This document shows positions 1-59,977 of a stretch of DNA of 59,977 bases, piece after piece. The position numbers were made by a program, and so were the translations under genes. The stretch spans positions 1 through 59,977 of the IMG/VR virus record IMGVR_UViG_3300027848_000024, one strand, 5' to 3'. The first letter of the stretch is position 1. The number at the start of each line of letters is the position of its first letter. The stretch is from a virus. Lineage: Duplodnaviria > Caudoviricetes. A model generated the notes under the pieces. The model ran no database searches. It was not told the DNA's origin and was given only the letters and a program-made list of their open reading frames with translations.

Positions 1-447
1 AAGACATGGCTGACCAACAGCAACACGATAGTTACTTCCCCGGTTTGGAACAAGTCCGAGGCGGAGAAGAAACTGCTACAACTGGCCGAACAGTTCCTTG
101 GGAAAGGTAAGGTAACCGAAACACCCATCGAAAACGCCATGGCTGTTGAGAAGCCAGATGACGAACTCCTGTTCGTTGAACTGTTTGGTGAGGAAGAAGA
201 CGAACATACGTGGTATGTGTTCTTGCACATACTTCTTCCCACTCCCGGAGCAAACTTCAAGTACCGGGTTACAGTGGAAGCGGAGACGTTTGATGTTTAC
301 ATGTGGGGTGAGCCTGTGGCCGACTTTGAGGATGCCAGAGGATGTTTGCTTGCATGGGCAACTGAAAACCTGCAAAACACGCAAAAGTTCCACAGACATG
401 CGGCTCGCTACGTCTATCGCTTGCTAGAGCCTACCGTTACCGAATGA
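1..447 (+). CDS. hypothetical protein, 5'-partial
   Basis: Frame of ORF 139..447 is open back to base 1 (KTWLTNSN...); followed by a terminator-like hairpin. Confidence 0.7.
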   Translation, partial: KTWLTNSNTIVTSPVWNKSEAEKKLLQLAEQFLGKGKVTETPIENAMAVEKPDDELLFVELFGEEEDEHTWYVFLHILLPTPGANFKYRVTVEAETFDVYMWGEPVADFEDARGCLLAWATENLQNTQKFHRHAARYVYRLLEPTVTE

Positions 448-453
448 GAATTT

Positions 454-480
454 GGGTGGGGTGTAACAGCCCCGCCCTTT
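454..480 (+). terminator. GC-rich hairpin with short U tract
   Basis: GGGTGGGGT...GCCCCGCCC-TTT. Confidence 0.6.
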
Positions 481-518
481 AGACACTTTATCTTGTGTCA
501 CTGCAACTATTGGAGGAG
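480..518 (+). promoter_or_regulatory. early leader element copy 1 (TA-stem-loop-ACTGC-RBS)
   Basis: TA GACAC tttatctt GTGTC ACTGC aactatt GGAGGAG. Confidence 0.7.
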
Positions 519-526
519 ATACTACA

Positions 527-817
527 ATGGAAAACTTGTTACATTCCAACAATGACAACATCATGTGCAGCATTGAGCGGGCCTACACCGCATGGAAGAG
601 CAGCCAGTATGGCTACCTTCCGTTCAACAAGCACTGCGCTTTCTGTTGGACGCAGACTACCAACACCGCAATCATTGTGTTTCACTGCGACCCGGAGCGC
701 AATGACGGTGACGGCTACCTTGCCATTCAGGTGCGCATGATTGCCCCGAACAATGTGTGGAGCGTCATTTCGGAAACCACGCACAAGTCCGCTAACTTGG
801 GTCTTGTGCTTAAGTAG
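527..817 (+). CDS. hypothetical protein
   Basis: GGAGGAG RBS, 96 aa. Confidence 0.75.
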   Translation: MENLLHSNNDNIMCSIERAYTAWKSSQYGYLPFNKHCAFCWTQTTNTAIIVFHCDPERNDGDGYLAIQVRMIAPNNVWSVISETTHKSANLGLVLK

Positions 818-835
818 AACAAGAAAGGGCACACA

Positions 836-1153
836 ATGTCCGCTTTCATCGAACGTACCACGGTTTCCCACTTCGTAGTTGTCCATTACAGCGCCCGAAC
901 GGGCGAAACTGTTTTCTGGCCCTGCCCTTGCCTTAACGCAGAGCCGGACAACGTCGGGCAGATGCTGGGAAATGCCTTTCGTATGCGTGTTAACCCGGAG
1001 AAACACCACTTTACTCCGGGCGTTCGCTACAAGGCAGATGTTACCACAAAAGACGAACAAATCGTCCGCGTGGAACTTGGCACCATAAAGGCATTATCCA
1101 TGGTGGCTGATAAAGAAATTGCGTTCGCCCTGCAAAGCGGGGTTGGCGCATGA
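836..1153 (+). CDS. hypothetical protein
   Basis: 105 aa ORF followed by hairpin. Confidence 0.7.
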   Translation: MSAFIERTTVSHFVVVHYSARTGETVFWPCPCLNAEPDNVGQMLGNAFRMRVNPEKHHFTPGVRYKADVTTKDEQIVRVELGTIKALSMVADKEIAFALQSGVGA

Positions 1154-1156
1154 TTT

Positions 1157-1218
1157 GGGAGGGGTACAATGGTGCCCCTCCCTTTATTACCTTTCTTTGG
1201 TACACTGCTACGGAGGGG
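1157..1218 (+). promoter_or_regulatory. terminator-like hairpin plus leader element copy 2 (imperfect)
   Basis: GGGAGGGG..CCCCTCCC, then TA TTACC tttcttt GGTAC ACTGC tac GGAGGGG. Confidence 0.55.
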
Positions 1219-1330
1219 ACAACAACCATACAAGCCGACGAGTGGCCCCTTGGTTGACTATGGTGGCGCTGGTCACTGTATGGTTAACTGAGGCTAGCCT
1301 GTCGGCTTTAAATGGTCCTTACGCTAGGGG

Positions 1331-1780
1331 TTGGTTATGGCTATACTTGATGCTGAGACTACCGACGTGGACTTTTACGTCACCTTTGCCGGTAAATTGT
1401 TCTTGTACAGCTTGGACGTAGAAATTGCTACGCAAGAACTTACACAGCATTGGTCCAGCACTACTTACCTTAAAAAGTTTCTTAGCACTTACGGGGTGTT
1501 CACAAATAAGAATGTAACTACCGTACACATATTGGAAAACAAGGTAATTCCCTGTGTTTGTTTGGGCAGCGTTACCGTATCGCCTAAGACCATGGATAAG
1601 GACGCGGTGTTGTCCTTTAACCTGTACCTTGGTAAGAAAGAGTTCTTTAATGATAGGTTTTACATTCTTACCATGGACGCCGGGGATGAACTGCCTACCT
1701 ACTGGAACGTACTCTCCCCCGGTGGTTATGAGCACTTTCGTACTTGGTTGTTTTCTATGCTAGAACAGAACATTACTTAG
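1331..1780 (+). CDS. hypothetical protein (5' end possibly frameshifted)
   Basis: 149 aa ORF; the strong RBS lies ~110 nt upstream with no in-frame ATG. Confidence 0.6.
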   Translation: MVMAILDAETTDVDFYVTFAGKLFLYSLDVEIATQELTQHWSSTTYLKKFLSTYGVFTNKNVTTVHILENKVIPCVCLGSVTVSPKTMDKDAVLSFNLYLGKKEFFNDRFYILTMDAGDELPTYWNVLSPGGYEHFRTWLFSMLEQNIT

Positions 1781-1811
1781 TCACTTTGTGACACTGCACT
1801 AACTGGAGGAG
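1778..1811 (+). promoter_or_regulatory. leader element copy 3
   Basis: TA GTCAC ttt GTGAC ACTGC actaact GGAGGAG; 29 bp identical to the copy at ~4817. Confidence 0.75.
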
Positions 1812-1816
1812 TACCA

Positions 1817-2224
1817 ATGCCAACGAAAAAGAAAGCCGTGGATTTGGCTAATCTTTCGGATGGGGACCTCGTTGATGGCTTCCATGCAATGAAAGCGCGG
1901 GTTAAAGCGTTGACGTCGCAGGCGGAAGCCATGAAAGTCGAGATCACTAGGCGAATGAAGAAACCACCGACGGCGACAAGAGCACGGATGCTGAAGGGTA
2001 GCGCAATTAGTGCTACTTGGATGCAGGAACCGTGGAGATGGGTCGACCAGAAAAACCTGCGGGCCGATGCCGAGAAGAAAATTACCTTAAGGAAGTACCT
2101 TTTGGAAGGCACCCGTAACGTTATGATAACGGCCCCTTCTGGTGAGAACGCAAAAGACGTTCGCCAGAAACAATCAGAAATGCACAGCCCCAAGAAAGCG
2201 GCAAAGAAAAGACCGCGGTTGTAG
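1817..2224 (+). CDS. basic hypothetical protein ending KKRPRL
   Basis: RBS, 135 aa. Confidence 0.8.
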   Translation: MPTKKKAVDLANLSDGDLVDGFHAMKARVKALTSQAEAMKVEITRRMKKPPTATRARMLKGSAISATWMQEPWRWVDQKNLRADAEKKITLRKYLLEGTRNVMITAPSGENAKDVRQKQSEMHSPKKAAKKRPRL

Positions 2225-2228
2225 TACT

Positions 2229-2423
2229 ATGAAAACAATGTTTAAGTACGGATCGCGGTTCGTTGGGGGAATGGTTTTCTTTTGGTTCTTCGCCTTTGTG
2301 ATGCTGCCTGTCTTTGGCTCTTGTGCCTTTGACATGGAGCCGCCGCAAAGTTCGTTCCCAAACGAGGATCCTACCCCAAGAGCCGGTTCCGACGGACTTA
2401 TTGGTGGTTCTTACGCACCATGA
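2229..2423 (+). CDS. small membrane protein
   Basis: hydrophobic stretch MVFFWFFAFVMLPVFG. Confidence 0.6.
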   Translation: MKTMFKYGSRFVGGMVFFWFFAFVMLPVFGSCAFDMEPPQSSFPNEDPTPRAGSDGLIGGSYAP

Positions 2424-2426
2424 AGA

Positions 2427-2513
2427 TAGCAGGGGGCTCCGGCCCCCTGCTACTCTCTTTTGTTGGCTGGTATTATTTAGTCCATATTGGACAAAAACTG
2501 CAAACTGGAGGAG
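2427..2513 (+). promoter_or_regulatory. terminator-like hairpin plus leader element copy 4
   Basis: TAGCAGGGGG..CCCCCTGCTA, then TA GTCCA tat TGGAC aaaa ACTGC aaact GGAGGAG. Confidence 0.7.
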
Positions 2514-2522
2514 TACTTAAAA

Positions 2523-3548
2523 ATGCATCCGAAAAGCACTGTTATTGCGCTGACGGCACTCATTGCAAACCGGGAGCCTGCCTTGCTGGTTGGCCCCCCG
2601 GGAGTGGGAAAGACTTCGTTGATCAAAATGGCGGCAGATGCTGCAGACTACGACCTGATCATCACCCACCCCGTTGTGTCGCAGCCGATCGACTTCCGCG
2701 GTATGCCGTCCACGATTAAGGACGGCGACGAATACCGCGCAGAGTTCCTGCCCATTGGGGCCTTGAGGGACATGTTGGCCGCTACTGAGCCGACCGTGTT
2801 CTTCCTGGATGATCTCGGGCAGGCGGCTCCGTCCACGCAGGCTGCATGTATGCAGCTTCTGTTGGAGCGGCGCTTGGACGAGTATGTGGTCCCTGACTGC
2901 GTTACGTTCATGGCCGCTACCAATGGCCGCAAGGACAAGGCGGGCGTTGGCGGGCTGCTTGAGCCTGTTAAGTCCCGTTTCACCACCATCTTCACGCTTG
3001 AGGTTAGCGTGCAGGAGTGGTGCGATTGGGCGATCGACGCGGGCTACGACGACATGGCGGCGTTCATCAAGTTTCGCCCCGCCCTGTTGTTTGACTTCCA
3101 GCCCACGGCCGATGTGGAAGTCAACTCCCCGGTGCCCCGCACCGTGGAAGCTGCGGCGCGTATCGCGCGGATGGATCTTCCTACCCACATCCGCAATGAG
3201 ATGATTCGTGGCGCGGCTGGTGACGGCTTTGCCGTGGAGTTCTGCCACTTCTTGGATATGGTGGCTAAGCTGCCTGATCCCAGGAAGGTGCTGGCAGACC
3301 CCATGAAGGTGCAGCTGGACGCCGACAATGTGTCCTACACCTATGCTCTGGTTACGGCGGTTTCTCGCGTCGTGGACAAGAACACGATCAGCAATTTCGT
3401 TAAGCTGATCGACCGGGACGAGATTGGCGTGGACTTTGGTACCATGGCCATGCGGATGATTGGCAGGCGGAACAACAAGCTCGTCGCCACTCGTGCGTTC
3501 TTGGATTGGGTGAATGAAAACAACGTGCGCCTGGATTGGGCGTCGTAA
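2523..3548 (+). CDS. MoxR-like AAA+ ATPase
   Basis: Walker A GPPGVGKT, Walker B FFLDD, AATN, SRF; RBS places start at 2523. Confidence 0.9.
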   Translation: MHPKSTVIALTALIANREPALLVGPPGVGKTSLIKMAADAADYDLIITHPVVSQPIDFRGMPSTIKDGDEYRAEFLPIGALRDMLAATEPTVFFLDDLGQAAPSTQAACMQLLLERRLDEYVVPDCVTFMAATNGRKDKAGVGGLLEPVKSRFTTIFTLEVSVQEWCDWAIDAGYDDMAAFIKFRPALLFDFQPTADVEVNSPVPRTVEAAARIARMDLPTHIRNEMIRGAAGDGFAVEFCHFLDMVAKLPDPRKVLADPMKVQLDADNVSYTYALVTAVSRVVDKNTISNFVKLIDRDEIGVDFGTMAMRMIGRRNNKLVATRAFLDWVNENNVRLDWAS

Positions 3549-3557
3549 CTGCCATTG

Positions 3558-3625
3558 GCGGGGGGCCTTCGGGCCTCCCGCTACTTAGGTCATAATAATG
3601 TGACCACTGCGAACTATTGGAGGAG
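3558..3625 (+). promoter_or_regulatory. terminator-like UUCG hairpin plus leader element copy 5
   Basis: GCGGGGGGCC-TTCG-GGCCTCCCGC, then TA GGTCA taataatg TGACC ACTGC gaactatt GGAGGAG. Confidence 0.7.
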
Positions 3626-3631
3626 TACGTT

Positions 3632-4771
3632 ATGAATACCACTTCCCTCATTGAGGAAAATGCCGTCGTTGTGAAGCTTTTCATCGGCGGCTGGAAGGGC
3701 GAGAAGAATGACAAGGCGACGGCGTCCAAGGTTACCACGGACAGCCATGCCAAGCGTTCGGCTGGCCGGTTCATCAAGCGGCTGGTTGCTAACGAGCACC
3801 ATGCCACTTTCTACAAGATGGTGAGCCAGATTCGCACCTTCCACCTCGACGCCACGTTGCCGTGGCTCGACACGGGCTTGCGTCTTCTGCCCGTGGAGGC
3901 CATGGATAACTACAACAAGGAAATGGCCAGTATGCGCGTCAAAGCGATGAAGGCCGCAAAGCTGTTCGTGGCGGACTACACGGGCGTTCGTGAGAAGGCC
4001 CGGGAAGAGTTGGGACTTCTGTTCCGCGAGGAAGACTACCCCTCGTCGGAGCGGCTGGGTTCCCGTTTTGCGGTTGACGTGCGCTTTCTTCCCGTCCCCA
4101 ACCCTGCTACCGACTTCCGGTGCAAGGTGTCGGCGGAATCGCGCGATGCGTTGATCGCACAGGGAGAAGAAGCCATGCGCACGGTGGTGAAGAGTGTTGC
4201 CACCGACCTGTGGGAACGTGTCGTGGAAAACGCCGAGCTCCTCTTGGAGCGCGTCGAGGACCCCGACCGTTCTTTGCAGGAACGCCTTGTTGGTCGTGTG
4301 AAGGCCACCTTGGCGTCGATGGAGACCCTGAACGTTCTCAACGACACGGAACTCAACGACATGCTGAAGCAGTTCAAGGACGTGCTGAAGCCTGACATTG
4401 AGTCCATCCGCGGCGATACTGTGGTGCGCGGCGCTACCTTGAAGGGCTTGAAAGAGCTTTCCAAGACGGCGCGTTCCAAGGCCGGTATGCCTTCCCGTGA
4501 GAACGAGAAGAAGAAGGCCAACGTCGCCAAGGCCGACAAGAAGGCGGCGGCTGTGGAAAAGGTGGCGGCGCAGAAGGGTGCTGCTCCCAAGAAGAAGCCT
4601 GTGGTCAAGCTGGTCAAGCAGCCCCGTAAGAAGGGCAACCAGTCGCCTGTGTCGACCACGGGCGGTTCGGGTAGCAGTGTGGCGGACGAAACCGCCCCTG
4701 TCGACAGCTATGTGCCCGCCTCGGACGTTTCCGAGGCGGACATTGACCGTGGTGAGCAGGCTGCGTCGTAA
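3632..4771 (+). CDS. DUF3150-like protein with Lys-rich tail
   Basis: TLPW..G.RLLP, LF..EDYPS, F.PVP motifs; typical neighbour of AAA/vWA. Confidence 0.7.
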   Translation: MNTTSLIEENAVVVKLFIGGWKGEKNDKATASKVTTDSHAKRSAGRFIKRLVANEHHATFYKMVSQIRTFHLDATLPWLDTGLRLLPVEAMDNYNKEMASMRVKAMKAAKLFVADYTGVREKAREELGLLFREEDYPSSERLGSRFAVDVRFLPVPNPATDFRCKVSAESRDALIAQGEEAMRTVVKSVATDLWERVVENAELLLERVEDPDRSLQERLVGRVKATLASMETLNVLNDTELNDMLKQFKDVLKPDIESIRGDTVVRGATLKGLKELSKTARSKAGMPSRENEKKKANVAKADKKAAAVEKVAAQKGAAPKKKPVVKLVKQPRKKGNQSPVSTTGGSGSSVADETAPVDSYVPASDVSEADIDRGEQAAS

Positions 4772-4788
4772 GTAGCTGGGTTTCCAGC

Positions 4789-4853
4789 GGGGTAGGGGCG
4801 AAAGCCCCTACCCTTTCTTAGTCACTTTGTGACACTGCACTAACTTGGAGGAG
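4789..4853 (+). promoter_or_regulatory. terminator-like GAAA hairpin plus leader element copy 6
   Basis: GGGTAGGGGC-GAAA-GCCCCTACCC, then TA GTCAC ttt GTGAC ACTGC...GGAGGAG. Confidence 0.75.
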
Positions 4854-4862
4854 ATTAAACAA

Positions 4863-6209
4863 ATGCACGAAGTAAATAAAGCCCGAGAGCAGGCCACGCT
4901 CGATGACCTGCGAAAGTGCCGTAGCTTCATGCTGCTTGCCCATCCTTTCTTTGGGCAGTTGGCCATGAATCTGCGGCTGAAGGTTGCCGAGGGAATTCAC
5001 CAGTGGATTATCCCCACGGCGGCTACGGACGGGGTGTACATCGTTGTTAACCCCGACTTTTGGGACAGCCTTTCCAAGCAGGAAAAGGTTTTCCTCGTGG
5101 CGCACCAGACCTTCCACTGTGCACTCGACCACATTGCCCGAACTGGAGAACGCGAGCCGGACAAGTGGAACGTCGCTTGTGACTACGTTATCAACCTTAT
5201 CTTGTCGAAACAGCGTTCGATGACCATGCCCCAAGGTGGCTTGCTGGATAGCAAGTACGAGGGCATGAACGCGGACACTGTCTACAAGATGTTGCCTGAC
5301 CCCCCGCCACCTGAACAGGGTAGCGGTGCAGAAGGGGACGACGAAGGTTCCGCCGACGAGGACGGACAAGGCCAAGGTGGACCCGGACAGCCCGGGAAAG
5401 GCAAGGGCAAGCCGTCCAACAAAGGTGGCTATGGAAAAGCCCTCGGGGACAACAAGGACATCCTTCCTGCGGGGTCGGTTGGCAAGCCAAGTGATACCAC
5501 CAACAACCACAGGGACGACGACGCGGGCCTTACTCCACAACAGTTGGGGGAAGTACTGCGGGACAAGTGGAAGGGCGCTCTTGCGGGCGCTTACCACGCG
5601 GCAAAGTCGGCTGGCGATGTACCTGCGGGCGTGGAAGAACTCATTAACGACTTCCTCCACCCGCGCATCGACTGGAAGGATATCCTTCGCCGGTTCTTTA
5701 CCGAGCAGGCAATGGATGACTACAATTGGATGTCCCCCGACAGGTACATGTTGAACCACGGCTTCTACTTGCCCACCCTCGACTCCGAGGGCAAGATGGG
5801 TGAAATGGCTGTGTTCGTTGATACCAGTGGCAGCATTGGGCCGGAAGAGCTCAAGGTGTTTGGTGGTATCATCAGCAACATCCTGGAAGAGGTGCGGCCT
5901 AGCACCTGCCATGTCTTCTACGGAGACACACAGTTGCAGAGGCACGATACCTTTGATGCGGACGAGTTGCCCATCACGCTCCACAAGGTTGGTGGCGGTG
6001 GAACGGCGTTCTCCAGTATTTTTCACAGCGTCGCGGAAATGCGGTTGGACATCCACTGTGCCATCTTCCTTACCGACCTGTATGTCCACGACTTCGGGCC
6101 GGAACCCAAGTACCCCGTCCTTTGGGCCAGCACTACGGACCAGGACAAGGTGCCTTGGGGGCAGGTGATGAAGGTTGACATGGATGACTTGCGGTCGCAA
6201 GGTTTTTAG
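4863..6209 (+). CDS. DUF2201-type metallopeptidase-like plus vWA domain protein
   Basis: PFFG, TAATDG, H(Q)TFH..LDH, WNVACDYVIN; MIDAS DTSGS, GGGGT, TD. Confidence 0.9.
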   Translation: MHEVNKAREQATLDDLRKCRSFMLLAHPFFGQLAMNLRLKVAEGIHQWIIPTAATDGVYIVVNPDFWDSLSKQEKVFLVAHQTFHCALDHIARTGEREPDKWNVACDYVINLILSKQRSMTMPQGGLLDSKYEGMNADTVYKMLPDPPPPEQGSGAEGDDEGSADEDGQGQGGPGQPGKGKGKPSNKGGYGKALGDNKDILPAGSVGKPSDTTNNHRDDDAGLTPQQLGEVLRDKWKGALAGAYHAAKSAGDVPAGVEELINDFLHPRIDWKDILRRFFTEQAMDDYNWMSPDRYMLNHGFYLPTLDSEGKMGEMAVFVDTSGSIGPEELKVFGGIISNILEEVRPSTCHVFYGDTQLQRHDTFDADELPITLHKVGGGGTAFSSIFHSVAEMRLDIHCAIFLTDLYVHDFGPEPKYPVLWASTTDQDKVPWGQVMKVDMDDLRSQGF

Positions 6210-6283
6210 GCGACCCGCGCTTAGGGGGAGGGGTTAGCGCCCCTCCCTTCTTTTAGTAATAAAAACTACTATTGGAGGAGATA

Positions 6284-6592
6284 ATGCCTAGTAAGCAGCC
6301 CGCGTCCTACACCACCATGTTTGCGCGACACAACCAAAAGCCATCCTACGAGTACACTTGGAGTGTATCCAAAGACTCTCTTAATCAAGGGAAGCTGTCC
6401 ATTACCGAGCAGTACCTTAGTAGAAGTCTTTTCTATGGCAAAGCAGCACCAGCGTCTCTATCCATCCCCTTGGATAAAGAAAGCTGTGCATCTTTGATGC
6501 AGGACCTTCAAAACCTGTATGGCATGCTCCCCGATACGCATATGACCACACCTTCCAATAAACCCCCGTTGCCCTCCGCAAGGAACGAGTAA
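6284..6592 (+). CDS. hypothetical protein
   Basis: GGAGGAG RBS after terminator hairpin. Confidence 0.7.
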   Translation: MPSKQPASYTTMFARHNQKPSYEYTWSVSKDSLNQGKLSITEQYLSRSLFYGKAAPASLSIPLDKESCASLMQDLQNLYGMLPDTHMTTPSNKPPLPSARNE

Positions 6593-6596
6593 CAGC

Positions 6597-7445
6597 ATGT
6601 TTGAGCAACTTACGCGCGGGGTCTCTTACCAACCAAGTGTGAGCGCTGTCTACAAAGGCTTTCTATACAGAGGAATGATGTTTAACCTAGTTCCGCATCT
6701 TTCCGACGTTGAAAAATACACCTCGCCTACTGAGTCGCCAAAAAAATATCAGCTAAACGCGTTCCACCTACTATTGCAGCGCGACGGAGAAGTCCTAACA
6801 GAAAAGAAGTTTCTAAAAAAATTCTTAATGAGAAAAGAAGAGAAAACTTTCCAAGTAAGAAAAAGAGCTTTGCCTGTATCAAGTCCCTCTACAATCGGGG
6901 CCACTGCCTCTCCGCCTGTTTTGGTAAGACTTCTTGCTTTTGCCTGTCAAGTGCGCGTTACTGTGGAACACGATGAAACTTTCCGAGGGTTTGTTACCAA
7001 GCCCATTCAAAAAGAATTGATTGTGCAACACGGAGAATACCCGCGTATTCCTTTACTACATCACGCCGGTAGGAAGGCAGGTAAGGAAACAGACTTAACC
7101 CCGCAGGAAATTGATAATTTGTTTTTCTTTGAAACGGGGCAACCGTTGTTCGGTACGTTTTCCCAAAGAAAACAATCGAATAGGTTCCTTGAAACGCAAG
7201 AAGAGGACTGCTGCACAATAGAAGGGCACGCATACCACCTGTGCTCTTTTAGTGGTATTTCATACCTACACGGGAAACGTACGCCAAGCGAGTCGGTAGA
7301 ACCGCAAGGGAACACCCTCTCCGAGAAACTATTGGAAGTGAGCAAGTGGCTTTCGACGTCCTCGTTGTTTGGTTTGAACTATTCCCATGACTTGTTGGAA
7401 AATCTTAATCAAGCTGCGAAAGAAGCATTAAGCCATTCGATATAG
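6597..7445 (+). CDS. hypothetical protein
   Basis: 282 aa, AT-richer ORF. Confidence 0.7.
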   Translation: MFEQLTRGVSYQPSVSAVYKGFLYRGMMFNLVPHLSDVEKYTSPTESPKKYQLNAFHLLLQRDGEVLTEKKFLKKFLMRKEEKTFQVRKRALPVSSPSTIGATASPPVLVRLLAFACQVRVTVEHDETFRGFVTKPIQKELIVQHGEYPRIPLLHHAGRKAGKETDLTPQEIDNLFFFETGQPLFGTFSQRKQSNRFLETQEEDCCTIEGHAYHLCSFSGISYLHGKRTPSESVEPQGNTLSEKLLEVSKWLSTSSLFGLNYSHDLLENLNQAAKEALSHSI

Positions 7446-7517
7446 CTACCGGGGAATCCCTTTGTATATATAGAATCTGAAAAGGTCTGATCGATAAAAA
7501 AACTAGAGGAGAAACTA

Positions 7518-8006
7518 ATGGAAGAAACCCGTTACATAACAAAAGAAGAAGCTGTTTTTGCAGGGAACCAACACTTTGGTGAAGAAAGAAAACACCATAC
7601 CTGCGAAGGTTCCTTTTTTTTGGTGTGCTACCATGTACTGGACAAGAACTTCTCTTGGCAGAAGTTCGGGCACATTGCCAATCCGGTACGGCCTGTTGAG
7701 GCAGGGGCGAAACGGCCACGACTACAAGCCGAAAAGGTCCTGCCTGCCAAAGCGACCGTGGTTGCCAAACCAAAGCGACCCAGCCTCGATGACAAACCAA
7801 AAGGTGATGGCCCCAAGGTTGGGTCCAAAATGAGACTGGTCTTTGACCTATGTCGCGCGGCCGAGGGGGCTACCAAGGACGACCTTGACCAAGCTACGGG
7901 CAACCGGGTTGGCTGGCGGACTCGTGTTATGGATCTTGGAGTCAAGTACGGCTTTGAGTTCTCGGAAGCTGGTACCAAAAAGAATCCGCGGTACTGGCTA
8001 AAGTGA
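7518..8006 (+). CDS. DUF3489-like winged-helix protein
   Basis: C-term GSKMRLVFDLCRAAEGATKDDLDQATG; GAGGAG RBS. Confidence 0.6.
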   Translation: MEETRYITKEEAVFAGNQHFGEERKHHTCEGSFFLVCYHVLDKNFSWQKFGHIANPVRPVEAGAKRPRLQAEKVLPAKATVVAKPKRPSLDDKPKGDGPKVGSKMRLVFDLCRAAEGATKDDLDQATGNRVGWRTRVMDLGVKYGFEFSEAGTKKNPRYWLK

Positions 8007-8139
8007 GCTGATGGATGTCCAGCATGGATGTCCGGGGGTACATTTTACGGGGGGGCCACAACGAACGTGGCCCCCCCGTCTCCCCTTGCTAACATTGTTT
8101 AGGTGCATTAACGCATCACGTAACTCACTGGAGGGGTAT

Positions 8140-8430
8140 ATGGAGAAAAGAGAAGTACATGAGGTAACCACGTACTACGATTGCCTTGGGAACGAATTCA
8201 AAGCCCAAACTATCGCAGACGTGGCCACCAACCACTTCCACGGCTTGGCGTTACAAACCAAGCTGGATGTACTGCAAGCGCAACGTGGCCACCTGTGGGA
8301 CTTGCCTGACGGTACCAACGCGCAAGCGGCTACACGAGAGCACCGCTTGTCTATCTTGCTTGGCACCGTTAACGAGGTTACTGGTTCCCCAAACAGGGAA
8401 ACTGTGCAGGCCTTTATGGTCCGCCACTAG
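8140..8430 (+). CDS. hypothetical protein
   Basis: GGAGGGG RBS preceded by a leader-element variant at 8100. Confidence 0.65.
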   Translation: MEKREVHEVTTYYDCLGNEFKAQTIADVATNHFHGLALQTKLDVLQAQRGHLWDLPDGTNAQAATREHRLSILLGTVNEVTGSPNRETVQAFMVRH

Positions 8431-8439
8431 GAGAACTGT

Positions 8440-8478
8440 ACCCGAGGGGTCTTAACCGGCCCCTCGGGTTTTTCTTTT
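8440..8478 (+). terminator. intrinsic terminator
   Basis: ACCCGAGGGG..CCCCTCGGGT-TTTT. Confidence 0.75.
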
Positions 8479-8500
8479 AAACTGCACAGGAGATAATCAA

Positions 8501-8704
8501 ATGAACGAAGACAAAAAGATTGATAACTACGGGGACGTTATGCAGGGATCCGTAAAGTTTGCCCCTGAGGGCAGATCTTTTAACATGGTGTGCAAGTCCG
8601 CGGAAGGTGGGAAGTGCTTGGTGCCCTCCTTTACTGGGACGCGATGTGCCGCCTGCCCCGAGCGTGTGAACTCAACCGAATGGAAGAAGACGAGTGATGT
8701 CTGA
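8501..8704 (+). CDS. small Cys-rich protein
   Basis: AGGAG RBS, CxxC. Confidence 0.55.
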   Translation: MNEDKKIDNYGDVMQGSVKFAPEGRSFNMVCKSAEGGKCLVPSFTGTRCAACPERVNSTEWKKTSDV

Positions 8705-8891
8705 GGCTCATTCAATAATTCGCACCAGCCCCAAAGGCAAAGGGCAGAAGTTTGTCGGGGTCTGCATCAGATGTGGGCAAAAAGGACTGACAATAGCTGA
8801 CGTGAACGAGGAGTGCTCGAACGTGCGCGGGGTCTCCGCTGACGCCGCCCTCGTGGAGATTCTCGCAGGCCCGCGGGCGCGGGCTAGGTGA
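8694..8891 (+). CDS. small Zn-binding hypothetical protein
   Basis: H..RTSPKG..FVGVCIRCG. Confidence 0.6.
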   Translation: MMSEAHSIIRTSPKGKGQKFVGVCIRCGQKGLTIADVNEECSNVRGVSADAALVEILAGPRARAR

Positions 8892-8918
8892 ACGGCTGCA
8901 CAACCAGAGGAGACGACC

Positions 8919-9614
8919 ATGTACCAGATCAAACACATTCTCACTGAGGCGGTCCTGTTCGAGGCCGATACCGATGACCTGCGCCGATGCGTGATGCTTG
9001 CAGTCGAAAGCGGCGCCGATCTGCGCTTTGCCTACCTGAGCGATGCCTACCTGCGCGCCGCCGACATGCGCTGTGCCAACCTTTCGCGCGCCAACCTTTC
9101 GCGCGCCAACCTGATCTGTGCCGACCTGAGTGGGGCCAACCTGATCTGTGCCGACCTGATCGGCGCCTACCTGAGCGATGCCTACCTGCGCGCCGCCAAC
9201 CTGATCTGTGCCAACCTGATCTGTGCCGACCTGAGTGGTGCCAACCTGATCTGTGCCGACCTGAATGGTGCCCACCTGAGCGATGCCAACCTTTCGCGCG
9301 CCGACCTGCTCTACGTCGACCTGAGTGGTGCCGACCTGAGTGGTGCCAACCTGATCGGCGCCAACCTGAATGGTGCCAACCTGCACAGTAATTCCATCAT
9401 CGACGCCGGGAAGGACGCTCGCGGCTATCGATTCGTTGCCGTGCAGCACGACACCGGGCCGATGATCGCCGCTGGCTGTCGCTGGTTCACCCTCGACGAA
9501 GCCAAGGTGCATTGGGATGCCGCTCATGCCGACGATCCCATCCTTCGTTCTGAGTGTATCGCCAAGGTCTCACTGATCGAGGCCATCGCCAAAGCGCGCG
9601 GATGGATTGCCTGA
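8919..9614 (+). CDS. pentapeptide repeat protein
   Basis: A(D/N)Lxx repeats with 15-nt periodicity; C-term IAAGCRWFTLDEA..HW. Confidence 0.95.
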   Translation: MYQIKHILTEAVLFEADTDDLRRCVMLAVESGADLRFAYLSDAYLRAADMRCANLSRANLSRANLICADLSGANLICADLIGAYLSDAYLRAANLICANLICADLSGANLICADLNGAHLSDANLSRADLLYVDLSGADLSGANLIGANLNGANLHSNSIIDAGKDARGYRFVAVQHDTGPMIAAGCRWFTLDEAKVHWDAAHADDPILRSECIAKVSLIEAIAKARGWIA

Positions 9615-9781
9615 TCACACACCGGGCATGGCCCGAGAAGGAGAAGCAGATTATGAACCTATTGAAAGCGTGTCGCGACCTGTGATGAACGCGCTGCGTC
9701 GCGTCGAGAATATTGAACTTGCGATCGACGGTCGCGACAACATGTTTGCCCCTGTACGGACCGTTCTGAAAGAGGCGCCCG

Positions 9782-9943
9782 ATGAATGACAAAACCAAAG
9801 AAGTTGAAGTCTTGGTGGACAAGGCAGCGAAATCCAGCGATTCCGCGGACGCCCTGCGTTTCTCGCAAGCGGCGTGCAATGTGGCGATCGCCATGTGCGC
9901 CGCCCGAATTGCGCGGAGCGAGACGGAGAACCCTACACCCTAA
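9782..9943 (+). CDS. small hypothetical protein (not in ORF track)
   Basis: MNDKTKEVEVLVDKAAKSSDSADALRFSQAACN...; followed by hairpin GCGGAACC..GGTTCCGC. Confidence 0.6.
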   Translation: MNDKTKEVEVLVDKAAKSSDSADALRFSQAACNVAIAMCAARIARSETENPTP

Positions 9944-10105
9944 CACCCAGCAAGGCGGAACCTTTCGGGGTTCCGCTCTCTGGATGTCACACTCCGGTCA
10001 CAGTCAAGTTAAACCATAACAGAAAACCATTTAGCGAGAAGGCATGGTCTTTTTGCCGTTATCGTATAATAATGGGCAACTAGGCACTTACAGGGAGCAT
10101 ACGCT

Positions 10106-10321
10106 ATGAGCTTTAATACGGAACCACTGGCACAGTTTTTCAAGTATGACCACCTCCCGCCGCACTTGCAGGAGATCTCCAAGCCGTTCCACGAATTGGC
10201 GGAAACCATGTGCCACGTCATTGCGCGCAACCCTGAGCGCACTGTTATGCTGCGCAAGATGCTGGAAGCCAAGGACTGCGCTGTTCGGGCCACCCTGTAC
10301 ACCTATGTCAGCGGACAATGA
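10106..10321 (+). CDS. small helical-hairpin phage protein (possible Acb2/Tad1-like sponge)
   Basis: FFKYDHLPPHLQEISKPF...PERTVMLRKMLEAKDCAVRA. Confidence 0.7.
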   Translation: MSFNTEPLAQFFKYDHLPPHLQEISKPFHELAETMCHVIARNPERTVMLRKMLEAKDCAVRATLYTYVSGQ

Positions 10322-10334
10322 TTTGAGAAAGAAC

Positions 10335-10412
10335 GGTCCCGTAGCTCAATTGGTTAGTAGCTAACTGCTCATAACAGTTCGGTTGTAGGTTCGAGTCTTA
10401 CCGGGACCACCA
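10335..10412 (+). tRNA. tRNA-CAT (likely Ile2, alternatively elongator Met)
   Basis: GGTCCCG/CGGGACC acceptor, AACTG-CTCATAA-CAGTT anticodon arm, GGTTCGAGT, CCA end. Confidence 0.9.
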
Positions 10413-10435
10413 CTTTCTTCTACAAGAGGTTTACT

Positions 10436-10723
10436 ATGGTTGGCGTTGGTAAATACACAAAAGAAGAAAACCAGAAGTTTATGGCTCTGTGGCGAACAAG
10501 CACGTCCGCGGTCAACATAGCTATTGAACTCGATATAACCGTTGATTCTGTCTACACCAGAGCGGCGCGTCTACGCAAGTTGGGTTACGACATACCGACC
10601 AAGGTAGGCAACAACGAAAAGGATTCCGAGACCAAGCACCGCCGGTGCCTTCGTTGCAATAGAATGTTTCTTAGTAAACATGCGGGCAATAGGCTTTGTG
10701 GCATTGGTCGGTGTAGCGGTTAG
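10436..10723 (+). CDS. GcrA-like HTH plus Zn-finger protein
   Basis: YTKEENQKFMALW...IAIELDIT..SV..RAARL; CLRC...NRLC. Confidence 0.6.
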   Translation: MVGVGKYTKEENQKFMALWRTSTSAVNIAIELDITVDSVYTRAARLRKLGYDIPTKVGNNEKDSETKHRRCLRCNRMFLSKHAGNRLCGIGRCSG

Positions 10724-10939
10724 CCGTCATGGCCTTATTACACAAAGTAAGAAGTAGCGCGGAGAACACATACCGACGCAAGTGGACGGATACCCGCCTA
10801 AATGCTCTTATAAAAGAACTGTACGTTTTGTTTCCCAGTGCCAGTTTTGCCTTACCAGAATTGGTACAGTGGAAAAATGTAGAGCACCTGTAAAAACAAT
10901 ACGAACTAAATCCCAGTAAGAAGAAAGGAAAGAAGGCCC

Positions 10940-11473
10940 ATGGTAAAAGCTCTTCTAAAAAGTAGCGGTGTGTATCTAAGCACTAACACAGTGCGTACCG
11001 CGTGCGATGCTTTCCTAACCGATGTGCTGGCAACACGGTCTAGACAAACCAACGTGCTCTTAGAGAATCTTCGTGGTCCAAGAAGGTTTTGGGTAGGACC
11101 ACGCTTAACGGGGAGCGCGAGGTTGCACTACATTAGAAATCTTCCCACATATAAAGAGGCCAAAGACTACAAAAGTAAAGAATTCCTCAATGTTCTTCAG
11201 TTGAAAGAAATATGCAAGGCAACCCAAATGGCACTGGTATTTGTGTCCTCCTCGGACTATTGGTTAATACGGTACTTCTATCTCATTCCCCGAGATTCCT
11301 CGGAAAGTAATACTGTGCAGGAGGGGTCCCCTCCCGATCGCTTCTGCATAGTTAGGTGCAGAAGTAAAGAGCAAGCTGCTGCTAGCTTTGGCGCTCATGG
11401 CAAAGCAGTACGCCCCCTTACTTCTGCACCGCCTTATTTCTGCACTCACTGGAGTACAAGAAACCATGGCTAA
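10940..11473 (+). CDS. hypothetical protein
   Basis: 177 aa; 3' part overlaps a stem-loop. Confidence 0.55.
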   Translation: MVKALLKSSGVYLSTNTVRTACDAFLTDVLATRSRQTNVLLENLRGPRRFWVGPRLTGSARLHYIRNLPTYKEAKDYKSKEFLNVLQLKEICKATQMALVFVSSSDYWLIRYFYLIPRDSSESNTVQEGSPPDRFCIVRCRSKEQAAASFGAHGKAVRPLTSAPPYFCTHWSTRNHG

Positions 11474-11738
11474 GAAACCTTCCGTCGACGGCGTTCCCAA
11501 GAAGAAGAAGACCCCAGCCTTCACCCCCGTGTCCGACAAGCAGATTGCTTCGGCCTATCTGAGCAAGCTGATGAACGGTATCGATGCAGAGTCCATCGAC
11601 AAGGAAGCTCTGCGGGAGTTGTGTGGCACCAACATCCGGGATTCACGCTGTGACCGCATTGCCGAGCGTATCGTTGAGAGGGCACAGGCGTTGGTCAAGC
11701 CCGTCGACAAGTACCTTGCCGGGTGCGCCAGCAAGTAA
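11466..11738 (+). CDS. hypothetical protein
   Basis: GGAG RBS, MAKKPSVDG start, biased codon usage. Confidence 0.7.
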   Translation: MAKKPSVDGVPKKKKTPAFTPVSDKQIASAYLSKLMNGIDAESIDKEALRELCGTNIRDSRCDRIAERIVERAQALVKPVDKYLAGCASK

Positions 11739-12143
11739 GGCCCCCTGTCGACACAATATGGGGCCGGTTGCCTATACCTAGCGGGGTCACCGGCCCCCCT
11801 CTTTTTCACAAAAGAACCATTACACGTTGGGGCAATTACAGTACGTTGTTTACATTGTTCTTTTTTACTGTGCAGAGGGTTGCTATGACAATGAGTTTTA
11901 ATACCGGGTTCGAACCACTAGACAAGAGCGCGCTTGGTCCAGCGGTAACCCATCGCTTAACAGGCACGCAAGGCCACCTCATCAAAGAGTAAGATGATCT
12001 GCTTCATGTGTGTGTTAGGCGCACTGTGGTTTCTTGGAGTGGTTTCTACGTGCGAGACGTTTGGGCACACCGATTCTGGTGCAAGGAAAACGTTTCCAGC
12101 CTTTGATAGCAACAACCACAAACTAAAAGAATGAGATGTAACT

Positions 12144-12503
12144 ATGGCTAAGATGCGTGGAAGCTCCCGGGTTACAGTTCCCAAAACATCGGAAGACTAC
12201 TGGATTATTCGGGTTAACACGTCTGAGGGAATCGCAGAACCCACATGCTATAGGTACAATAACAGGGATGATTGCTGGTTAGCAATGTCCCCCCGCAACA
12301 AGGATAAGGTGTGGCACGGAGTTGGTTCTGTTTACTCAAACGAATTCAAAGAAGCAAAGGGAGAAGGTTCCTTTGGTGCGCAGTACCTGCACTTGGCGTA
12401 CAGGACCAAAGAAGAAGCTACTACCGTCTACGAAGCCTTGTTGGGACTAGGCAATGTTCTTGCCAACATAAACAGAATCTTTTCCTCGTTTAGGACCAAG
12501 TAG
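12144..12503 (+). CDS. hypothetical protein
   Basis: 119 aa ORF. Confidence 0.65.
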   Translation: MAKMRGSSRVTVPKTSEDYWIIRVNTSEGIAEPTCYRYNNRDDCWLAMSPRNKDKVWHGVGSVYSNEFKEAKGEGSFGAQYLHLAYRTKEEATTVYEALLGLGNVLANINRIFSSFRTK

Positions 12504-12511
12504 TGCTGTTT

Positions 12512-12596
12512 GCCCGCATGGCGGAATTGGTAGACGCAGTGGACTTAAAATCCATTGACACATGTCGTGGGGGTTCGAGTCCCCCTGCGGGTACCA
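12512..12596 (+). tRNA. tRNA-Leu(TAA)
   Basis: GCCCGCA/TGCGGGT acceptor, GGCGGAATTGGTAGACGC D-arm, CT-TAA-AA loop, long variable arm, CCA. Confidence 0.95.
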
Positions 12597-12619
12597 CTAC
12601 AAAGTAACTGGAGAAGAAA

Positions 12620-12799
12620 ATGGACTACGTTCCTTGGATACTAATCCTTTTGTTTTCGGATCCCTCTATGCCAAGGGAGGTATTACTACCTTTCAAAACA
12701 CAGCAGGAGTGCGAGGTTATTCTCGAACACGTTAGGGAAAGCATGGACGAGAAGGCTGGTGAGTATGAATCCGTGTGTTTCCCGGACTTCCGAGAATAG
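12620..12799 (+). CDS. small hypothetical protein (not in ORF track)
   Basis: GGAG RBS; MDYVPWILILLF...FKTQQECE. Confidence 0.6.
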   Translation: MDYVPWILILLFSDPSMPREVLLPFKTQQECEVILEHVRESMDEKAGEYESVCFPDFRE

Positions 12800-12836
12800 A
12801 AACCTTTACCAACTTCTTTTATAAAGGAAAAAAAGA

Positions 12837-13382
12837 ATGACCACAATGTTTTATAAAGATGAACGCACCATGTTGTTCGTGGACGGCGCTAATGTGTCTG
12901 CCTCGGCTAAGGCACTTAGGTGCAGCATGGACTGGAAGAAGGTGCTAACCTACTTCCAAGGCAACTGCCGACTGGTGTCTGCTTACTACTACACCGCCGT
13001 GTTGGATACCGGCGACGAGCACAATGCGCTGGTACCACTACTGGACTGGCTATCTTTCAATGGGTACACCTTGGTTACCCGAGAAGCCAAGCGGTACACC
13101 AATGACGGGGTTGACCGTATCAAAGGCAACATGGACGTAGACATGGCGGTCGGCGTGCTGGAAAGCTGCGCCCATTGCGACCATGTGGTGCTTATGACGG
13201 GCGACGGGGACTTCGTGCCAGTGGTACAAGCTGCACAACGGCGAGGCGTGCGGGTCACCGTTGTAAGTACCGTGGCGACCAACCCTCCCATGGCAAGCGA
13301 CGACCTTCGGCGGGTCGCAAACAACTTCATTGAATTATCCGAAACACGTTTGTTTTTAATGAATGCTTGGGAAGGAGAATAA
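12837..13382 (+). CDS. NYN domain (LabA/DUF88) ribonuclease-like protein
   Basis: FVDGAN, KGNMDVDMAV, TGDGDFVP. Confidence 0.9.
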   Translation: MTTMFYKDERTMLFVDGANVSASAKALRCSMDWKKVLTYFQGNCRLVSAYYYTAVLDTGDEHNALVPLLDWLSFNGYTLVTREAKRYTNDGVDRIKGNMDVDMAVGVLESCAHCDHVVLMTGDGDFVPVVQAAQRRGVRVTVVSTVATNPPMASDDLRRVANNFIELSETRLFLMNAWEGE

Positions 13383-13385
13383 ACC

Positions 13386-13610
13386 ATGAAGATTCGCATT
13401 ATTCCTAGAACTATAGGGGACGTGGTGGTGGGCCTATGTTATTGGGGTCTTCTGGTCATGTTCTTTTACGGGGTCTTCATGTTCGCGTACTGGCAATTGG
13501 ACTTGCTTTCCAACATGGCCATTTGGGGCACTTCTGAGCGGGTGTTGCTCTTGCTTGGCTTAGGGGTGCTGTTGGTGGTAGCTTTTGTTGCTGGCAACGA
13601 ACTGGACTAA
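13386..13610 (+). CDS. small membrane protein
   Basis: two hydrophobic segments. Confidence 0.65.
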   Translation: MKIRIIPRTIGDVVVGLCYWGLLVMFFYGVFMFAYWQLDLLSNMAIWGTSERVLLLLGLGVLLVVAFVAGNELD

Positions 13611-13627
13611 CACAAAGGAACAAAGAT

Positions 13628-13957
13628 ATGTACGTACTGCGGAAAGTCCTTCCCGTAATCTCCAACCCCGGCCACAAGTTGAAACCCCTTGGCAACCACA
13701 TTGTGCTGGAAAGCCATGTGGACTTCCAGTCTATCTGTCCGGTCGATGCACTGGCACGGGACTGGTACGTCCTCGATTCTAAGAAGATTGTGGGAGTGCA
13801 TGTGGATGAGTCCTACCACGTACACGACTACGACATTAACGACCCGGCCAACCGCAAGGAGGCCCTTGCTGCGAAGGAGTCCCCCATTACGGAAGAAGAG
13901 AAGATTGCGGAAGACCTGGAAGAGGAAAAGCCCCGGCGTCGTATCCGCCTTCCCTAA
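13628..13957 (+). CDS. hypothetical protein
   Basis: AAGGA RBS; ends KPRRRIRLP. Confidence 0.65.
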   Translation: MYVLRKVLPVISNPGHKLKPLGNHIVLESHVDFQSICPVDALARDWYVLDSKKIVGVHVDESYHVHDYDINDPANRKEALAAKESPITEEEKIAEDLEEEKPRRRIRLP

Positions 13958-13978
13958 GCAACACAACAGTCACCAGAC

Positions 13979-14242
13979 ATGGCGCTTCCCTTTGGGGGTT
14001 GAATAACTAAAGTAGAACCGACGTGCCCACGGCTGGGCCGCTTTTTTGGGGGCTGTCATTTTGAAGCACGGTACGACCGCGGTGCCGTGTGCGGCGTACA
14101 ACGCGTACATATGGATAACCCCACGGACCTTCAAATTAAAAAGGTACTGGACTCCATGCGCGAGGTAACTTACGTGCATGATATCTGCACAACCTGTGGA
14201 AAGATAGTATCTTTTAATTCCGGCAGAGATAACAAACATTAG
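13979..14242 (+). pseudogene. Cys-rich small phage gene with in-frame TGA at 14000 (or ATA start at 14003)
   Basis: MALPFGG*ITKVEPTCPRLGRFFGGCHFEARYD...YVHDICTTCGKIV. Confidence 0.45.
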
Positions 14243-14253
14243 GAGAAACCGAC

Positions 14254-14631
14254 GTGTCTCGCATAAAACAGGAACCCCTCTTTGCAGAATATACACGCAA
14301 GAGGAATCGCCAACCCCCACTAGAGCCCGCCTACGGAGATGTTGTTCTCCGTGGCGGGTTTTTGCTTAGGCACACCATCAGAAACATACTGAAAGAAATA
14401 AAGTATGTACACGAGTTGGAGATCTCGTGGCGTGTTACGCGAAGTGGTATCTTTCGAAGGGACTACTATGTCAGCGGCACAGAGCAAGCGCTTCTGTGCG
14501 CCGAAGAAGCTACCCAAGTCTCGGGGGGCACCATATATGTACCCTACAAGCGGCGCGGGCGTTTGGTCGACATCCTGCCCGACGAAGAAACAGACGACAA
14601 GGTACACCTGCGCTTTCCTCCTTTTGTTTAA
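14254..14631 (+). CDS. hypothetical protein
   Basis: AGGAG RBS, GTG start. Confidence 0.6.
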   Translation: MSRIKQEPLFAEYTRKRNRQPPLEPAYGDVVLRGGFLLRHTIRNILKEIKYVHELEISWRVTRSGIFRRDYYVSGTEQALLCAEEATQVSGGTIYVPYKRRGRLVDILPDEETDDKVHLRFPPFV

Positions 14632-14666
14632 CTACCACAAAAGCGCACCATACCCTTGTTAAAACT

Positions 14667-14894
14667 ATGGGAAAGAAAGAGATGTTTGGTTGGTTGTTTC
14701 GAGACAAGATCGAAGACACAATTCGCTCGTGGCGTGATGAAGCCATCGAGCGTCAGGAGAAGAATGGCTTCTCTGAGTCACTTTTCAACGAAATATACGA
14801 ACTGGATTCAATTTTAATTGATTACCATTTCTGCAAGATGGTCAGGCGATGTCGCTGGAAGAAACACTGGCAGTGGGTTCTTGCTGAGAATTAA
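14667..14894 (+). CDS. hypothetical protein
   Basis: 3' part of ORF 14427..14894. Confidence 0.55.
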   Translation: MGKKEMFGWLFRDKIEDTIRSWRDEAIERQEKNGFSESLFNEIYELDSILIDYHFCKMVRRCRWKKHWQWVLAEN

Positions 14895-14919
14895 CCAGAA
14901 ACCGAAAAGGCCATTAGTA

Positions 14920-15147
14920 ATGGAAGACCATACGCCCCATGTAACCTACGTAGAAGCGTTTACAATTGGGGCCGTCTTTGCGCTAACTATGTCTTTTATT
15001 GTATGGATTCCCGCGATCTTAGCGGCGGCGCTGGCTGATGAGTCGCTGTATTTGCTAGTCGCACCCGCTATTGCCCTGTTAGGTGGTCTTATGGGTGTTG
15101 TAGATAAAGCCTTTAGCCTGAGCGACAACCCCCACGACGGTTTGTAA
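14920..15147 (+). CDS. small membrane protein
   Basis: two TM segments. Confidence 0.6.
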   Translation: MEDHTPHVTYVEAFTIGAVFALTMSFIVWIPAILAAALADESLYLLVAPAIALLGGLMGVVDKAFSLSDNPHDGL

Positions 15148-15165
15148 AACGAGAAGGTTCACAGG

Positions 15166-15522
15166 ATGTTTGATTTAAAGAGGCCATGCACAAATTGCCC
15201 GTTTAGAAAGGGCAAGGGAGAAGTCTTTTGGTTTGCGCAAGAGCGCCTGGAGGAAATCTTTACTGCCACCGCTTTCCAATGCCACAAGACTGTGTATTAC
15301 GGTAGCGGCGAAGACGGGGAAGAAACACACAGTGCCGGTGATCGTCCGCAGCAATGTGCTGGTGTCATGACCGTCCTTCGTAACGAGAATAAATTAAATG
15401 ACATTATGCAAGTAGGTTCCCGGCTGGGTGCGTTAGACCTGGACGCATTGGACCCAAAGAAAGAAGCTTACCAATCGTTTGAAGAAGTTTTTGTTGCACA
15501 CAAATGCTCCCGCAAGAAGTAA
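15166..15522 (+). CDS. Cys/His Zn-binding phage protein (DUF6283-like)
   Basis: PCTNCPFRK, FQCHKT, QQCAG. Confidence 0.7.
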   Translation: MFDLKRPCTNCPFRKGKGEVFWFAQERLEEIFTATAFQCHKTVYYGSGEDGEETHSAGDRPQQCAGVMTVLRNENKLNDIMQVGSRLGALDLDALDPKKEAYQSFEEVFVAHKCSRKK

Positions 15523-15554
15523 CCTGTTAACCAAGCTAGGATGTGCTTAATGTG

Positions 15555-16603
15555 TCCTTGCACAAAAAACGCCCGCCAGTGCGGTCGGCGACAAAACCGG
15601 GCCGCTGGTACTGCCCCGGTCGCCGACACGACCCCTACGGGCCTTAAAATGCAAGCAAACACACCTTTGCGGGGGGTATAACAACCCTATGACAAATAAT
15701 TGCGGGCGAAGGATTGCACCGGCCCTGTTGCGGGCTTACCTTTGCCCCATGGCGGTTATGGCTAGTGGCCGCCCTGCGCAAGCAGACAAGGAAGTACTGC
15801 CCACGGTTACACTTGGTTCCCGCTTGGGAGCAGATCGTGCAGGATAATGAAAGTGTGGGGCACTTATGCCCATGAGTGTTTCTACTTTGGTTTGTGTGAT
15901 GCACAACCTCCCGCCGGATTCATCACTACTCCCCCGATGACACCGGCACCCAAGGTAGATGTTGTTGGCCCAAACGCACCGAGGCGCGTTAGTGGTACTG
16001 GTCTTAACTATGCGACTTCACGGCGCATCGTGCTCCTCCAAGAGAGACCAGTAGCCCCGCCCGCGGTAGCTAAGACAAGCCAGCAATTCTCCACACTTTC
16101 ATTATCCTGCCCGGTCATCCTCCTAAAACCAGTAGCTAAAACAAATCCACGCTCTGTCGTGCCCCTGACAACGTGGTGCCTACTTAGCCTAAACATCTAC
16201 ATGGTGTTGCTCTTGTTTCTGGCCTATAGAGTTTCTAGCAAGAGCAACACTGGTCACGGATGTAAAACGATGTGGCCTTATTGATGCCAGACAGCCGGGT
16301 GAAACAGATAGCCCGCTGCCACCTACGGGTGGAGGAACCGAGTATGGTGCCCCAAGAAGTGCTTGGGTTGGCTTAAGAGTGGAAAAAGAAGCTCTATTAC
16401 AGGTTTTATCCTGTTAGATGCCTACTTCTCGTAGAAGTGCCAGCATCTATTCCACTTGCCACTACGTGATAAGCTGCGCTAGCGAAGAGAAGCGTAAGCC
16501 CGCCATGTAGGCCAGAAAGGGCATAGCTATATCTACTCTCATATTATAAGATAAATAATGGCTGGTAATAGCCATTTAGAACATACCACGTTAGGGGTAT
16601 GTT
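15555..16603 (+). ncRNA. candidate large structured non-coding RNA (~1 kb)
   Basis: Nested long-range helices (15730-39/16494-503; 15811-20/16334-43; 15839-58/16091-110), many local hairpins, G-U pairs and cUACGg loops on the + strand. Confidence 0.7.
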
Positions 16604-16638
16604 AAGTTACTGTTTAGACTAACAATAAGAGGGGCATA

Positions 16639-16845
16639 GTGGTTATCATGGCAACTACAACAGAGCGGGTAAAATTCCGTTTGTTGCAGACTCCATGCTG
16701 CAACACACAACTTTGTTGGGTTAATCCTAGATTGCCTAATCATTGCCCAGAATGTGGTACCCATATCTACCCCGAAATAAAGAGCTGTGTTACCCACGAA
16801 GACAAGGACGCTTATCTAAAACTGAAAGTGGCCGTTGGGCGATGA
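16639..16845 (+). CDS. small Zn-ribbon protein
   Basis: PCC..LCWVNPRLPNHCPECG. Confidence 0.7.
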   Translation: MVIMATTTERVKFRLLQTPCCNTQLCWVNPRLPNHCPECGTHIYPEIKSCVTHEDKDAYLKLKVAVGR

Positions 16846-17018
16846 AACATTGGCTTTGCATTACCTGCAAACATGCGTGGGACAGTTACAATGAGGAACA
16901 CTGTGCTTGGTGCGCTTCCAATAGAAGACCACGTCTGCTTGAAGATAAGCAGGTTATGCTGGAAGAAGATCAACAACGAATGCTAAGGGCATTGCAGGGG
17001 GGCAACCATGGACACTAA
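16842..17018 (+). CDS. small Zn-ribbon protein
   Basis: ATGA overlap; CITC...CAWC. Confidence 0.6.
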   Translation: MKHWLCITCKHAWDSYNEEHCAWCASNRRPRLLEDKQVMLEEDQQRMLRALQGGNHGH

Positions 17019-17799
17019 ACATCACAACAAACTGCCAGACGATTTTCCCAAGGTGTTGTACGCGGCCTGCTCTTATAAACACCTTATGAATATTTTGGAT
17101 AACAAATTGTTAATTGGCCATCGGTTGCCAGAACGAGTAGAAGGCGTGGGAGAACAAAACAGTCCTTTGCTTCTTATAAGCAAGTACCCTCTGTACTATG
17201 CAAAGAAGTTTATGAGGGCGGGCACATCCTCTTGTCTTGTAGCCATTAGTGCCAAAACGTTGCGGGGTTCTTTTTTCTCTTTTGATCCAACTTCCATGGA
17301 AAAAGCTACACGGGGTTTTGATGGTGTAGAAGACTCGGACAGCCGTAATTTTACTTTGGGGGGCCATCGCCTACAATTCTACAAAGACCAAACAAAACAT
17401 AATCGTGGTTGGGAGCCCGCCCAACTAACTTTGGGCAATTCTGGTTTGTGCCAGTATCACGGTGCCATAGCGCTTTCTTCTTTAAAGCACGTCTACATAG
17501 TTAACTGGTCGGTGGGCGCTTCTCCCATGTTGGTTACTTCTTTATCTACTTTGGCCATGCGCTGCAAGCCAAGCGACCCTCCCGCCGTAGGCACAGGTGA
17601 AACCCCGGAAGAGTACCACCGGGCGTTAAGCGCCGCTTTCCTACATGGCAGGTTTACACGTCTTTCTGAGATGCTTAACGTCCAAGACAATTTGAGCGCT
17701 ATGCCGTGGCTTAAGCAGCTTAGTGCGGACGCTGTCAGTTCCTGCTCCGTACCAGAGTTAATTCGGACAGTGAATAAGACGCGCATAGGCCATCCGTGA
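17008..17799 (+). CDS. hypothetical protein (weak ADP-ribosyltransferase-like N-terminus)
   Basis: LYAACS...L.NILDNKL resembles LYHGT...IL..GL. Confidence 0.6.
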   Translation: MDTKHHNKLPDDFPKVLYAACSYKHLMNILDNKLLIGHRLPERVEGVGEQNSPLLLISKYPLYYAKKFMRAGTSSCLVAISAKTLRGSFFSFDPTSMEKATRGFDGVEDSDSRNFTLGGHRLQFYKDQTKHNRGWEPAQLTLGNSGLCQYHGAIALSSLKHVYIVNWSVGASPMLVTSLSTLAMRCKPSDPPAVGTGETPEEYHRALSAAFLHGRFTRLSEMLNVQDNLSAMPWLKQLSADAVSSCSVPELIRTVNKTRIGHP

Positions 17800-17826
17800 T
17801 CCACCACAACTAGCGGAAGAAAGAAC

Positions 17827-18027
17827 ATGATTCTCTCCATAATCGTTATTGTCATTGGTGTTGTGCTTGGTGTAGGTATTAACGAGTACCTCGACCCCGA
17901 ATGCAACCAATACCAGAGCAATCGCACATGCGAAAGCAACTATGATATCTTCTCGGACGATAGACGTCCCAGCCTGTACTACAACAACAACTCAGACGAG
18001 AACGTAGGAGGAGTGCTCCGTGAGTAA
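17827..18027 (+). CDS. small membrane protein
   Basis: N-terminal TM segment. Confidence 0.55.
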   Translation: MILSIIVIVIGVVLGVGINEYLDPECNQYQSNRTCESNYDIFSDDRRPSLYYNNNSDENVGGVLRE

Positions 18028-18292
18028 CAAACCAAGAGTACGGTCCAAATTGGCCAAACCCGCGCAAGAAGTAGCTTTCCAGGATTTGTTGGGTTTGCTA
18101 CACAAACGCCAAGCAGATGTAACCGCAGAAGAAATGTTAGCTATAGCTTCCAACATTGTTGGTAAGCTGGTAGCTTTGCAGGACCAAAGATACATGACCC
18201 CTGCGATGGCCATGGAGATAGTAGCTTTGAACGTGGAGAACGGAAACAGTCAATATACGTCCCTACTGATGGAAACAAAAGGCACTTCTTAA
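18020..18292 (+). CDS. hypothetical protein
   Basis: AGGAGGAG RBS, GTG start. Confidence 0.7.
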   Translation: MSNKPRVRSKLAKPAQEVAFQDLLGLLHKRQADVTAEEMLAIASNIVGKLVALQDQRYMTPAMAMEIVALNVENGNSQYTSLLMETKGTS

Positions 18293-18321
18293 TTTCTTCA
18301 AACAAAGTGGAGCGCGTACAA

Positions 18322-18792
18322 ATGGTACAGGAATGTAACAAAGAATTCACCTTGCATCGCAACCGTGTTATTTGGAAGCCAATGGAAGAACTAGGCGCGC
18401 ATAACAGGGGGAACGCCAAGCTGGTTGGTACCAACGGAAAGCCGCTCGGTTTTTTCTTCTTTCCAGGGGTTACGCACCAACAAGTAGAAACAGCTTTCAC
18501 TAATGTAACCAGTGAATGCTTTCAGGGGGAGTACACATGGGACCTGCTACTTAGTAAGCAGAAAGACAAGTTTTTCTTTGTTATGTTCCACAAGTCCGAA
18601 GCGATGTTCGTTCGGAGCAACAGTGTAGTGCGGGTTGCCGTTCTGAAAGTACAGAATCCCATGCTCGTCAGCACCATGTACCGACGCAAAGATGGTGCCC
18701 GTAGTGCGGCCAACAGGATGCTTCGTTATTTTGGGGAGTACGGATTCAAGTTGGAGAGAGACGACACTACGGACTTAACGCCGTACCTTTAA
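18322..18792 (+). CDS. hypothetical protein
   Basis: GGAG RBS. Confidence 0.6.
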   Translation: MVQECNKEFTLHRNRVIWKPMEELGAHNRGNAKLVGTNGKPLGFFFFPGVTHQQVETAFTNVTSECFQGEYTWDLLLSKQKDKFFFVMFHKSEAMFVRSNSVVRVAVLKVQNPMLVSTMYRRKDGARSAANRMLRYFGEYGFKLERDDTTDLTPYL

Positions 18793-18841
18793 ACGCTGAC
18801 ATACAAGAAATGTTTTTGCGAGGGACTGCCTACCCCTTTCA

Positions 18842-19063
18842 ATGGGGTTGGGCTACAGTAGCGCTCGCATGTCTTTAACAGTTGGGGGTAAAGTGCAAAA
18901 CAACTCATCACACAAGTACTGGCTACATTGTGGCCCCTATGACCCGGCAGACCCTGTGTTTGACATACCAGACTTTCTGCTAGCTAATCCCAAAAAGAAA
19001 GACAAGAAACCAAAAGACACCAAAAAGGTGATTACCAAGAAGTCCAGGCCCCGACTTCGCTAA
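18842..19063 (+). CDS. small basic protein ending SRPRLR
   Basis: FDIPDFL followed by Lys-rich tail. Confidence 0.55.
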   Translation: MGLGYSSARMSLTVGGKVQNNSSHKYWLHCGPYDPADPVFDIPDFLLANPKKKDKKPKDTKKVITKKSRPRLR

Positions 19064-19104
19064 GGGCCTTTTCGCCTTGAAAGCCTATAACAAAGGGAGC
19101 TCTT

Positions 19105-19629
19105 ATGAATGAGGGTTTAAAGTCTTTTCTAGCTAAGGTGGAAAAGGACATACACGATAGCCCCAACAGTTGGAACATGGTGCAGTGCGAGCATGGTTTA
19201 GTTAACGAGTTGAGAAGGACGTTTCCAACGGAGCAATCCGCTCAGCTCCGGGTTCTTACCTATACGTGGAGTCCCGGGCTTACCAAGCCCTCACATACCA
19301 ACCGGAAAGATACCCCGCTGGTTCGCGTGATGGATAAGACTCCTATTGACATGGGGTGCTTTCCATCTTTCTTCGAATATATGATTGGTACGCCTGACGA
19401 CTTTGGTGCCTACGAGTACCGTGTCGTTAAGAGCATCGTGCTCAACAAACCCCAAACATTACGTGTGCTGAAGAAGGTGGCACCTTTGTTTGCCGCACTG
19501 AATGATACCGCGTGCATCACGGTTATGGAAGAGGTGTTTCCCGTCGCAGTAGCAACAAACATCGAGTCCGTTGGTAAGCGCCCCTTGCCACGCAAAAGGC
19601 TGGATGTGATTACTGGTGGAAAGAAGTAG
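19105..19629 (+). CDS. hypothetical protein
   Basis: GGGAG RBS. Confidence 0.7.
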   Translation: MNEGLKSFLAKVEKDIHDSPNSWNMVQCEHGLVNELRRTFPTEQSAQLRVLTYTWSPGLTKPSHTNRKDTPLVRVMDKTPIDMGCFPSFFEYMIGTPDDFGAYEYRVVKSIVLNKPQTLRVLKKVAPLFAALNDTACITVMEEVFPVAVATNIESVGKRPLPRKRLDVITGGKK

Positions 19630-19631
19630 CT

Positions 19632-19928
19632 ATGGCCAAGGTCCCAAAAATAGACTTTGACAAGGACTTTGCACCCAAGCGCCGGCCGCGCTTAAGCGAC
19701 CCGGCTTCACACACTAAGCAGGCCACCAAAAAGGCAAACACTGTCGACCCAGCCGTGCAACAGTGCCTTGCCCGACTTGGGCCGGTTGTGGCACACATGC
19801 GAGACACGTTGCCCGAAAATATGCGGTCAATGGCAATTTGGTCTGGCACGTCCAACCCAGCATCCAAACTGGCTGCACAAGATATTATAGACATACACGA
19901 CCAGTTGAAAGCACTAGCCAACAAGTGA
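19632..19928 (+). CDS. hypothetical protein
   Basis: 98 aa; KRRPRL near N-terminus. Confidence 0.65.
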   Translation: MAKVPKIDFDKDFAPKRRPRLSDPASHTKQATKKANTVDPAVQQCLARLGPVVAHMRDTLPENMRSMAIWSGTSNPASKLAAQDIIDIHDQLKALANK

Positions 19929-20425
19929 ACACCACCAAAGACCAGATACTAGCACTTCTACCCAAGCTAACCGCGCCAGAACTAAACGAAGTTGCCAGCA
20001 CTGCGCAAGCCTTGCTGGATCTTGCGGGTGCGCCGCCCCTTGCCCAAAAAGAAATTGCGGAAGACATAGGGATACACGAGGTTTGGGAAGGCTTCCAAAG
20101 CGCTTGTCTCAACGACCTTGGCTTAGGGCGGTGCCCTCCTATAGAGGTTATGAAGTCTCGTTGGGGCAACAAGGTATCGGATGTTTTTTCTGGTATGCGG
20201 GCGTACTTGGATTCTTATATGCCAAAGGCAACACGCAACGAACGCCGTCACATCTACAAATTGATGGTTATTTCTGCAAACGAGTACCTCCAAGTGCAGG
20301 GGCAGTTTATCTCGTACAAGACCTTGTTTGAATCATTAGAGCGGGTGGGGGTTATTATGGACCACGCCTTCCCCGGCTATGCTAAAAATGGTATGCTTAA
20401 GTTTCTCGTAAGACACAGAGGTTAA
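19925..20425 (+). CDS. hypothetical protein
   Basis: GTG start overlapping previous stop; C-term AFPGYAKNGML. Confidence 0.7.
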   Translation: MNTTKDQILALLPKLTAPELNEVASTAQALLDLAGAPPLAQKEIAEDIGIHEVWEGFQSACLNDLGLGRCPPIEVMKSRWGNKVSDVFSGMRAYLDSYMPKATRNERRHIYKLMVISANEYLQVQGQFISYKTLFESLERVGVIMDHAFPGYAKNGMLKFLVRHRG

Positions 20426-20430
20426 TTAAC

Positions 20431-21270
20431 ATGACGAAATACAATCCGGTAAACGTGGACACCAGTTATGGTAAGGGGGCTTTTCAAAAGAAGTTCTTTG
20501 AGGAAGGTAAACTTCTGGTTCGCACGCACTTTGATACCTTACAGGGAGAAGGACCTTTTGCGGGCAGGCCCGCTTTCTTCATTCGCTTTGGTGGTTGCAA
20601 CTTTGGGGGCAAGGGCACAAAGGCTGGCCCCGGCTGCACTTTTTGTGACACAGACTTCTCCATAAACAAATCGCTGTTATACGCGCCGCTTGATCTGTTA
20701 GAGATTGTGCAAAGCGGTACCAAAAGCAAGCTGGTTATCCTTACCGGAGGGGAGCCCCTCCTGCAACCCGACATTCCCATGGAAAATCTATTTAGGGCAT
20801 TGAAGGCGGAAGGGTACGAGATCCAACTGGAAACCAACGGCACCTATATGCCGGAGTGGTTGGTGCGCATGTCCGGGAGCAGAGTGACTATTGTGGTTTC
20901 GCCTAAAGCTGCTGAGAAGTTGAAGAAGTACGATTCTGCAAAGAAACCGGTTCCCAAAATTGCAGATAGGATGAAAACCTTCGGAGACGTGTTTAAGTTC
21001 CTTATTAGTGCAGACCCGGAAAGCCCGTACTACGATATCCCGGCTTGGGGGAAAGACTTGGCATACAAAATAAACCCCATGGAGCGTGTGTGGCTGTCTC
21101 CCATTGCCGTGTACCATAGCGCGCCCACTAGCGAGGTGGTTAGCGGCTGGTCGGGGGAACACATTGACCGTGAGGCCACGGCGCGCAACTACGCACGCAC
21201 CGCAGAGCTTTGTATGGAGTATGGTGCCCGACTTACCATTCAGCAGCACTTGTTCACGGCCATCCCATAA
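20431..21270 (+). CDS. queE: 7-carboxy-7-deazaguanine synthase (radical SAM)
   Basis: FDTLQGEG, FIRFGGCN...CTFCDTDF, TGGEPLLQ, ETNGT, VSPK, Q.H. Confidence 0.92.
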   Translation: MTKYNPVNVDTSYGKGAFQKKFFEEGKLLVRTHFDTLQGEGPFAGRPAFFIRFGGCNFGGKGTKAGPGCTFCDTDFSINKSLLYAPLDLLEIVQSGTKSKLVILTGGEPLLQPDIPMENLFRALKAEGYEIQLETNGTYMPEWLVRMSGSRVTIVVSPKAAEKLKKYDSAKKPVPKIADRMKTFGDVFKFLISADPESPYYDIPAWGKDLAYKINPMERVWLSPIAVYHSAPTSEVVSGWSGEHIDREATARNYARTAELCMEYGARLTIQQHLFTAIP

Positions 21271-22700
21271 TGGCAAAACGTCTTGGGAAGGCATCGCAGG
21301 AAAACCTCCTAGCGTTGCTGGCAACTAGTGAAAAGCAAGCGGGCATCATACGCAATACCATTAAGCCTGAACTTTTCATTGGGCACTACGCCGACATGAT
21401 GGAAACTCTGTGTGATTACTATGACACCTACGGGAAGCCCCCCGGCTTTGTCCATTTGGCGGACTTGTTTGAGAACGAGCTTAACCATAGCGACGAAGAC
21501 ATTGCAGAGCAGTACCGTGACACCATTCTCAATGTTGAGCAGTCCCATAAGGACATCAACGAAGAGTACGTGATGTCCAGCTTGCAGAACTTTATTAGGA
21601 CGCAAGTAACCATGCAGGCCGTGCTTGAATCCGCGGAACTGCTAGCCAGCATGGGAAGCGACGCCATTGATGACGTGGATGAGATTCTAGCCAAGGCTCA
21701 GAAAACAAAGCTGGATCTGTTTGAACCGGGTATTCGCCTTATAGATACCACACGTAGTTTGTCTTTCTTGGACAAGCTGGACGAAGAACTAGAATTCCCA
21801 ACAGGCATACCTGAATTTGACAAGTACCAAGTGTGCCCCGCTAGACAAACCCTATTCGTCTTTGTGGCTCTGCCCAAGAGGGGGAAGACACAGTTTGCGG
21901 TAAACCTTGGAAGGCAGTCTTTGCTTAATCGCAAGAAGGTCTTGCACATTAGTTTAGAAATGAGTGCGGAAGCTATTGCACAGCGTTATGTGCAGAACTT
22001 GTTTGCTGTTGCCAAGCGCAAAGAAGACATCTCCATTACGAGACTAGAAGTTAAGAAAGGCAAGCTGGTCGACATGTTGCCGGTGGACCGCACCCCGCAG
22101 CACACGTTTGAAGATGACAACATTAAGTCCAAGCTGCTTAAGAAGATAGACCAAGTTGGCTACCGCATTAAGAACATTATTGTTAAAGGCTTCCCTAGTG
22201 GCAAGTTGACCATTAAGGGGCTTAACGCTTACTTGGATAACCTGGAACAGAGGGAAGGCTTTATCCCCGACCTAATTATCCTTGACTACGCTGACATTAT
22301 GGAAGTGCCTTCCGATAACAAGCGAGACGCGCTTGGCAAGTTGTACGTCGACCTACGCGGCTTGGGGCAAGAGCGTAATGCCGCCGTGGTTACCTTTAGT
22401 CAGGGCAACCGGCAGGGCGTCGGCCGCAAGGAAATGACTGAGAGCAATATCGCGGAAGACTTTAGCAAGATGGCTACCGCGGACATTGTGGTTATTTACA
22501 ACCAGACAAAGATGGAAAAGATGCTTGGGCTTGCTAGGGTGACGGTACAGCTTGCCCGTGGGGACCAGGACTCCTTTACCGTTCTGGTTAGCCAGAACTA
22601 TACGCAAAGCCAATTTGTGGTGGATAGCGTGCGCCTTAGCAGCAATTACTTTGACATGTTGAAAGAACTATCGGATGAACCGGACGACGAGGAGGACTAA
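21270..22700 (+). CDS. dnaB: DnaB-like replicative helicase
   Basis: PTGI..FD, PKRGKT, SLEM, ILDYAD, SQGNR, IAEDFSK. Confidence 0.88.
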   Translation: MAKRLGKASQENLLALLATSEKQAGIIRNTIKPELFIGHYADMMETLCDYYDTYGKPPGFVHLADLFENELNHSDEDIAEQYRDTILNVEQSHKDINEEYVMSSLQNFIRTQVTMQAVLESAELLASMGSDAIDDVDEILAKAQKTKLDLFEPGIRLIDTTRSLSFLDKLDEELEFPTGIPEFDKYQVCPARQTLFVFVALPKRGKTQFAVNLGRQSLLNRKKVLHISLEMSAEAIAQRYVQNLFAVAKRKEDISITRLEVKKGKLVDMLPVDRTPQHTFEDDNIKSKLLKKIDQVGYRIKNIIVKGFPSGKLTIKGLNAYLDNLEQREGFIPDLIILDYADIMEVPSDNKRDALGKLYVDLRGLGQERNAAVVTFSQGNRQGVGRKEMTESNIAEDFSKMATADIVVIYNQTKMEKMLGLARVTVQLARGDQDSFTVLVSQNYTQSQFVVDSVRLSSNYFDMLKELSDEPDDEED

Positions 22701-22701
22701 C

Positions 22702-23436
22702 ATGGCCAACTACCTTACCAAGAAAGAGAAGCTGCACATTGCTTCCCTATGCGCGGATGCGCTCCTAAAGACACACAGAGACTCTCTGTATGCTTCTTCT
22801 GTACTCCTTTTTGAACAGTACATGGAGCAGCAATACCCCATGCCAAACGTGCGCAGCCCTGAGTTGAAAGAGGCATTGTACGAGACTATTAACGCACATC
22901 GTAACGCGCTCATGGTGCTTAGCGTTGCGGCAAACATACCAGCTAGCGCAGAGCTTACTCCAAGCTGGCGCATCATTACCATATTGTTTGAACACCCAAC
23001 GCTAGTGCCTGCCCCCCTTTGTTTTGGTTATGTCTCTGGTAGGAGGGAGAGTACGCATCCAGGTTTGTCATCTAAGGACAAAATTAGACTGGTAGCCCCC
23101 GTCGCACAAGAACCGTTGGCCGGTCTTCTAATACGACAGGATCAGTTACAGTACCAGTACGTGAACTTATGGACAACTAGCATCATTACTTTTACGGAAC
23201 TTTTTGAAAAAGCAACAACCGTGGAAAAGTTGCGAAAAGAATTCCCCGAAAGTTGCTTGCACTGTGAAGACTTTTTGGAACAGGTTGTTCTTAGGAACAC
23301 AACCTCCCGTGAGCAACGGCAGCCCAAGACGAAACAGAGTTCTGAAAAAAAGAGTACTGTACAAGATGTTTATAACAAGAACGTGGAAAAGCTAGAAAAG
23401 GACATTAGGGGGTTAGAGAAAAAGATATGCCCGTAA
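22702..23436 (+). CDS. hypothetical protein (weak Nmad5-like)
   Basis: TTVEKLRKEFPE resembles the Nmad5 C-terminal signature. Confidence 0.55.
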   Translation: MANYLTKKEKLHIASLCADALLKTHRDSLYASSVLLFEQYMEQQYPMPNVRSPELKEALYETINAHRNALMVLSVAANIPASAELTPSWRIITILFEHPTLVPAPLCFGYVSGRRESTHPGLSSKDKIRLVAPVAQEPLAGLLIRQDQLQYQYVNLWTTSIITFTELFEKATTVEKLRKEFPESCLHCEDFLEQVVLRNTTSREQRQPKTKQSSEKKSTVQDVYNKNVEKLEKDIRGLEKKICP

Positions 23437-25001
23437 CAAAAAGAGTAGTTAACCAGTTCTTAGAACGCAAACTGGCAAACTACGACTGGATGAAAGAGCT
23501 GCCCGCTAAGGAAGTCGTGCGCGAATACAAACTGATTAACCCGCGTTCTACCATGTGCACGACTTTGTACAGCCACCAGATGATTTGCTTGCTGCTGGGA
23601 GTAGCCCACGAGCAATTCCTCTATTTCCTTGACATGGGCACAGGCAAAAGTCTGCTAGCGTTAACCCTGTATGACTATTTCCGGCAAATGCAGGGCATTG
23701 GGAGTGGGCTGGTTCTAGTGCCAAACGTTATCAATATCGAAGGTTGGCAAGAGCAGGTGGAAGAACACTGCCCGCATTTTTCGTTTGTGCCGTTGGTTGG
23801 GACCAGTCACCAAAAAGAGATGGCGTTGCTCGACCCGGCGGACTTGTACTGTATCAACTACGCGGGGTTGAACCATTTGGTAAGCACTAAGGTTGCTAGC
23901 GGAAAGAAGGGGGGTGGTGAGAACCTTAAGCCGCAGGATGGTGTTATCAAGCGGTTAACCGACCGCATTGGGTTTGTTGCGTTCGACGAAAGCCAAGCCC
24001 TTATGAACCACGATTCTCTTACTAGTCGGGTATGCCGCAAGATTGCCAAACAAGTAGAGTTCCGGTTTGCCTTTACCGGAACCCCGGCAGGCCGAGACCC
24101 CTCTGCCTTTTGGAACCAATTTATGACTATCGACATGGGGGATACCCTTGGGGAAACTCTTGGCATGTTTCGCTCTGCTTTCTTTAAGTCAAAGAGAAAC
24201 TACTTTTCTGGTTTCCCGGAGTACATCTTCGATGATGCCAAACTAAACAAACTGCACGAAGTTATGAAGAATCGCAGTATTAGCTACGAGGCTTCTGAAT
24301 GTGTTGACATGCCCCAAGAAGTAGAAGTTAATAAAGTGGTGGCTTTGTCCCACACGGGTATTGATTACTATAAGAAGTACCAAGCCAAATTGGCCGCAGC
24401 TAAAGGCAACAAGTCTCTTATGAAGAATGAGTTTATGAAATTAAGACAGATTAGCAGTGGTTTCCTAAAGGTGAAGAATGCCAAGACAGCAAAGGTGACC
24501 GTGGTTAACCTGCCCGAGAATCCTAAGTTGGATTTGCTTTTGTCTCTTATGGGGAACGTTCCTTCTGCTCGGAAAATGGTTATCGCCTACGAGTTCATTC
24601 AAAGTGGCGTCCTTTTAAAGAAAGCGCTAACAGAACTTGGCATAAACTTTGCTTTCTTGGGGAATGGTTTAACCAAGCAGGAAAAGCGGGATGAGTTGCG
24701 CAGGTTCAAACAAGACCCAACGTGCGTTTGCTACTTGATGAGTCACAAGGCCGGTGGTAGTGGGCTAAACCTACAGGTGGCCAATTACATGTTTGTGTAT
24801 GAAACGCCTATATCCTCTATTGCTAGACAACAGTTATTGCGCCGGGTGGCCCGTGGTGGACAGAAGATGAAGAAAGTGTTTATCTTTAATTTGCTGATGA
24901 AAGGCACGGTGGACGTGCGCATATTGGAGTACTGCAAAGAGGGCAAGAACCTCTTGGAAATCCTTCTTAACGGATCGGATGAGTTGTATGAAGACAATTG
25001 A
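23427..25001 (+). CDS. SNF2-family helicase
   Basis: DMGTGKS, FDESQ, TGTP, LRQISSG, GLNLQ, R..R.GQ. Confidence 0.9.
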   Translation: MPVTKRVVNQFLERKLANYDWMKELPAKEVVREYKLINPRSTMCTTLYSHQMICLLLGVAHEQFLYFLDMGTGKSLLALTLYDYFRQMQGIGSGLVLVPNVINIEGWQEQVEEHCPHFSFVPLVGTSHQKEMALLDPADLYCINYAGLNHLVSTKVASGKKGGGENLKPQDGVIKRLTDRIGFVAFDESQALMNHDSLTSRVCRKIAKQVEFRFAFTGTPAGRDPSAFWNQFMTIDMGDTLGETLGMFRSAFFKSKRNYFSGFPEYIFDDAKLNKLHEVMKNRSISYEASECVDMPQEVEVNKVVALSHTGIDYYKKYQAKLAAAKGNKSLMKNEFMKLRQISSGFLKVKNAKTAKVTVVNLPENPKLDLLLSLMGNVPSARKMVIAYEFIQSGVLLKKALTELGINFAFLGNGLTKQEKRDELRRFKQDPTCVCYLMSHKAGGSGLNLQVANYMFVYETPISSIARQQLLRRVARGGQKMKKVFIFNLLMKGTVDVRILEYCKEGKNLLEILLNGSDELYEDN

Positions 25002-25476
25002 CATATACTGCGATGGCAGTTGTAGAAACAAGAAGACACAACGTGATGGAGGTTGGGGTGCTATTATCGTACACGGATTTTATCCGCTTAACCCTACCAT
25101 TATGTGCGGTGTTGCTGCTAATGCCACAAGCAATAATCGCATGGAGTTACTGGCGGCAATTTGCCCCTTGGAAATACTTGGTGCCCACGATGTTCCCGTG
25201 GTGGTTACCAGCGACAGTAAGTACGTCGTAGACGGCTTCCGCTTTTGGATTAAGGACTGGGAAGGAAACGACTGGAAAGTTTCCAACGGGGACGACCTAA
25301 AGAACATGGATCTTTGGAAACGGTTGCTGCTACAAAAGAGAGCGCACAGGAATTTGACCTTCAAGTGGGTCAAGGGGCACCGGGGGCACGCTTTCAACGA
25401 ACAAGCGGACTATTGGGCTGGCTTGGCAAGACGAGGCACAGTGCCGGACGAATACATTGTGAGTAGTGACAGCTAA
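24988..25476 (+). CDS. rnhA: ribonuclease HI
   Basis: IYCDGSC, GGWG, NNRMEL, SDSKYV, N.DLW, WVKGH, NE.AD. Confidence 0.95.
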   Translation: MKTIDIYCDGSCRNKKTQRDGGWGAIIVHGFYPLNPTIMCGVAANATSNNRMELLAAICPLEILGAHDVPVVVTSDSKYVVDGFRFWIKDWEGNDWKVSNGDDLKNMDLWKRLLLQKRAHRNLTFKWVKGHRGHAFNEQADYWAGLARRGTVPDEYIVSSDS

Positions 25477-26720
25477 TGGCACGCAAAACAAAAGGCACTT
25501 CTTCTTTCGACTGGCGCAAGTTCTTCGAAAGCAACAGCATTGAGTATGTAACCACGGGACCAAACGTCTCTCAAGGAAACATAAACATTAAGTGCCCGTT
25601 CTGCGGTAGCGGCGACCCTAGTCATCACATGGGCGTTAGCATACATGGTCGGGGTTGGTCTTGCTGGCGTGCCGCGGACCATCGTGGAATTGCTCCCCAG
25701 CGTCTTATAATGGCCCTGCTAGGCTGCGACAAAGCCCGCGCCGACGGCATAGCAGGCCGAAAGCCGTCACTGTCCCCTAGCGGCCCTATACAGGCGTTGC
25801 GCGAGGCCATGGAAAACACACCGACGGCATACATTGCCACTAGTGGGGGTACTGCCAAACAAAAGAAGAAAGATCCCGGGAAACTTAAAGTTTCTATGGT
25901 ATCCGCGCAGCGGCCTATTAACGTAAGCAAGGGGAGCCGCTTTTGGTCGTATATGCAGGGTCGTGGTTTCTTGTATAACGGCGAAACAATGAAGGTTCTA
26001 AACAGTAACCATGTTTTCTTCTGCAAGAAGGGTTTATTTAAGGACAGGGTTCTTTTTGCTATCCGTCACAAGGGAGAGGTTGTTACTTGGACAGCACGAG
26101 CGATTGGCCAAAGTTCGGTACGCTACAAGTCCCTTTCGGAGAAGCCGAGCAACATACAAGGTATGCCACTGGCTAAAAGGAACATTAAAGACTGCCTGTA
26201 TGGGTACGATGACCTTATTAACCTAACTGGGAGAGATTCCTTTTTTAACATTTTACTGGTGTGCGAAGGCCCCATGGACGCGCTTAAGTTAGACTATTTA
26301 AAAGGGAAGTTATCTCGGGCAGGAGAACACGCTAGGCGGCGACCGGGAACACCCCCTGTGAATTTTCAGCACACCTGCTTGTTTGGCGTTACTGTTAGTG
26401 AGAAGCAGGTTATGCTTCTCGAGAAGCTTTCTAAGGTCTTTGATAAGATAGTGTTCCTGTTGGACCCCGAAACGGTGGTTAATCAAGTGGACGCATTATC
26501 CAACTTTGCGGGCGTTGACGTATCCTTGGGAGAAATACCCGAAGGGTACGAGGACCCCGGCGCATTAGATTCGGTGGGGTACCGGGCAATGATTATAAAC
26601 ATGGAAGACAAGTTTTCCAAAGAAAAGAAGCTACATACCATTAACTTTAGTGCCAATATGCAGTGGCCCCGCCAGCCACTCCCCTCTTTTAATAAAGTGA
26701 TTACCACGGGGGTTGTTTAA
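25476..26720 (+). CDS. DNA primase (Zn finger plus TOPRIM)
   Basis: CPFC..H...CW, VCEGPMD, LD, EDPG. Confidence 0.85.
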   Translation: MARKTKGTSSFDWRKFFESNSIEYVTTGPNVSQGNINIKCPFCGSGDPSHHMGVSIHGRGWSCWRAADHRGIAPQRLIMALLGCDKARADGIAGRKPSLSPSGPIQALREAMENTPTAYIATSGGTAKQKKKDPGKLKVSMVSAQRPINVSKGSRFWSYMQGRGFLYNGETMKVLNSNHVFFCKKGLFKDRVLFAIRHKGEVVTWTARAIGQSSVRYKSLSEKPSNIQGMPLAKRNIKDCLYGYDDLINLTGRDSFFNILLVCEGPMDALKLDYLKGKLSRAGEHARRRPGTPPVNFQHTCLFGVTVSEKQVMLLEKLSKVFDKIVFLLDPETVVNQVDALSNFAGVDVSLGEIPEGYEDPGALDSVGYRAMIINMEDKFSKEKKLHTINFSANMQWPRQPLPSFNKVITTGVV

Positions 26721-27319
26721 TGAGAGCAAGACCACGCATACCGGGTTTTGTTCCCACATGGGAAGGTGCCATTGCTTGGTACGCACTTAAGTATTGTAGG
26801 AAGAACTCTTACCGTTTCCCCAGCGTAGACGTAGAAGATCTCTACGCGGAAGCCTATTTGATTTTTGAGAACATACGCTTTAAGTACGGCCCCCCTCGGG
26901 TAACCTGCGAGAAGCACTTTATGGCGTTGTACAAAACCTCACTGCACAACACGCTAATTGACTTGGGGGTAAGGTGGGCCAGCCGTTCGGCTAGAGAGAC
27001 CCCTGTCGGCTTGTTTAACCGCGCAAATGACGATGCACTGCCCACAATACTTGAGGTAGCAGACCCAGCTAGCGATTTGGGGCCTTTTCTCACCTTCCTA
27101 CGAGAATACAGCGTGGAGTGCAGGCTTTTCGTCTCCATGTTCGACGACCCTCGAAAAATGGAACAATTCAAAAAAGGATACAAGAAAGAATTAGTTGGTG
27201 ATTTAACCAAACGAGAAACTAGGAATGAATTTCTTTGTAGAATCATTGGCATTGACCCAAACAAGTATAAGGTAAGCACCGCGTTAAGAAGCGCACTAAC
27301 AGAGTGGAGACAAGCGTGA
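26720..27319 (+). CDS. sigma-70-like factor (region 2)
   Basis: DVEDLYAEAYL.F...F..LY...LHN.LID. Confidence 0.6.
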   Translation: MRARPRIPGFVPTWEGAIAWYALKYCRKNSYRFPSVDVEDLYAEAYLIFENIRFKYGPPRVTCEKHFMALYKTSLHNTLIDLGVRWASRSARETPVGLFNRANDDALPTILEVADPASDLGPFLTFLREYSVECRLFVSMFDDPRKMEQFKKGYKKELVGDLTKRETRNEFLCRIIGIDPNKYKVSTALRSALTEWRQA

Positions 27320-27789
27320 TACATCTAAGCACAAAGACATACACGGGCTTCCCTTGCTGTCACCGGCAGCACCGCCACGATGGGCACTGCTCCTACATCC
27401 ACGGGTACAGCCGAACGTACTCCTTTGTTTTTGGGGCCAAGCAACGGGACAAATGCGGTTTCGTGGTGGACTTCGGAAATCTGAAGTGGCTCAAGGAACA
27501 CCTGGACTACATGTACGACCATACTCTTTTGGTCAACTCGGACGACCCAGAACTGCCTGTTCTGCGAGAGCAGGCAGCTCGTGGCGTGTACCTTTTGCGG
27601 GAGGTCGAAAACGCCAGTATGGAGGGTACCGCGGAATACTTGTTCAACTATGCTAACGGGCATCTTTCCAAAGTAACAAATGGCCGGTGTTTCGTGGTTT
27701 CCGTGGAAGCCCGCGAAAACGAAAAGAACAGTGCCATCTTTGGTAGTTTGTACCTGCCTGAGCACCTGTCGGACCTCGGGGGGCATTAG
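27316..27789 (+). CDS. queD: 6-carboxytetrahydropterin synthase
   Basis: HRQHRHDGHCSYIHGY, VVDFG.LK, DHTLL, E.EKNSA. Confidence 0.92.
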   Translation: MIHLSTKTYTGFPCCHRQHRHDGHCSYIHGYSRTYSFVFGAKQRDKCGFVVDFGNLKWLKEHLDYMYDHTLLVNSDDPELPVLREQAARGVYLLREVENASMEGTAEYLFNYANGHLSKVTNGRCFVVSVEARENEKNSAIFGSLYLPEHLSDLGGH

Positions 27790-27791
27790 GG

Positions 27792-28388
27792 ATGGCTACC
27801 AGTGCCGGTAACCGCGTGCTCTGCTCTATCGAAGTAGAGCTTATTAACGCCACTGGTATAGCTAGGAGAGACAACGAATCCGACCAAACATGGCGCGCTC
27901 GTCTTGTGATGGCACAGGATGAAATGGCGGACAAGTTGTTCGACGGACTATCGGTGGCCACAAAGGAATGGTGCAAGGCTGCGGTGCCTATGCACAATAG
28001 GGGGTTTAAGCTCCCCGATTTTAGTCACTACTTGGAAAGCGAAGAGGAGGCTGATACACCACGACCCAAGCGGGGACCTGCCATGTCCGCCCCGCACCGA
28101 ATGAAAAACCAAACGGAAAAGGGTAAACCGGCAACAGAGCGTGCCAAAGAAATCATGTTGGATAATAGATTCGACATCCCCAACAAGATCATCCATGCAC
28201 TTCTGCTTGAAGAAGGGTACACGGTTAGTTTAGGCATGGTCGAACAATGCCGCGCCAGCATCCGGCAAACCCTTCGTATCTTAAAGGTCAAGCACCTGCT
28301 AAAGCCGGGGTATAATCCTTTTGCAAAGAAGCCGGGGAGAAAACCATCCCCAAAAAAAGAAAGCGTAAAGAAGCGAGTGCCTAAGTGA
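27792..28388 (+). CDS. hypothetical protein, paralog of 28464..29582 lacking the acidic tract
   Basis: shared E.DQ..R..A..D..D.L...W..AAV...P.F domain. Confidence 0.7.
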   Translation: MATSAGNRVLCSIEVELINATGIARRDNESDQTWRARLVMAQDEMADKLFDGLSVATKEWCKAAVPMHNRGFKLPDFSHYLESEEEADTPRPKRGPAMSAPHRMKNQTEKGKPATERAKEIMLDNRFDIPNKIIHALLLEEGYTVSLGMVEQCRASIRQTLRILKVKHLLKPGYNPFAKKPGRKPSPKKESVKKRVPK

Positions 28389-28463
28389 CCACCATGCTAC
28401 ATCGTATATGTATGCAAGGTGTCTTACACGTAAGAAACCCAAAAGAAAGCGGAGAAGAGAAAC

Positions 28464-29582
28464 ATGACTGTTGAAATTGGCAAGGTTGGCAAGGAAGCTC
28501 TCAAGGCTACTGGCCAAAAGGTGCAGGGCCAGAAGGAAAAGGACCAGCCTTTCCTTGAGCGAGTTTGTCGCGCCTTTGAGGGGGTTGAGGACGACGACTA
28601 CGAAGACCTGCCCGAAGAGGTGCAGAGCTGGCACGCCGCCGCTGTTGAAGCGGTTAAGGAGGAGGAAGCTATCCCCGCGTTCGAGCCTGTCGCTACCAAG
28701 GGTAAGGGCAAGAAGAAGCCCGAACCTGAGGAAGACGAAGACGAGGAAGACGCGGACGAAGACGCGGACGAAGACGACGAAGACGAGGAAGACGCGGACG
28801 AAGACGCGGACGAAGACGAGGAAGACGAAGAGGAAGACGAGGCCCCGGCACCAAAGAAAAAGGGTAAGGGTAAGAAGACGCCCGAGCCTGAGGAAGACGA
28901 GGAAGACGAAGACGAGGAAGACGCGGACGAAGACGCGGACGAAGACGCGGACGAAGACGAGGAAGACGCGGACGAAGACGAGGAAGACGCGGACGAAGAC
29001 GAGGAAGACGAAGAGGAAGACGAGGCCCCGGCACCAAAGAAAAAGGGTAAGAACAAGAAGAAGACCGAGCCTGAGGAAGACGCGGACGAAGACGCGGACG
29101 AAGACGAGGAAGACGCGGACGAAGACGAAGACGAGGACGAAGACGACAACCAGTCCGACGAGGACGAAGACGAGGAAGAGGATACCAATATGGCTACCAA
29201 GAAGGCTGCCCCCAAGAAGATTGCTCCCAAGAAGAGCCCTCGCAAGGCTAAGGTGGTTGCTGCTGAGGAGACTGTCGTCACTGAAGAGGTGACCGAGACC
29301 CCCAAGAAGAAGGGCAAGGGCAAGGCTGCTCCTGCGCCGAAGGCTGAGAAGGCTGAGAAGGCTGCGCCGGCTGAGAAGGCCCCCAAGAAGAAGCGCGGCC
29401 CGTCGACGGCCGACATTATGATTACGGCTATCGCCAAGAAGCCGGACATCACCAAGGAAAAGATGACCGAGATTCTGGAGAAGAAGGGTGCCGAGGTTAA
29501 GGCCAGCACCATTGCTATCCAGCTCGGGTGGATCAAGCGCATCATTAAGAAGCTGCGCGAAGAGGGCCTGATGGCCGAGTAA
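28464..29582 (+). CDS. acidic/basic low-complexity protein with possible C-terminal DNA-binding domain
   Basis: (EDAD)n tracts alternating with APAPKKKGK; histone H1-like KAEKA/PKKK; strong codon bias; own terminator. Confidence 0.85.
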   Translation: MTVEIGKVGKEALKATGQKVQGQKEKDQPFLERVCRAFEGVEDDDYEDLPEEVQSWHAAAVEAVKEEEAIPAFEPVATKGKGKKKPEPEEDEDEEDADEDADEDDEDEEDADEDADEDEEDEEEDEAPAPKKKGKGKKTPEPEEDEEDEDEEDADEDADEDADEDEEDADEDEEDADEDEEDEEEDEAPAPKKKGKNKKKTEPEEDADEDADEDEEDADEDEDEDEDDNQSDEDEDEEEDTNMATKKAAPKKIAPKKSPRKAKVVAAEETVVTEEVTETPKKKGKGKAAPAPKAEKAEKAAPAEKAPKKKRGPSTADIMITAIAKKPDITKEKMTEILEKKGAEVKASTIAIQLGWIKRIIKKLREEGLMAE

Positions 29583-29604
29583 CCCCGGAAAGGGTTACAA
29601 CATT

Positions 29605-29645
29605 CGGGCGGGTTGGGTTCCCTTGCACCCCTTCCCGCCCGTTTT
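29605..29645 (+). terminator. intrinsic terminator
   Basis: CGGGCGGG...CCCGCCCG-TTTT. Confidence 0.75.
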
Positions 29646-29671
29646 GTCTATACAGCACAAAAGGTACTGAA

Positions 29672-30472
29672 ATGATTCGCCCCGAACAATCCGCCCCCGT
29701 TATTCTTATGTCTGGTGGGATGGACAGCCTGTTTGCTTGGTGGTCCTTACGAGACCAGCAAGATCTATTAAACGCAATTTGGCTCTACTCCAATATCAAC
29801 GCCAAGTACGGGGAGAAAGAGCAATCCGCAGTAAAAAATCTCGCTACTTTGCGAGAAAACCTGAATCTTTCTCACCGTTGGGACAAGCGCGCACAAAGAA
29901 TGGTGGTTATGCCTAGCACGGATATGAGCCCGTTCGAAGATGCTGCTAGTGGTATTATCCCTTTTCGGAACGCACAGTTGGTCCTAAACGCCGCGCAATA
30001 CGGGCAAAACATCTTGCTTGGCATTTTAGAAGATGAAATCAACTCCGACAAAAGCCCGGAGTTTTGCTCTGTTATGGAAACCCTGTTGAACATAAGCCAC
30101 CGCCCACAATACTGGACGGAGGGAAAGTATTTCAAAGTAGGAAGTCCTATCCGGCATCTTAACAAAACAGAAGCGTTGTATGAGTATCTTGTGACTGGTG
30201 GGCCACTCGACATGCTTTCCCAAACAATTTCCTGCTACAGCGGCGAGCAGGGGCATTGTGGCGAGTGCCCTAGTTGCTTTAAAAGGTGGGTAGCCTTAGT
30301 CAACAACGACATGGCGAACCACACAGAGTTTCTTTCTGACCCAATGGAGTACGGACGGAAAACTAGCGCTTTGTACAAAGCCCAAACAGGAGGGTACCCC
30401 AACAAGCGCGCACAAGAAATTCTTACCGCCTACAAGAAAACAGGAGGGGCTAATGAACTCGGAGCACTTTGA
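29672..30472 (+). CDS. queC: 7-cyano-7-deazaguanine synthase
   Basis: SGGMDS, IPFRN, SCY...HCGECPSCFKR. Confidence 0.92.
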   Translation: MIRPEQSAPVILMSGGMDSLFAWWSLRDQQDLLNAIWLYSNINAKYGEKEQSAVKNLATLRENLNLSHRWDKRAQRMVVMPSTDMSPFEDAASGIIPFRNAQLVLNAAQYGQNILLGILEDEINSDKSPEFCSVMETLLNISHRPQYWTEGKYFKVGSPIRHLNKTEALYEYLVTGGPLDMLSQTISCYSGEQGHCGECPSCFKRWVALVNNDMANHTEFLSDPMEYGRKTSALYKAQTGGYPNKRAQEILTAYKKTGGANELGAL

Positions 30473-31502
30473 GAAAGCCTGTCACCATATCCTTAAGGGT
30501 ATTTCGGACAGTGAAGACATTAAGCGGGAAGGGCTGCAAGAAACCCCGGAACGTTTTGCTCGCGCCTTTACGCATTACCTTGGTGGCTACGAACACAATC
30601 CTTTAAACATCCTTAAAGCGTTCAAGGATGGCAGTTCCAATTATGACGAAATGGTTTGCCAAACCAACATCCCCGTTTACAGCATGTGTGTTGTCGGCTC
30701 TACTTTCGTAGAGACGCCGAAGGGTCTCATACCAATCTCACAGTTGACCACTGGCGATTGGGTGTATTGTGTGGACGAACAAACCATGCAGTTGCATTTA
30801 CGACAATGTGAGAATCCTAGGGTGACTAGGAAGAACGCCAAACTTGTTCGCGTGTACACAGACAACGACACAGTTTTATGTACACCGGATCACAGGTTTC
30901 TTACTTACAACCGTGGATGGGTGGAAGCGCAACATCTAACTTCGGGGGATAGTCTGTTATCTCTTTACCGGACAAGTACGAAGTTGAAAACCGACAAGGC
31001 CAAATACCAAGATAGACGGGACGCCCTGTCTTTGGGTTGTTATCTAAATCGAGGACAAGGTGACCATACTGTGCTCGGCGTGGAAGAGGGTCGTTGGCGA
31101 GAAGACGTTTGGTGCATGACTGTGCCGGATTTCCCCAACTTCTTTGCTAACGGTATGTTGGTACATAACTGTGAGCATCACTTCGCCCCCTTCTTTGGCG
31201 TGGCGCACATAGCTTATGTTCCCAATGGAAGTGTTGTTGGGTTGAGCAAGTTAGCCCGTGTGGTGGATGTGTTTTCCAAGAGGTTACAAGTGCAGGAAAG
31301 GCTCACCGTGCAGATCGCGGAAGCACTGCGCGATGTGCTCAACCCCCATGGTGTGGCTGTTATGCTCCAATGCAGACATATGTGTATGGAAATGCGCGGC
31401 ATCAAAGTACAAGGCGTTCTCACCACCACGTCCAAGATGACCGGTTACTTCTTGGACAACGTTTCTACCCGGCAAGAATTCCTAGCACTGCTCCCCAAAT
31501 GA
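30453..31502 (+). CDS. folE: GTP cyclohydrolase I, intein-containing
   Basis: REGLQETPER, YSM[intein]CEHH..PF.G, GLSKLAR, RLQVQERLT, HMCMEMRG. Confidence 0.95.
   Translation: MNSEHFEKACHHILKGISDSEDIKREGLQETPERFARAFTHYLGGYEHNPLNILKAFKDGSSNYDEMVCQTNIPVYSMCVVGSTFVETPKGLIPISQLTTGDWVYCVDEQTMQLHLRQCENPRVTRKNAKLVRVYTDNDTVLCTPDHRFLTYNRGWVEAQHLTSGDSLLSLYRTSTKLKTDKAKYQDRRDALSLGCYLNRGQGDHTVLGVEEGRWREDVWCMTVPDFPNFFANGMLVHNCEHHFAPFFGVAHIAYVPNGSVVGLSKLARVVDVFSKRLQVQERLTVQIAEALRDVLNPHGVAVMLQCRHMCMEMRGIKVQGVLTTTSKMTGYFLDNVSTRQEFLALLPK
30687..31169 (+). mobile_element. mini-intein (161 aa, no homing endonuclease)
   Basis: C1 CVVGST, block B CTPDHRF, DVWCMTV..FPNFFANGMLVHN followed by Cys+1. Confidence 0.93.
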
Positions 31503-32530
31503 GCAGGCCGCACCTTACCCGGCCTCCGCTAAAAATCCTGCTGGATAGTGGGGCCTTTACTGTGTGGCGTAGCGGTGGCTACATAGATCTTTGGGAGTAC
31601 GTGGACTTTGTTACGGACAATGAGCTGGCACTTAACTCTTATATCAACCTGGACGTGATGCCGGGTGCCCTTGGTAGGGTGCCAACACCAACGGAACTGG
31701 AAGAGTCCGCCCGTGCTGGTTATGAAAATCTTCTTATTATGGAATCGGCGGGTTTGCACTGTATGCCCGTTTACCATGCTGGAGAAGATCTTCGTTGGTT
31801 GGATAAGTACATCAGCAAGGGGTACACTTACATAGGGATCTCACCTAGCTCCATTCGTTCCAGCCGGGGCCGTGTTGCTTTCCTCGACCGTGTGTACGAC
31901 CACATTGCTAATAGCGCTGGTCAACCTGTCGTAGCGACGCACCTGTTGGGGTTGACCAGTTTGCCACTCATGTACCGCTACCCGTGGAAAACGTGTGACA
32001 GCACGTCTTGGATGCTCATTGGTGCGTTTGGTAACATACTTCTTCCCAAGATGAATGACGGGGTGCCTGATTATTCCGTTAGCCCAAACATGGTAGCAAT
32101 GAGCGAGAAGAGCGGCTCTATTAAGGGCGGAAAGCATTTTCTCAATATGAAGGGGCACGAGAAGAAAGCTATCGTGGACTTCATTGAGAGCAATGGCTTT
32201 ACCGTAACTGGTATGGAAACCCACTACCGAGACCGCATGAAACTAATTACCCGTGTGCTTCTTAACGTGCAGGCTACTTTACGCAAGAAGAACATGACTT
32301 TCCAAAAGCAAGGTTTTATACATACTTCCAGTTACCGAAATGAACCGGGGTTTGTTATTAAAGACAGAAGCATTATTTTTGCTTTCCCGGCACAGGATTC
32401 TTTTAACAGTATTCTAAACGGGGAAGGCGTGGTTAATCGTCTTGTAAGTTATGAGTTCCTAAAACAACGTAACCTATCGGAATTGCACACGTATAAGAAG
32501 ACGTGGGAATTCCTTCCAACCGGAGTGTAA
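31499..32530 (+). CDS. dpdA: DpdA/TGT-like 7-deazaguanine DNA transglycosylase
   Basis: LLDSGAF, YINLDV, PVYH.GE, HLLG, PW..CDSTSW; directly after queC-folE. Confidence 0.75.
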   Translation: MSRPHLTRPPLKILLDSGAFTVWRSGGYIDLWEYVDFVTDNELALNSYINLDVMPGALGRVPTPTELEESARAGYENLLIMESAGLHCMPVYHAGEDLRWLDKYISKGYTYIGISPSSIRSSRGRVAFLDRVYDHIANSAGQPVVATHLLGLTSLPLMYRYPWKTCDSTSWMLIGAFGNILLPKMNDGVPDYSVSPNMVAMSEKSGSIKGGKHFLNMKGHEKKAIVDFIESNGFTVTGMETHYRDRMKLITRVLLNVQATLRKKNMTFQKQGFIHTSSYRNEPGFVIKDRSIIFAFPAQDSFNSILNGEGVVNRLVSYEFLKQRNLSELHTYKKTWEFLPTGV

Positions 32531-32532
32531 CA

Positions 32533-33645
32533 ATGGACCGTCACGTACTTCTGAAGCAGTTGGGTATTGCCAAGCTGGCTCTTGCTACCAAGGACTTTGT
32601 TCCGGTGCTAACCTGCTTCCACTTCACCGGCAAGGAGGTTGTTGCCTATAACGATCAGCTTGGTATCAAAACCAAGTGTCCCACGGGGTTTAGTGGTCTG
32701 GTGCGCGGTAGTCAGCTGCTCGGGTTTCTCAACAAGTACACGGGCAAGGAACTGGATCTCACCGTTGATAAAGAGATTCTAACCGTGGGAAAGGGTCGTA
32801 GCAAGTTCACCGCCCCCATCCTGCCAGAGTCCGACTACATATTCAAAGTACCCTCGGGCATTAAGAACGCTTGGGACATTGATATTACGCCATCCTTCAT
32901 TCTGGCGCTTCGGCACTGCCTTATTAGTGCTAGCGACGACATGTCCATGCCGCAGTTTAGTGGCATTCTTGTTAGACGGCTTGGAGACTTCCTAAAGCTG
33001 TTTAGCACCAACGATCGCACCATCTGTTCGTATGAGATCCCGGGAAAGAAACTTGAGGGCGGAGAAACACACGCTATTCTCCCCACTAACTTTTGTACCG
33101 CGCTGGTTGATATTGCCGACGAGGTACTTTCCCTGAAAAACCCGGAAGCCTCGTTGAGCATTGGCAAGCAGAGCGTTATGGCTACCTTCGGCGGGGGTAC
33201 TTCCATTTACAGCAAGTTTGCTTCCGGTGTTAACCCCCCTGATTACGAAGCCATGGTGGCTTCCTTTGATGCGGGGCATACCAACGGGGACATGGTTCCC
33301 ATTCCCGCCAACTTCTACGCAGCCATCCAACGTTGCCAGTTGGTTCTTACGGAGGACAGCCCGCACATCATAGCTTCCATTGCGGAAAACAAGCTAACCC
33401 TGCGGGCTGAATCCCGCTTTGGTAAGGTTAGGGAAGTTCTCAAGTTGGAGGCGGTGGAAGATCACACTGTTGCGGAAACCACCGTGCGCTTGCTCCCGGA
33501 AGATATGCTGCGCGTGTCGGACAAGGTGTCTTCCATGCTCCTAGGGCAGTCGGGCAGTCGTTTCGGCGGAACAACCCACTACTTCAACTACTATGTTGCC
33601 CCGCTGGCCACTCCCACCGTTGCCGCGGTAGAGGAGGAAGACTAA
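32533..33645 (+). CDS. dnaN: DNA polymerase III beta-like sliding clamp
   Basis: ~370 aa, PVLT.F, AYND, STND, PDY motifs. Confidence 0.75.
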   Translation: MDRHVLLKQLGIAKLALATKDFVPVLTCFHFTGKEVVAYNDQLGIKTKCPTGFSGLVRGSQLLGFLNKYTGKELDLTVDKEILTVGKGRSKFTAPILPESDYIFKVPSGIKNAWDIDITPSFILALRHCLISASDDMSMPQFSGILVRRLGDFLKLFSTNDRTICSYEIPGKKLEGGETHAILPTNFCTALVDIADEVLSLKNPEASLSIGKQSVMATFGGGTSIYSKFASGVNPPDYEAMVASFDAGHTNGDMVPIPANFYAAIQRCQLVLTEDSPHIIASIAENKLTLRAESRFGKVREVLKLEAVEDHTVAETTVRLLPEDMLRVSDKVSSMLLGQSGSRFGGTTHYFNYYVAPLATPTVAAVEEED

Positions 33646-33905
33646 TGGAATGGTTGCAATACCATAGCACCGCCCTTCTTGGGGGGTTAGCGCTCTTTTT
33701 GGTGGTACCAACAATCGCCATTGTGTTTATTCTACTGCGCGATCGAAAAAGGTGGAATAACGGTAAGTGTTCAAACTGCCAAGCAGCCCTTGAGTTTGTG
33801 CAAGCGGACCCCAAGGGAATGCTGGTTGCGTACCAGTGCACTAACCCCCAATGCGGGGAACTGAATATGTTTGCCGTGGGAAACCCTTTCATTAGCGTGA
33901 GGTAG
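33645..33905 (+). CDS. small TM plus Zn-ribbon protein
   Basis: TM then WNNGKCSNC...C...C. Confidence 0.65.
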   Translation: MEWLQYHSTALLGGLALFLVVPTIAIVFILLRDRKRWNNGKCSNCQAALEFVQADPKGMLVAYQCTNPQCGELNMFAVGNPFISVR

Positions 33906-33906
33906 C

Positions 33907-36492
33907 ATGGGCTTTTTTATTGCGGACGAAAAGAAGAAGCTGGCAAAGAGAAGGCCCGATTCGGTAAGCAAGGAAACCCTGTACGAAATGGGGTGCGCCG
34001 CCTGCCCTTTGAACAAAGCTAAGGTTACCTCCCCAAAGATGGGGTCTACTGGTGCCGACAACGCCCCAATCTACGTGCTACACGGGGGTATTACCGAGGA
34101 GCAGGACGACGAGGGCCGACATTTGGTTGGCGACGCTGGGTCCGAGTTTAAACGCATTTTTGGTGCGGCGAACATACAGCATATGCGGTTTGGTTCTGTA
34201 ACTAAGGATTATACCCCCAAGGGCAGGCGACCCAATGAAGTAGAAATAAACTGCTGCCGCAAACAAGTAGAAGAAGATATTGCCCTGCATAAGCCCAAGG
34301 TTGTTATCGGACTTGGGTTTCTTGCTATGAAGTGGGCTACGGGCCTTACGGACATTAAGTTGTTCTCTTACAGGCTTATCCCGGTTAACATTGGCGGGCA
34401 CGACTGTTGGTTCTTCCCTATGGAAGACATGGAAACCATGCTGGCCAATATACGCGCGTCTCAGCGCACCGGAGAACGGTATTTCACAGAAGCAGACAAC
34501 CTCGCCAAGCATCGCGGCCGCGCCATTGTACTTAAGGCTAAAAAGAACAAGTTGGGTAAACCTGAAGTTCTTTCGCAGGCGGACTATGCACAGGGCATAC
34601 ACATTGTCTTTGGAAAGAACGAAACTTCTGATCTTAAAACAATTGAACGCCACTTTAAGAAGATGTCCGTAGAAGATTCCTGCGCCTACGACATCGAAAG
34701 CCATGGGCTACGCCCTTATAACAACGGCGCTAAACTTCTTAGCATCGCTATTGGTACCTACGGCAACACCCTTGCTATTGGGCTAGAACACCCGGAGTGT
34801 CAGTGGAGTCGTAAAGGGCTGAAGGCGGTGTACGCCTTAGTAGAGAAATTCCTTAGAGAAACCACCACAAAGAAGGTTGCCCATAACCTGCCTTTTGAAC
34901 TAGAACATATGGGTTACTACTTTGGGTTCGACATTTGTTGGGCCGCGAATTGGCAAGACACGGTTATGCAGGCATACATCTTGGACGAGCGTAACAAGCA
35001 GATGCGCGGGTTTAGCTTGGACGATTTGTGTACCATTAACTTAGGACTTAGAATTAAGGAAATTAGCAATCTCGACCGCGCCAACCTTATTCAAGCCCCG
35101 TTGGTTGAAGTGCTCACCTACAACGGGGGAGATACTAAATACACACATAAGCTCTATCTAACACAGCAAGCTAAGCTGGAAGACCAATCACTGGTGGAAG
35201 TGTACGAAGATGCGCTGCGCAGGTGCAAGACGGTGCCCGCTACACAACTTGCCGGATTACACGTTGACCAGAGTGAGGTAGTACGCTACCAAAAGTTTCT
35301 CTCTAAGAAGATAAAGAAAGCGGAGAAAGCTATAAAGTCCCTCCCGGAAGTAGACGAGTACGAGGCCAAGTACAGAAAACATTTTAACGTGGGTAGCCCC
35401 GAAGACGTAGCTAAGGTGTTGTATGAGTTTGCTGGTGTGCGCTCCGTTAAAGTGAACGGCAAGTTTAAGGCGGATGAAGGCATTTTGTCTAAGGTGACTC
35501 ACCCGTTGGCTAAATTGGCGCTGGACTTCCGTGGAGCAACCAAGCTGAAATCCACCTACGTCGACGGGTTGGCCATAGGTGGGGACTACCTGTTCGACGA
35601 TGGCATGTTACACCCGGTTCTTAGTCCTTGCATCGCGGAGACGGGACGTCTTACTTCTAAGGAGCCAAACGAGCAGAATTTCCCCAAGCATAAAGACAAG
35701 TACATTCGTAGCCAGATCGTAGCGCCAAGCGGTGAACTGTTTGTTGCCGCGGACTACGGGCAAATTGAATGGCGCGTGATTGGTTTGTGCGCCAAGGACA
35801 AGGCGCTCAAGGCCGCACTGTGGGAACGGTACGACGTTCACAAGGAGTGGGCGGAAAGAATTATAGCGCAGTGTTCTAGTCTTATTGGTGGTGGTCGTTG
35901 GAAGAGCTTGGATAAGGCCGAGCAGGGTATTTGGAGACAACGTAGCAAGAACGAGTTTGTGTTCCCTAGTTGTTTTGGTGCACAGCCAAAAGGGATTGCC
36001 AACAGCCTTGGGGTAGACGAGAAGCAAATTGTGTGGCTGCAAAAAGAGCTTTGGAAGCAGTTCCCCGGTGTGCGCCGCTGGCACGAAGACACCAGAAAGT
36101 TCTACGCTGAGAACTTCTACGTGGAAACCCTCACTGGTAGACGCCGACGCGGACCGTTGGAAAGGAACCAGCCAATCAACACTCCAGTGCAAGGCACTGC
36201 CGCCGACGTGGTTATGGATGCCATGGCGCGGCTAAGCGAGTACGCTTGCAAGGTTGGCGACATACGTTACCAGCCTGTTCTTAACATCCACGATGACTTG
36301 ACCTTTAGGTTGCCTGAGAACAAGGCCGAGGAATACTTGGAAAACATCCTGGAGATTATGTTGCAGAGCTCCTACAAGTTTTTTGATGTGCCAATTCTTG
36401 TGGAAGTGGAGGCGGGTAGTAGTTGGTACGATCTCAACGAAGTTGACAAGTTTTACAGTGACGATTGGTTCAATCAGAAACAGGCTGCTTAA
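33907..36492 (+). CDS. polA: family A DNA polymerase with N-terminal UDG-like domain
   Basis: CAACPL/CCR UDG-4-like; exo YDIES, HN..FE; TGRLTS..PNEQNFP, ADYGQIEWR, QGTAAD, IHDDL. Confidence 0.93.
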   Translation: MGFFIADEKKKLAKRRPDSVSKETLYEMGCAACPLNKAKVTSPKMGSTGADNAPIYVLHGGITEEQDDEGRHLVGDAGSEFKRIFGAANIQHMRFGSVTKDYTPKGRRPNEVEINCCRKQVEEDIALHKPKVVIGLGFLAMKWATGLTDIKLFSYRLIPVNIGGHDCWFFPMEDMETMLANIRASQRTGERYFTEADNLAKHRGRAIVLKAKKNKLGKPEVLSQADYAQGIHIVFGKNETSDLKTIERHFKKMSVEDSCAYDIESHGLRPYNNGAKLLSIAIGTYGNTLAIGLEHPECQWSRKGLKAVYALVEKFLRETTTKKVAHNLPFELEHMGYYFGFDICWAANWQDTVMQAYILDERNKQMRGFSLDDLCTINLGLRIKEISNLDRANLIQAPLVEVLTYNGGDTKYTHKLYLTQQAKLEDQSLVEVYEDALRRCKTVPATQLAGLHVDQSEVVRYQKFLSKKIKKAEKAIKSLPEVDEYEAKYRKHFNVGSPEDVAKVLYEFAGVRSVKVNGKFKADEGILSKVTHPLAKLALDFRGATKLKSTYVDGLAIGGDYLFDDGMLHPVLSPCIAETGRLTSKEPNEQNFPKHKDKYIRSQIVAPSGELFVAADYGQIEWRVIGLCAKDKALKAALWERYDVHKEWAERIIAQCSSLIGGGRWKSLDKAEQGIWRQRSKNEFVFPSCFGAQPKGIANSLGVDEKQIVWLQKELWKQFPGVRRWHEDTRKFYAENFYVETLTGRRRRGPLERNQPINTPVQGTAADVVMDAMARLSEYACKVGDIRYQPVLNIHDDLTFRLPENKAEEYLENILEIMLQSSYKFFDVPILVEVEAGSSWYDLNEVDKFYSDDWFNQKQAA

Positions 36493-36603
36493 ACGACGAC
36501 CCTACAGGTGTCGTATAGGTAGTTAAGCCCGTTGGGGTGCTACTAGGGGTCAAAAGCCCCTGTGTCCCTCGCAAAACAGCATTAGCACGTAGGAGAAACC
36601 ACC

Positions 36604-37560
36604 ATGGCCAGCCTAGCAGTTCGTTGTCGCCCCCAAACATTGGATGAAGTAGTGGGAAACGGTCCCATTGTGCGATCCATTGAGAAAATCATAGAGGCCA
36701 AGCAGCGCCCCCATACCTTTTTACTGACAGGCGGTTCCGGCGAAGGCAAGACAACGCTTGCTAAGGTTATGGCGCGGGCCTTTGGTTGCGCGGACGCTAA
36801 CGTGCAGGAAGTTGATGCGGCAACCAATAGCGGTGTCGATGCGGTGCGCGCCCTTACCCAGCACATGAATTACAAGAGCATGTCCAAGGGGGGTATCAAG
36901 TGCGTGGTTGTGGATGAGTGCCATGCCCTCTCCAATTCCAGTTGGCAGGCGTTGCTTAAGTCCACGGAAGAGCCCCCGGAGCATTTCTACTGGTTCTTGT
37001 GCACTACAGAAGAAGGCAAGGTACCTAAGACCATCCGCACCCGTGCTACCCACTTTAAGGTCGCCCCCCTAAAAGAAGATGAATTAAGGAAGGTGCTGCT
37101 GCGTGGCTGCAAAGAGCTTGGTATTAAGAGCAAGTCTCTTGGCGAAGGCGTTGCCGACGTTTGTGTTGAAAGTTCCGGTGGTAGTGCACGCCAGTTGCTA
37201 ACCTACTTGGAGCAGTGCCACTTCGCACAAGATGCGGACGAGGCCGTGGCGCTTATTAACCAAGTGCAGGTTAACGACAAGAACGTTATTGACCTGTGTC
37301 GCCTGCTTGCCTTCGGTAAGCCCACATGGAGCAAAGTTCTTTCCATTCTACGTGACTTGGAAGGTACCGACCCCGAAAGTTTGCGGTTAGTATTGGTCAA
37401 CTACTGCACCAAGGTGGCCATGGATAACAAGACCAAGGATGGGCAACGTATGTCCCTGCTGGCCGTTGTGGACGCTTTTTGCCCCGGCATATACAACCGT
37501 AGTGAGAAGATGGCCCCGGTTATGCTGGCCATTGGTTCTTTGTTGGAAGGTGAGGAATAA
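36604..37560 (+). CDS. dnaX: clamp loader, DnaX gamma/tau-like
   Basis: RPQTLDEVVG, GEGKTT, EVDAA, DECH, LLKSTEEPP, TIRTR. Confidence 0.88.
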   Translation: MASLAVRCRPQTLDEVVGNGPIVRSIEKIIEAKQRPHTFLLTGGSGEGKTTLAKVMARAFGCADANVQEVDAATNSGVDAVRALTQHMNYKSMSKGGIKCVVVDECHALSNSSWQALLKSTEEPPEHFYWFLCTTEEGKVPKTIRTRATHFKVAPLKEDELRKVLLRGCKELGIKSKSLGEGVADVCVESSGGSARQLLTYLEQCHFAQDADEAVALINQVQVNDKNVIDLCRLLAFGKPTWSKVLSILRDLEGTDPESLRLVLVNYCTKVAMDNKTKDGQRMSLLAVVDAFCPGIYNRSEKMAPVMLAIGSLLEGEE

Positions 37561-37562
37561 CA

Positions 37563-38096
37563 ATGGCAAGTAGACCAACATTGAATAACGAAGTTGTGGA
37601 AGAGGACGAAGCAGAATATAAACACTACCGTAGCAAACTTCGTATCCAAAAAACCAACTTAGACACACACTTTGAGCAACACCCGGAACTTTTCCACGAA
37701 ATATCGGAGAAGTGCCGGGTATTGCAATCTCAACGGGATCTGCTCCTTTTTAGAATAAAAAGGTATGAATCTCGATTTTACACAAAAACAAAAGCCAACA
37801 CTACCGGCAGAGTTACCAAAGAAGAATTATCCGCCAAAATAATGAATGAACCCCATTGGCGGGCTATGCAAGATGATTTGAAGGAACTGCAACATCACCT
37901 TGCCAAATGGCAGACACTCAAAGAGTCTTTTAACCAACGTAGTCAAATGCTGCGCGAGCTTGGTCGTATATACGTAGCAGGGTACTTTAGCGACATCGTC
38001 ATTAAGGGCAGCAATGACCTAACCGACGAAACCTACGCGCAAAGAAGGGTCGCTATGTCTCAGCAACGGAAAGCAACCAAGAAAAGAAAACTGTGA
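37563..38096 (+). CDS. UvsY-like coiled-coil recombination mediator
   Basis: helical protein next to SSB/RecA; F.QR..ML..L..Y..GYF. Confidence 0.5.
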   Translation: MASRPTLNNEVVEEDEAEYKHYRSKLRIQKTNLDTHFEQHPELFHEISEKCRVLQSQRDLLLFRIKRYESRFYTKTKANTTGRVTKEELSAKIMNEPHWRAMQDDLKELQHHLAKWQTLKESFNQRSQMLRELGRIYVAGYFSDIVIKGSNDLTDETYAQRRVAMSQQRKATKKRKL

Positions 38097-38278
38097 TGGG
38101 CCTGTATATCGAAATAGCCTGGATTGTGTTAGCAGTGCTGGCACTTGTTCTGTTTAACCCGGCAACATTGGCACGCTGCTACTACGAAGAGAAGTTCAAA
38201 TACCTAGTGCGAATGACAAAGCTGCCACACTCCGGCGAGAGTGTGCAAAAGGGCGCTCGCCACGACAAATTCAATTAA
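38093..38278 (+). CDS. small membrane protein
   Basis: N-terminal TM segment. Confidence 0.5.
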   Translation: MMGLYIEIAWIVLAVLALVLFNPATLARCYYEEKFKYLVRMTKLPHSGESVQKGARHDKFN

Positions 38279-38297
38279 GCAAAGAAGGAAAGATACC

Positions 38298-39515
38298 ATG
38301 GCGCTTAAGAAGAAGACAGCCAAGAAGACGTTCAACTACAAGCCGCGTTCCGCGGAGCAGGTTAAGAAGCGCGCCAACCAGTCCGGGCGGGACTTCGACT
38401 CTATCTTCAAGGACGACGCGCAGACCTACTCCATTGGCGAGGGGAAGAACACGGTACGTATTCTCCCGCCGACATGGGACGACCCCGAGCACTACGGCTT
38501 GGACATTTGGGTCCACTACGGTGTTGGCCCCGATGATGTCACCTACCTGTGCGCGGACAGGATGAACGGCACGCATTGTCCCGTCTGCGCTGAGCAGGCA
38601 CGGGCCGCGGCGGACGATGACGAAGAGTCCGCTAAGGCGTTTAAGGCCAAGCGGCGCATTGTGGTTTTTGTGGTCGACCGCAAAGATGAAGATTCCGCCC
38701 CCGAGATTTGGTCCATGCCGGTTACCTTGGACAAGGAAATCGCTGGACAGGCCGAAGAAGAAGACGGTGGCGTTATCCCGCTTGACAACCCCTACGATGG
38801 GTTTGACGTTGTGTTTAGCCGAGAAGGCAAGGGACTTGCTACCAAGTACAGCAAGGTGAAGTTGGCGCGGCGGTCCTCTCCGGCGCTGGCGGATGATGAT
38901 GAGCTTGCCGCACTCTTGGAAAAGATCCAGGAGCGCCCGCTTCCCTCGTGGTTGAACTTCTACAGTGTTGAGCACATCGAAAAGGTGCTTGGTGGTGGTG
39001 CTTCCCGTCGTACGGACGAGGAAGACGAGGAAGAAGACGAAGACCCCGCCACCAAGAAGACTAAGAAGAAAACGAAGAAGCCCAGCGTGGACGACGAAGA
39101 CGAAGACGAGGACGAAGACGAGGACGAAGACGACGACGCCCCCGCCCCTAAGAAAAAGGGCAAGTCCAAGAAGAAGCCTGAGCCCGACGAAGAAGAAGAA
39201 GAAGACGAGGACGAAGACGAAGACGAAGACGAAGACGAGGACGAAGACGAAGACGAGGACGAAGACCCCGCCCCTAAGAAAAAGGGTAAGGGTAAGAAGA
39301 CGCCCGAGCCCGACGAAGACGAAGACGAGGACGAAGACGAGGACGAAGACGAGGACGAAGACGAGGAAGAAGAAGAAGACGAGGACGAAGACGAAGACGA
39401 GGACGAAGACCCCGCCCCCAAGAAGTCCGCGAAAAAGTCCGCGAAAAGCAGCATTGAGCGCCTGAAAAAGACCAAGGGTGCCGGTGTCATTAAGTCCAAG
39501 AAAAAGGTGAGGTAA
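38298..39515 (+). CDS. gp32-like ssDNA-binding protein with long acidic/basic tail
   Basis: G.NTVRILPP, HY, C...CPVC, DNPYDGFD, G..TKY; (DE)n tail. Confidence 0.8.
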   Translation: MALKKKTAKKTFNYKPRSAEQVKKRANQSGRDFDSIFKDDAQTYSIGEGKNTVRILPPTWDDPEHYGLDIWVHYGVGPDDVTYLCADRMNGTHCPVCAEQARAAADDDEESAKAFKAKRRIVVFVVDRKDEDSAPEIWSMPVTLDKEIAGQAEEEDGGVIPLDNPYDGFDVVFSREGKGLATKYSKVKLARRSSPALADDDELAALLEKIQERPLPSWLNFYSVEHIEKVLGGGASRRTDEEDEEEDEDPATKKTKKKTKKPSVDDEDEDEDEDEDEDDDAPAPKKKGKSKKKPEPDEEEEEDEDEDEDEDEDEDEDEDEDEDPAPKKKGKGKKTPEPDEDEDEDEDEDEDEDEDEEEEEDEDEDEDEDEDPAPKKSAKKSAKSSIERLKKTKGAGVIKSKKKVR

Positions 39516-39523
39516 GCGAAGCT

Positions 39524-40579
39524 ATGGCCGTTGCAAAGAAAGCAGGAAGACCTTCTTTGTCCACGGGCAAACAGGAAAGCGGCGGGCTCTACTTTGAGTC
39601 CGCCGACTCTCTTGAGACCTTCTCAAGCGGATGCAAACTACTTGACTGTGTGCTTGGGAATGGTTGGCCTGTTGGACGTATCGTCAACATCATTGGGGAC
39701 AAGAGCACAAACAAAACCGGCCTATCAATGGAAGCAGCTACTAACTTCTTGCGTACCTTCGAAGATGGTATTGTGCGCTATGTGGAAGCTGAAGCGGCTT
39801 TTAACAAGGACTACGCCTCCATGCTTGGTGCTCCTGTGGACCGCATGGAGTTCCCCAACGAAGAAGGAAGTACTGGTAAGAAGGCCATCTTTCTTATCGA
39901 GGAGTTTGGTGCCGACCTTATTACCTTCTGCGAAAAGCGGAAGAAGGATGGCAAGCACGGCCTGTACATTATAGATAGCTTGGACGCCTTGTCCGACGTT
40001 GGCGAAATGAAGAAAGAGTTTGGAGACGCCAGCTACGGAAACAAGGCCAAGAAGATGTCCGAACTGTTCCGTCGTATTACCGGCAAGATTGAACAGTCCT
40101 CGGTAACGCTTATTGTGGTGTCACAGGTGCGTGACAACATTGGCGTGATGTTTGGTAGCAAGCACACCCGGTCTGGTGGCCGTGCGCTCGATTTCTACTC
40201 CAGCATCAACCTATGGCTGTCCCAAGTTAAGGAGATGTCTCGGACCAGTAAGAAGGTTAAGCGCACCTTTGGTATCCGGGTAAAGGCTAAGGCCAAAAAG
40301 AATAAGGTTGGCCTGCCCCAACGGGAATGCGAGTTCTCCGTTATCTTTAGCTATGGCATAGATGACGTAGGGTCACACTTGCAATGGCTCTCGGATATTG
40401 GACAGCTTGACGAGATAGACATAGAAGCAGCTACGGCCAAGGAAATCATAGCTAAGGGGGCCGGTCGCGTTATGGATATCAAGGACGAACGCCGCCTGCG
40501 CAAGAAGCTTAACGTTGTGGTGAAACGCCATTGGCGTAGAATTGAACATGACTTTCTTCCCGCACGAGGCAAGTACTAG
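39524..40579 (+). CDS. recA: RecA/UvsX-like recombinase
   Basis: SSG..LD..LG.GWP.GRIV, IIDS, SQVRD.IGVMFG, SGGRAL.FY, KNKVG.P. Confidence 0.92.
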   Translation: MAVAKKAGRPSLSTGKQESGGLYFESADSLETFSSGCKLLDCVLGNGWPVGRIVNIIGDKSTNKTGLSMEAATNFLRTFEDGIVRYVEAEAAFNKDYASMLGAPVDRMEFPNEEGSTGKKAIFLIEEFGADLITFCEKRKKDGKHGLYIIDSLDALSDVGEMKKEFGDASYGNKAKKMSELFRRITGKIEQSSVTLIVVSQVRDNIGVMFGSKHTRSGGRALDFYSSINLWLSQVKEMSRTSKKVKRTFGIRVKAKAKKNKVGLPQRECEFSVIFSYGIDDVGSHLQWLSDIGQLDEIDIEAATAKEIIAKGAGRVMDIKDERRLRKKLNVVVKRHWRRIEHDFLPARGKY

Positions 40580-40588
40580 GAGGACCAT

Positions 40589-40975
40589 ATGAACGTCTTT
40601 ATTGCAACCACCTCTGAAAATGCAGAGGTGGCCATGTCTTGGGCTATCAAAGAAAACATTACGCTGGCCTGCGCTTGGATACTGGAATTCGAAGACGGGG
40701 ACATTCCCGAGAATGAGTTCTACGCGAGGATGTTGCAGGACGCAGCACAGTGCGACGCTTTCTTCTTTTGGCCTGTGCAAGAAATGGCCGTTGAGACAGA
40801 CATTCTGGCAACCGTACTTGTAGCCATCGGAGCGGCACTAGGGGCAGGCAAACGTGTTCTGTATTTGGACAACGGAGTGTTTGAAGTGCAGCCCACGGTT
40901 TTTCAGCACAACCTTGTTACGTTCTATGGTAGCCTGTCAGAAGTAACGGAAAGCTTGAAAAGACATGGCGCGTAG
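40589..40975 (+). CDS. nucleoside deoxyribosyltransferase-like protein
   Basis: VFIA...D...CD...IGAALG.GK pattern. Confidence 0.5.
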   Translation: MNVFIATTSENAEVAMSWAIKENITLACAWILEFEDGDIPENEFYARMLQDAAQCDAFFFWPVQEMAVETDILATVLVAIGAALGAGKRVLYLDNGVFEVQPTVFQHNLVTFYGSLSEVTESLKRHGA

Positions 40976-41549
40976 AAAAGGCTTTGGGAAGAACAAAGGA
41001 AATGCGTTTGAGCGTACTATTGCAAAGACACTTTCTCTTTGGGTTAGCGGGGGCACCCGTGATGACTTGTACTGGCGCACGGCGGGGAGTGGCGGGCGGG
41101 CCACGACCCGTCGACGTGTAGCGCGTAAGGGCACTGTCAACGCCGATGGTGACATTGGTAGCGAAAGCCCCATAGGTCGCCTGTTAATTGAGACCTTTCA
41201 CGTAGAGTGCAAGCGGTACAATAAATTGGAAGCTGAAAGGCTTGTGTTTAACAACACGGGCTTCTTAGTTAGCACATGGAAGCATCTTGTCAGCGATTCT
41301 CGTATTGGCAAGAAGCGGCCCATGCTTATTGCCAAGCAGGACCACCGGGACGCTATTATTGTTCTGTGCCACTACGGAGAAATGATCTTCCAAGCAGACG
41401 AGCAACTGCCCTGTCTGTGCTATGTACCTGAGTTGGATATGTACATATACAGCTTGGAAGAGTTTCTTGCCAAAATGCGTAATCCCATAGATAAGATAGA
41501 AAAGAGGAAGCGTTATGCTGCTCGTAGCAACAGACCTACACTTCACTGA
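40965..41549 (+). CDS. Holliday junction resolvase (PD-(D/E)xK)
   Basis: KGNAFER, SGG, GDI, VECK. Confidence 0.8.
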   Translation: MARRKGFGKNKGNAFERTIAKTLSLWVSGGTRDDLYWRTAGSGGRATTRRRVARKGTVNADGDIGSESPIGRLLIETFHVECKRYNKLEAERLVFNNTGFLVSTWKHLVSDSRIGKKRPMLIAKQDHRDAIIVLCHYGEMIFQADEQLPCLCYVPELDMYIYSLEEFLAKMRNPIDKIEKRKRYAARSNRPTLH

Positions 41550-42567
41550 CCAGCCTGACGACAACTACCGATTTGGTCTGTTGCCGTGGCTCAACCGCCT
41601 AGCTGGAGAAAGTAAGGACAAAGAGCGCGTTTGCCTCATCCTTGGTGATTTAACCGACAAGAAGAACCGACACGACGCTCTACTGGTTAACCGCATTACT
41701 TCTGAAATAGAAGCGTGTGACCACATCACTCATTTTATTATCTTAAAAGGTAACCACGACTACATAGAAGAAACAGTACCCTTCTTTAAATTCCTGGATA
41801 ACAGAAACCAGATAACCTTTGTGATCGACCCGCAAAGAGTTCCCTTGCCAAATGGTAAGACGGCTTACTGCATACCGCATATTAGAAAAAACGATGAGTT
41901 CGATGCGGCGGTGGCCAAAGCCATTGCTAGCTACAAAGAGGACAAATACGATTATCTTCTTTTGCACCAGACCTTTACCGGCGCGCAGGCCAGCAACGGG
42001 TCGGAGATGAAAGGTGTTTACTTTGACCAGCTCGCCCCCTTGCATAAGAAGGGCGTGCGCATTCTAAGTGGAGATATCCACGTTCCACAGGACTTGGGGC
42101 CACTTACCTATGTAGGCAGTCCTTACGCCGTGCACTTTGGAGATACGTTCAAACCGCGGTGTATGGTGATAACCAACAAGGGGTTGGAAACCGACGTGCG
42201 GTACCCTGCCCCCAAGAAAAGGTCCGTGGCGCTTAAGCCGGACGCGGGAATACCTTCTCATTTAAAGAAGGGCGACCATGTTAAGATCCAAGTAATGTTA
42301 CCTAGAGAAGAATTTCACCAGTGGGAACTTATTCGGGCAAGTATGTTGGAGAAGATAAAGGCGCGTGGTTTACTGTGTTTTGGCTTAGAGATAAAAGAAC
42401 AGAAACCCAAGGAAGCCCAACCGCCTCTTTCAACTGAAAAAGAAACACCTGCGCAAACCACGTTAAACGACGGGGATGTGGTGAATAATTTTGTTGCTGC
42501 TAATAAAATAGACAGCGACGTGGCAGAGATGGCCAAGAAAATCATGGAGCGTAGCAATGATTATTAA
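41515..42567 (+). CDS. SbcD/Mre11-like metallophosphoesterase nuclease
   Basis: TDLH, GDLTD, GNHD, HQT, GDIH, YVGSP. Confidence 0.9.
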   Translation: MLLVATDLHFTDQPDDNYRFGLLPWLNRLAGESKDKERVCLILGDLTDKKNRHDALLVNRITSEIEACDHITHFIILKGNHDYIEETVPFFKFLDNRNQITFVIDPQRVPLPNGKTAYCIPHIRKNDEFDAAVAKAIASYKEDKYDYLLLHQTFTGAQASNGSEMKGVYFDQLAPLHKKGVRILSGDIHVPQDLGPLTYVGSPYAVHFGDTFKPRCMVITNKGLETDVRYPAPKKRSVALKPDAGIPSHLKKGDHVKIQVMLPREEFHQWELIRASMLEKIKARGLLCFGLEIKEQKPKEAQPPLSTEKETPAQTTLNDGDVVNNFVAANKIDSDVAEMAKKIMERSNDY

Positions 42568-44443
42568 GAAGTTAGTTTTACAGAACTTCCAAAGTTACGC
42601 AGAGAAAACAGTTTTCCCTTTTAGCCGGTTTGGTACTGGTGTTTTCTTTCTAACAGGCACTAACCAAGATGAGAAAGTTGCTATGGGGAGCAATGGTGCT
42701 GGTAAAAGCACCATATGGGATGGTGTATGCTGGGTTCTGTTTGGTGAGACCCTAAACAAGCAGAAAGCTACAGACATTCGGAACTGGCACAATAGCAGCG
42801 GGGCCGTAACGGGGAAACTCTTTGTAGATATTCGCGGCGTTGCTTGCATCATTAAGAGAACATGGTCCCCCAACTCCTTGGAAATAGTGGAAGCCGGGGT
42901 TAAGCGCACACTTGAGCAGGCGGACCTAAACGAACTTCTTAACATGAGCCATAACACGTTTAAGACCAGTGTTGTGATTGGGCAGGAAGCTGCTCAGTTC
43001 TTTGATTACACCCCCACTGCCAAGTTGGACTTGTTTACCCAAGTGTTGAATCTCAACAGGTGGATAGACTACAGCAAGCAGGCTAAGGCAGAGGCGGACG
43101 AGATTAGGGCTACTATAGAAGATAGCCAACAGGATGTTAGCCAGTTCAAGGGGCACATCAGCGCCCTTGTGTTGGATAAGCGCAGAGAGAAAGCCGCACG
43201 TACTACTTGGGAAAAGGAAAGAACGTCCCGCATAGCTTCGTCCGAATCGCGTGTTGCTGCCAACCAGAAACAACTAGTGGTTTTGGTGAATACCTGTAAG
43301 CAATTAAAGAACAAAATTGCAACAATAGACGAGAAGATTTCTACGAAGGAGTCCTCTATTAGAAAAAGGTCCGACCGTTTGGAAGGGTTGGAATCGTCCC
43401 TGCAAGAAAGCCAGCTTGCGATAGCGGATACCCGCGCTACCATAAGCGCCAACGAAAAAAGTATGCAGTCCTATCTATCTCGCATTGCGGATGGCAAATG
43501 TTCTTCTTGTGGGCAGTCCGTCGGTAGTAAGCACTTGGATGCTATCACAGCTCCTCTTAAAAACAATATAGAAGAAGCTAAAACAGTTTTAGTAGAATTA
43601 CAAGAAGGGATTGATGATGTAAATGCCCGCATTTCTTCCATTGAAAAAAAGCTAAACCCGGTACATGAGGCCATTAAGGTTTTACACGCGCGTAGAAGAA
43701 AGGTGGACGGTGAATGGCAAACAACTACGAGCCAAAAAAGCCTAAAGCAGCGCGATGTAGAGGAAGCAGAGAGAGGGGTAGCTTCCGTAAAGCAAGAAAC
43801 CAACCCCCATATTGCCAACGTCTCCCGCATTCTAAAAGAATTGAAGCAACAAAAGACTGGCCGGGACACTGTGCTTGCGTTTATAGGAGAGCAGGAGGTA
43901 ACCCTGTCTCATGCAAGCTATTGGGTACAAGGGTTCAAACAAATTAGGCTTCACATTATTGACCAATGCCTTCTCGCTTTAGAAGTGGAAATTAACAACG
44001 TGCTTTCTCAGTTTGGCATGTCCGGTTGGAAGGTAACGTTAGACGTAGAGAAGGAAAACAAAACGGGCGGGGTTACCAAAGGCTTCCAAATCTTTATAGA
44101 ATCGCCTACATCACCAAAGAGGGTTCCTTGGGCTAGCTGGTCAGGCGGGCAGAAGCAGCGGTTACGCATTGCTGGCACTACAGCGCTTATCAACCTCATT
44201 AACGCCACTAACGGAAATGAATGCAATATAGAAGTGTGGGATGAACCAACCAACTACCTGAGCGTGCAAGGTGTAGACAACATGGTTTCCATACTTGATT
44301 CGCGAGCGCGCAGCTTGAACAAACAGGTGTGGCTGGTGGACCACCGATCGTTGGACTACGGTACTTTCAATGGTATATGGGAAGTTGAATACAAAGACGG
44401 AAAATCTTCTTTAGCTCAGATAGTAGAAATGGTAGACGAGTAA
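42557..44443 (+). CDS. SbcC/Rad50-like ATPase
   Basis: NFQSY, GAGKST, CSSC hook, SGGQKQR, WDEP, VDH. Confidence 0.92.
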   Translation: MIIKKLVLQNFQSYAEKTVFPFSRFGTGVFFLTGTNQDEKVAMGSNGAGKSTIWDGVCWVLFGETLNKQKATDIRNWHNSSGAVTGKLFVDIRGVACIIKRTWSPNSLEIVEAGVKRTLEQADLNELLNMSHNTFKTSVVIGQEAAQFFDYTPTAKLDLFTQVLNLNRWIDYSKQAKAEADEIRATIEDSQQDVSQFKGHISALVLDKRREKAARTTWEKERTSRIASSESRVAANQKQLVVLVNTCKQLKNKIATIDEKISTKESSIRKRSDRLEGLESSLQESQLAIADTRATISANEKSMQSYLSRIADGKCSSCGQSVGSKHLDAITAPLKNNIEEAKTVLVELQEGIDDVNARISSIEKKLNPVHEAIKVLHARRRKVDGEWQTTTSQKSLKQRDVEEAERGVASVKQETNPHIANVSRILKELKQQKTGRDTVLAFIGEQEVTLSHASYWVQGFKQIRLHIIDQCLLALEVEINNVLSQFGMSGWKVTLDVEKENKTGGVTKGFQIFIESPTSPKRVPWASWSGGQKQRLRIAGTTALINLINATNGNECNIEVWDEPTNYLSVQGVDNMVSILDSRARSLNKQVWLVDHRSLDYGTFNGIWEVEYKDGKSSLAQIVEMVDE

Positions 44444-46029
44444 TGTCCACGGCGACACGGTCACGGCCCCGGCTGGGTAGCGCGTCAAATACCAGCACAA
44501 AGGCCACAAATGAGTCGACCAGTAGCCCTCGGCCCAAACGACCGAGCTTGGCTGGCGTAACAACCAAAAAAACCACCAGCGCTAAAAAAAAGCGGCCTAG
44601 CCGTAGACAGCGTATTCAGCCCATTCAATCCAACGTAAACATCATTCAGGCGTGTTTGCGGGACGATCTGTTTGGCAAATGGTTTAAGCATGATAAGTAC
44701 CAGTGGATCACTTGGTTTACTTTCCTGCGCACCATGTTCGGGTTAAAGCTGCTAGACCCACAACTGGACATTTACCAAAAGTGCACTGGTAGGAAGAAAC
44801 CTACACAAAGGGCCGTACAGGAAGCGTACCTCATTTGTGGGCGGCGTAGCGGCAAGTCTCGTGTGCTGGCCCTAATGGCAGTGTTCCTTGCGTGCTTTGT
44901 TGACTGGCGACCGTGTCTAGCGCCCGGTGAGCGCGGCACCATTATTCTTGTGGCTACGGACCGCAAGCAGGCCCGCGTTATGTTCAGGTACATAGAAGCC
45001 TTCCTAAAGCAAACAGATCTGCTAAAGGATGTTATTATACGTGACACCCGAGAAATGTTTGAACTAAAGAAGAGTATTAACATTGAAATTCATACGGCTA
45101 GCCTGCGCGGTGTGCGTGGTTACACAATTGTCGCGGCGCTACTGGATGAGATCGCTTTCTTTAGAAGTGAAGAAAGTACCAACCCCGATACTGAAATCTT
45201 GGAAGCCCTACGCCCCGGCACTGCCACGGTACCGGGGTCCATGATACTTTGCGCAAGCAGCCCCTACGATAGACGTGGCGTTCTTTGGGAAGCCTACCAA
45301 GAGTACTATGGTAAGGAGGACCCTGACATACTTGTGTGGAAAGCCCCTACTTGGGTAATGAACCCAACAGTCCCTGACAAGTTCCTTAAGAAGCAATTCC
45401 GTAAGGACCCCGTTAGTGCGGACGCGGAGTATGGAGGCAACTTTAGAATGGATGTTAGCAAGCTGGTTTCTGAAGAAGTTATCCTTAGCGCCATAGAGCC
45501 CGGCTTGTATGAATTGCCCTACATAGCTTCTCACTATTACACAGGGTTTGTGGACGTGTCGGGCGGCAGTAGTGACAGCTACACGTTAGGCATTGCCCAT
45601 TACGACGAGGTTACGCGGAAGGTGGTGCTCGACTTGGTACGAGAATGGATGGTTCCCTTTAGCCCCATGGAAGTAACAAGACAGGCCGTTTCTATTCTAA
45701 AGGCTTACGGTATCTCAGAAGTCACTGGCGATAGGTATGGTGGCGAATGGCCACGAGAGCAGTTTGAAGAGGGAGGCATCAACTACAACTTGTCCCCTAA
45801 GACAAAGACGGAACTTTACCAGGACCTACTGCCCATGCTGAATTCCGGTACTGCTCAACTGGTGGATATGAGAACGCTTAAGAACCAGTTGAAATCTTTA
45901 GAACGCCGTACCCAGCGCGGCGGACGTGAAATTATTGATCATCCCCCCAAAGCTAAGGACGACGTGGCCAATGCGGCGGCTGGCGCGGTAGTCCTATGCA
46001 ACGCACAAGGACCGGCAGATGTCTTCTAA
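44443..46029 (+). CDS. terL: terminase large subunit
   Basis: GRRSGKS, RG...LLDE.AF, ASSP, APTW.MNP, FVDVSGG..DS, DHP...DD.ANA. Confidence 0.9.
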   Translation: MSTATRSRPRLGSASNTSTKATNESTSSPRPKRPSLAGVTTKKTTSAKKKRPSRRQRIQPIQSNVNIIQACLRDDLFGKWFKHDKYQWITWFTFLRTMFGLKLLDPQLDIYQKCTGRKKPTQRAVQEAYLICGRRSGKSRVLALMAVFLACFVDWRPCLAPGERGTIILVATDRKQARVMFRYIEAFLKQTDLLKDVIIRDTREMFELKKSINIEIHTASLRGVRGYTIVAALLDEIAFFRSEESTNPDTEILEALRPGTATVPGSMILCASSPYDRRGVLWEAYQEYYGKEDPDILVWKAPTWVMNPTVPDKFLKKQFRKDPVSADAEYGGNFRMDVSKLVSEEVILSAIEPGLYELPYIASHYYTGFVDVSGGSSDSYTLGIAHYDEVTRKVVLDLVREWMVPFSPMEVTRQAVSILKAYGISEVTGDRYGGEWPREQFEEGGINYNLSPKTKTELYQDLLPMLNSGTAQLVDMRTLKNQLKSLERRTQRGGREIIDHPPKAKDDVANAAAGAVVLCNAQGPADVF

Positions 46030-46666
46030 ACTAACTCCCGTAGACAATGCAGCAACGTGTTTCTTGCGCAGAACTTCTACAACATTAAACCCGGCGGCTA
46101 GGGCCATGCAAAAGATACTAGTAGAAGATTTACACTACTCGGTAAATAACGAGCAGGACCCCGCGGTAACGCACAGATATTCCACAGAAACTATTCTGCT
46201 TAAGAAAGAACTAAAGAAACTATCTCGCCAAATAACAAGAAGGCCCGTAGTCCTTAATATAGGTTGCGGGTTTTGTACGAGGTTCCTAGAAGTTCCGGGC
46301 GTGGATTGGGTTGAAGTAGACGATAAGTCCGTATTAGAACTTCGGAACAAAGTGTACCGCCAGTTTGGGTCCCGTCCGCAATACAGTGATGGGTACCTAC
46401 GCGGGAACACTGTTCGCAGGTTAGACAATTTGTACGCTGACATTGTGATAGCGGAAGGCGTTTTCCAGTACCTAGACGTAGAAACTATTGCCTACCTGCT
46501 TACTAGGTATCCTGTGGTCATTTTTGATGTGCACAAAAAGAACGACCACTACACCTACTTGGAAAGTGAATACCCTTGGAAAGACTATGCCTTTAGCCCC
46601 CCGGTTGTGCTACATGAAGAACGTGGCCTTGTAGCCATGGTAAAAGAATTCACTTTTAAGATGTGA
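46019..46666 (+). CDS. class I SAM-dependent methyltransferase-like (LCM family)
   Basis: VLNIGCGFCTR, WVEVD, IAEGVFQYL. Confidence 0.7.
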   Translation: MSSKLTPVDNAATCFLRRTSTTLNPAARAMQKILVEDLHYSVNNEQDPAVTHRYSTETILLKKELKKLSRQITRRPVVLNIGCGFCTRFLEVPGVDWVEVDDKSVLELRNKVYRQFGSRPQYSDGYLRGNTVRRLDNLYADIVIAEGVFQYLDVETIAYLLTRYPVVIFDVHKKNDHYTYLESEYPWKDYAFSPPVVLHEERGLVAMVKEFTFKM

Positions 46667-46675
46667 GGGGCATTT

Positions 46676-46945
46676 ATGGGTCGTAGGAAAAAAGTAGTTT
46701 CGGAGGAATCGACCCCGGCTAAAGCGCTTCCTCTTACCCAATTATGGGGGTACTACGAAGAAGACGGGTCCATGCGGTTAACGGATGGGAATCGCAAGAT
46801 AGGTACCATAAAGCAAGAAGATGGTGTTTGGCGCGGGCGCATCCGCCATAACAAAACCATGATTACGGCCAAGTCTCGCAAGATGGATGTTTGTTTTGAG
46901 AGACTTTGGTATAAGATAAAAATCTTTGCTAAAAACAACGGGTGA
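46676..46945 (+). CDS. small basic hypothetical protein
   Basis: GAGGGG RBS. Confidence 0.6.
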   Translation: MGRRKKVVSEESTPAKALPLTQLWGYYEEDGSMRLTDGNRKIGTIKQEDGVWRGRIRHNKTMITAKSRKMDVCFERLWYKIKIFAKNNG

Positions 46946-47061
46946 GGGTTGCCTTGTCTAACTCATTAAGCAAATATGGTTTTGGTTGTTTTGGCACATG
47001 TGCGCGTGTCGTACTGCCAGATCAACCCAAACTTGGAGATAAACGCCCGTCGCTTATGTAG
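46942..47061 (+). CDS. 39-aa ORF ending KRPSLM (not in ORF track)
   Basis: GTGA overlap with previous stop. Confidence 0.4.
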   Translation: MRVALSNSLSKYGFGCFGTCARVVLPDQPKLGDKRPSLM

Positions 47062-47124
47062 GTTGTTCCTCTAAGGGGTAAACCATTATAGTCACCAAAA
47101 TCATCCACCCTCTCCACCGCATAC

Positions 47125-47161
47125 AAAAAGGCAGGTTCCGAACTTTCGGGCCTGCCTTTTT
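47125..47161. terminator. bidirectional terminator between convergent modules
   Basis: AAAAAGGCAGG...CCTGCCTTTTT. Confidence 0.85.
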
Positions 47162-47630
47162 ACTGAGCGGGTTCTTCCCTGTAATATTTCAAGCGCCACA
47201 TGCTTTCTTCAACCCACCGCGTTATCTCACTGTTGTTGAGGGCAAGCCTTTCAAAGTCCTCAGGCGTAAGCGCCATAAAGACCCACTGGTCGCCGACCGG
47301 CAAATTGTCGGGGGTGAGTACTACCCACTTAACGGTCTGAAGCTGTAGGGGCCTTGGATTTGGCAGCGCGGCACGTTCAGGGGGAGTCTTCAGGTCGAGG
47401 GGTACAGTCTGTACGTCCAGCGGTGATACACTCGAGCAAGCTGTAGGCATCAGCAGTACCGTTGTTAATGCGAGTGGTAATAAGACCCGGCTTACCTCTC
47501 GCCAACGCAGCGAGGTCGTGTTCCGCAAATAACTTCTGTAAAGCAGAAGTGCGATCAGATGCGACCTGAGCCACTTGCGCAGCCTGTTCCGAAACTCGTT
47601 GTAGTTCTTTAAAGGCTTTGTCCCAATCAT
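47160..47630 (-). CDS. o-spanin (Rz1-like lipoprotein), start uncertain
   Basis: hydrophobic stretch plus PTA-C lipobox, Pro-rich, overlaps i-spanin. Confidence 0.7.
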   Translation of the reverse strand: MIGTKPLKNYNEFRNRLRKWLRSHLIALLLYRSYLRNTTSLRWREVSRVLLPLALTTVLLMPTACSSVSPLDVQTVPLDLKTPPERAALPNPRPLQLQTVKWVVLTPDNLPVGDQWVFMALTPEDFERLALNNSEITRWVEESMWRLKYYREEPAQ

Positions 47631-47835
47631 CGATTGTCTCCAAGGAGGTGTCTAGGGCTTCCTGCTGAACCTTTAGCGCTAACTCGAATTTGACTTGGTT
47701 CTCTTTGGCAAGCGCTAGGTCATTTACCAACGTGGTGTAGTGGAGGTACGCGAGAGAGATGGTGGTAACTAAGCCCACACCTGCCAGACAGTACCAAAAC
47801 ACCTTGTTTGTTAGAAGACCTACGACGGCAAACAT
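47377..47835 (-). CDS. i-spanin (Rz-like)
   Basis: N-terminal TM, coiled coil, KPGLIT.RIN.GT. Confidence 0.75.
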   Translation of the reverse strand: MFAVVGLLTNKVFWYCLAGVGLVTTISLAYLHYTTLVNDLALAKENQVKFELALKVQQEALDTSLETIDDWDKAFKELQRVSEQAAQVAQVASDRTSALQKLFAEHDLAALARGKPGLITTRINNGTADAYSLLECITAGRTDCTPRPEDSP

Positions 47836-47840
47836 AACGC

Positions 47841-48071
47841 CTACTCCTTACCACCCCTAAGACGGTTGCTGTATTCCCAAGTGGCCCCAAAAGCGTAGGT
47901 TCCCACCACGGAGATTAACGTACCAAAGGCCATGGTAATAGCAGTCTCCCCCACGCTGTCGTGCGGGCCACGTAGAATAACAAGAAGGATTATCACTGCG
48001 CTAAAGATCGCCGCCCCAAAAATGAGGCGACGTCTAAGTTTCCAACTATCCTGCGGGGGGAGTTCATTCAT
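47841..48071 (-). CDS. putative holin
   Basis: two TMs; SWKLRRR...YAFGATWE. Confidence 0.65.
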   Translation of the reverse strand: MNELPPQDSWKLRRRLIFGAAIFSAVIILLVILRGPHDSVGETAITMAFGTLISVVGTYAFGATWEYSNRLRGGKE

Positions 48072-48595
48072 TACATTTTCCTTCGCAAAGTATCAGCTAT
48101 CCATTCGTTCCATAAGCGCACGTATTCAGAAGCAGCTTCGCCGCGAGCACCAGCCGCATTGTAGTATTTCTTCCAGTAGTTGGCATACCCGAGGACCGTG
48201 GTCGGTTGCGGGGCTGGTACCATCCAGTATTTCATGCGCGCCACTGCTACGGAGAAGGCCATATTGGTGCACAGTAGATAACGCAACTTATCTCCGTTGA
48301 AGTCTCTTTTGTCATACACGTACCCTTCAGGGAAAGATGCGTACATAATGTGAAAACGCCGCTCGGGCTGTAAATCGCCATACCTAAATAGAATGTCTTC
48401 CGCAGTGGGGTTCTCAATTTGGGCAATGCCGTTAGCAGGGCCACCCTTCAACTGAGTAAGCCAAGTGCCCATGGCACTTTCCACACCAATAGTTCCTAGC
48501 ATCTGTAGACAGGAATGTTCTTTGTAGTATTCTGGTCCCATCCGGGTAAGCGTGGGAACAATGACTTTGTGGTAGAGGTGATTGACGTCGAACAT
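48071..48595 (-). CDS. putative endolysin (lysozyme-like fold)
   Basis: GT..VES, Q..GGPA.G..Q.E, AR.KY, YWKKYYN. Confidence 0.75.
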   Translation of the reverse strand: MFDVNHLYHKVIVPTLTRMGPEYYKEHSCLQMLGTIGVESAMGTWLTQLKGGPANGIAQIENPTAEDILFRYGDLQPERRFHIMYASFPEGYVYDKRDFNGDKLRYLLCTNMAFSVAVARMKYWMVPAPQPTTVLGYANYWKKYYNAAGARGEAASEYVRLWNEWIADTLRRKM

Positions 48596-48596
48596 G

Positions 48597-49049
48597 CTAG
48601 TAAACCTCTTCTACTGTTGGGAGAAACTGCATCCAAGCTAGCGTTAGCAGTACAGTAATAACAACTGACATAGAAGCTAATGTTAAACTTTTTTTGCTTT
48701 CTGTTATTCCCGCAAACATAACGATGCCGCCAACGACGGCAAACATGCGAACGAAGAACCGCGCAAAGTACGCGAACTCCTCCAAAACTTCGGCGGCTTC
48801 CCACCAACCAGCTAGCGCATAGGAAGCCACCAGTCCCCACGTAATTGAGTTGACCAGAAAAGCCCCCGCAATAAGAGCGAACCCAATACGCAAAAGATTA
48901 ACAGGGTAGAATAAACCCTTTTCATGTACTTCGGAGCAAAGGTTCTTGTACCAAGCGAACAGAACAACCACAAAGATATTGGTCTGCGCCCAATACCAAA
49001 GGATACCGTAGTGCTCCGCGTAATACTGTATGGGCCCATACAGAGACAT
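48597..49049 (-). CDS. multi-TM membrane protein
   Basis: about four hydrophobic segments. Confidence 0.65.
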   Translation of the reverse strand: MSLYGPIQYYAEHYGILWYWAQTNIFVVVLFAWYKNLCSEVHEKGLFYPVNLLRIGFALIAGAFLVNSITWGLVASYALAGWWEAAEVLEEFAYFARFFVRMFAVVGGIVMFAGITESKKSLTLASMSVVITVLLTLAWMQFLPTVEEVY

Positions 49050-49236
49050 GTTCTTTTGTTCCTTCTTCACTATGGAGTTGAGTAAGGAGTTCTTCCAAAC
49101 TACGACTGAGCGAATTCTGTGCGTGCTGCTTGGCCAGAATAGCACTGGCTACTGTGTTTTCAGTTTCCTCTAACTTTTTTTCAAGTAGCACAGTCTTCTC
49201 CTGCTCTTTTGGTTTCTGTTTGAAAAGCCAGAACAT
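48922..49236 (-). CDS. small coiled-coil protein
   Basis: GGAGG upstream; 3' end overlaps next gene. Confidence 0.5.
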   Translation of the reverse strand: MFWLFKQKPKEQEKTVLLEKKLEETENTVASAILAKQHAQNSLSRSLEELLTQLHSEEGTKEHVSVWAHTVLRGALRYPLVLGADQYLCGCSVRLVQEPLLRST

Positions 49237-49241
49237 TGAGG

Positions 49242-49499
49242 CTAGCCTCCAATGCGCATGGATAAGATGTCTATAGAGTGCGCGAGTTTTCCAGTGTTTT
49301 CCGCCATCTTCATATCAGCTTCCGAGCGCTTTTGCCCTTCTTCAAATCGGGCGAAAACCAGCTTAGAAATAATGTCGTCCTTCTTAACATTGTTCTTCCA
49401 CAATAAAGCCAGTGCTCCCCAAGAAGCGAGAACAACTAGGCCAAGAACTACAATCGCAATGTTATCGTAAGTTAGGATTTGTTTAGCGGCATCTTCCAT
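49242..49499 (-). CDS. holin-like single-TM protein
   Basis: TM plus coiled coil. Confidence 0.55.
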   Translation of the reverse strand: MEDAAKQILTYDNIAIVVLGLVVLASWGALALLWKNNVKKDDIISKLVFARFEEGQKRSEADMKMAENTGKLAHSIDILSMRIGG

Positions 49500-49589
49500 T
49501 TTTGCGCTCCAAGCAACCTAGATGCAGCACCCTACCCCAAGGGAACCCATTATACTGTTAACTGGAACACACTTGTACCATGACATACT

Positions 49590-49994
49590 CTAGGAAACTT
49601 CGCGCCACTTGTCCGCGCCAATAGCGAGGGCTGAGATCCATGTGTACCCCAATCCCTCCAATTGCTTGTAGGACCAGATGCCCCGCTGCCGGTTGTCCAC
49701 GACCCATGTGAGTTTATCGTCGCTGATAAAGCATACCAGATGACCAACCCCCGATTCCGCGGTGCAGGCTACAAGCCATACTTTTTCTTCGGGGTATTTG
49801 AAGTCTTCCACGGCAAGGCAGGCTGCTGAAAGAGCATAGCCGTCGCAGTCCTCCTGCCACGCCTGCTTGGCGCGAACCAGCTTGGCCATGTTGCGCCATT
49901 TCTCAGCAACACCGTATTGTGCCATATCCGAAGCGTAGGAGAATCGTTCCTCCAGCAAACTGCGAACTTTAGTGGCTACTTCTTTTGCGGACAT
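49590..49994 (-). CDS. transglutaminase-like cysteine peptidase (BTLCP) catalytic part
   Basis: Y.SD..QYG..E.W, EDCDGYA, GHLV, VVDNR; GGAGG RBS 7 nt before ATG. Confidence 0.8.
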   Translation of the reverse strand: MSAKEVATKVRSLLEERFSYASDMAQYGVAEKWRNMAKLVRAKQAWQEDCDGYALSAACLAVEDFKYPEEKVWLVACTAESGVGHLVCFISDDKLTWVVDNRQRGIWSYKQLEGLGYTWISALAIGADKWREVS

Positions 49995-50176
49995 GAAAAA
50001 GCCTCCGGGTCTTCGGCGCACATTGTATACCAGCCAAGAGGGGCAAACACCACTTCTCCTAATTTCGCTGGCCCTTCGTCCTCGTTGGCACACCCGCCCA
50101 AGGAAATAAGGGCGAGCAGGCCAGCAATAAGAACTATGGTTAGAACTACGTGAGTATTTACGCTGGCGTGTTTCAT
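49976..50176 (-). CDS. small lipoprotein carrying a BTLCP-like N-terminal motif
   Basis: LGG-C lipobox; APLGWYTMCAEDP...C. Confidence 0.65.
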   Translation of the reverse strand: MKHASVNTHVVLTIVLIAGLLALISLGGCANEDEGPAKLGEVVFAPLGWYTMCAEDPEAFSCPQKK

Positions 50177-50751
50177 ACGGGTTCCTCCTCAGTCGGGGGA
50201 AGGCCAAGGATGGCCAAGGCGCGGACGGGACCAAACACTTGCCCGAAAGCCGCTATGTTGGCTGCTGAGTTAATGACGATCTCACTAGCCGCTCCCCAAC
50301 GAAGCAGCCATCGTTGAATTTGTGCACTCGGGCTTGCGGCAAGCGAAGCTACTAGAAGAACTTCCTCGTCTGTGAGCCGGTCTGCAATCACCAGCTTGGG
50401 AGAAGTGCGCGGCACGAAGACGTCTTCTGGTGCGGTAAACGTAGCGCCGTCGTACAACCACCCGACTTGGGCCTCGTCGTTGACGACCGCCGTGTGTCCT
50501 AGGGGCACGACCCATTGCTTTTGTGCTGGGGGTTGCCACGACCGAGCCTGCCAAACGCCGAAACGCGCTGTGTCCCAGTCTTTAGGCTCGTTGCTAGCGG
50601 GTTCTACGTAGCGCCCGTCTACAAGCAGCCAACCGTACGGGCCAGTGGCGGCTGGACTAAAGAAATGCCCGGTTGTTTCTCCCTCGGTCCACCCCTCGTC
50701 CAGCTTCACTACGTTCGTAACCACGCCATCCTTAACCAGAGCAAGTCTCAT
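50173..50751 (-). CDS. tail fiber assembly/chaperone-like protein
   Basis: ALVKDGVVTNV, VGWLYDGATFTAP. Confidence 0.6.
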   Translation of the reverse strand: MRLALVKDGVVTNVVKLDEGWTEGETTGHFFSPAATGPYGWLLVDGRYVEPASNEPKDWDTARFGVWQARSWQPPAQKQWVVPLGHTAVVNDEAQVGWLYDGATFTAPEDVFVPRTSPKLVIADRLTDEEVLLVASLAASPSAQIQRWLLRWGAASEIVINSAANIAAFGQVFGPVRALAILGLPPTEEEPV

Positions 50752-50874
50752 GTCTCTCTCCTATTAGTTTACCATGGGGTACTGTTTGCTATCCACAAGC
50801 AGTGCGCTATTCTTCGAAAATACCGTATGGCAGCGTTAGCACACCGCCCGCGCCAATATTTATTGCCATATTCT

Positions 50875-52446
50875 TTACCAAACCGTTACGCGAACGCGGC
50901 CATCGCCGCCCGCGCCAGAGTTGCCACTCTGGCTGCCACCGCCGCCGCCTGCCGGTTGCGTTCCAGCTGTTGCGTGGGCTGCAGCAAGTCCGCCCGCGCC
51001 CCCCGCGCCACCGCCGCCAGAGGCCCCTCCAGTGGTTGTGCTACCACTACCACTACCGCCGCCACCGCCGCCGCCGCCCATGACGGACGCGCCACCGATA
51101 AATGTTCCCACAGTGCTGATGCCGCCCGAGCCGCCACCGCCGCCGAAGTAACCCTGTCCGCCAGTCCGGGGCGAGGCATTGCCACCGCCCGAGCCGCCAC
51201 CGCCTAAACTGGTGGCGGGATTGCCTAGCCCTGCCGCCCCCACCGCACCACCACCAGGACCGCCGCCCGCCATTCCCGATGTCGTTGTTCCAGCTTGGAG
51301 TCCGGCAGTAAAAGCGCCGCCACCACCACCACCGCCGCCGTTGCCTGTGTTGCCGCCGCTGCCACCGAACGCGGATAGAAACGCGCCAAATGTGGTTGTT
51401 CCGCCGATCACACCAACAAGGTTGGTTGTTCTCGCCGCGCCGCCTGCACCAATCGTCACAGTCTCGGTCGCGCCCAGACCGCTGAGCAGGATTGTCAACG
51501 ATGAGTACGCGCCGCCACCGCCGCCACCGCCACCGGCACCGGTGCCCCGTCCGCCAGAGCCACCAGCGCCCCAGACCTCAACGAGTGCGTAGGTGCCTGA
51601 TCCCGGCTTGGTCCATGTTCCGCTTGCGTTGAATGTCTGTTGATCTTTGAATGAGCCACCGATGTTGGTTACGAGAACCTTTTTGACTGTGCCTGCAGAA
51701 GCGTCATACGTCATAATGAAGTCTGCATCTTCGTCGGGCGTTGTGTCTTCCGTAAGTGAGTTGATCACTTTCATGAGATCAACGAGCGTGATGGCGTTCG
51801 CGCGGGAAGCGCTCGTGTCGTACAACGCGAGGATGTCGTCTGTTGCTGGAGAGCTTTCCGCGGTGAGCACCCCAATGACTTTCAACATGTTTACCAAGGT
51901 TATGGACCGGATAACCGTGCCGCTGGTATCTTCCAGCACCATGAGATCGTCGACGGCAGGCGCACCCAACTCTGTTAGCGTTCTGATCTCAGTAGCCGCC
52001 AGCCTAGTGAGACCTAGTGTGGCAAGATTGCGTTCATCCGTGATGTCCGCGTTGGCAATCTCAGTCATGCCCACTGTCAGCGCAATCTGCGCAAGCGGTA
52101 CCATGTTAATATCCAAGGCGGGAGCCGCTGGGGAAGCGGACTCAGTACCTGCCTGAATACCCACGGTGCCCGTGGAGGCAGCAAGGTACACAAGGTCAAT
52201 ACGCGGGTTTGTTACCGGAGCAACCAGTGTGGCCGAGTTTCTCGCCGCTAGTGAGGTGGAAGTCCCCGCGTCCGAATCAAAGATGTACCCGGCGTTAATC
52301 TTAACAGACATATCGGGCGTTGCCTGTTCATGCACGGCGTGTTGCCCCGCGATACCAGCCAAGGCCGCGATGGAACTATCGATAGCTGCCTTGTAAACGG
52401 CGTCAGCCTGTGTGGTGTAGTCTGGCTGCACGAAGGTAGTTGCCAT
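50875..52446 (-). CDS. tail fiber with Gly-rich C-terminal domain
   Basis: NPRIDLV, three ~39-aa repeats, FNASGTWTKP...GAGG poly-Gly. Confidence 0.8.
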   Translation of the reverse strand: MATTFVQPDYTTQADAVYKAAIDSSIAALAGIAGQHAVHEQATPDMSVKINAGYIFDSDAGTSTSLAARNSATLVAPVTNPRIDLVYLAASTGTVGIQAGTESASPAAPALDINMVPLAQIALTVGMTEIANADITDERNLATLGLTRLAATEIRTLTELGAPAVDDLMVLEDTSGTVIRSITLVNMLKVIGVLTAESSPATDDILALYDTSASRANAITLVDLMKVINSLTEDTTPDEDADFIMTYDASAGTVKKVLVTNIGGSFKDQQTFNASGTWTKPGSGTYALVEVWGAGGSGGRGTGAGGGGGGGGAYSSLTILLSGLGATETVTIGAGGAARTTNLVGVIGGTTTFGAFLSAFGGSGGNTGNGGGGGGGGAFTAGLQAGTTTSGMAGGGPGGGAVGAAGLGNPATSLGGGGSGGGNASPRTGGQGYFGGGGGSGGISTVGTFIGGASVMGGGGGGGGSGSGSTTTGGASGGGGAGGAGGLAAAHATAGTQPAGGGGGSQSGNSGAGGDGRVRVTVW

Positions 52447-52449
52447 GCC

Positions 52450-55400
52450 TTAAACTCCGGTTATTTGGACATCAGCGACACCGCCAACGTCTGTGCCTGT
52501 TTCATCGAAGATGAATATCTTTACGGAAGTGGTGGTTTTGTTGCTGTAACCAGCATACCGCGGAGCATCGCTGGCACCAAGTACCGGCGTTATGCTCACA
52601 GCGGGCGTAAGGAAAAACTCTGTGGCGTAGGTGACCGCGGTGCCCCCGACGGCTATTACTACCCCTTCCTGTGCGTCAGTACGCTCAACAGTATCTACGG
52701 TGCCAGAAAGTTCCTCAAGGTAACCGACGCCAGTGGAGGTATCCATGCTAATTTGCCATTTAACGTGCCGGCCCGTAATAGTGCCAATGTGCCATTCTTC
52801 GAACCCGTCGTAATCGTCCGAGTCGCCATGGTAGTCCAAAGAGACGGTTGTAGTGACTGCACCACTCTCTCCGGGGCCAAAGTTCGTAATCAGATCTGCC
52901 CACACGCGGAGAGAAGAAGCGGCGTGCCCAACGTCCACTTCTCTTGAAATGAAAGTAGCTTCCGCTACTGGATTGTCTACGAAAGAAGAAAACACGGCTG
53001 TTCCAGTGGAGTCCGTGTTTTGTGTATTTGGTACCAGCACCCCGGAAACATCATGCTTCACAAAGTTGGTGAAGTACGAGAATAGCTTGGTCATATCAAG
53101 GTAGTCACTAGCCGGGGCTGAAATGGCAATCATGTCCGCAGAAGATAAAGCGTAGTCCCATATAGCTAATTCCATGAATACGCCATGCGCGCCGGTAGCG
53201 CCATCATACCTCGTACCGAGGTACAGGTTGGTTATCACCGAGTCCAAGGGCACACTGTCTGTGCTGGTGGCACCAAGAACACCATCTATGTAGAAAGACA
53301 TAGCTCCATTAGAGATGGCTGCTATCAAAATGTGTTCTTCGTCGTCTGTCACATCAATAGTGGTTGTTCTACCCGTGTTAGCTACACCCCCCACCGTCGA
53401 GAGAAAGCGAAACTTGTTGGCTCCGTCCAACACACGAAGTTCCCAATAGTTGTTAGCGGTGCCATCGCCAGCAACAAGAATCATGCCCTGCTCGGTAATT
53501 GAACCTTTGGTAAGGGAGAACCTAACTGCAAAGGTGTGTACATCTGTTCCCCAACCCGGAATACTGGAAGTAGGCAGCGTAGCCATTTCCGCCTCACGGG
53601 TAACGGCACTGGCTTCCGGCTGAATGCTAGTAGAGGGGAATGGTAACGCTTCCAGCATCAACCCCCAAACAGCGATGGATTTACCTGCCGTGGGGGAACC
53701 AGATGCTGCACCAGTAGCCGCAGGGCCAATCTCCGTGTAGCCGTTGCCAGTCCCAGTTGTTATATCCACAGCCCATATGAAATACCAACCATGCCCCACG
53801 TACACAATGCCCGCGTCCAACATCTCATTAGCAGTTACCGTGCCTGCTTCCAAATCGAAGACGGCAACGTGAGTAATAAACGCCGTGGACGAAAAACGTA
53901 GGTAGGCATACCGATTCGTGTCTTTTCTAGCGTAAGCGGCCATGGTGTATGTCTCACCAGTTCCCATGGACGTACCATACCGAATACGCGGCGATGCACT
54001 TCCGTTAGCAATAATTAAGTCCGCTTCTAGTTCTCCATTTGGGGCCACCACCGCATTAGCAGTTACTGAGCAGTTAACCTTGCCCCACGCAGCGTTATTC
54101 ACGCTGGAAGAATACGTGAAAAGGGAAGCACCCGCAGGTTCCATTACAAACCCGTGCGGGACTGGCACTTCCCCGGAGTACTTCCAAGCTAGCCGCGGAA
54201 CATCGTCCGCCACCAGAACCGTCTTACCTGCACGATTTAAGTTGAAAGCGTGCGAGAGGGCACCCGCCGGACGAGAGAATGACCAAGCGTTGGGCAAGGT
54301 CCCCGTATCGTCTCGAAAATCACTGTAGAAGCGGGGCATACGCCCATCAATCCAGGAAGTGTGGTAGTCTATGTAGGAGATCTCGTCGTTGCTGTTAACA
54401 ACAGTGATGTCAAACGTCTTCTCGGTAGTGGAATAGTTTCCACTGGTGTCGACAGCTTTAACCGCCGTGGTCCAAGCACCGGGGGGCAAGCCCGCATTAG
54501 TAACCAGCGTTCCTTTGGTTACTGAGGTAAGCACCGTGGCGGTTTCCCATACAAGGGTGCCGACAGGCGCGTATCGCAACTCGTACCCCGAAAGGTCCGC
54601 GTCGGACACCTGTCCCCACTTAAACGTGACCACGTTGGCGTTTTGTTGGGCGCTAAAGGTGGCGACGTTGCTGGGATTGACGGTTTTGCCAAGAACTGTG
54701 TGGTTTAGCGCCTCTACCCAATCGCCTTGGAAACCAAAACGGTTAATAGAACGAATGCGAACATCGTAAGCTACTGTATCACTTACATTGAGGATAAAGA
54801 AGTCTATATCGGACCCATCCAAGAATCCATCTTTCTCCCAAGTGCTTTCCGAAGACTTTTTGTGTTGTACCTCCAACTGCCCACCATCTGTAACAAGGGC
54901 ATCCGCCACAACGTCCCACGTAACGTATATACGAGAGAACACCGTGCCATCGTTTCGTACGAACAGGAAGTCCGTGCCAGATTGCAGAGCGAGATTCGTG
55001 GGGTCCGCAGGGTCTTCTATAATTGCGCGAAGATTAGTATTAGGCGCGGGGTCCCCACGAGTTTCCTCGCCACTGTTCCAATCGAACACAGTAGAAGCCG
55101 TCTCTCGTAGGTTAAGATCGATTCCCAACACCGGGTCGTCATTTTGGCTATCCACCGCCATGGACCACCCTTTGATTTCAAAAGGTTTGTCCACCCATCC
55201 GAAGCGTGTGTTGTTTACGTTAATAACTTCTCCAACAGCAAACTTAAACGCTTTCAGATTGCAGGGCATACTAACAGAGATCTGCTGACGTGCACGCTCC
55301 AAGTCGATCTTGGCAATTCGTTGGCACATTGATGGAGACACTGTGAATGGAAGATCAATATCTTTCCAAATTCGCTCGGACTGGTCTTCCACATAGTAGG

Positions 55401-57771
55401 CCGAGTTAATCACACCGGGAAACTCTCCCGCTTCCCAAAAACCCCTAGGATCTGTAAAGGTACCTTTTACAGCGTTAAACAGTTCCTTTCTGCTAATACG
55501 GGACGCAACCTTAATACTGCCACGCAGGAAGGTTTCGTCTATGGATTGTGTGGGACTCCGGTACTCTCCGGCAAAGACGTTCCATTTTCCCCCAATGGGA
55601 ATGGCCATGCCCGCCATGGAGTTAAGAATTTTGGTGATGACTTCCTTGGGCTGTTCATCCGAAGAAAAAGCACCATTGCAAGTGTACCGTGGTTCCGACT
55701 TCCTAAACAGAGTGTGCGTGCCCGTACCTGCATCCGTAATAGTCACTGGTATTTCTGCGAGGGCATTGTCGAAGCTACTGCATAGGAACCCCCTGTACAC
55801 AACAAGGTTGGCCCCCGCATCCCCCGTAAAGTCTCCCGTGTATGCAAGTTCTGCCCAATAGTAATCTGTGACAGTAGACAAACCTGCGGGAAGGGTTCCT
55901 GTGCTTACCAACTGCACTACGTCCCCTGTGCGGAGATATGGAACATCTTCGGCTAGGAAGATAACCTGTGTACCAGAAACAATAGTGTTGTTCGAGCCGT
56001 CCACATGGGTAAGCAGGTGAAGCCCCGTCCCCCGACTTGTTAGGTTGATAACAGGGGTACCGTCCTGCTCGCCCGACGGTGCCGCAAACTGGCCGTCACC
56101 GTGGACTTCACCGGTACCGGCCAAAGACGCAAAGGCGCCATCATTGATGATAACAGGGAGACCGGCCAGTGCGTCCTCCAAAGTAGCCGCAAAGTAGCCA
56201 TCATTGTCGTTGTTTCTAATCCAAAAATACGTAACACCCGCTGTTAAGCCCCCCGGCAACCCTCCGGGGGAAGATACGCGAACTCTATCTCCGGTAGATA
56301 GTTCGGGGAAATCTGAAATAAACGTAGCCAGATCCGTTGTATCACTTACGGTAAACTGGCGAGATTCCGCGTCTACGGTAAAGTCGGCATTCTCTACACG
56401 GGAAACAGTATGTGTGCCCGTGCCCACATCTATTAGATCTATGTAGGTGCCAACACGAGCTTCATCTTCAGTTTCAGCAAAACGGCCTGTCGCATTCGTA
56501 ACCTGGATCCAAAAGTAGTTGGTACCCGCAACTAAAGGATCTGGTAATGTGGTTGTAGAAGCTACCCAAACTCTGTCCCCCGTGGTTATTCCGGGGGTGT
56601 CCGTGGCCAAGGTAACAATGTCTGTCGAAGCATCTACTGTGAACGCCTTTTCCACTTCTGTAGAAACTTGTTCATCGCAGATGTTTGCTGCGACAATGAC
56701 CGTAGCGTCATCTACTTCTGTAGCGGCGTCCGAGCCTAGGCCCAGCGTTTCATCTATAAGATAATCGCGTAACACGAGTGCGGGGTTATTGGACCACTTG
56801 GTGGCGCTATCCCGTGGGTCGTATATGCGCGCACCACGAACGAGGGCGGACACCTTTGGAACACGACGTTCTACTTTAAACAGGTTGGCGTTCCAGCTTA
56901 ACAGCAAACCCATCTTAGCTCTGTTTTGTTGCTTGTGGTTAGTGGACCACAAGTCTCCTGCACCGGGGTTACGGTTAGCTATAGATTTGGTTCCGTTTCG
57001 GAGAAGCTGGTGAACTTCATTATCCGCGTCACGGTGCATCGTATGCGTACCAGTGCCCGTGTCCAACACATCAACCGTTATGCTAGCGAGGGCCTTTTCC
57101 CGCGATAAGGACAGCTTGCCGGTAGTTGCCGTCACCGGCACCCAAAAGTAGTGCTGAGTCGCGCTTAAAGCGTCGGGCAGGGTGTCTGTGGTGGAGACGT
57201 AGCAGGGGTCCCCCTGTAGCAAGCCCAATGTTTCGGCAATGGTAAACACATCCGTACCGGCGACTACGGTAAAGGTAGTGCTCCCTTCCAACTGCCCCAA
57301 ACCGGGCACTACCCAGCTAGCGAGAGTTTTGTCTCGCCAACGCAAATTCCAGTCCACCTCTATGTCGGAGTACTTCAGCACATCCGTGTCGTAGTACCAA
57401 GTGAGAAAAGCATCCACTTGATGCGACGCCATTGTTAAGAGCGTGTACAGGTTGGCGTTAGCGTTACCCTGCGCGTCCGCAAGAGCACGATGGTACGTTA
57501 CCGCACCACCCACACGGATCATTCCATAAATGCGTCGCCAGTAGGTAATGGGCTGCCGCGTGTTGGAAGTAAGGGTTGCGCTGCGCGTGACAGGGTTGTT
57601 GAGGCCGGTGAGGTCTGGTGGCTTGGGCGCAAGCGCTTGTGACACAAAACCAAGAACAAGGTTAAGGGCCGCAACAACGAGTGCCGTTTGTAGAACAGTT
57701 AGTCCCGCAATGGTAAAGCCTGCTGCGTACACACTGGCGAAAGCAATTGCGGCTGGAACAGCAAAAGGCAT
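52450..57771 (-). CDS. central tail tip/host-specificity protein (TipJ-like) with FN3 and LamG-like domains
   Basis: RIYG..RVGG, YDPR...WSNNPAL, RYTCNG, QRIAKI.L.R.R, FN3 Y.VR.R/VKAVD.SGN. Confidence 0.88.
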   Translation of the reverse strand: MPFAVPAAIAFASVYAAGFTIAGLTVLQTALVVAALNLVLGFVSQALAPKPPDLTGLNNPVTRSATLTSNTRQPITYWRRIYGMIRVGGAVTYHRALADAQGNANANLYTLLTMASHQVDAFLTWYYDTDVLKYSDIEVDWNLRWRDKTLASWVVPGLGQLEGSTTFTVVAGTDVFTIAETLGLLQGDPCYVSTTDTLPDALSATQHYFWVPVTATTGKLSLSREKALASITVDVLDTGTGTHTMHRDADNEVHQLLRNGTKSIANRNPGAGDLWSTNHKQQNRAKMGLLLSWNANLFKVERRVPKVSALVRGARIYDPRDSATKWSNNPALVLRDYLIDETLGLGSDAATEVDDATVIVAANICDEQVSTEVEKAFTVDASTDIVTLATDTPGITTGDRVWVASTTTLPDPLVAGTNYFWIQVTNATGRFAETEDEARVGTYIDLIDVGTGTHTVSRVENADFTVDAESRQFTVSDTTDLATFISDFPELSTGDRVRVSSPGGLPGGLTAGVTYFWIRNNDNDGYFAATLEDALAGLPVIINDGAFASLAGTGEVHGDGQFAAPSGEQDGTPVINLTSRGTGLHLLTHVDGSNNTIVSGTQVIFLAEDVPYLRTGDVVQLVSTGTLPAGLSTVTDYYWAELAYTGDFTGDAGANLVVYRGFLCSSFDNALAEIPVTITDAGTGTHTLFRKSEPRYTCNGAFSSDEQPKEVITKILNSMAGMAIPIGGKWNVFAGEYRSPTQSIDETFLRGSIKVASRISRKELFNAVKGTFTDPRGFWEAGEFPGVINSAYYVEDQSERIWKDIDLPFTVSPSMCQRIAKIDLERARQQISVSMPCNLKAFKFAVGEVINVNNTRFGWVDKPFEIKGWSMAVDSQNDDPVLGIDLNLRETASTVFDWNSGEETRGDPAPNTNLRAIIEDPADPTNLALQSGTDFLFVRNDGTVFSRIYVTWDVVADALVTDGGQLEVQHKKSSESTWEKDGFLDGSDIDFFILNVSDTVAYDVRIRSINRFGFQGDWVEALNHTVLGKTVNPSNVATFSAQQNANVVTFKWGQVSDADLSGYELRYAPVGTLVWETATVLTSVTKGTLVTNAGLPPGAWTTAVKAVDTSGNYSTTEKTFDITVVNSNDEISYIDYHTSWIDGRMPRFYSDFRDDTGTLPNAWSFSRPAGALSHAFNLNRAGKTVLVADDVPRLAWKYSGEVPVPHGFVMEPAGASLFTYSSSVNNAAWGKVNCSVTANAVVAPNGELEADLIIANGSASPRIRYGTSMGTGETYTMAAYARKDTNRYAYLRFSSTAFITHVAVFDLEAGTVTANEMLDAGIVYVGHGWYFIWAVDITTGTGNGYTEIGPAATGAASGSPTAGKSIAVWGLMLEALPFPSTSIQPEASAVTREAEMATLPTSSIPGWGTDVHTFAVRFSLTKGSITEQGMILVAGDGTANNYWELRVLDGANKFRFLSTVGGVANTGRTTTIDVTDDEEHILIAAISNGAMSFYIDGVLGATSTDSVPLDSVITNLYLGTRYDGATGAHGVFMELAIWDYALSSADMIAISAPASDYLDMTKLFSYFTNFVKHDVSGVLVPNTQNTDSTGTAVFSSFVDNPVAEATFISREVDVGHAASSLRVWADLITNFGPGESGAVTTTVSLDYHGDSDDYDGFEEWHIGTITGRHVKWQISMDTSTGVGYLEELSGTVDTVERTDAQEGVVIAVGGTAVTYATEFFLTPAVSITPVLGASDAPRYAGYSNKTTTSVKIFIFDETGTDVGGVADVQITGV

Positions 57772-58202
57772 TAGTTTGTTCCCCATGCGCGGGTAGCTTT
57801 GTTTAACGGGAAAAGAACAACTCCCGTTTTACCAACAGCCACAACCTTACCACCTGAACCAACAATAGCGGCGGCTGGTCCTATTTCTGTGTTTATTAGA
57901 ACAATGTCTCCCCGCTGAGCCTTGTTCTTTGGTTTTTCGGGGAAACAACTGTCCTGCATTAAAATCTCTATAAACTTCTCAACATCGTACCCCCCGCACA
58001 CTTCCACAACAATACGCAACGCTGATTTTTCGCTAACACAGCGCTCCCGGTATTTGTGCATGAAGTCCATGCCGGTAATAGACAGAACAATATTGGCGGC
58101 AAACAGAACGCAATTATGGGTGGCCCAATCAAATTCCTTTTCTTTGGATTCTCTAATTTGGGCCTCAAGCACAATAGGCCAATCGTCTCTTCTCTTTGTC
58201 AT
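57771..58202 (-). CDS. NlpC/P60-like tail assembly protein (DUF6950)
   Basis: R..DW..L, FDW..HNC..FAA, AQRGDIV. Confidence 0.8.
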   Translation of the reverse strand: MTKRRDDWPIVLEAQIRESKEKEFDWATHNCVLFAANIVLSITGMDFMHKYRERCVSEKSALRIVVEVCGGYDVEKFIEILMQDSCFPEKPKNKAQRGDIVLINTEIGPAAAIVGSGGKVVAVGKTGVVLFPLNKATRAWGTN

Positions 58203-58930
58203 GCTACACCAAATATGACGCTGGAATCTTTCATGTAAGGCACGTACTCAAATCCCAAGTCGCCGGGGAAATCTATTTGCTGGTCTTCCGTTGTGTATCT
58301 ACGCAAGCGCGGGCGCTCCAAGTCGATTAGCCTGTTCTCTGCTGATACCATAATAGTGGAAGTCTCAGCCCCTTCATCAATCTCAGCAACGTCTGTCTTA
58401 CCATTAAACAGCAAATACGGGTCCCCCACCAAAGACCAGTCCGTTGTGGACAAGGTAGCGAAGTACACCTTGGCTTCCCGTCCCCACTGTATGTCGTCCA
58501 GCGCCATAAGGATCTTATCCGAAGGAATACCACTAAGCGTGAATTTAACCCCGTTAACTTCCAATCCGTCGGATTCTTCTACAGCGCTAATTCCCATAAG
58601 GTCGCTGACACCATCATAGACTGTGTACATAACGGTATTTAACATAGTAGATGCGTCAGTTGGCACGGCGTAGCCGTTGCCATCTGTTATTTCTATATCC
58701 TCAATTGTTTCCACACCAGAATCTCTTGTAATGACCGCCGTGTAGTTGCCGTTAGGAACATCGAGGGAAAGTCCCGGACCAGCAAACGTGTCATACGGTA
58801 CACGAAGATCCCCCAAGCCAGACCATAGTTGTACGTAACCACTTGCCGTCTCTACTACAGCAAGAAAAGCGGGACGCAACTCGTCCGCTTCTGTTTCTGC
58901 TTGTAAATCTACGTCTAAGTCTCTTGCCAT
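58199..58930 (-). CDS. minor tail protein
   Basis: LWSG.GDL, LSGIP, ENRLIDL.R, DQ...FPGD.GF.YV. Confidence 0.8.
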   Translation of the reverse strand: MARDLDVDLQAETEADELRPAFLAVVETASGYVQLWSGLGDLRVPYDTFAGPGLSLDVPNGNYTAVITRDSGVETIEDIEITDGNGYAVPTDASTMLNTVMYTVYDGVSDLMGISAVEESDGLEVNGVKFTLSGIPSDKILMALDDIQWGREAKVYFATLSTTDWSLVGDPYLLFNGKTDVAEIDEGAETSTIMVSAENRLIDLERPRLRRYTTEDQQIDFPGDLGFEYVPYMKDSSVIFGVA

Positions 58931-58934
58931 GTTT

Positions 58935-59555
58935 CTACACCACCGGGAGGCTAACGCAGCCAAAAGACATGTTGTAGTCAAAGGGCAAAGACATCTCTAC
59001 CCCCATCTCATTGGAAGATAATCTAAAGGTGCCCTTGGCGTTGGTAATGGTTAGGGCGGTATTGTCTGCGTAAGCTGTCCAAATGCTAGGCCATATATCC
59101 AAGGTAGCGTTGCCACTCCCATCCGCGGTTACATCTGACAGGTTCTTAAACAACCTGGAAGAAGTTCCAATGCCTAGTTGGAAGTAGTCCCCCGCTTTAA
59201 ACGTAGCCCCGGCAGACCAACCATCTGTGATAAGAGAGTTGCCTGTTTGGGAAGCCCCGTTAATAAGCGGAGTTCCCCCGGCGGTACCACGAGGAGTGCG
59301 CCCAAGCGGGTCACCAAGCAGAAAAGTGCCTTTTCGCCCGTTAAGCTTTAAAAAGAAGGTATGCCACGCTTCCGCCTCGGCCCTTTCCATAACGGGTAAG
59401 GTTGCTTCCACCTCCCAGCGTTGCCCTTGAAATTCTTGCACCTGGATTTCTTTTGTGAACGGGTTGTCGGTGTAACCTACAACAGACATGGCAGTAAGAC
59501 GAAAGCCAATGAGCGTTTCGTCGTCCGGCAACGCCAGTGGGTAGCTAATGCTCAT
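58935..59555 (-). CDS. distal tail protein
   Basis: ISYPL.LP, NPFT...QV, W..F..L.G..GTF..GDP, GDYFQ. Confidence 0.8.
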   Translation of the reverse strand: MSISYPLALPDDETLIGFRLTAMSVVGYTDNPFTKEIQVQEFQGQRWEVEATLPVMERAEAEAWHTFFLKLNGRKGTFLLGDPLGRTPRGTAGGTPLINGASQTGNSLITDGWSAGATFKAGDYFQLGIGTSSRLFKNLSDVTADGSGNATLDIWPSIWTAYADNTALTITNAKGTFRLSSNEMGVEMSLPFDYNMSFGCVSLPVV

Positions 59556-59977
59556 CGGAAGGCTCCTAGCTTGTTACGCTTCTTAGCGTTAATCATTCCT
59601 GCCTGCGTTGCTCGCGAGATCTGCGGGAGCATATTCATTACTTCTGCACGAACTGTCTGTTGTACACCCGTCTGAAGCTGAATGGTCTGGTAGACCACCG
59701 CGCCACCATTCCCCGCGCCGCCTGAATTAGCCTGACCCGGTGTCATTACCGACACAACCTCGCCCGGTGTGGCCCGCAAAGCTACCGTCTGACTGTCGGT
59801 GCCCCCTGAACCGCCAACGGTGTGACTACCACCATGGGCAAACAGGCCCGCGAATTGTGTCGCCATCAGGGCTGCGGGGGTGGAACCACCACCAGACCCA
59901 AAAATAGAACCGAGAGCGTCGGGTATAGCACCACCGCTACCGCCAAGGGCACTGGAAGGCGGGCCGGACTGTGTCGC
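59552..59977 (-). CDS. tape measure protein C-terminus, partial
   Basis: frame open to the window end; FAHGG...VGG.GG.DSQ.V...ATPGE. Confidence 0.8.
   Translation of the reverse strand, partial: ATQSGPPSSALGGSGGAIPDALGSIFGSGGGSTPAALMATQFAGLFAHGGSHTVGGSGGTDSQTVALRATPGEVVSVMTPGQANSGGAGNGGAVVYQTIQLQTGVQQTVRAEVMNMLPQISRATQAGMINAKKRNKLGAFR

Follow-up and report, generated by a model that had tools for sequence, protein, structure and literature searches.

The proteins encoded in the window (the whole stretch of 59,977 nucleotides that was analysed, IMG/VR virus record IMGVR_UViG_3300027848_000024) raise the question of why one short peptide, R-P-x-L, recurs in many otherwise unrelated phage proteins, and whether its copies serve a common function. 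All 15 peptides quoted in the initial annotation were recovered in the sequence, in frame and in the open reading frames to which it had assigned them. Two tag-like copies can be added to its list, DDRRPSL in the protein encoded at 17827–18027 and ERPRL in that encoded at 58199–58930 on the minus strand.

Enrichment and position of the motif

The 81 called proteins (17,914 aa) contain 19 copies of R-P-x-L/I, compared with 5.7 expected from 300 within-protein residue shuffles (sd 2.4, max 14). The narrower form RP[RST]L was found 13 times against an expectation of 0.59 (max 3 in the same shuffles), and none of the 300 shuffles attained the observed count for either pattern. The enrichment over a composition-matched background, a test named in the initial annotation, is strong. 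In a scan of all 8,000 patterns of the form ab.c, RP.L ranked fourth, with 18 copies in 13 proteins against 3.6 expected (Poisson P 5.8e-8, or approximately 5e-4 after Bonferroni correction for the 8,000 patterns). The first three ranks were taken by low-complexity patterns (ED.D, DE.E and GG.G), leaving RP.L as the top pattern that is not of low complexity. The RP dipeptide was not itself enriched in the called proteins (45 versus 41.3 expected); the enriched element is the Leu two residues after it, present in 18 of the 45.

Most copies lie outside recognised folds, as had been noticed earlier. Nine of 19 start within 16 positions of the N-terminus or 9 of the C-terminus, where 2.2 would be expected (binomial P 1e-4). 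The tags fall outside the regions aligned by Pfam and BLAST; homology begins past the tags in RecA and the large terminase (TerL) and stops before the tag in the PDDEXK nuclease. Arg, Pro and Leu/Ile are fixed in all 16 tag-like copies and the residue ahead of them is usually Lys, Arg or Ser. As the codons for R, P and L vary from copy to copy, selection acts on the peptide, and a DNA repeat is ruled out. The same spelling is used at N-termini, at C-termini and in linkers, and is in this sense position-independent. With few fixed positions, a disordered or out-of-fold location, independence of position, and gain and loss among homologues, the peptide has the general properties of a short linear motif, a class that spans 3–10 residues. 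Three other copies, FRPAL in the 2523 protein, KKRPML in the 40965 protein and WRPCL in TerL, lie inside folds and probably have no relation to the tag.

Proteins carrying the motif

The tag-like copies and their carriers are as follows.

2210–2221, plus strand: RPRL, the last four residues (C-terminal KKRPRL) of a 135-aa protein (1817–2224) with an AGGAG-type ribosome-binding site
7713–7787, plus strand: KRPRL (7713–7724) and KRPSL (7776–7787), spaced by 21 residues, in the linker of a 162-aa protein (7518–8006)
16926–16937, plus strand: RRPRL, directly after a CxxC...CxxC zinc-ribbon-like segment of a small protein (16842–17018)
17965–17976, plus strand: RRPSL (within DDRRPSL), 16 residues from the C-terminus of a 66-aa protein with a hydrophobic N-terminus (17827–18027), possibly a chance copy
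19046–19057, plus strand: SRPRLR (within KSRPRLR), the C-terminus of a 73-aa protein (18842–19063)
19683–19694, plus strand: KRRPRL, residues 16–21 of a 98-aa protein (19632–19928)
26729–26740, plus strand: MRARPRI, the N-terminus of a 199-aa protein (26720–27319)
31505–31531, plus strand: MSRPHLTRPPL, two overlapping tags at the N-terminus of a DpdA-like protein (start 31499, end 32530)
37572–37583, plus strand: MASRPTL, the N-terminus of a UvsY-like mediator (37563–38096)
39548–39559, plus strand: KKAGRPSL, in the disordered N-tail of RecA (39524–40579; the Pfam RecA match covers residues 26–280)
41532–41543, plus strand: NRPTLH, the C-terminus of a nuclease (40965–41549; Pfam PDDEXK_15)
44464–44550, plus strand: RSRPRL (44464–44475) and PKRPSL (44539–44550), in a Ser/Thr/Lys/Pro-rich N-terminal extension of TerL (44443–46029)
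47044–47055, plus strand: C-terminal KRPSLM of a doubtful 39-codon ORF with a GTG start (46942–47061)
58304–58315, minus strand: ERPRL, internal to a 243-aa protein of the structural block (58199–58930), probably unrelated

Several of these depend on the gene call. The DpdA-like gene, starting at 31499, has a 4-nt overlap with the upstream stop, and its homologues begin just before the sequence LDSGA. The 343-aa form is identical to an entry in the ESM Atlas, and PF23859 (DpdA) is found in 29% of the members of the nearest named cluster. Both TerL tags hinge on the ATG at 44443, which overlaps the upstream stop by 1 nt; the codon-usage caller favoured the TTG at 44548. Similarity to other TerL proteins begins at residues 118–134. 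No ribosome-binding site precedes the ORF at 46942, whose coding signal is weak, and it may not be a gene. In the protein starting at 26720 the MRARPRI peptide is present as described in the initial annotation, and the one basis for the label 'sigma-like' is a sigma70-ECF match at E 0.09.

The mediator also ends in KKRKL, at its C-terminus. In an AlphaFold2 model of RecA, residues 1–30 are coil with pLDDT 52–60, compared with a mean of 88.

Equivalents in related phages

The relatives compared have RecA proteins at most 50% identical to that of this phage. They mostly lack the RP signature, and the equivalent tag is a basic cluster ending in Leu. This basic+Leu pattern was matched in 79 of 115 RecA N-tails (190 of 1,477 internal 20-aa windows) and in the first 16 or last 12 residues of 88 of 149 UvsY-like representatives (86 of 1,460 internal 12-aa windows). 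Of the 149 UvsY-like representatives, 47 had the tag at the N-terminus and 56 at the C-terminus, and RPRLND stands at the start of one homologue (P0198) and at the end of another (P0176). The basic+Leu tag is also present at the C-terminus of the PDDEXK nuclease in relatives. In one independent genome (L042/G001), RecA includes KRQRVRLED, the PDDEXK nuclease ends in MRVRL and a DNA methylase (PF01555, E 1.7e-12) ends in RERVRL. Together with the tagged DpdA-like enzyme of the window, this gives two phages in which a DNA-modifying enzyme bears the local form of the tag.

The literal RP.[LI] pattern was found in only 12 of the 115 RecA N-tails, and the RP.L excess was absent from the two whole related genomes, G001 and G002. 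The initial annotation had named absence of the motif from orthologous termini as counting against a tag and, taken literally, this scarcity does so; what is conserved at the ends of the same families is the broader basic+Leu form. When the loose pattern was counted at protein ends, 19 matches were found in the window (8.1 expected) and 34 in close relatives (18.8 expected), and distant phages were also enriched (36 versus 23.9 expected, P 0.008), indicating that part of the signal is a general property of protein ends.

Co-variation of the tag within genomes

The RecA N-tail and the PDDEXK C-tail were more alike within than between genomes (11–13 genomes, permutation p 0.0004–0.001), a significance obtained only with corrected anchoring of the tails, as a cruder tail extraction gave p 0.30, and hence one that carries a forking-path risk. 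The RecA–PDDEXK co-variation persisted when K and R were merged (p 0.002–0.005) and when the window was left out (p 0.002–0.017). The C-terminal tips of the single-strand DNA-binding protein (SSB), used as an internal control, did not co-vary with the tags (p 0.2–0.6). Co-variation between the RecA and UvsY-like tails was marginal only (p 0.03–0.07).

A possible docking tag and the alternatives

We favour the reading of R-P-x-L as a short linear docking tag that would tether its clients to one shared receptor of the replication-recombination machinery; taken as a whole, this reading falls somewhat short of an even chance. The tag sits on flexible ends or linkers of about a dozen otherwise unrelated proteins, the clients being RecA, the UvsY-like mediator, the PDDEXK nuclease, the DpdA-like DNA-modification enzyme, TerL and a possible sigma-like protein, joined by five or six small proteins without assigned function. 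R-P-x-L may then be the spelling used in this lineage for a broader, clade-wide tag of a basic cluster plus Leu on RecA, the mediator and the nuclease, with the set of tagged proteins expanded in this phage to about 12. Since every client has to fit a single site, the spelling would drift jointly across a genome, and the single shared receptor would co-evolve with the tag. The initial annotation had proposed a docking, localisation or degradation tag that brings DNA-metabolism, modification and packaging proteins to a common hub; the enrichment, the tags at family ends and the co-variation fit its docking component, and the hub itself did not emerge from the analysis. Both the existence of a protein partner for the tag and its identity are inferred.

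The same copies could instead be signals recognised by an AAA+ unfoldase, either ClpX or something like it from the host or the MoxR-type ATPase that the phage encodes at 2523–3548, and act in the remodelling of stable nucleoprotein complexes or in timed turnover. ClpX degrons share with the tags an unstructured, typically N- or C-terminal location and the C-motif-2 degron of MuA, CILEQNRRKKAI, closes with basic residues and then an aliphatic one as the C-terminal end (PMC12723719), an arrangement that the C-terminal KKRPRL, KKRKL, RERVRL and QRERL resemble. By the same pattern, KKRPRL, SRPRLR and KKRKL fit and the N-terminal and linker copies do not. Differences in spelling between phages could track different hosts. 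Unlike C-motif-2, however, the tag also occurs N-terminally, internally (7518 and 16842) and in tandem with the same spelling, the multi-copy layout in TerL and the 7518 protein is atypical of a degron, and destruction of RecA, the nuclease and TerL would have no obvious benefit; a degron is an improbable explanation. Non-specific nucleic-acid-binding arms, AT-hook-like or KARL-like and acting with no protein receptor, would account for the basic character of the tags, for the fact that every identifiable carrier acts on DNA, and for the enrichment of the loose pattern at the protein ends of distant phages. T4 UvsY has a conserved motif, LKARLDY ('KARL'), with a similar K/R-x-R-L spelling in a recombination mediator, and its Lys and Arg contribute to ssDNA binding (PMC3016280). 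KARL is inside the folded N-terminal domain, whereas the tags described here are terminal, disordered and found in many families. The invariant Arg, Pro and Leu/Ile and the within-genome co-variation would be unexpected for charge-driven arms, and the merging of K and R together with the SSB-tip control rule out mere composition; we give such arms little credence. An AT-hook has a Gly-Arg-Pro core flanked by Lys/Arg; Gly precedes Arg-Pro in only one of the 16 copies (AGRPS in RecA), and the Leu at +3, invariant in the tag, is not required by AT-hooks. Chance or a compositional by-product might be suspected, since the pattern was defined post hoc and several instances hinge on gene calls, but the shuffles, the unbiased scan that singles out RP.L, the unenriched RP dipeptide, the terminal bias and the family-level homologues already disfavour it, and we consider it barely credible.

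Two specific proteins are alternative candidates for the receptor. RecA is one; the tag would be part of the RecA protomer–protomer contact, and partners would mimic it to dock on, cap or nucleate filaments, much as BRC repeats mimic the RAD51 oligomerisation motif. An inter-subunit peptide of the recombinase copied onto its partners would explain the co-variation of RecA with the nuclease, which is the strongest seen. Most members of the family have the tag as a native part of the RecA N-tail, just upstream of a conserved Y-F at the position of the strand that flanks the core, and the mediator is tagged as well. Unlike in the RAD51 case, several carriers here are non-recombination proteins; it is not evident why the DNA methylase of G001 or, in the window, the DpdA-like enzyme, TerL and the 26720 protein should bind RecA, and the contact of the RecA N-tag with a neighbouring protomer is only putative. 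The linker from the tag to Y-F ranges from approximately 5 to approximately 28 residues, a better fit for a tether than for a fixed interface. The tail is undocked in the monomer model, though that says little. On balance RecA is an unlikely receptor. The other is the sliding clamp, onto which a variant clamp-binding motif would load many enzymes.

32533–33645, plus strand: DnaN-like sliding clamp (TIGR00663 dnaN, E 4.3e-7, below its cut-off; Pfam DNA_pol3_beta N-domain, E 6e-4)
33907–33921, plus strand: MGFFI at the N-terminus of PolA, a probable genuine clamp-binding motif distinct from the tag, as judged from PolA orthologues

The phage encodes both a clamp and a clamp loader, and a DNA-modifying enzyme, a junction nuclease and a possible sigma-like protein are clamp-type clients. 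Bacterial beta-clamp motifs, the PCNA PIP-box and the clients of T4 gp45, which carries polymerase and late-transcription proteins, offer a parallel in which one short motif, N-terminal, C-terminal or in a loop, is present on many unrelated DNA enzymes and is read by one hub. The bacterial beta-clamp motif is a hydrophobic/aromatic penta- or hexapeptide of the QL[SD]LF or QLxLxL type, whereas the tag has a single aliphatic residue, Leu, in a basic context and does not match this consensus. Among PolA orthologues with a covered N-terminus, 14 of 18 open with GFFF, SFFF, PFFF or LPL[FY]P-type motifs (for example MGFFF and MSFFF, with LPLFP in distant members), and this separate aromatic motif, the natural candidate for the clamp cleft, which lies between domains II and III, makes the clamp, the first docking target suggested in the initial annotation, look less likely as the receptor of the tag; we rate it as rather improbable.

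Candidate receptor

For the docking tag, our tentative guess at the receptor, which we think possible rather than probable, is the long acidic tail of the SSB together with a second protein that has acidic repeats.

38298–39515, plus strand: gp32-like SSB, the best-guess receptor (phrog_1192 single-strand DNA-binding protein, E 1e-23)
28464–29582, plus strand: 372-aa protein with 61-aa acidic repeats (183-nt period, 2.3 copies, 86% matches), a putative second scaffold

The guess is drawn by analogy with T4, where the acidic A-domain at the C-terminus of gp32 is the binding site of UvsX and UvsY (PMC3016280 and PMC11551737). The SSB of this phage is likewise of the gp32 kind and acidic in its C-terminal region. 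Its tail is unusually long and acidic, with approximately 160 residues (roughly residues 240–390) of acidic blocks and KKKGKGKK spacers, which supports the guess, and a tandem array lies at 39093–39410 in the gene. The spacer PAPKKKGKGKKTPEP is identical in the repeats of the 28464 protein and in the SSB tail. The presence of two or three tags on several clients would fit a repetitive scaffold. As with the T4 gp32 A-domain and the C-terminal tip of E. coli SSB, the recombinase, the mediator and other proteins would be gathered on an ssDNA-bound hub via a short disordered segment. In those systems it is the hub that bears the linear motif, in the form of an acidic or amphipathic tail, and every client receives it in a folded pocket of its own. 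Here the clients bear the motif, which is basic; the arrangement would run the opposite way, with one site for all clients. A low-complexity acidic tail as receptor leaves the fixed Pro and Leu unexplained, and the lack of co-variation of the SSB tips with the tags also counts against this reading.

The SSB tail and the 28464 protein are both blocky polyampholytes, with alternating acidic runs and the common KKKGKGKK spacers. It is conceivable, though we think it distinctly unlikely, that the tag is a phage-specific address label sorting the proteins of replication, recombination, DNA modification, packaging and transcription into a membrane-less replication factory built by these two proteins, with label and scaffold co-evolving fast and each lineage having its own spelling. 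If so, a lineage-specific spelling could also exclude the proteins of co-infecting relatives from the factory. The C-ends of the SSB differ among relatives; those of distant relatives are DVPF, DEFPF or DDVPY, and those of close relatives are mostly basic, with a few acidic and DEDAPW in one (L008).

Genes in the window

The window, 59,977 bp, is a complete virus record, and its gene identities were assigned using Pfam, PHROG and NCBIfam scans. Plus-strand genes extend to approximately position 47,060 and are followed by a minus-strand structural block. The syntenic block consists of genes for a DnaN-like clamp (32533–33645), PolA with a UDG-like N-domain, a clamp loader, a UvsY-like protein and a gp32-like SSB (38298–39515), then RecA, a PDDEXK_15 nuclease, Mre11-like and Rad50-like proteins and TerL. 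A DnaB-like helicase, an SNF2 helicase, an RNase H and a primase-like protein are also encoded. The features referred to here are as follows.

Features of the window (all but the last within the plus-strand gene region)
2523–6209, MoxR-type AAA ATPase, DUF3150-like protein and DUF2201 metallopeptidase/vWA protein (profile scans)
20431–21270, radical-SAM enzyme (QueE-like), 7-deazaguanine gene set
27316–27789, PTPS/QueD, 7-deazaguanine gene set
28731–29176, blocky acidic repeats with the PAPKKKGKGKKTPEP spacer, in the 28464 protein
29672 (start), QueC, 7-deazaguanine gene set
30453–31502, intein-bearing GTP cyclohydrolase I (FolE), 7-deazaguanine gene set
31499–32530, DpdA-like protein, 7-deazaguanine DNA-modification gene set
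33907–33921, MGFFI, N-terminus of PolA (UDG-like N-domain, 3'-5' exonuclease, polymerase)
39093–39410, blocky acidic repeats with the identical PAPKKKGKGKKTPEP spacer, in the SSB tail
~47,130–47,156, strong hairpin between the plus-strand genes and the minus-strand structural block

No close relative of this phage was found in the collections searched. Megablast with 12 kb of the window as query gave zero matches in the phage collection, and a comparison with 5.8 billion proteins put the top non-self RecA at 50% identity.

A recurrent RPxL peptide

The RPxL peptides (Arg-Pro-x-Leu/Ile) listed in the initial annotation were all found in frame, and the excess over a composition-matched background that was expected of them was confirmed. 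In the 81 called proteins (17,914 residues), RP.[LI] was found 19 times against 5.7±2.4 expected and RP[RST]L 13 times against 0.59±0.74, and none of 300 within-protein shuffles reached either observed count. Because the RP.L pattern had been picked after looking, every ab.c pattern (8,000 in total) was scanned. RP.L, with 18 copies in 13 proteins (3.6 expected, P 5.8e-8), ranked fourth, and the three patterns above it (ED.D, DE.E and GG.G) all derive from low-complexity runs. The RP dipeptide itself is not enriched (45 against 41.3), and the excess is of Leu at +2 after RP, found in 18 of the 45.

Nine of the 19 copies start within 16 positions of the N-terminus or 9 of the C-terminus, against an expectation of 2.2 (P 1e-4). 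The Arg, Pro and Leu/Ile are invariant in all 16 tag-like copies; the variable residue is Arg in eight, Ser in four, Thr in two and His or Pro in one each, and Lys, Arg or Ser precedes the Arg in most copies. Most copies had been placed outside the conserved folds, and the domain and alignment limits of RecA, TerL and the PDDEXK nuclease bear this out. The RecA Pfam domain covers residues 26–280, and in an AlphaFold2 model built with 60 homologues (mean pLDDT 88) residues 1–30 are predicted to be coil (pLDDT 52–60). Similarity of TerL to other terminases begins at residues 118–134, and alignments of the PDDEXK nuclease stop 14–50 residues short of its C-terminus. The protein of ORF 7518 (ORFs are named by start coordinate) has two tags, spaced 21 residues apart within a linker rich in Pro, Ala and Lys.

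Four other explanations for the peptide were considered and dropped. The codons for Arg, Pro and Leu vary among copies, and the tag is therefore not a repeated DNA element. Cleavage by a protease at the C-terminal copies would take off 0–1 residues, and RPRL, which does not suit an RRxS-type kinase site, accounts for half of the copies. Import into a phage nucleus was dropped as a shell-protein family was matched by none of the 69 proteins scanned (Pfam/PHROGs) and the record is only 60 kb.

The gene starts and labels behind several copies were examined. For the DpdA-like protein the most likely start is 31499, which overlaps the upstream stop by 4 nt; the protein's homologues begin just ahead of LDSGA and an ESM Atlas entry corresponds exactly to the 343-residue form. 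This start makes MSRPHLTRPPL the N-terminus. The label comes from the closest Atlas cluster that has a name, 29% of whose members carry PF23859 (TM 0.65), and Pfam, NCBIfam and PDB sequence searches gave no match. The putative identity, drawn from Atlas features and structure, is thus only a lead. The TerL tags require the ATG at 44443, which overlaps the stop of the Rad50-like gene by one base; coding statistics are weak over the first 105 nt, and the gene caller favoured the TTG at 44548. ORF 46942 (39 codons, GTG start) lacks a ribosome-binding site and is a doubtful gene. The sole signal behind the sigma-like label of ORF 26720 was to sigma70-ECF (E 0.09), with no PDB match.

Related peptides in other phages

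A RecA-seeded IMG/VR scan recovered 36 related loci and a second seed a further six. The conserved order in the relatives is clamp, PolA, clamp loader, UvsY-like protein, SSB, RecA, PDDEXK nuclease, Mre11 and Rad50. Conservation of the tag in orthologues held in part. The literal RPxL is not generally conserved, as there was no general excess of RP.[LI] in the first 16 RecA-linked loci or of RP.L in two whole related genomes (G001 and G002), and RP.[LI] is present in only 12 of 115 RecA N-tails. Related ends made up of a basic cluster closing with Leu (basic+Leu) were found in RecA, the UvsY-like proteins and the PDDEXK nuclease.

Among the 119 non-self RecA homologues, 115 had usable N-tails (median 15 residues ahead of the conserved Y-F), and 79 of these include a basic cluster ending in Leu/Ile, compared with 190 of 1,477 internal 20-residue windows. 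Examples are MAKRERAKL, MKRVKLD, MRRRLNEGG, MDRPKLKR and MKRPRLK. The UvsY-like family gave 1,051 library matches at E ≤ 0.001. In the 149 representatives read, a basic+Leu tag is at the C-end in 56, the N-end in 47 and either end in 88, and it is present in 86 of 1,460 internal 12-residue control windows. RPRLND is found at the start of one UvsY-like homologue (P0198, N-terminus MADERRPRLND) but at the end of another (P0176). PDDEXK orthologues, with C-termini taken from the 42 IMG/VR loci only, end in RRKRLSL, KRVRL...RERLN, MRVRL or ARPT. A protein homologue search found only two non-self homologues of the PDDEXK nuclease and two of the clamp, and the TerL of this phage had no match in five related records.

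Loose basic+Leu sequences at protein ends numbered 19 in the window (8.1 expected), 14 in G001 (7.3), 12 in G002 (6.0), 34 in the pooled close loci (18.8) and 36 in the pooled distant loci (23.9, P 0.008). This terminal signal is partly a general property of protein ends, and phage-wide expansion is firmly shown for the RPxL of this phage only.

A DNA methylase in G001 (11346–12302, PF01555, E 1.7e-12), two genes upstream of the clamp with a 141-aa ORF between, ends in RERVRL, the spelling of the RecA and PDDEXK tags of the same phage. A DNA-modifying enzyme therefore has the local tag in two phages. The G002 orthologue of the DUF3150-like protein has a tag-like N-terminus, MAKRRRLSL.

Co-variation of spelling within genomes

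The spelling of the tag is alike within single genomes. This phage has RPSL, RPTL and RPTL, and the RecA N-tail resembles the nuclease C-tail in L010 (MERRVSQ and LERRVSK), L001 (MAKRLKLGG and RRKRLSL), L008 (MVKRNRLKE and KRVRL) and L042, the locus from G001 (KRQRVRLED and MRVRL).

To measure co-variation, tails were aligned without gaps and their best 4- or 5-residue match was scored; scores for tails from one genome were then compared with those from permuted genome pairs. The extraction rule was changed during the analysis, a forking path, and both versions are given. The first, crude extraction, flawed by a 3-residue tail with a score of −99, a mis-anchored tail and the loss of one genome, was not significant for RecA and PDDEXK (p 0.30) or in two further comparisons (p 0.12 and 0.98). 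Using motif-anchored extraction, the RecA–PDDEXK comparison (14 entries) gave p 0.0001–0.0007. The value was 0.0004–0.001 when duplicates and clade-mates were removed, 0.002–0.005 when Lys and Arg were merged to remove GC-driven bias between them, and 0.002–0.017 when the window was left out. RecA against the UvsY-like C-tail was marginal (p 0.03–0.07). The C-terminal tips of the SSB did not co-vary with any of the three tails (p 0.13–0.6), and this comparison serves as a negative control for composition effects.

Candidate readers of the tag

The tag is a genuine feature that is under selection and present across the clade, and to this extent the docking tag originally proposed stands; for the common hub only candidates emerged. 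A shared docking tag as the mechanism appears to us slightly more doubtful than probable. That the acidic tail of the SSB acts as the receptor or scaffold, possibly jointly with the 28464 protein (372 aa, acidic repeats), is a guess by analogy and on balance unlikely. It was made because of the T4 gp32 precedent, the make-up of the tail, its likeness to 28464 and the presence of two or three tags on several clients. UvsX and UvsY of T4 both bind to the acidic A-domain at the C-terminus of gp32 (PMC3016280), and the gp32 C-terminal region recruits partners such as Dda (PMC11551737). The SSB here is gp32-like (phrog_1192) with a tail of ~160 residues, in which acidic blocks are separated by KKKGKGKK spacers. 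Direct reading of the sequences found the PAPKKKGKGKKTPEP spacer and acidic blocks, in tandem arrays, in both the SSB tail and 28464, where a 183-nt unit is repeated in 2.3 copies (86% matches). This suggests a recent duplication or gene conversion between genes 10 kb apart; BLASTP of 28464 against the SSB gave no match, composition adjustment hiding low-complexity repeats. Against an SSB receptor, a low-complexity acidic tail leaves the fixed Pro and Leu unexplained, and the SSB tips do not co-vary with the tags.

RecA comes second: the tag would be an inter-protomer peptide, which partners would mimic. This accounts for the strong co-variation of RecA and nuclease but leaves the tags on the methylase, the DpdA-like enzyme and TerL unexplained. 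A host or phage AAA+ unfoldase, the third candidate, would agree with the terminal location of ClpX degrons, including the MuA degron ending RRKKAI (PMC12723719), but internal and tandem copies are a poor fit. If the tags were plain DNA-binding arms, a reading favoured by their basic charge and by the precedent of 'KARL' in T4 (PMC3016280), the invariant Pro and Leu and the co-variation would not be expected. The clamp may also read the tag. Clamps are classic multi-client hubs, but the N-terminus of PolA is MGFFF, MSFFF, KPFFF or, in distant relatives, LPLFP/LPLYP in 14 of the 18 covered orthologues (L001–L042), an aromatic motif chemically unlike the tag. Judged from its sequence, this motif is probably the ligand of the clamp cleft, in a family-A polymerase with a DnaN-like clamp and its own loader.

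Relationship to known systems

Hub-and-motif wiring is well established for cellular clamps and SSBs. Clamp-binding motifs and SSB-tail networks follow the same logic as a docking tag, in which a single hub recognises a short disordered motif that many enzymes carry. The tag differs from both in its motif chemistry, in its lineage-specific spelling and in its spread to proteins of DNA modification and packaging and to several small uncharacterised ones and, if the SSB is the receptor, from SSB networks in that the motif is on the clients, not the hub. In the open-access literature that was searched, no title or abstract opening gave a description of a phage-wide basic terminal tag, or of a client-borne, lineage-specific tag on a dozen phage proteins that co-varies within genomes. 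A docking tag, if true, would provide a simple handle on the replication and recombination organising centre in a large uncultured phage clade, and would point to a function for five or six uncharacterised small ORFs, whose products would partner or regulate that hub. DNA-modification enzymes (the DpdA-like protein here, the methylase in the relative) would be physically coupled to the machinery, and the peptide could possibly be used to bring cargo to phage replication sites.

Additional observations

The SSB tips of distant relatives are of the classical acidic-aromatic type (DEDVPF, DEFPF, DDDVPY, DPDVPF), and those of most close relatives are basic and amphipathic (ERLRRRAR, GLKRRRAR, ERFKKR). 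Exceptions among close relatives are L008, ending DEDAPW, and a few with acidic tips (L001, L005, L037–L042). From these ends, the tail type looks to have been switched within one syntenic module. Short acidic C-tails were also found on the DnaB-like helicase (ending at 22700, DEPDDEED), the SNF2 helicase (25001, DELYEDN) and the clamp (33645, AAVEEED). Their charge is opposite to that of the tags and they could belong to the same electrostatic network.

The early region includes genes for a pentapeptide-repeat protein (8919–9614, E 7e-46) and an NYN-domain protein (12837–13382, E 6e-32). The GTP cyclohydrolase I domain is split by the intein (Pfam Intein_splicing, residues 95–239). TerL is followed by a methyltransferase-like gene (46106–46666) whose product weakly resembles the leucine carboxyl methyltransferases of PF04072, below the cut-off of that family (E 6e-4). 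A C-terminal Leu closes two tagged proteins (KKRPRL and KKRKL), an observation that is simply juxtaposed with this gene. The hairpin region (47125–47161), which is GC-rich (GGCAGG...CCTGCC), bordered by an A-run and a T-run and situated between convergent gene blocks, is likely a bidirectional terminator.

What the first reader, a model, noticed from the sequence alone, without database searches (positions are those of the whole stretch)
15555..16603. Candidate ~1 kb multi-domain structured ncRNA in an otherwise gene-dense phage
Seen: this is the only ~1.1 kb stretch without a convincing gene, and it is full of nested, mutually compatible helices. The closing stem GCGGGCTTAC 15730-39 / GTAAGCCCGC 16494-503 is 10 bp with ends ~760 nt apart. 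Inside it lies ACTTGGTTCC 15811-20 / GGAACCGAGT 16334-43 (one G-U). Inside that is a perfect 20-bp helix, GCAGGATAATGAAAGTGTGG 15839-58 / 16091-110, extendable with G-U pairs. Further helices: 15881-90/15950-59 (one G-U), 15996-16004/16045-53, 16204-15/16239-50 (12 bp), 15751-59/15765-73 (three G-U), and CCACC-UACG-GGUGG at 16319-32. An upstream domain pairs 15570-76/15702-08 and 15584-92/15619-27. G-U pairs and UNCG loops work only on the + strand, which points to RNA rather than a DNA cruciform. Known: large phage ncRNAs exist (GOLLD, ROOL). I see no RNase P, tmRNA or group II domain V signature. Inference: possibly a new large ncRNA class.
Basis: partly seen in the sequence, partly recalled or inferred. 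Interest (0 to 1): 0.9.

Follow-up and report, generated by a model that had tools for sequence, protein, structure and literature searches.

The report
Orphan structured non-coding RNA candidate, phage
A gene-free stretch of about 1.1 kb in an uncultured freshwater phage folds far better than chance, mostly on the strand its neighbouring genes use, so it is probably a large structured RNA, but no relative was found and so its structure could not be tested by evolution.

Summary
All 10 helices are at the stated coordinates. The gene-free interval 15523-16638 folds far better than shuffles: 15700-16520 gives z -11.7 on the + strand and -4.8 on the - strand, against +0.5 to -1.8 in 13 control windows. 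The excess structure stops at the flanking genes.

The strongest part is a 303-nt core, 15824-16126, closed by a 7+5+22 bp stem. Its interior is structured only on the + strand (z -5.0 versus -1.1). ORF 15847-16284 looks non-coding. Rfam gives nothing at E<=10.

No homologue was found in any collection searched. Covariation is therefore untestable, and no RNA run was available.

Distant relatives of the phage carry their own unrelated, strongly structured gene-free stretches.

Verdict: a credible orphan large structured RNA. That it founds a new class, and what it does, are unproven. A DNA-level inverted repeat (an invertible segment) and a purely cis-acting processing region remain rivals.

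The parts
15523..16638 (+). Gene-free interval between the DUF6283-like gene (15166-15522) and a 68-aa zinc-ribbon-like ORF (16639-16845). This is the whole candidate element.
   Evidence: ORF list. The excess folding energy is confined to this interval. No long frame opens under TAG, TGA or TAA read-through.
15546..15663 (.). 5' domain of nested helices: 15551-55/15659-63, 15557-62/15650-55, 15571-75/15638-42 and 15584-91/15620-27. The strand is ambiguous.
   Evidence: Pair probabilities 0.90-1.00. Segment 15540-15700 has z -2.6 on + and -4.5 on -. A - strand terminator-like hairpin with a T run lies at 15591-15565.
15704..15785 (+). Three local hairpins: 15704-12/15739-47, 15751-59/15765-73 (3 G-U pairs), and 15774-77/15782-85 with a GCAA loop.
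   Evidence: Pair probabilities 0.90-1.00. As a block, 15700-15823 is not better than shuffles (z -0.85, 23 of 100 shuffles as good).
15811..15820 (+). 5' arm of the long-range helix that pairs with 16334-16343. It would enclose the core and part of the 3' half.
   Evidence: 10 bp with one G-U. Mean pair probability 0.59. It is in the MFE of the 821-nt fold and in the centroid of the 1081-nt fold, but not in that fold's MFE.
15824..16126 (+). Core domain. An interrupted 34-bp closing stem (7+5+22 bp, 3 G-U pairs) encloses hairpin 15861-78, arm 15881-15959 and arm 15961-16087.
   Evidence: z -11.1 on + against -4.7 on - (100 shuffles each). Interior 15861-16088: z -5.0 (0 of 100 shuffles as good) on + against -1.07 (11 of 100) on -. 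Helix probabilities 0.80-1.00. It holds the longest inverted repeat in the 60-kb window (I1 of 15 pairs).
15839..15860 (+). 5' arm of the 22-bp helix (20 bp are perfect Watson-Crick). The 3' arm is 16089-16110. It is long enough to be an RNase III substrate, which is an inference.
   Evidence: probability 0.999.
15847..16284 (+). 145-aa ORF, judged not to be a gene.
   Evidence: No Pfam or PHROG match. Codon-usage log-odds -0.078, against +0.10 to +0.33 for most neighbouring + strand genes; two ORFs kept as genes here also score negative (16639-16845 -0.042, 16743-17018 -0.098) and 17008-17799 scores +0.069. In 5.8 billion clusters the only match is one cluster whose two members are identical copies differing only in the called start residue. 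Its start codons lie inside the 22-bp helix.
16193..16263 (+). Long hairpin (6+15 bp) with a 19-nt loop.
   Evidence: Probabilities 0.79 and 0.98. The 12-bp perfect core was verified.
16216..16226 (+). Loop segment perfectly complementary (11 nt) to 16508-16518. This is a candidate pseudoknot or tertiary pairing.
   Evidence: Repeat pair I10. Helices of 11 nt or more: 3 observed against 0.15 expected. A nested fold cannot form it (probability 0). Inference only.
16292..16332 (+). Hairpin 16292-16318 and the cUACGg tetraloop hairpin 16319-16332.
   Evidence: Probabilities 0.87-0.99.
16351..16510 (+). 3' domain: hairpin 16351-67, branched domain 16369-16461 and hairpin 16462-16510.
   Evidence: Probabilities 0.90-0.98. 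Segment 16346-16515: z -3.97 on + against -2.55 on -.
16557..16604 (.). Two terminal hairpins: 16557-76 with a GUAA loop, and 16585-16604. No clear U tract follows either.
   Evidence: The segment has z of about -2 on both strands.

Best explanation
The interval 15523-16638, and above all 15824-16515, is a non-coding, multi-domain structured RNA read from the + strand. It is probably part of the same rightward transcript as its neighbours, because no convincing promoter or terminator bounds it.

The 303-nt core (15824-16126) folds into a branched domain closed by a 34-bp, nearly perfect stem. The most likely mechanism is as follows. A double-strand-specific RNase, RNase III of the host, cuts this stem, in the way rRNA precursors and T7 early transcripts are processed. 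That releases a compact, stable RNA of about 230-300 nt and separates the upstream message from the downstream one. The released RNA, possibly together with the 3' domains, then acts in trans as a scaffold or decoy during infection, as is suspected for other large phage RNAs.

Shown: absence of coding signal, excess structure, its boundaries, and the strand preference. Inferred: transcription, processing, and any trans function.
For: Structure:
- z -11.7 on + against -4.8 on - for 15700-16520.
- Excess energy -64 kcal/mol on + against -32 on -, although the - strand shuffles are the more stable ones.
- Core interior z -5.0 on + against -1.07 on -. Segment 16127-16345: -2.4 against -0.35. Segment 16346-16515: -4.0 against -2.6.
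- Background z +0.5 to -1.8 in 13 windows.
- The structure ends at the gene borders.
- Low positional entropy in the core (0.09-0.39 bits).
- No A-C 1x1 mismatch in the + fold, 3 in the - fold.
- The stem is extended by 3 G-U pairs, which are not complementary as DNA.

Non-coding.

Neighbouring genes read as real are all on +.

Not a mobile repeat: there is no second copy in the record, and an 18-mer of the arm has 0 hits in IMG/VR.

No recombinase or reverse transcriptase that could serve a DNA-level or retron reading was found in the 60-kb record.

Context: a NYN-domain predicted RNase and two tRNA genes lie 2-5 kb upstream. Distant relatives hold comparable gene-free structured stretches.
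Against: - No transcript evidence of any kind.
- No homologue, hence no covariation.
- A 20-bp stem without a single G-U or bulge is more typical of a DNA-level inverted repeat, or of a very young structure, than of an old RNA.
- With DNA parameters both strands score the same.
- Strong predicted structure also occurs in coding parts of this genome (z -6.5 in the ATPase gene), so z alone does not prove an ncRNA.
- The 5' 300 nt are not + specific.
- No sigma-70-like promoter excess and no clear terminator.
- The global fold is uncertain outside the local domains (peripheral pair probabilities 0.26-0.59).
Confidence: 0.45

Rival explanations
1. It is a purely cis-acting part of the early transcript. 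The long structured intercistronic region would serve as a processing site, a barrier to RNases or an insulator that sets the stability and translation of the flanking messages. There would be no trans-acting RNA product.
For: No own promoter or terminator was recognised. It sits between two runs of small + strand genes. This genome uses strong GC-rich hairpins and terminators in other intergenic regions, at 1153-1331 and 8040-8480. In relative L083 a 1.48-kb ORF-free structured stretch lies directly before a run of about 20 small genes.
Against: About 700-1100 nt, including a 303-nt branched domain, is much more than known processing sites need (recalled knowledge). The core interior is itself significantly and strand-specifically structured. 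That is not needed for a cleavage stem.
Confidence: 0.2
2. It is a DNA-level element. The 20-26 bp inverted repeat flanking 232 bp would be the pair of crossover sites of an invertible segment (a phase-variable switch), or part of a replication origin or recombination site upstream of the replication genes.
For: The repeat is perfect over 20 bp and is the longest in the window. With DNA parameters both strands fold equally well (z -10.5 and -10.6). The replication module (DnaB, helicase, primase, DNA polymerase) starts 4.6 kb downstream. The record is only 61% complete, so a recombinase could lie outside it.
Against: No serine or tyrosine recombinase was found in the 60 kb. The contigs of 3 runs all show one orientation and no joint, but contigs hide minor forms. 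No promoter-like site lies inside the segment. There are no iterons. The interior and the 3' domains prefer the + strand as RNA. The repeat continues outward through G-U pairs. A 232-nt spacer cannot extrude as a cruciform in duplex DNA (general knowledge).
Confidence: 0.12
3. It has no function. It would be a decaying remnant, for example of palindromic or mobile DNA or of a dead gene, whose predicted structure is a by-product. Alternatively, ORF 15847-16284 is a real orphan protein gene inside a structured message.
For: It is a singleton with no relatives in any collection searched. Its neighbour 17008-17799 is also an orphan, so lack of homologues is normal in this region. A Shine-Dalgarno-like AGGA lies 8 nt before the GTG at 15853. 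Coding regions of this phage can also be strongly structured.
Against: z -11 with sharp borders at the flanking genes and a strand-specific excess are not expected of decay. The codon-usage score of the ORF is negative, and its start lies in a 22-bp helix. There is no second copy or related repeat elsewhere.
Confidence: 0.15
4. It is a very divergent member of a known ribozyme or intron class (group I or group II intron) or a retron-type non-coding RNA.
For: Its size and its many helices fit. The inverted repeats flanking the core recall the a1/a2 repeats of retron RNAs (recalled knowledge).
Against: No Rfam match, even at E<=10 on either strand. The flanking ORFs end and start normally and are not halves of one gene. 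No reverse transcriptase was found in the record.
Confidence: 0.04

Closest known systems
GOLLD and ROOL RNAs (large ornate RNAs of phages and prophages)
   Same: It is a phage-encoded, non-coding, highly structured RNA candidate of 0.6-1 kb that lies a few kb from phage tRNA genes. GOLLD members exceed 800 nt. Both classes are encoded in phages, often near tRNA islands, and their function is unknown (passages read in bioRxiv 10.1101/2024.12.08.627333).
   Different: There is no match to any Rfam model at E<=10. The paper took its GOLLD, ROOL and OLE profiles from Rfam. Those classes are defined by covariation across many members, whereas this is a single sequence. Their homo-oligomeric cages are unknown here. 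Palindromic loop sequences that could make kissing contacts exist (for example GCUAGC at 16478-83), but they are expected by chance.
RNase III processing stems of rRNA operons and of phage T7 early transcripts (recalled knowledge, no call)
   Same: A long, nearly perfect duplex formed by sequences that flank a structured RNA and lie inside a longer transcript.
   Different: Cleavage is untested here. The host and its RNase III are unknown. The enclosed RNA matches no known RNA.
Invertible DNA segments (phase-variable 'invertons') (recalled knowledge, no call)
   Same: Perfect inverted repeats of about 20-26 bp flank a few hundred bp.
   Different: No invertase was found. No second orientation was seen in contigs. 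The repeat continues as G-U-containing pairing, and the interior shows RNA-type, strand-specific structure.
Gene-free structured stretches in distant relatives of this phage (L116 1243-2106, L095 8987-9991, L083 3828-5308, L064 1482-2940)
   Same: They lie in the same genome neighbourhood, upstream of a DnaB helicase that is 36-42% identical. They are 0.9-1.5 kb without long ORFs, have very large excess folding energy, and have no Rfam family. L083 prefers the + strand and lies about 4.6 kb before DnaB, as here.
   Different: There is no sequence similarity to the window or to each other. There is no covariance-model match. L116 and L095 score alike on both strands. Whether they are homologous, analogous or unrelated is open.

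Membership tests
GOLLD / ROOL / OLE / other Rfam large RNAs | Match to the family's covariance model (sequence plus consensus structure). | tested here: not met
   cmscan against 4227 Rfam 15 families. At gathering scores only 2 tRNAs were found in the whole window. There were 0 matches at E<=10 in 15300-16900 on both strands.
Group I / group II intron | Conserved catalytic core recognised by the Rfam intron models, and insertion inside a host gene whose two halves flank it. | tested here: not met
   No Rfam match. The upstream gene covers its family profile and ends with a stop. The downstream ORF starts anew.
Retron non-coding RNA | Adjacent reverse transcriptase gene. | tested here: not met
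   PF00078 search of the 59,977-bp record found 0 matches at E<=0.1. The record is 61% complete.
Invertible DNA segment | Inverted repeats flanking a short segment. | tested here: met
   The arms 15833-58/16091-116 are 26 nt and 92% complementary (20 nt perfect), with 232 nt between them.
Invertible DNA segment | A site-specific recombinase (invertase) in the element or genome. | tested here: not met
   PF00239 and PF00589 gave 0 matches in the record. The record is incomplete and the host is unknown.
Invertible DNA segment | Both orientations present in a population. | not testable with these tools
   Only assembled contigs of 3 runs were available. They show one orientation and no joints, but contigs drop minor variants.
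Structured non-coding RNA (general) | Compensatory base changes in homologues. | not testable with these tools
   No homologue was found. The 3 runs hold the identical sequence.
Structured non-coding RNA (general) | Folding energy beyond shuffled controls, on the transcribed strand. | tested here: met
   z -11.7 on + against -4.8 on -. Core interior -5.0 against -1.07. Genome background +0.5 to -1.8.
Structured non-coding RNA (general) | Expression as RNA. | not testable with these tools
   No RNA run is listed for this sequence.

The most novel reading that the evidence does not exclude
This would be the first recognised example of an undescribed kind of large (0.7-1.5 kb), fast-evolving structured RNA that recurs in the early region, upstream of the replication genes, of a family-level group of uncultured phages with about 60-100 kb contigs. 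The group is linked by DnaB helicases 36-45% identical to the window's. Each lineage would carry its own sequence but the same design: a branched core closed by a long, nearly perfect stem. The RNA would be excised from the early transcript and act in trans during infection.
Probability: 0.2. Interest if true: 0.85.

Novelty: new variant of a known kind. Interest (0 to 1): 0.55.

Why it matters
Only a handful of bacterial and phage RNAs larger than about 500 nt and without a known function have been described. Those studied (GOLLD, ROOL, OLE) turned out to build unprecedented RNA-only assemblies (passages read).

A further large phage RNA that matches none of them would be a new object for RNA structural biology and for phage-host biology. 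The hint that distant relatives carry their own structured gene-free inserts at a similar place suggests a wider phenomenon. Homology-based RNA discovery would miss such a phenomenon, because the sequences do not align.

As it stands, the case rests on one sequence and on thermodynamic prediction. Its value is as a well-defined target for RNA-seq, structure probing and a collection-wide covariance search.

Tried and rejected
Homologue searches, all negative:
- blastn (word 11) of 15540-16620 against 50,697 GenBank phage records and 72,556 plasmids.
- The 145-aa pseudo-ORF used as a translated probe in IMG/VR (12 pattern hits, 0 confirmed), in JGI metagenomes (169 hits, 0 confirmed) and in GTDB genomes (99 hits, 0 confirmed).
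- The same ORF against 5.8 billion protein clusters. The one cluster matched holds two identical copies of the ORF.
- An 18-mer of the 20-bp arm: 0 hits in IMG/VR. It had 14 hits in 596 Gb of genomes, against about 17 expected by my own estimate. All sit in unrelated contexts except two homologous records, so they are chance.
- A 19-mer of the 16203 hairpin: 1 IMG/VR hit (L137) that is not collinear, so chance.
- A paired-motif pattern: 1 hit (L056). It is a tandem repeat inside a 285-aa ORF, so a false hit.

Synteny routes:
- The DUF6283-like neighbour gave 13 viral and 39 metagenome loci at 33-77% identity. Only that gene is shared and none holds the RNA.
- The 263-aa neighbour has no relative at all.
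- DnaB as a single protein gave none.
- A DnaB alignment gave 80 loci. blastn gave only one chance 17-nt match (E 0.30), and nhmmer and the covariance model R1 of the core found no homologue.
- One unfiltered model search over 4 loci failed internally and was repeated on L083 only. L095, L116 and L064 were therefore searched with default filters only.

Other attempts:
- A 13-mer shared with L083 sits in a different structural context, so it is chance.
- Sequencing runs: no RNA holder is listed. Three freshwater DNA runs, which may be the source of this DNA, hold the identical sequence with no variant and no joint.
- Alternative genetic codes do not open the region.
- The nearest cultured phage DNA polymerase is only 32% identical, so no cultured model exists.
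- The host was not determined.
Full report
WHAT THE WINDOW IS

The window is a linear IMG/VR virus record of 59,977 bp, estimated 61% complete. The same sequence stands at about 190x in contigs of three freshwater metagenome runs.

PHROG matches give these genes:
- DnaB-like helicase, 21210-22700
- a second helicase
- primase
- family A DNA polymerase, 33907-36492
- SbcC-like protein
- large terminase, 44443-46029
- tail fibre genes on the - strand
- QueE-like radical SAM enzyme, 20431-21270

All genes up to about 47 kb lie on the + strand. The best cultured-phage match of the polymerase is 32% identical. The phage therefore has no close cultured relative.

CHECK OF THE OBSERVATION

The interval 15523-16638 lies between a DUF6283/phrog_5443-like gene (15166-15522) and a 68-aa zinc-ribbon-like ORF (16639-16845).

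Folding as RNA:
- 15700-16520, + strand: -336.5 kcal/mol against -272.3 +/- 5.5 for dinucleotide shuffles, z -11.7.
- Reverse complement: z -4.8.
- My own shuffles of 500-nt windows put 13 windows between 7000 and 45500 at z +0.5 to -1.8. The windows starting at 15700 and 15800 are at -9.9 and -9.8.
- In 200-nt windows, all 12 windows starting at 15500-16600 are more stable than their shuffles. The 7 windows before and the 12 after scatter around zero. The excess structure therefore has the same borders as the gene-free gap.
- Perfect helices of at least 11 nt: 3 observed, 0.15 expected, 0 of 300 shuffles as many.

Seven of the ten helices have mean pair probability above 0.88, and 15811-20/16334-43 has 0.59. 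The "closing stem" 15730-39/16494-503 and the helix 15570-76/15702-08 have about 0.001. Their arms are taken by local hairpins with probability close to 1. One perfect 10-mer pair per region is also about what chance gives (0.6).

Split into segments with 100 shuffles each, the signal sits in these parts:
- core 15824-16126: + z -11.1, - z -4.7
- core interior without the closing stem: + -5.0, - -1.07
- 16127-16345: + -2.4, - -0.35
- 16346-16515: + -4.0, - -2.6

Two 5' segments behave differently. Segment 15700-15823 is not significant. Segment 15540-15700 is more structured on the - strand (-4.5 against -2.6), where a terminator-like hairpin with a T run is also seen.

The well-supported element is therefore about 700 nt, 15824-16515, rather than 1049 nt.

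ANATOMY

- The core is closed by a stem of 7+5+22 bp (3 G-U pairs, 20 bp perfect). It contains hairpin 15861-78, a branched arm 15881-15959 and a long arm 15961-16087.
- An A-rich linker follows. It repeats a 13-nt motif of the core (GTAGCTAARACAA).
- Next come a 6+15 bp hairpin (16193-16263), small hairpins including a cUACGg tetraloop (16319-32), a branched domain (16369-16461) and a hairpin (16462-16510).
- The 19-nt loop of the 16193 hairpin is perfectly complementary over 11 nt to 16508-18. This is a candidate pseudoknot, by inference only.

RNA OR DNA?

With DNA parameters the two strands are equal (z -10.5 and -10.6), as they must be for Watson-Crick pairs. With RNA parameters the + strand gains twice as much over its shuffles as the - strand (-64 against -32 kcal/mol), although the - strand shuffles are the more stable ones. 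The interior of the core and the segment after it are significant on + only.

The + fold has no A-C 1x1 mismatch and the - fold has three. The long stem is prolonged by G-U pairs. This is what selection on a + strand RNA predicts, and + is the strand of all neighbouring genes.

It is not proof.

CODING?

ORF 15847-16284 (145 aa):
- It has no Pfam or PHROG match.
- Its codon-usage log-odds is -0.078. Most neighbouring + strand genes score +0.10 to +0.33, but the two small zinc-ribbon ORFs downstream also score negative (-0.042 and -0.098) and 17008-17799 scores +0.069.
- In 5.8 billion protein clusters it meets only one cluster, whose two members (on 4 contigs in all) are the same sequence with a different start residue called.
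- Its start codons lie inside the 22-bp helix.

Reading TAG, TGA or TAA through opens no long frame. I take the region as non-coding.

KNOWN FAMILIES

Rfam 15 (4227 models) finds only the two tRNAs in the window at gathering scores. It finds nothing at E<=10 in 15300-16900 on either strand. GOLLD, ROOL, OLE, the intron models, RNase P, tmRNA and the like are therefore not met.

The record holds no reverse transcriptase, no serine recombinase and no tyrosine recombinase. The flanking genes are not halves of a split gene.

HOMOLOGUES

None was found. The searches, listed in full under Tried and rejected, covered:
- GenBank phages and plasmids by blastn;
- IMG/VR, JGI metagenomes and GTDB genomes by translated and exact patterns;
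- 5.8 billion protein clusters;
- 52 loci around relatives of the upstream gene;
- 80 loci around distant DnaB relatives, by blastn, nhmmer and a covariance model of the core.

The collection scans detect only close relatives, and records very near the window are withheld by the tools. The negative result therefore means "no moderately close relative", not "unique in nature".

The three runs hold the identical sequence, so there is no population variation to use. Covariation, the decisive test, could not be made. No RNA run holds the sequence (this blank is no evidence on expression).

A LEAD FROM DISTANT RELATIVES

The DnaB helicase has relatives at 36-45% identity, several on contigs of 60-100 kb. 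In 80 IMG/VR loci around such genes I folded the 103 stretches of at least 600 nt that lack an ORF of 110 aa or more. Several are extraordinarily structured:

| Locus and range | Excess over shuffles, + strand (kcal/mol) | z (+) | Excess, - strand |
|---|---|---|---|
| L116 1243-2106 | -110 | -16 | -103 |
| L095 8987-9991 | -90 | -8.5 | -85 |
| L083 3828-4600 | -72 | -7.9 | -46 |
| L083 4600-5400 | -52 | -7.7 | -25 |
| L064 1482-2400 | -51 | -7.8 | -39 |

- L095 is identical to L096 in the windows folded. Its stretch is closed by a 19-nt repeat 941 nt apart and lies directly before DnaB.
- L083 3828-5308 has no + strand ORF of 60 aa or more, favours the + strand, and lies 4.6 kb before DnaB, as in the window.
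- None of these stretches matches Rfam, the window, or any of the others.
- None opens under stop-codon read-through.
- L061 and L064 are 98.4% identical over 6.6 kb. Between them, the 1,015 nt 1513-2527 carry no substitution, while the roughly 450 nt around it carry 16. That fits constraint or a recent exchange.

This suggests, but does not show, that large structured non-coding inserts are a recurring feature of this phage group.

MOST LIKELY MECHANISM

A + strand, non-coding, multi-domain RNA is made as part of the rightward transcript. No promoter excess or clear terminator bounds it.

Its 34-bp stem is the kind of duplex that RNase III cuts, as in rRNA precursors and T7 early RNA (recalled knowledge). 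Cutting would free a compact core of about 230-300 nt. A trans role as scaffold or decoy is a guess by analogy with GOLLD and ROOL, whose own functions are unknown. A NYN-domain predicted RNase (12837-13382) and two tRNA genes lie upstream.

Confidence:
- main explanation (excised core with a trans role): 0.45
- purely cis-acting processing or stability region: 0.2
- together, some functional structured RNA: about 0.65
- DNA-level repeat (invertible segment or origin): 0.12
- junk or orphan protein gene: 0.15
- divergent intron or retron: 0.04

CAUTION

Predicted structure is also elevated in the left 8.5 kb of the window, including real genes (ATPase gene z -6.5). Strong terminator hairpins occur in other intergenic regions. 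A very negative z in this genome is therefore not by itself proof of an ncRNA. The case rests on the combination of no gene, sharp borders, strand specificity and a large branched domain.

VERDICT

This is a credible orphan candidate for a large structured phage RNA and a member of no described family. Class status, expression and function are unproven. Interest 0.55.

PAPERS

- bioRxiv 10.1101/2024.12.08.627333: passages read.
- PMC5737381 and the other papers listed: seen only as a search listing.
- That no similar RNA is in print rests on that one literature search and on Rfam. It is therefore a weak claim.

Noticed in passing
L116 1243-2106; L095 (=L096) 8987-9991; L083 3828-5308; L064 1482-2940 (=L061 about 50-1500): Distant relatives of the phage (DnaB 36-42% identical) carry their own 0.9-1.5 kb stretches without long ORFs. 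Their excess folding energy is very large (-50 to -110 kcal/mol over shuffles). They have no Rfam family and no similarity to each other or to the window.
   Followed up: partly
L064 1513-2527 versus L061: The two records are 98.4% identical over 6.6 kb. They have no substitution in these 1,015 nt of the structured stretch, but 16 in the roughly 450 nt around it. This fits strong constraint or a recent exchange.
   Followed up: partly
L064 17368-17438: A tRNA with anticodon CTA (it would read TAG) lies in a distant relative. That phage may reassign the amber codon. No such tRNA is present in the window.
   Followed up: no
window 600-6500, + strand: Predicted RNA structure is elevated across real genes. 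For example 2601-3400, inside the phrog_1297 ATPase gene, has z -6.5, and 1000-1499 is 36 kcal/mol more stable than its shuffles. This region is also richer in G+C (0.54-0.59) than the rest. Unexplained.
   Followed up: partly
window 1153-1331: A 180-nt intergenic region holds an 11-bp GC-rich terminator hairpin followed by a U tract, plus a further long imperfect hairpin. 1080-1420 has z -5.6.
   Followed up: partly
window 1773-1804 and 4814-4845: A 32-nt repeat (31 of 32 identical) contains the palindrome GTCAC-TTT-GTGAC. Each copy lies directly before a gene start (1817 and 4845). It is likely an operator or promoter element. There is no third copy within 3 mismatches.
   Followed up: partly
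window 8040-8080 and 8440-8478: A 13-bp G/C-rich perfect hairpin, and a 12-bp hairpin followed by a U run (intrinsic terminator). Both strands of 8000-8499 fold about 36 kcal/mol better than shuffles.
   Followed up: partly
window 12837-13382: A NYN-domain protein (PF01936, E 6e-32), a predicted RNase, lies directly after tRNA-Leu(TAA) and 2.2 kb before the structured region.
   Followed up: no
window 8985-9413: About 19 tandem copies of a 15-nt unit lie inside ORF 8919-9614, so it is a pentapeptide-type repeat protein. It matches several PHROGs of unknown function.
   Followed up: no
window 28605-29180 and 39015-39457: Two genes 10 kb apart (28464-29582 and 38241-39515) share repeated acidic (GAC/GAA/GAG-rich) and lysine-rich modules.
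   Followed up: no
window 16639-16845 and 16844-17018: Two small adjacent ORFs, each with two CxxC pairs (zinc-ribbon-like), follow the structured region. Neither they nor the 263-aa ORF 17008-17799 have relatives: 0 in IMG/VR, and for the 263-aa ORF only itself in 5.8 billion clusters.
   Followed up: partly
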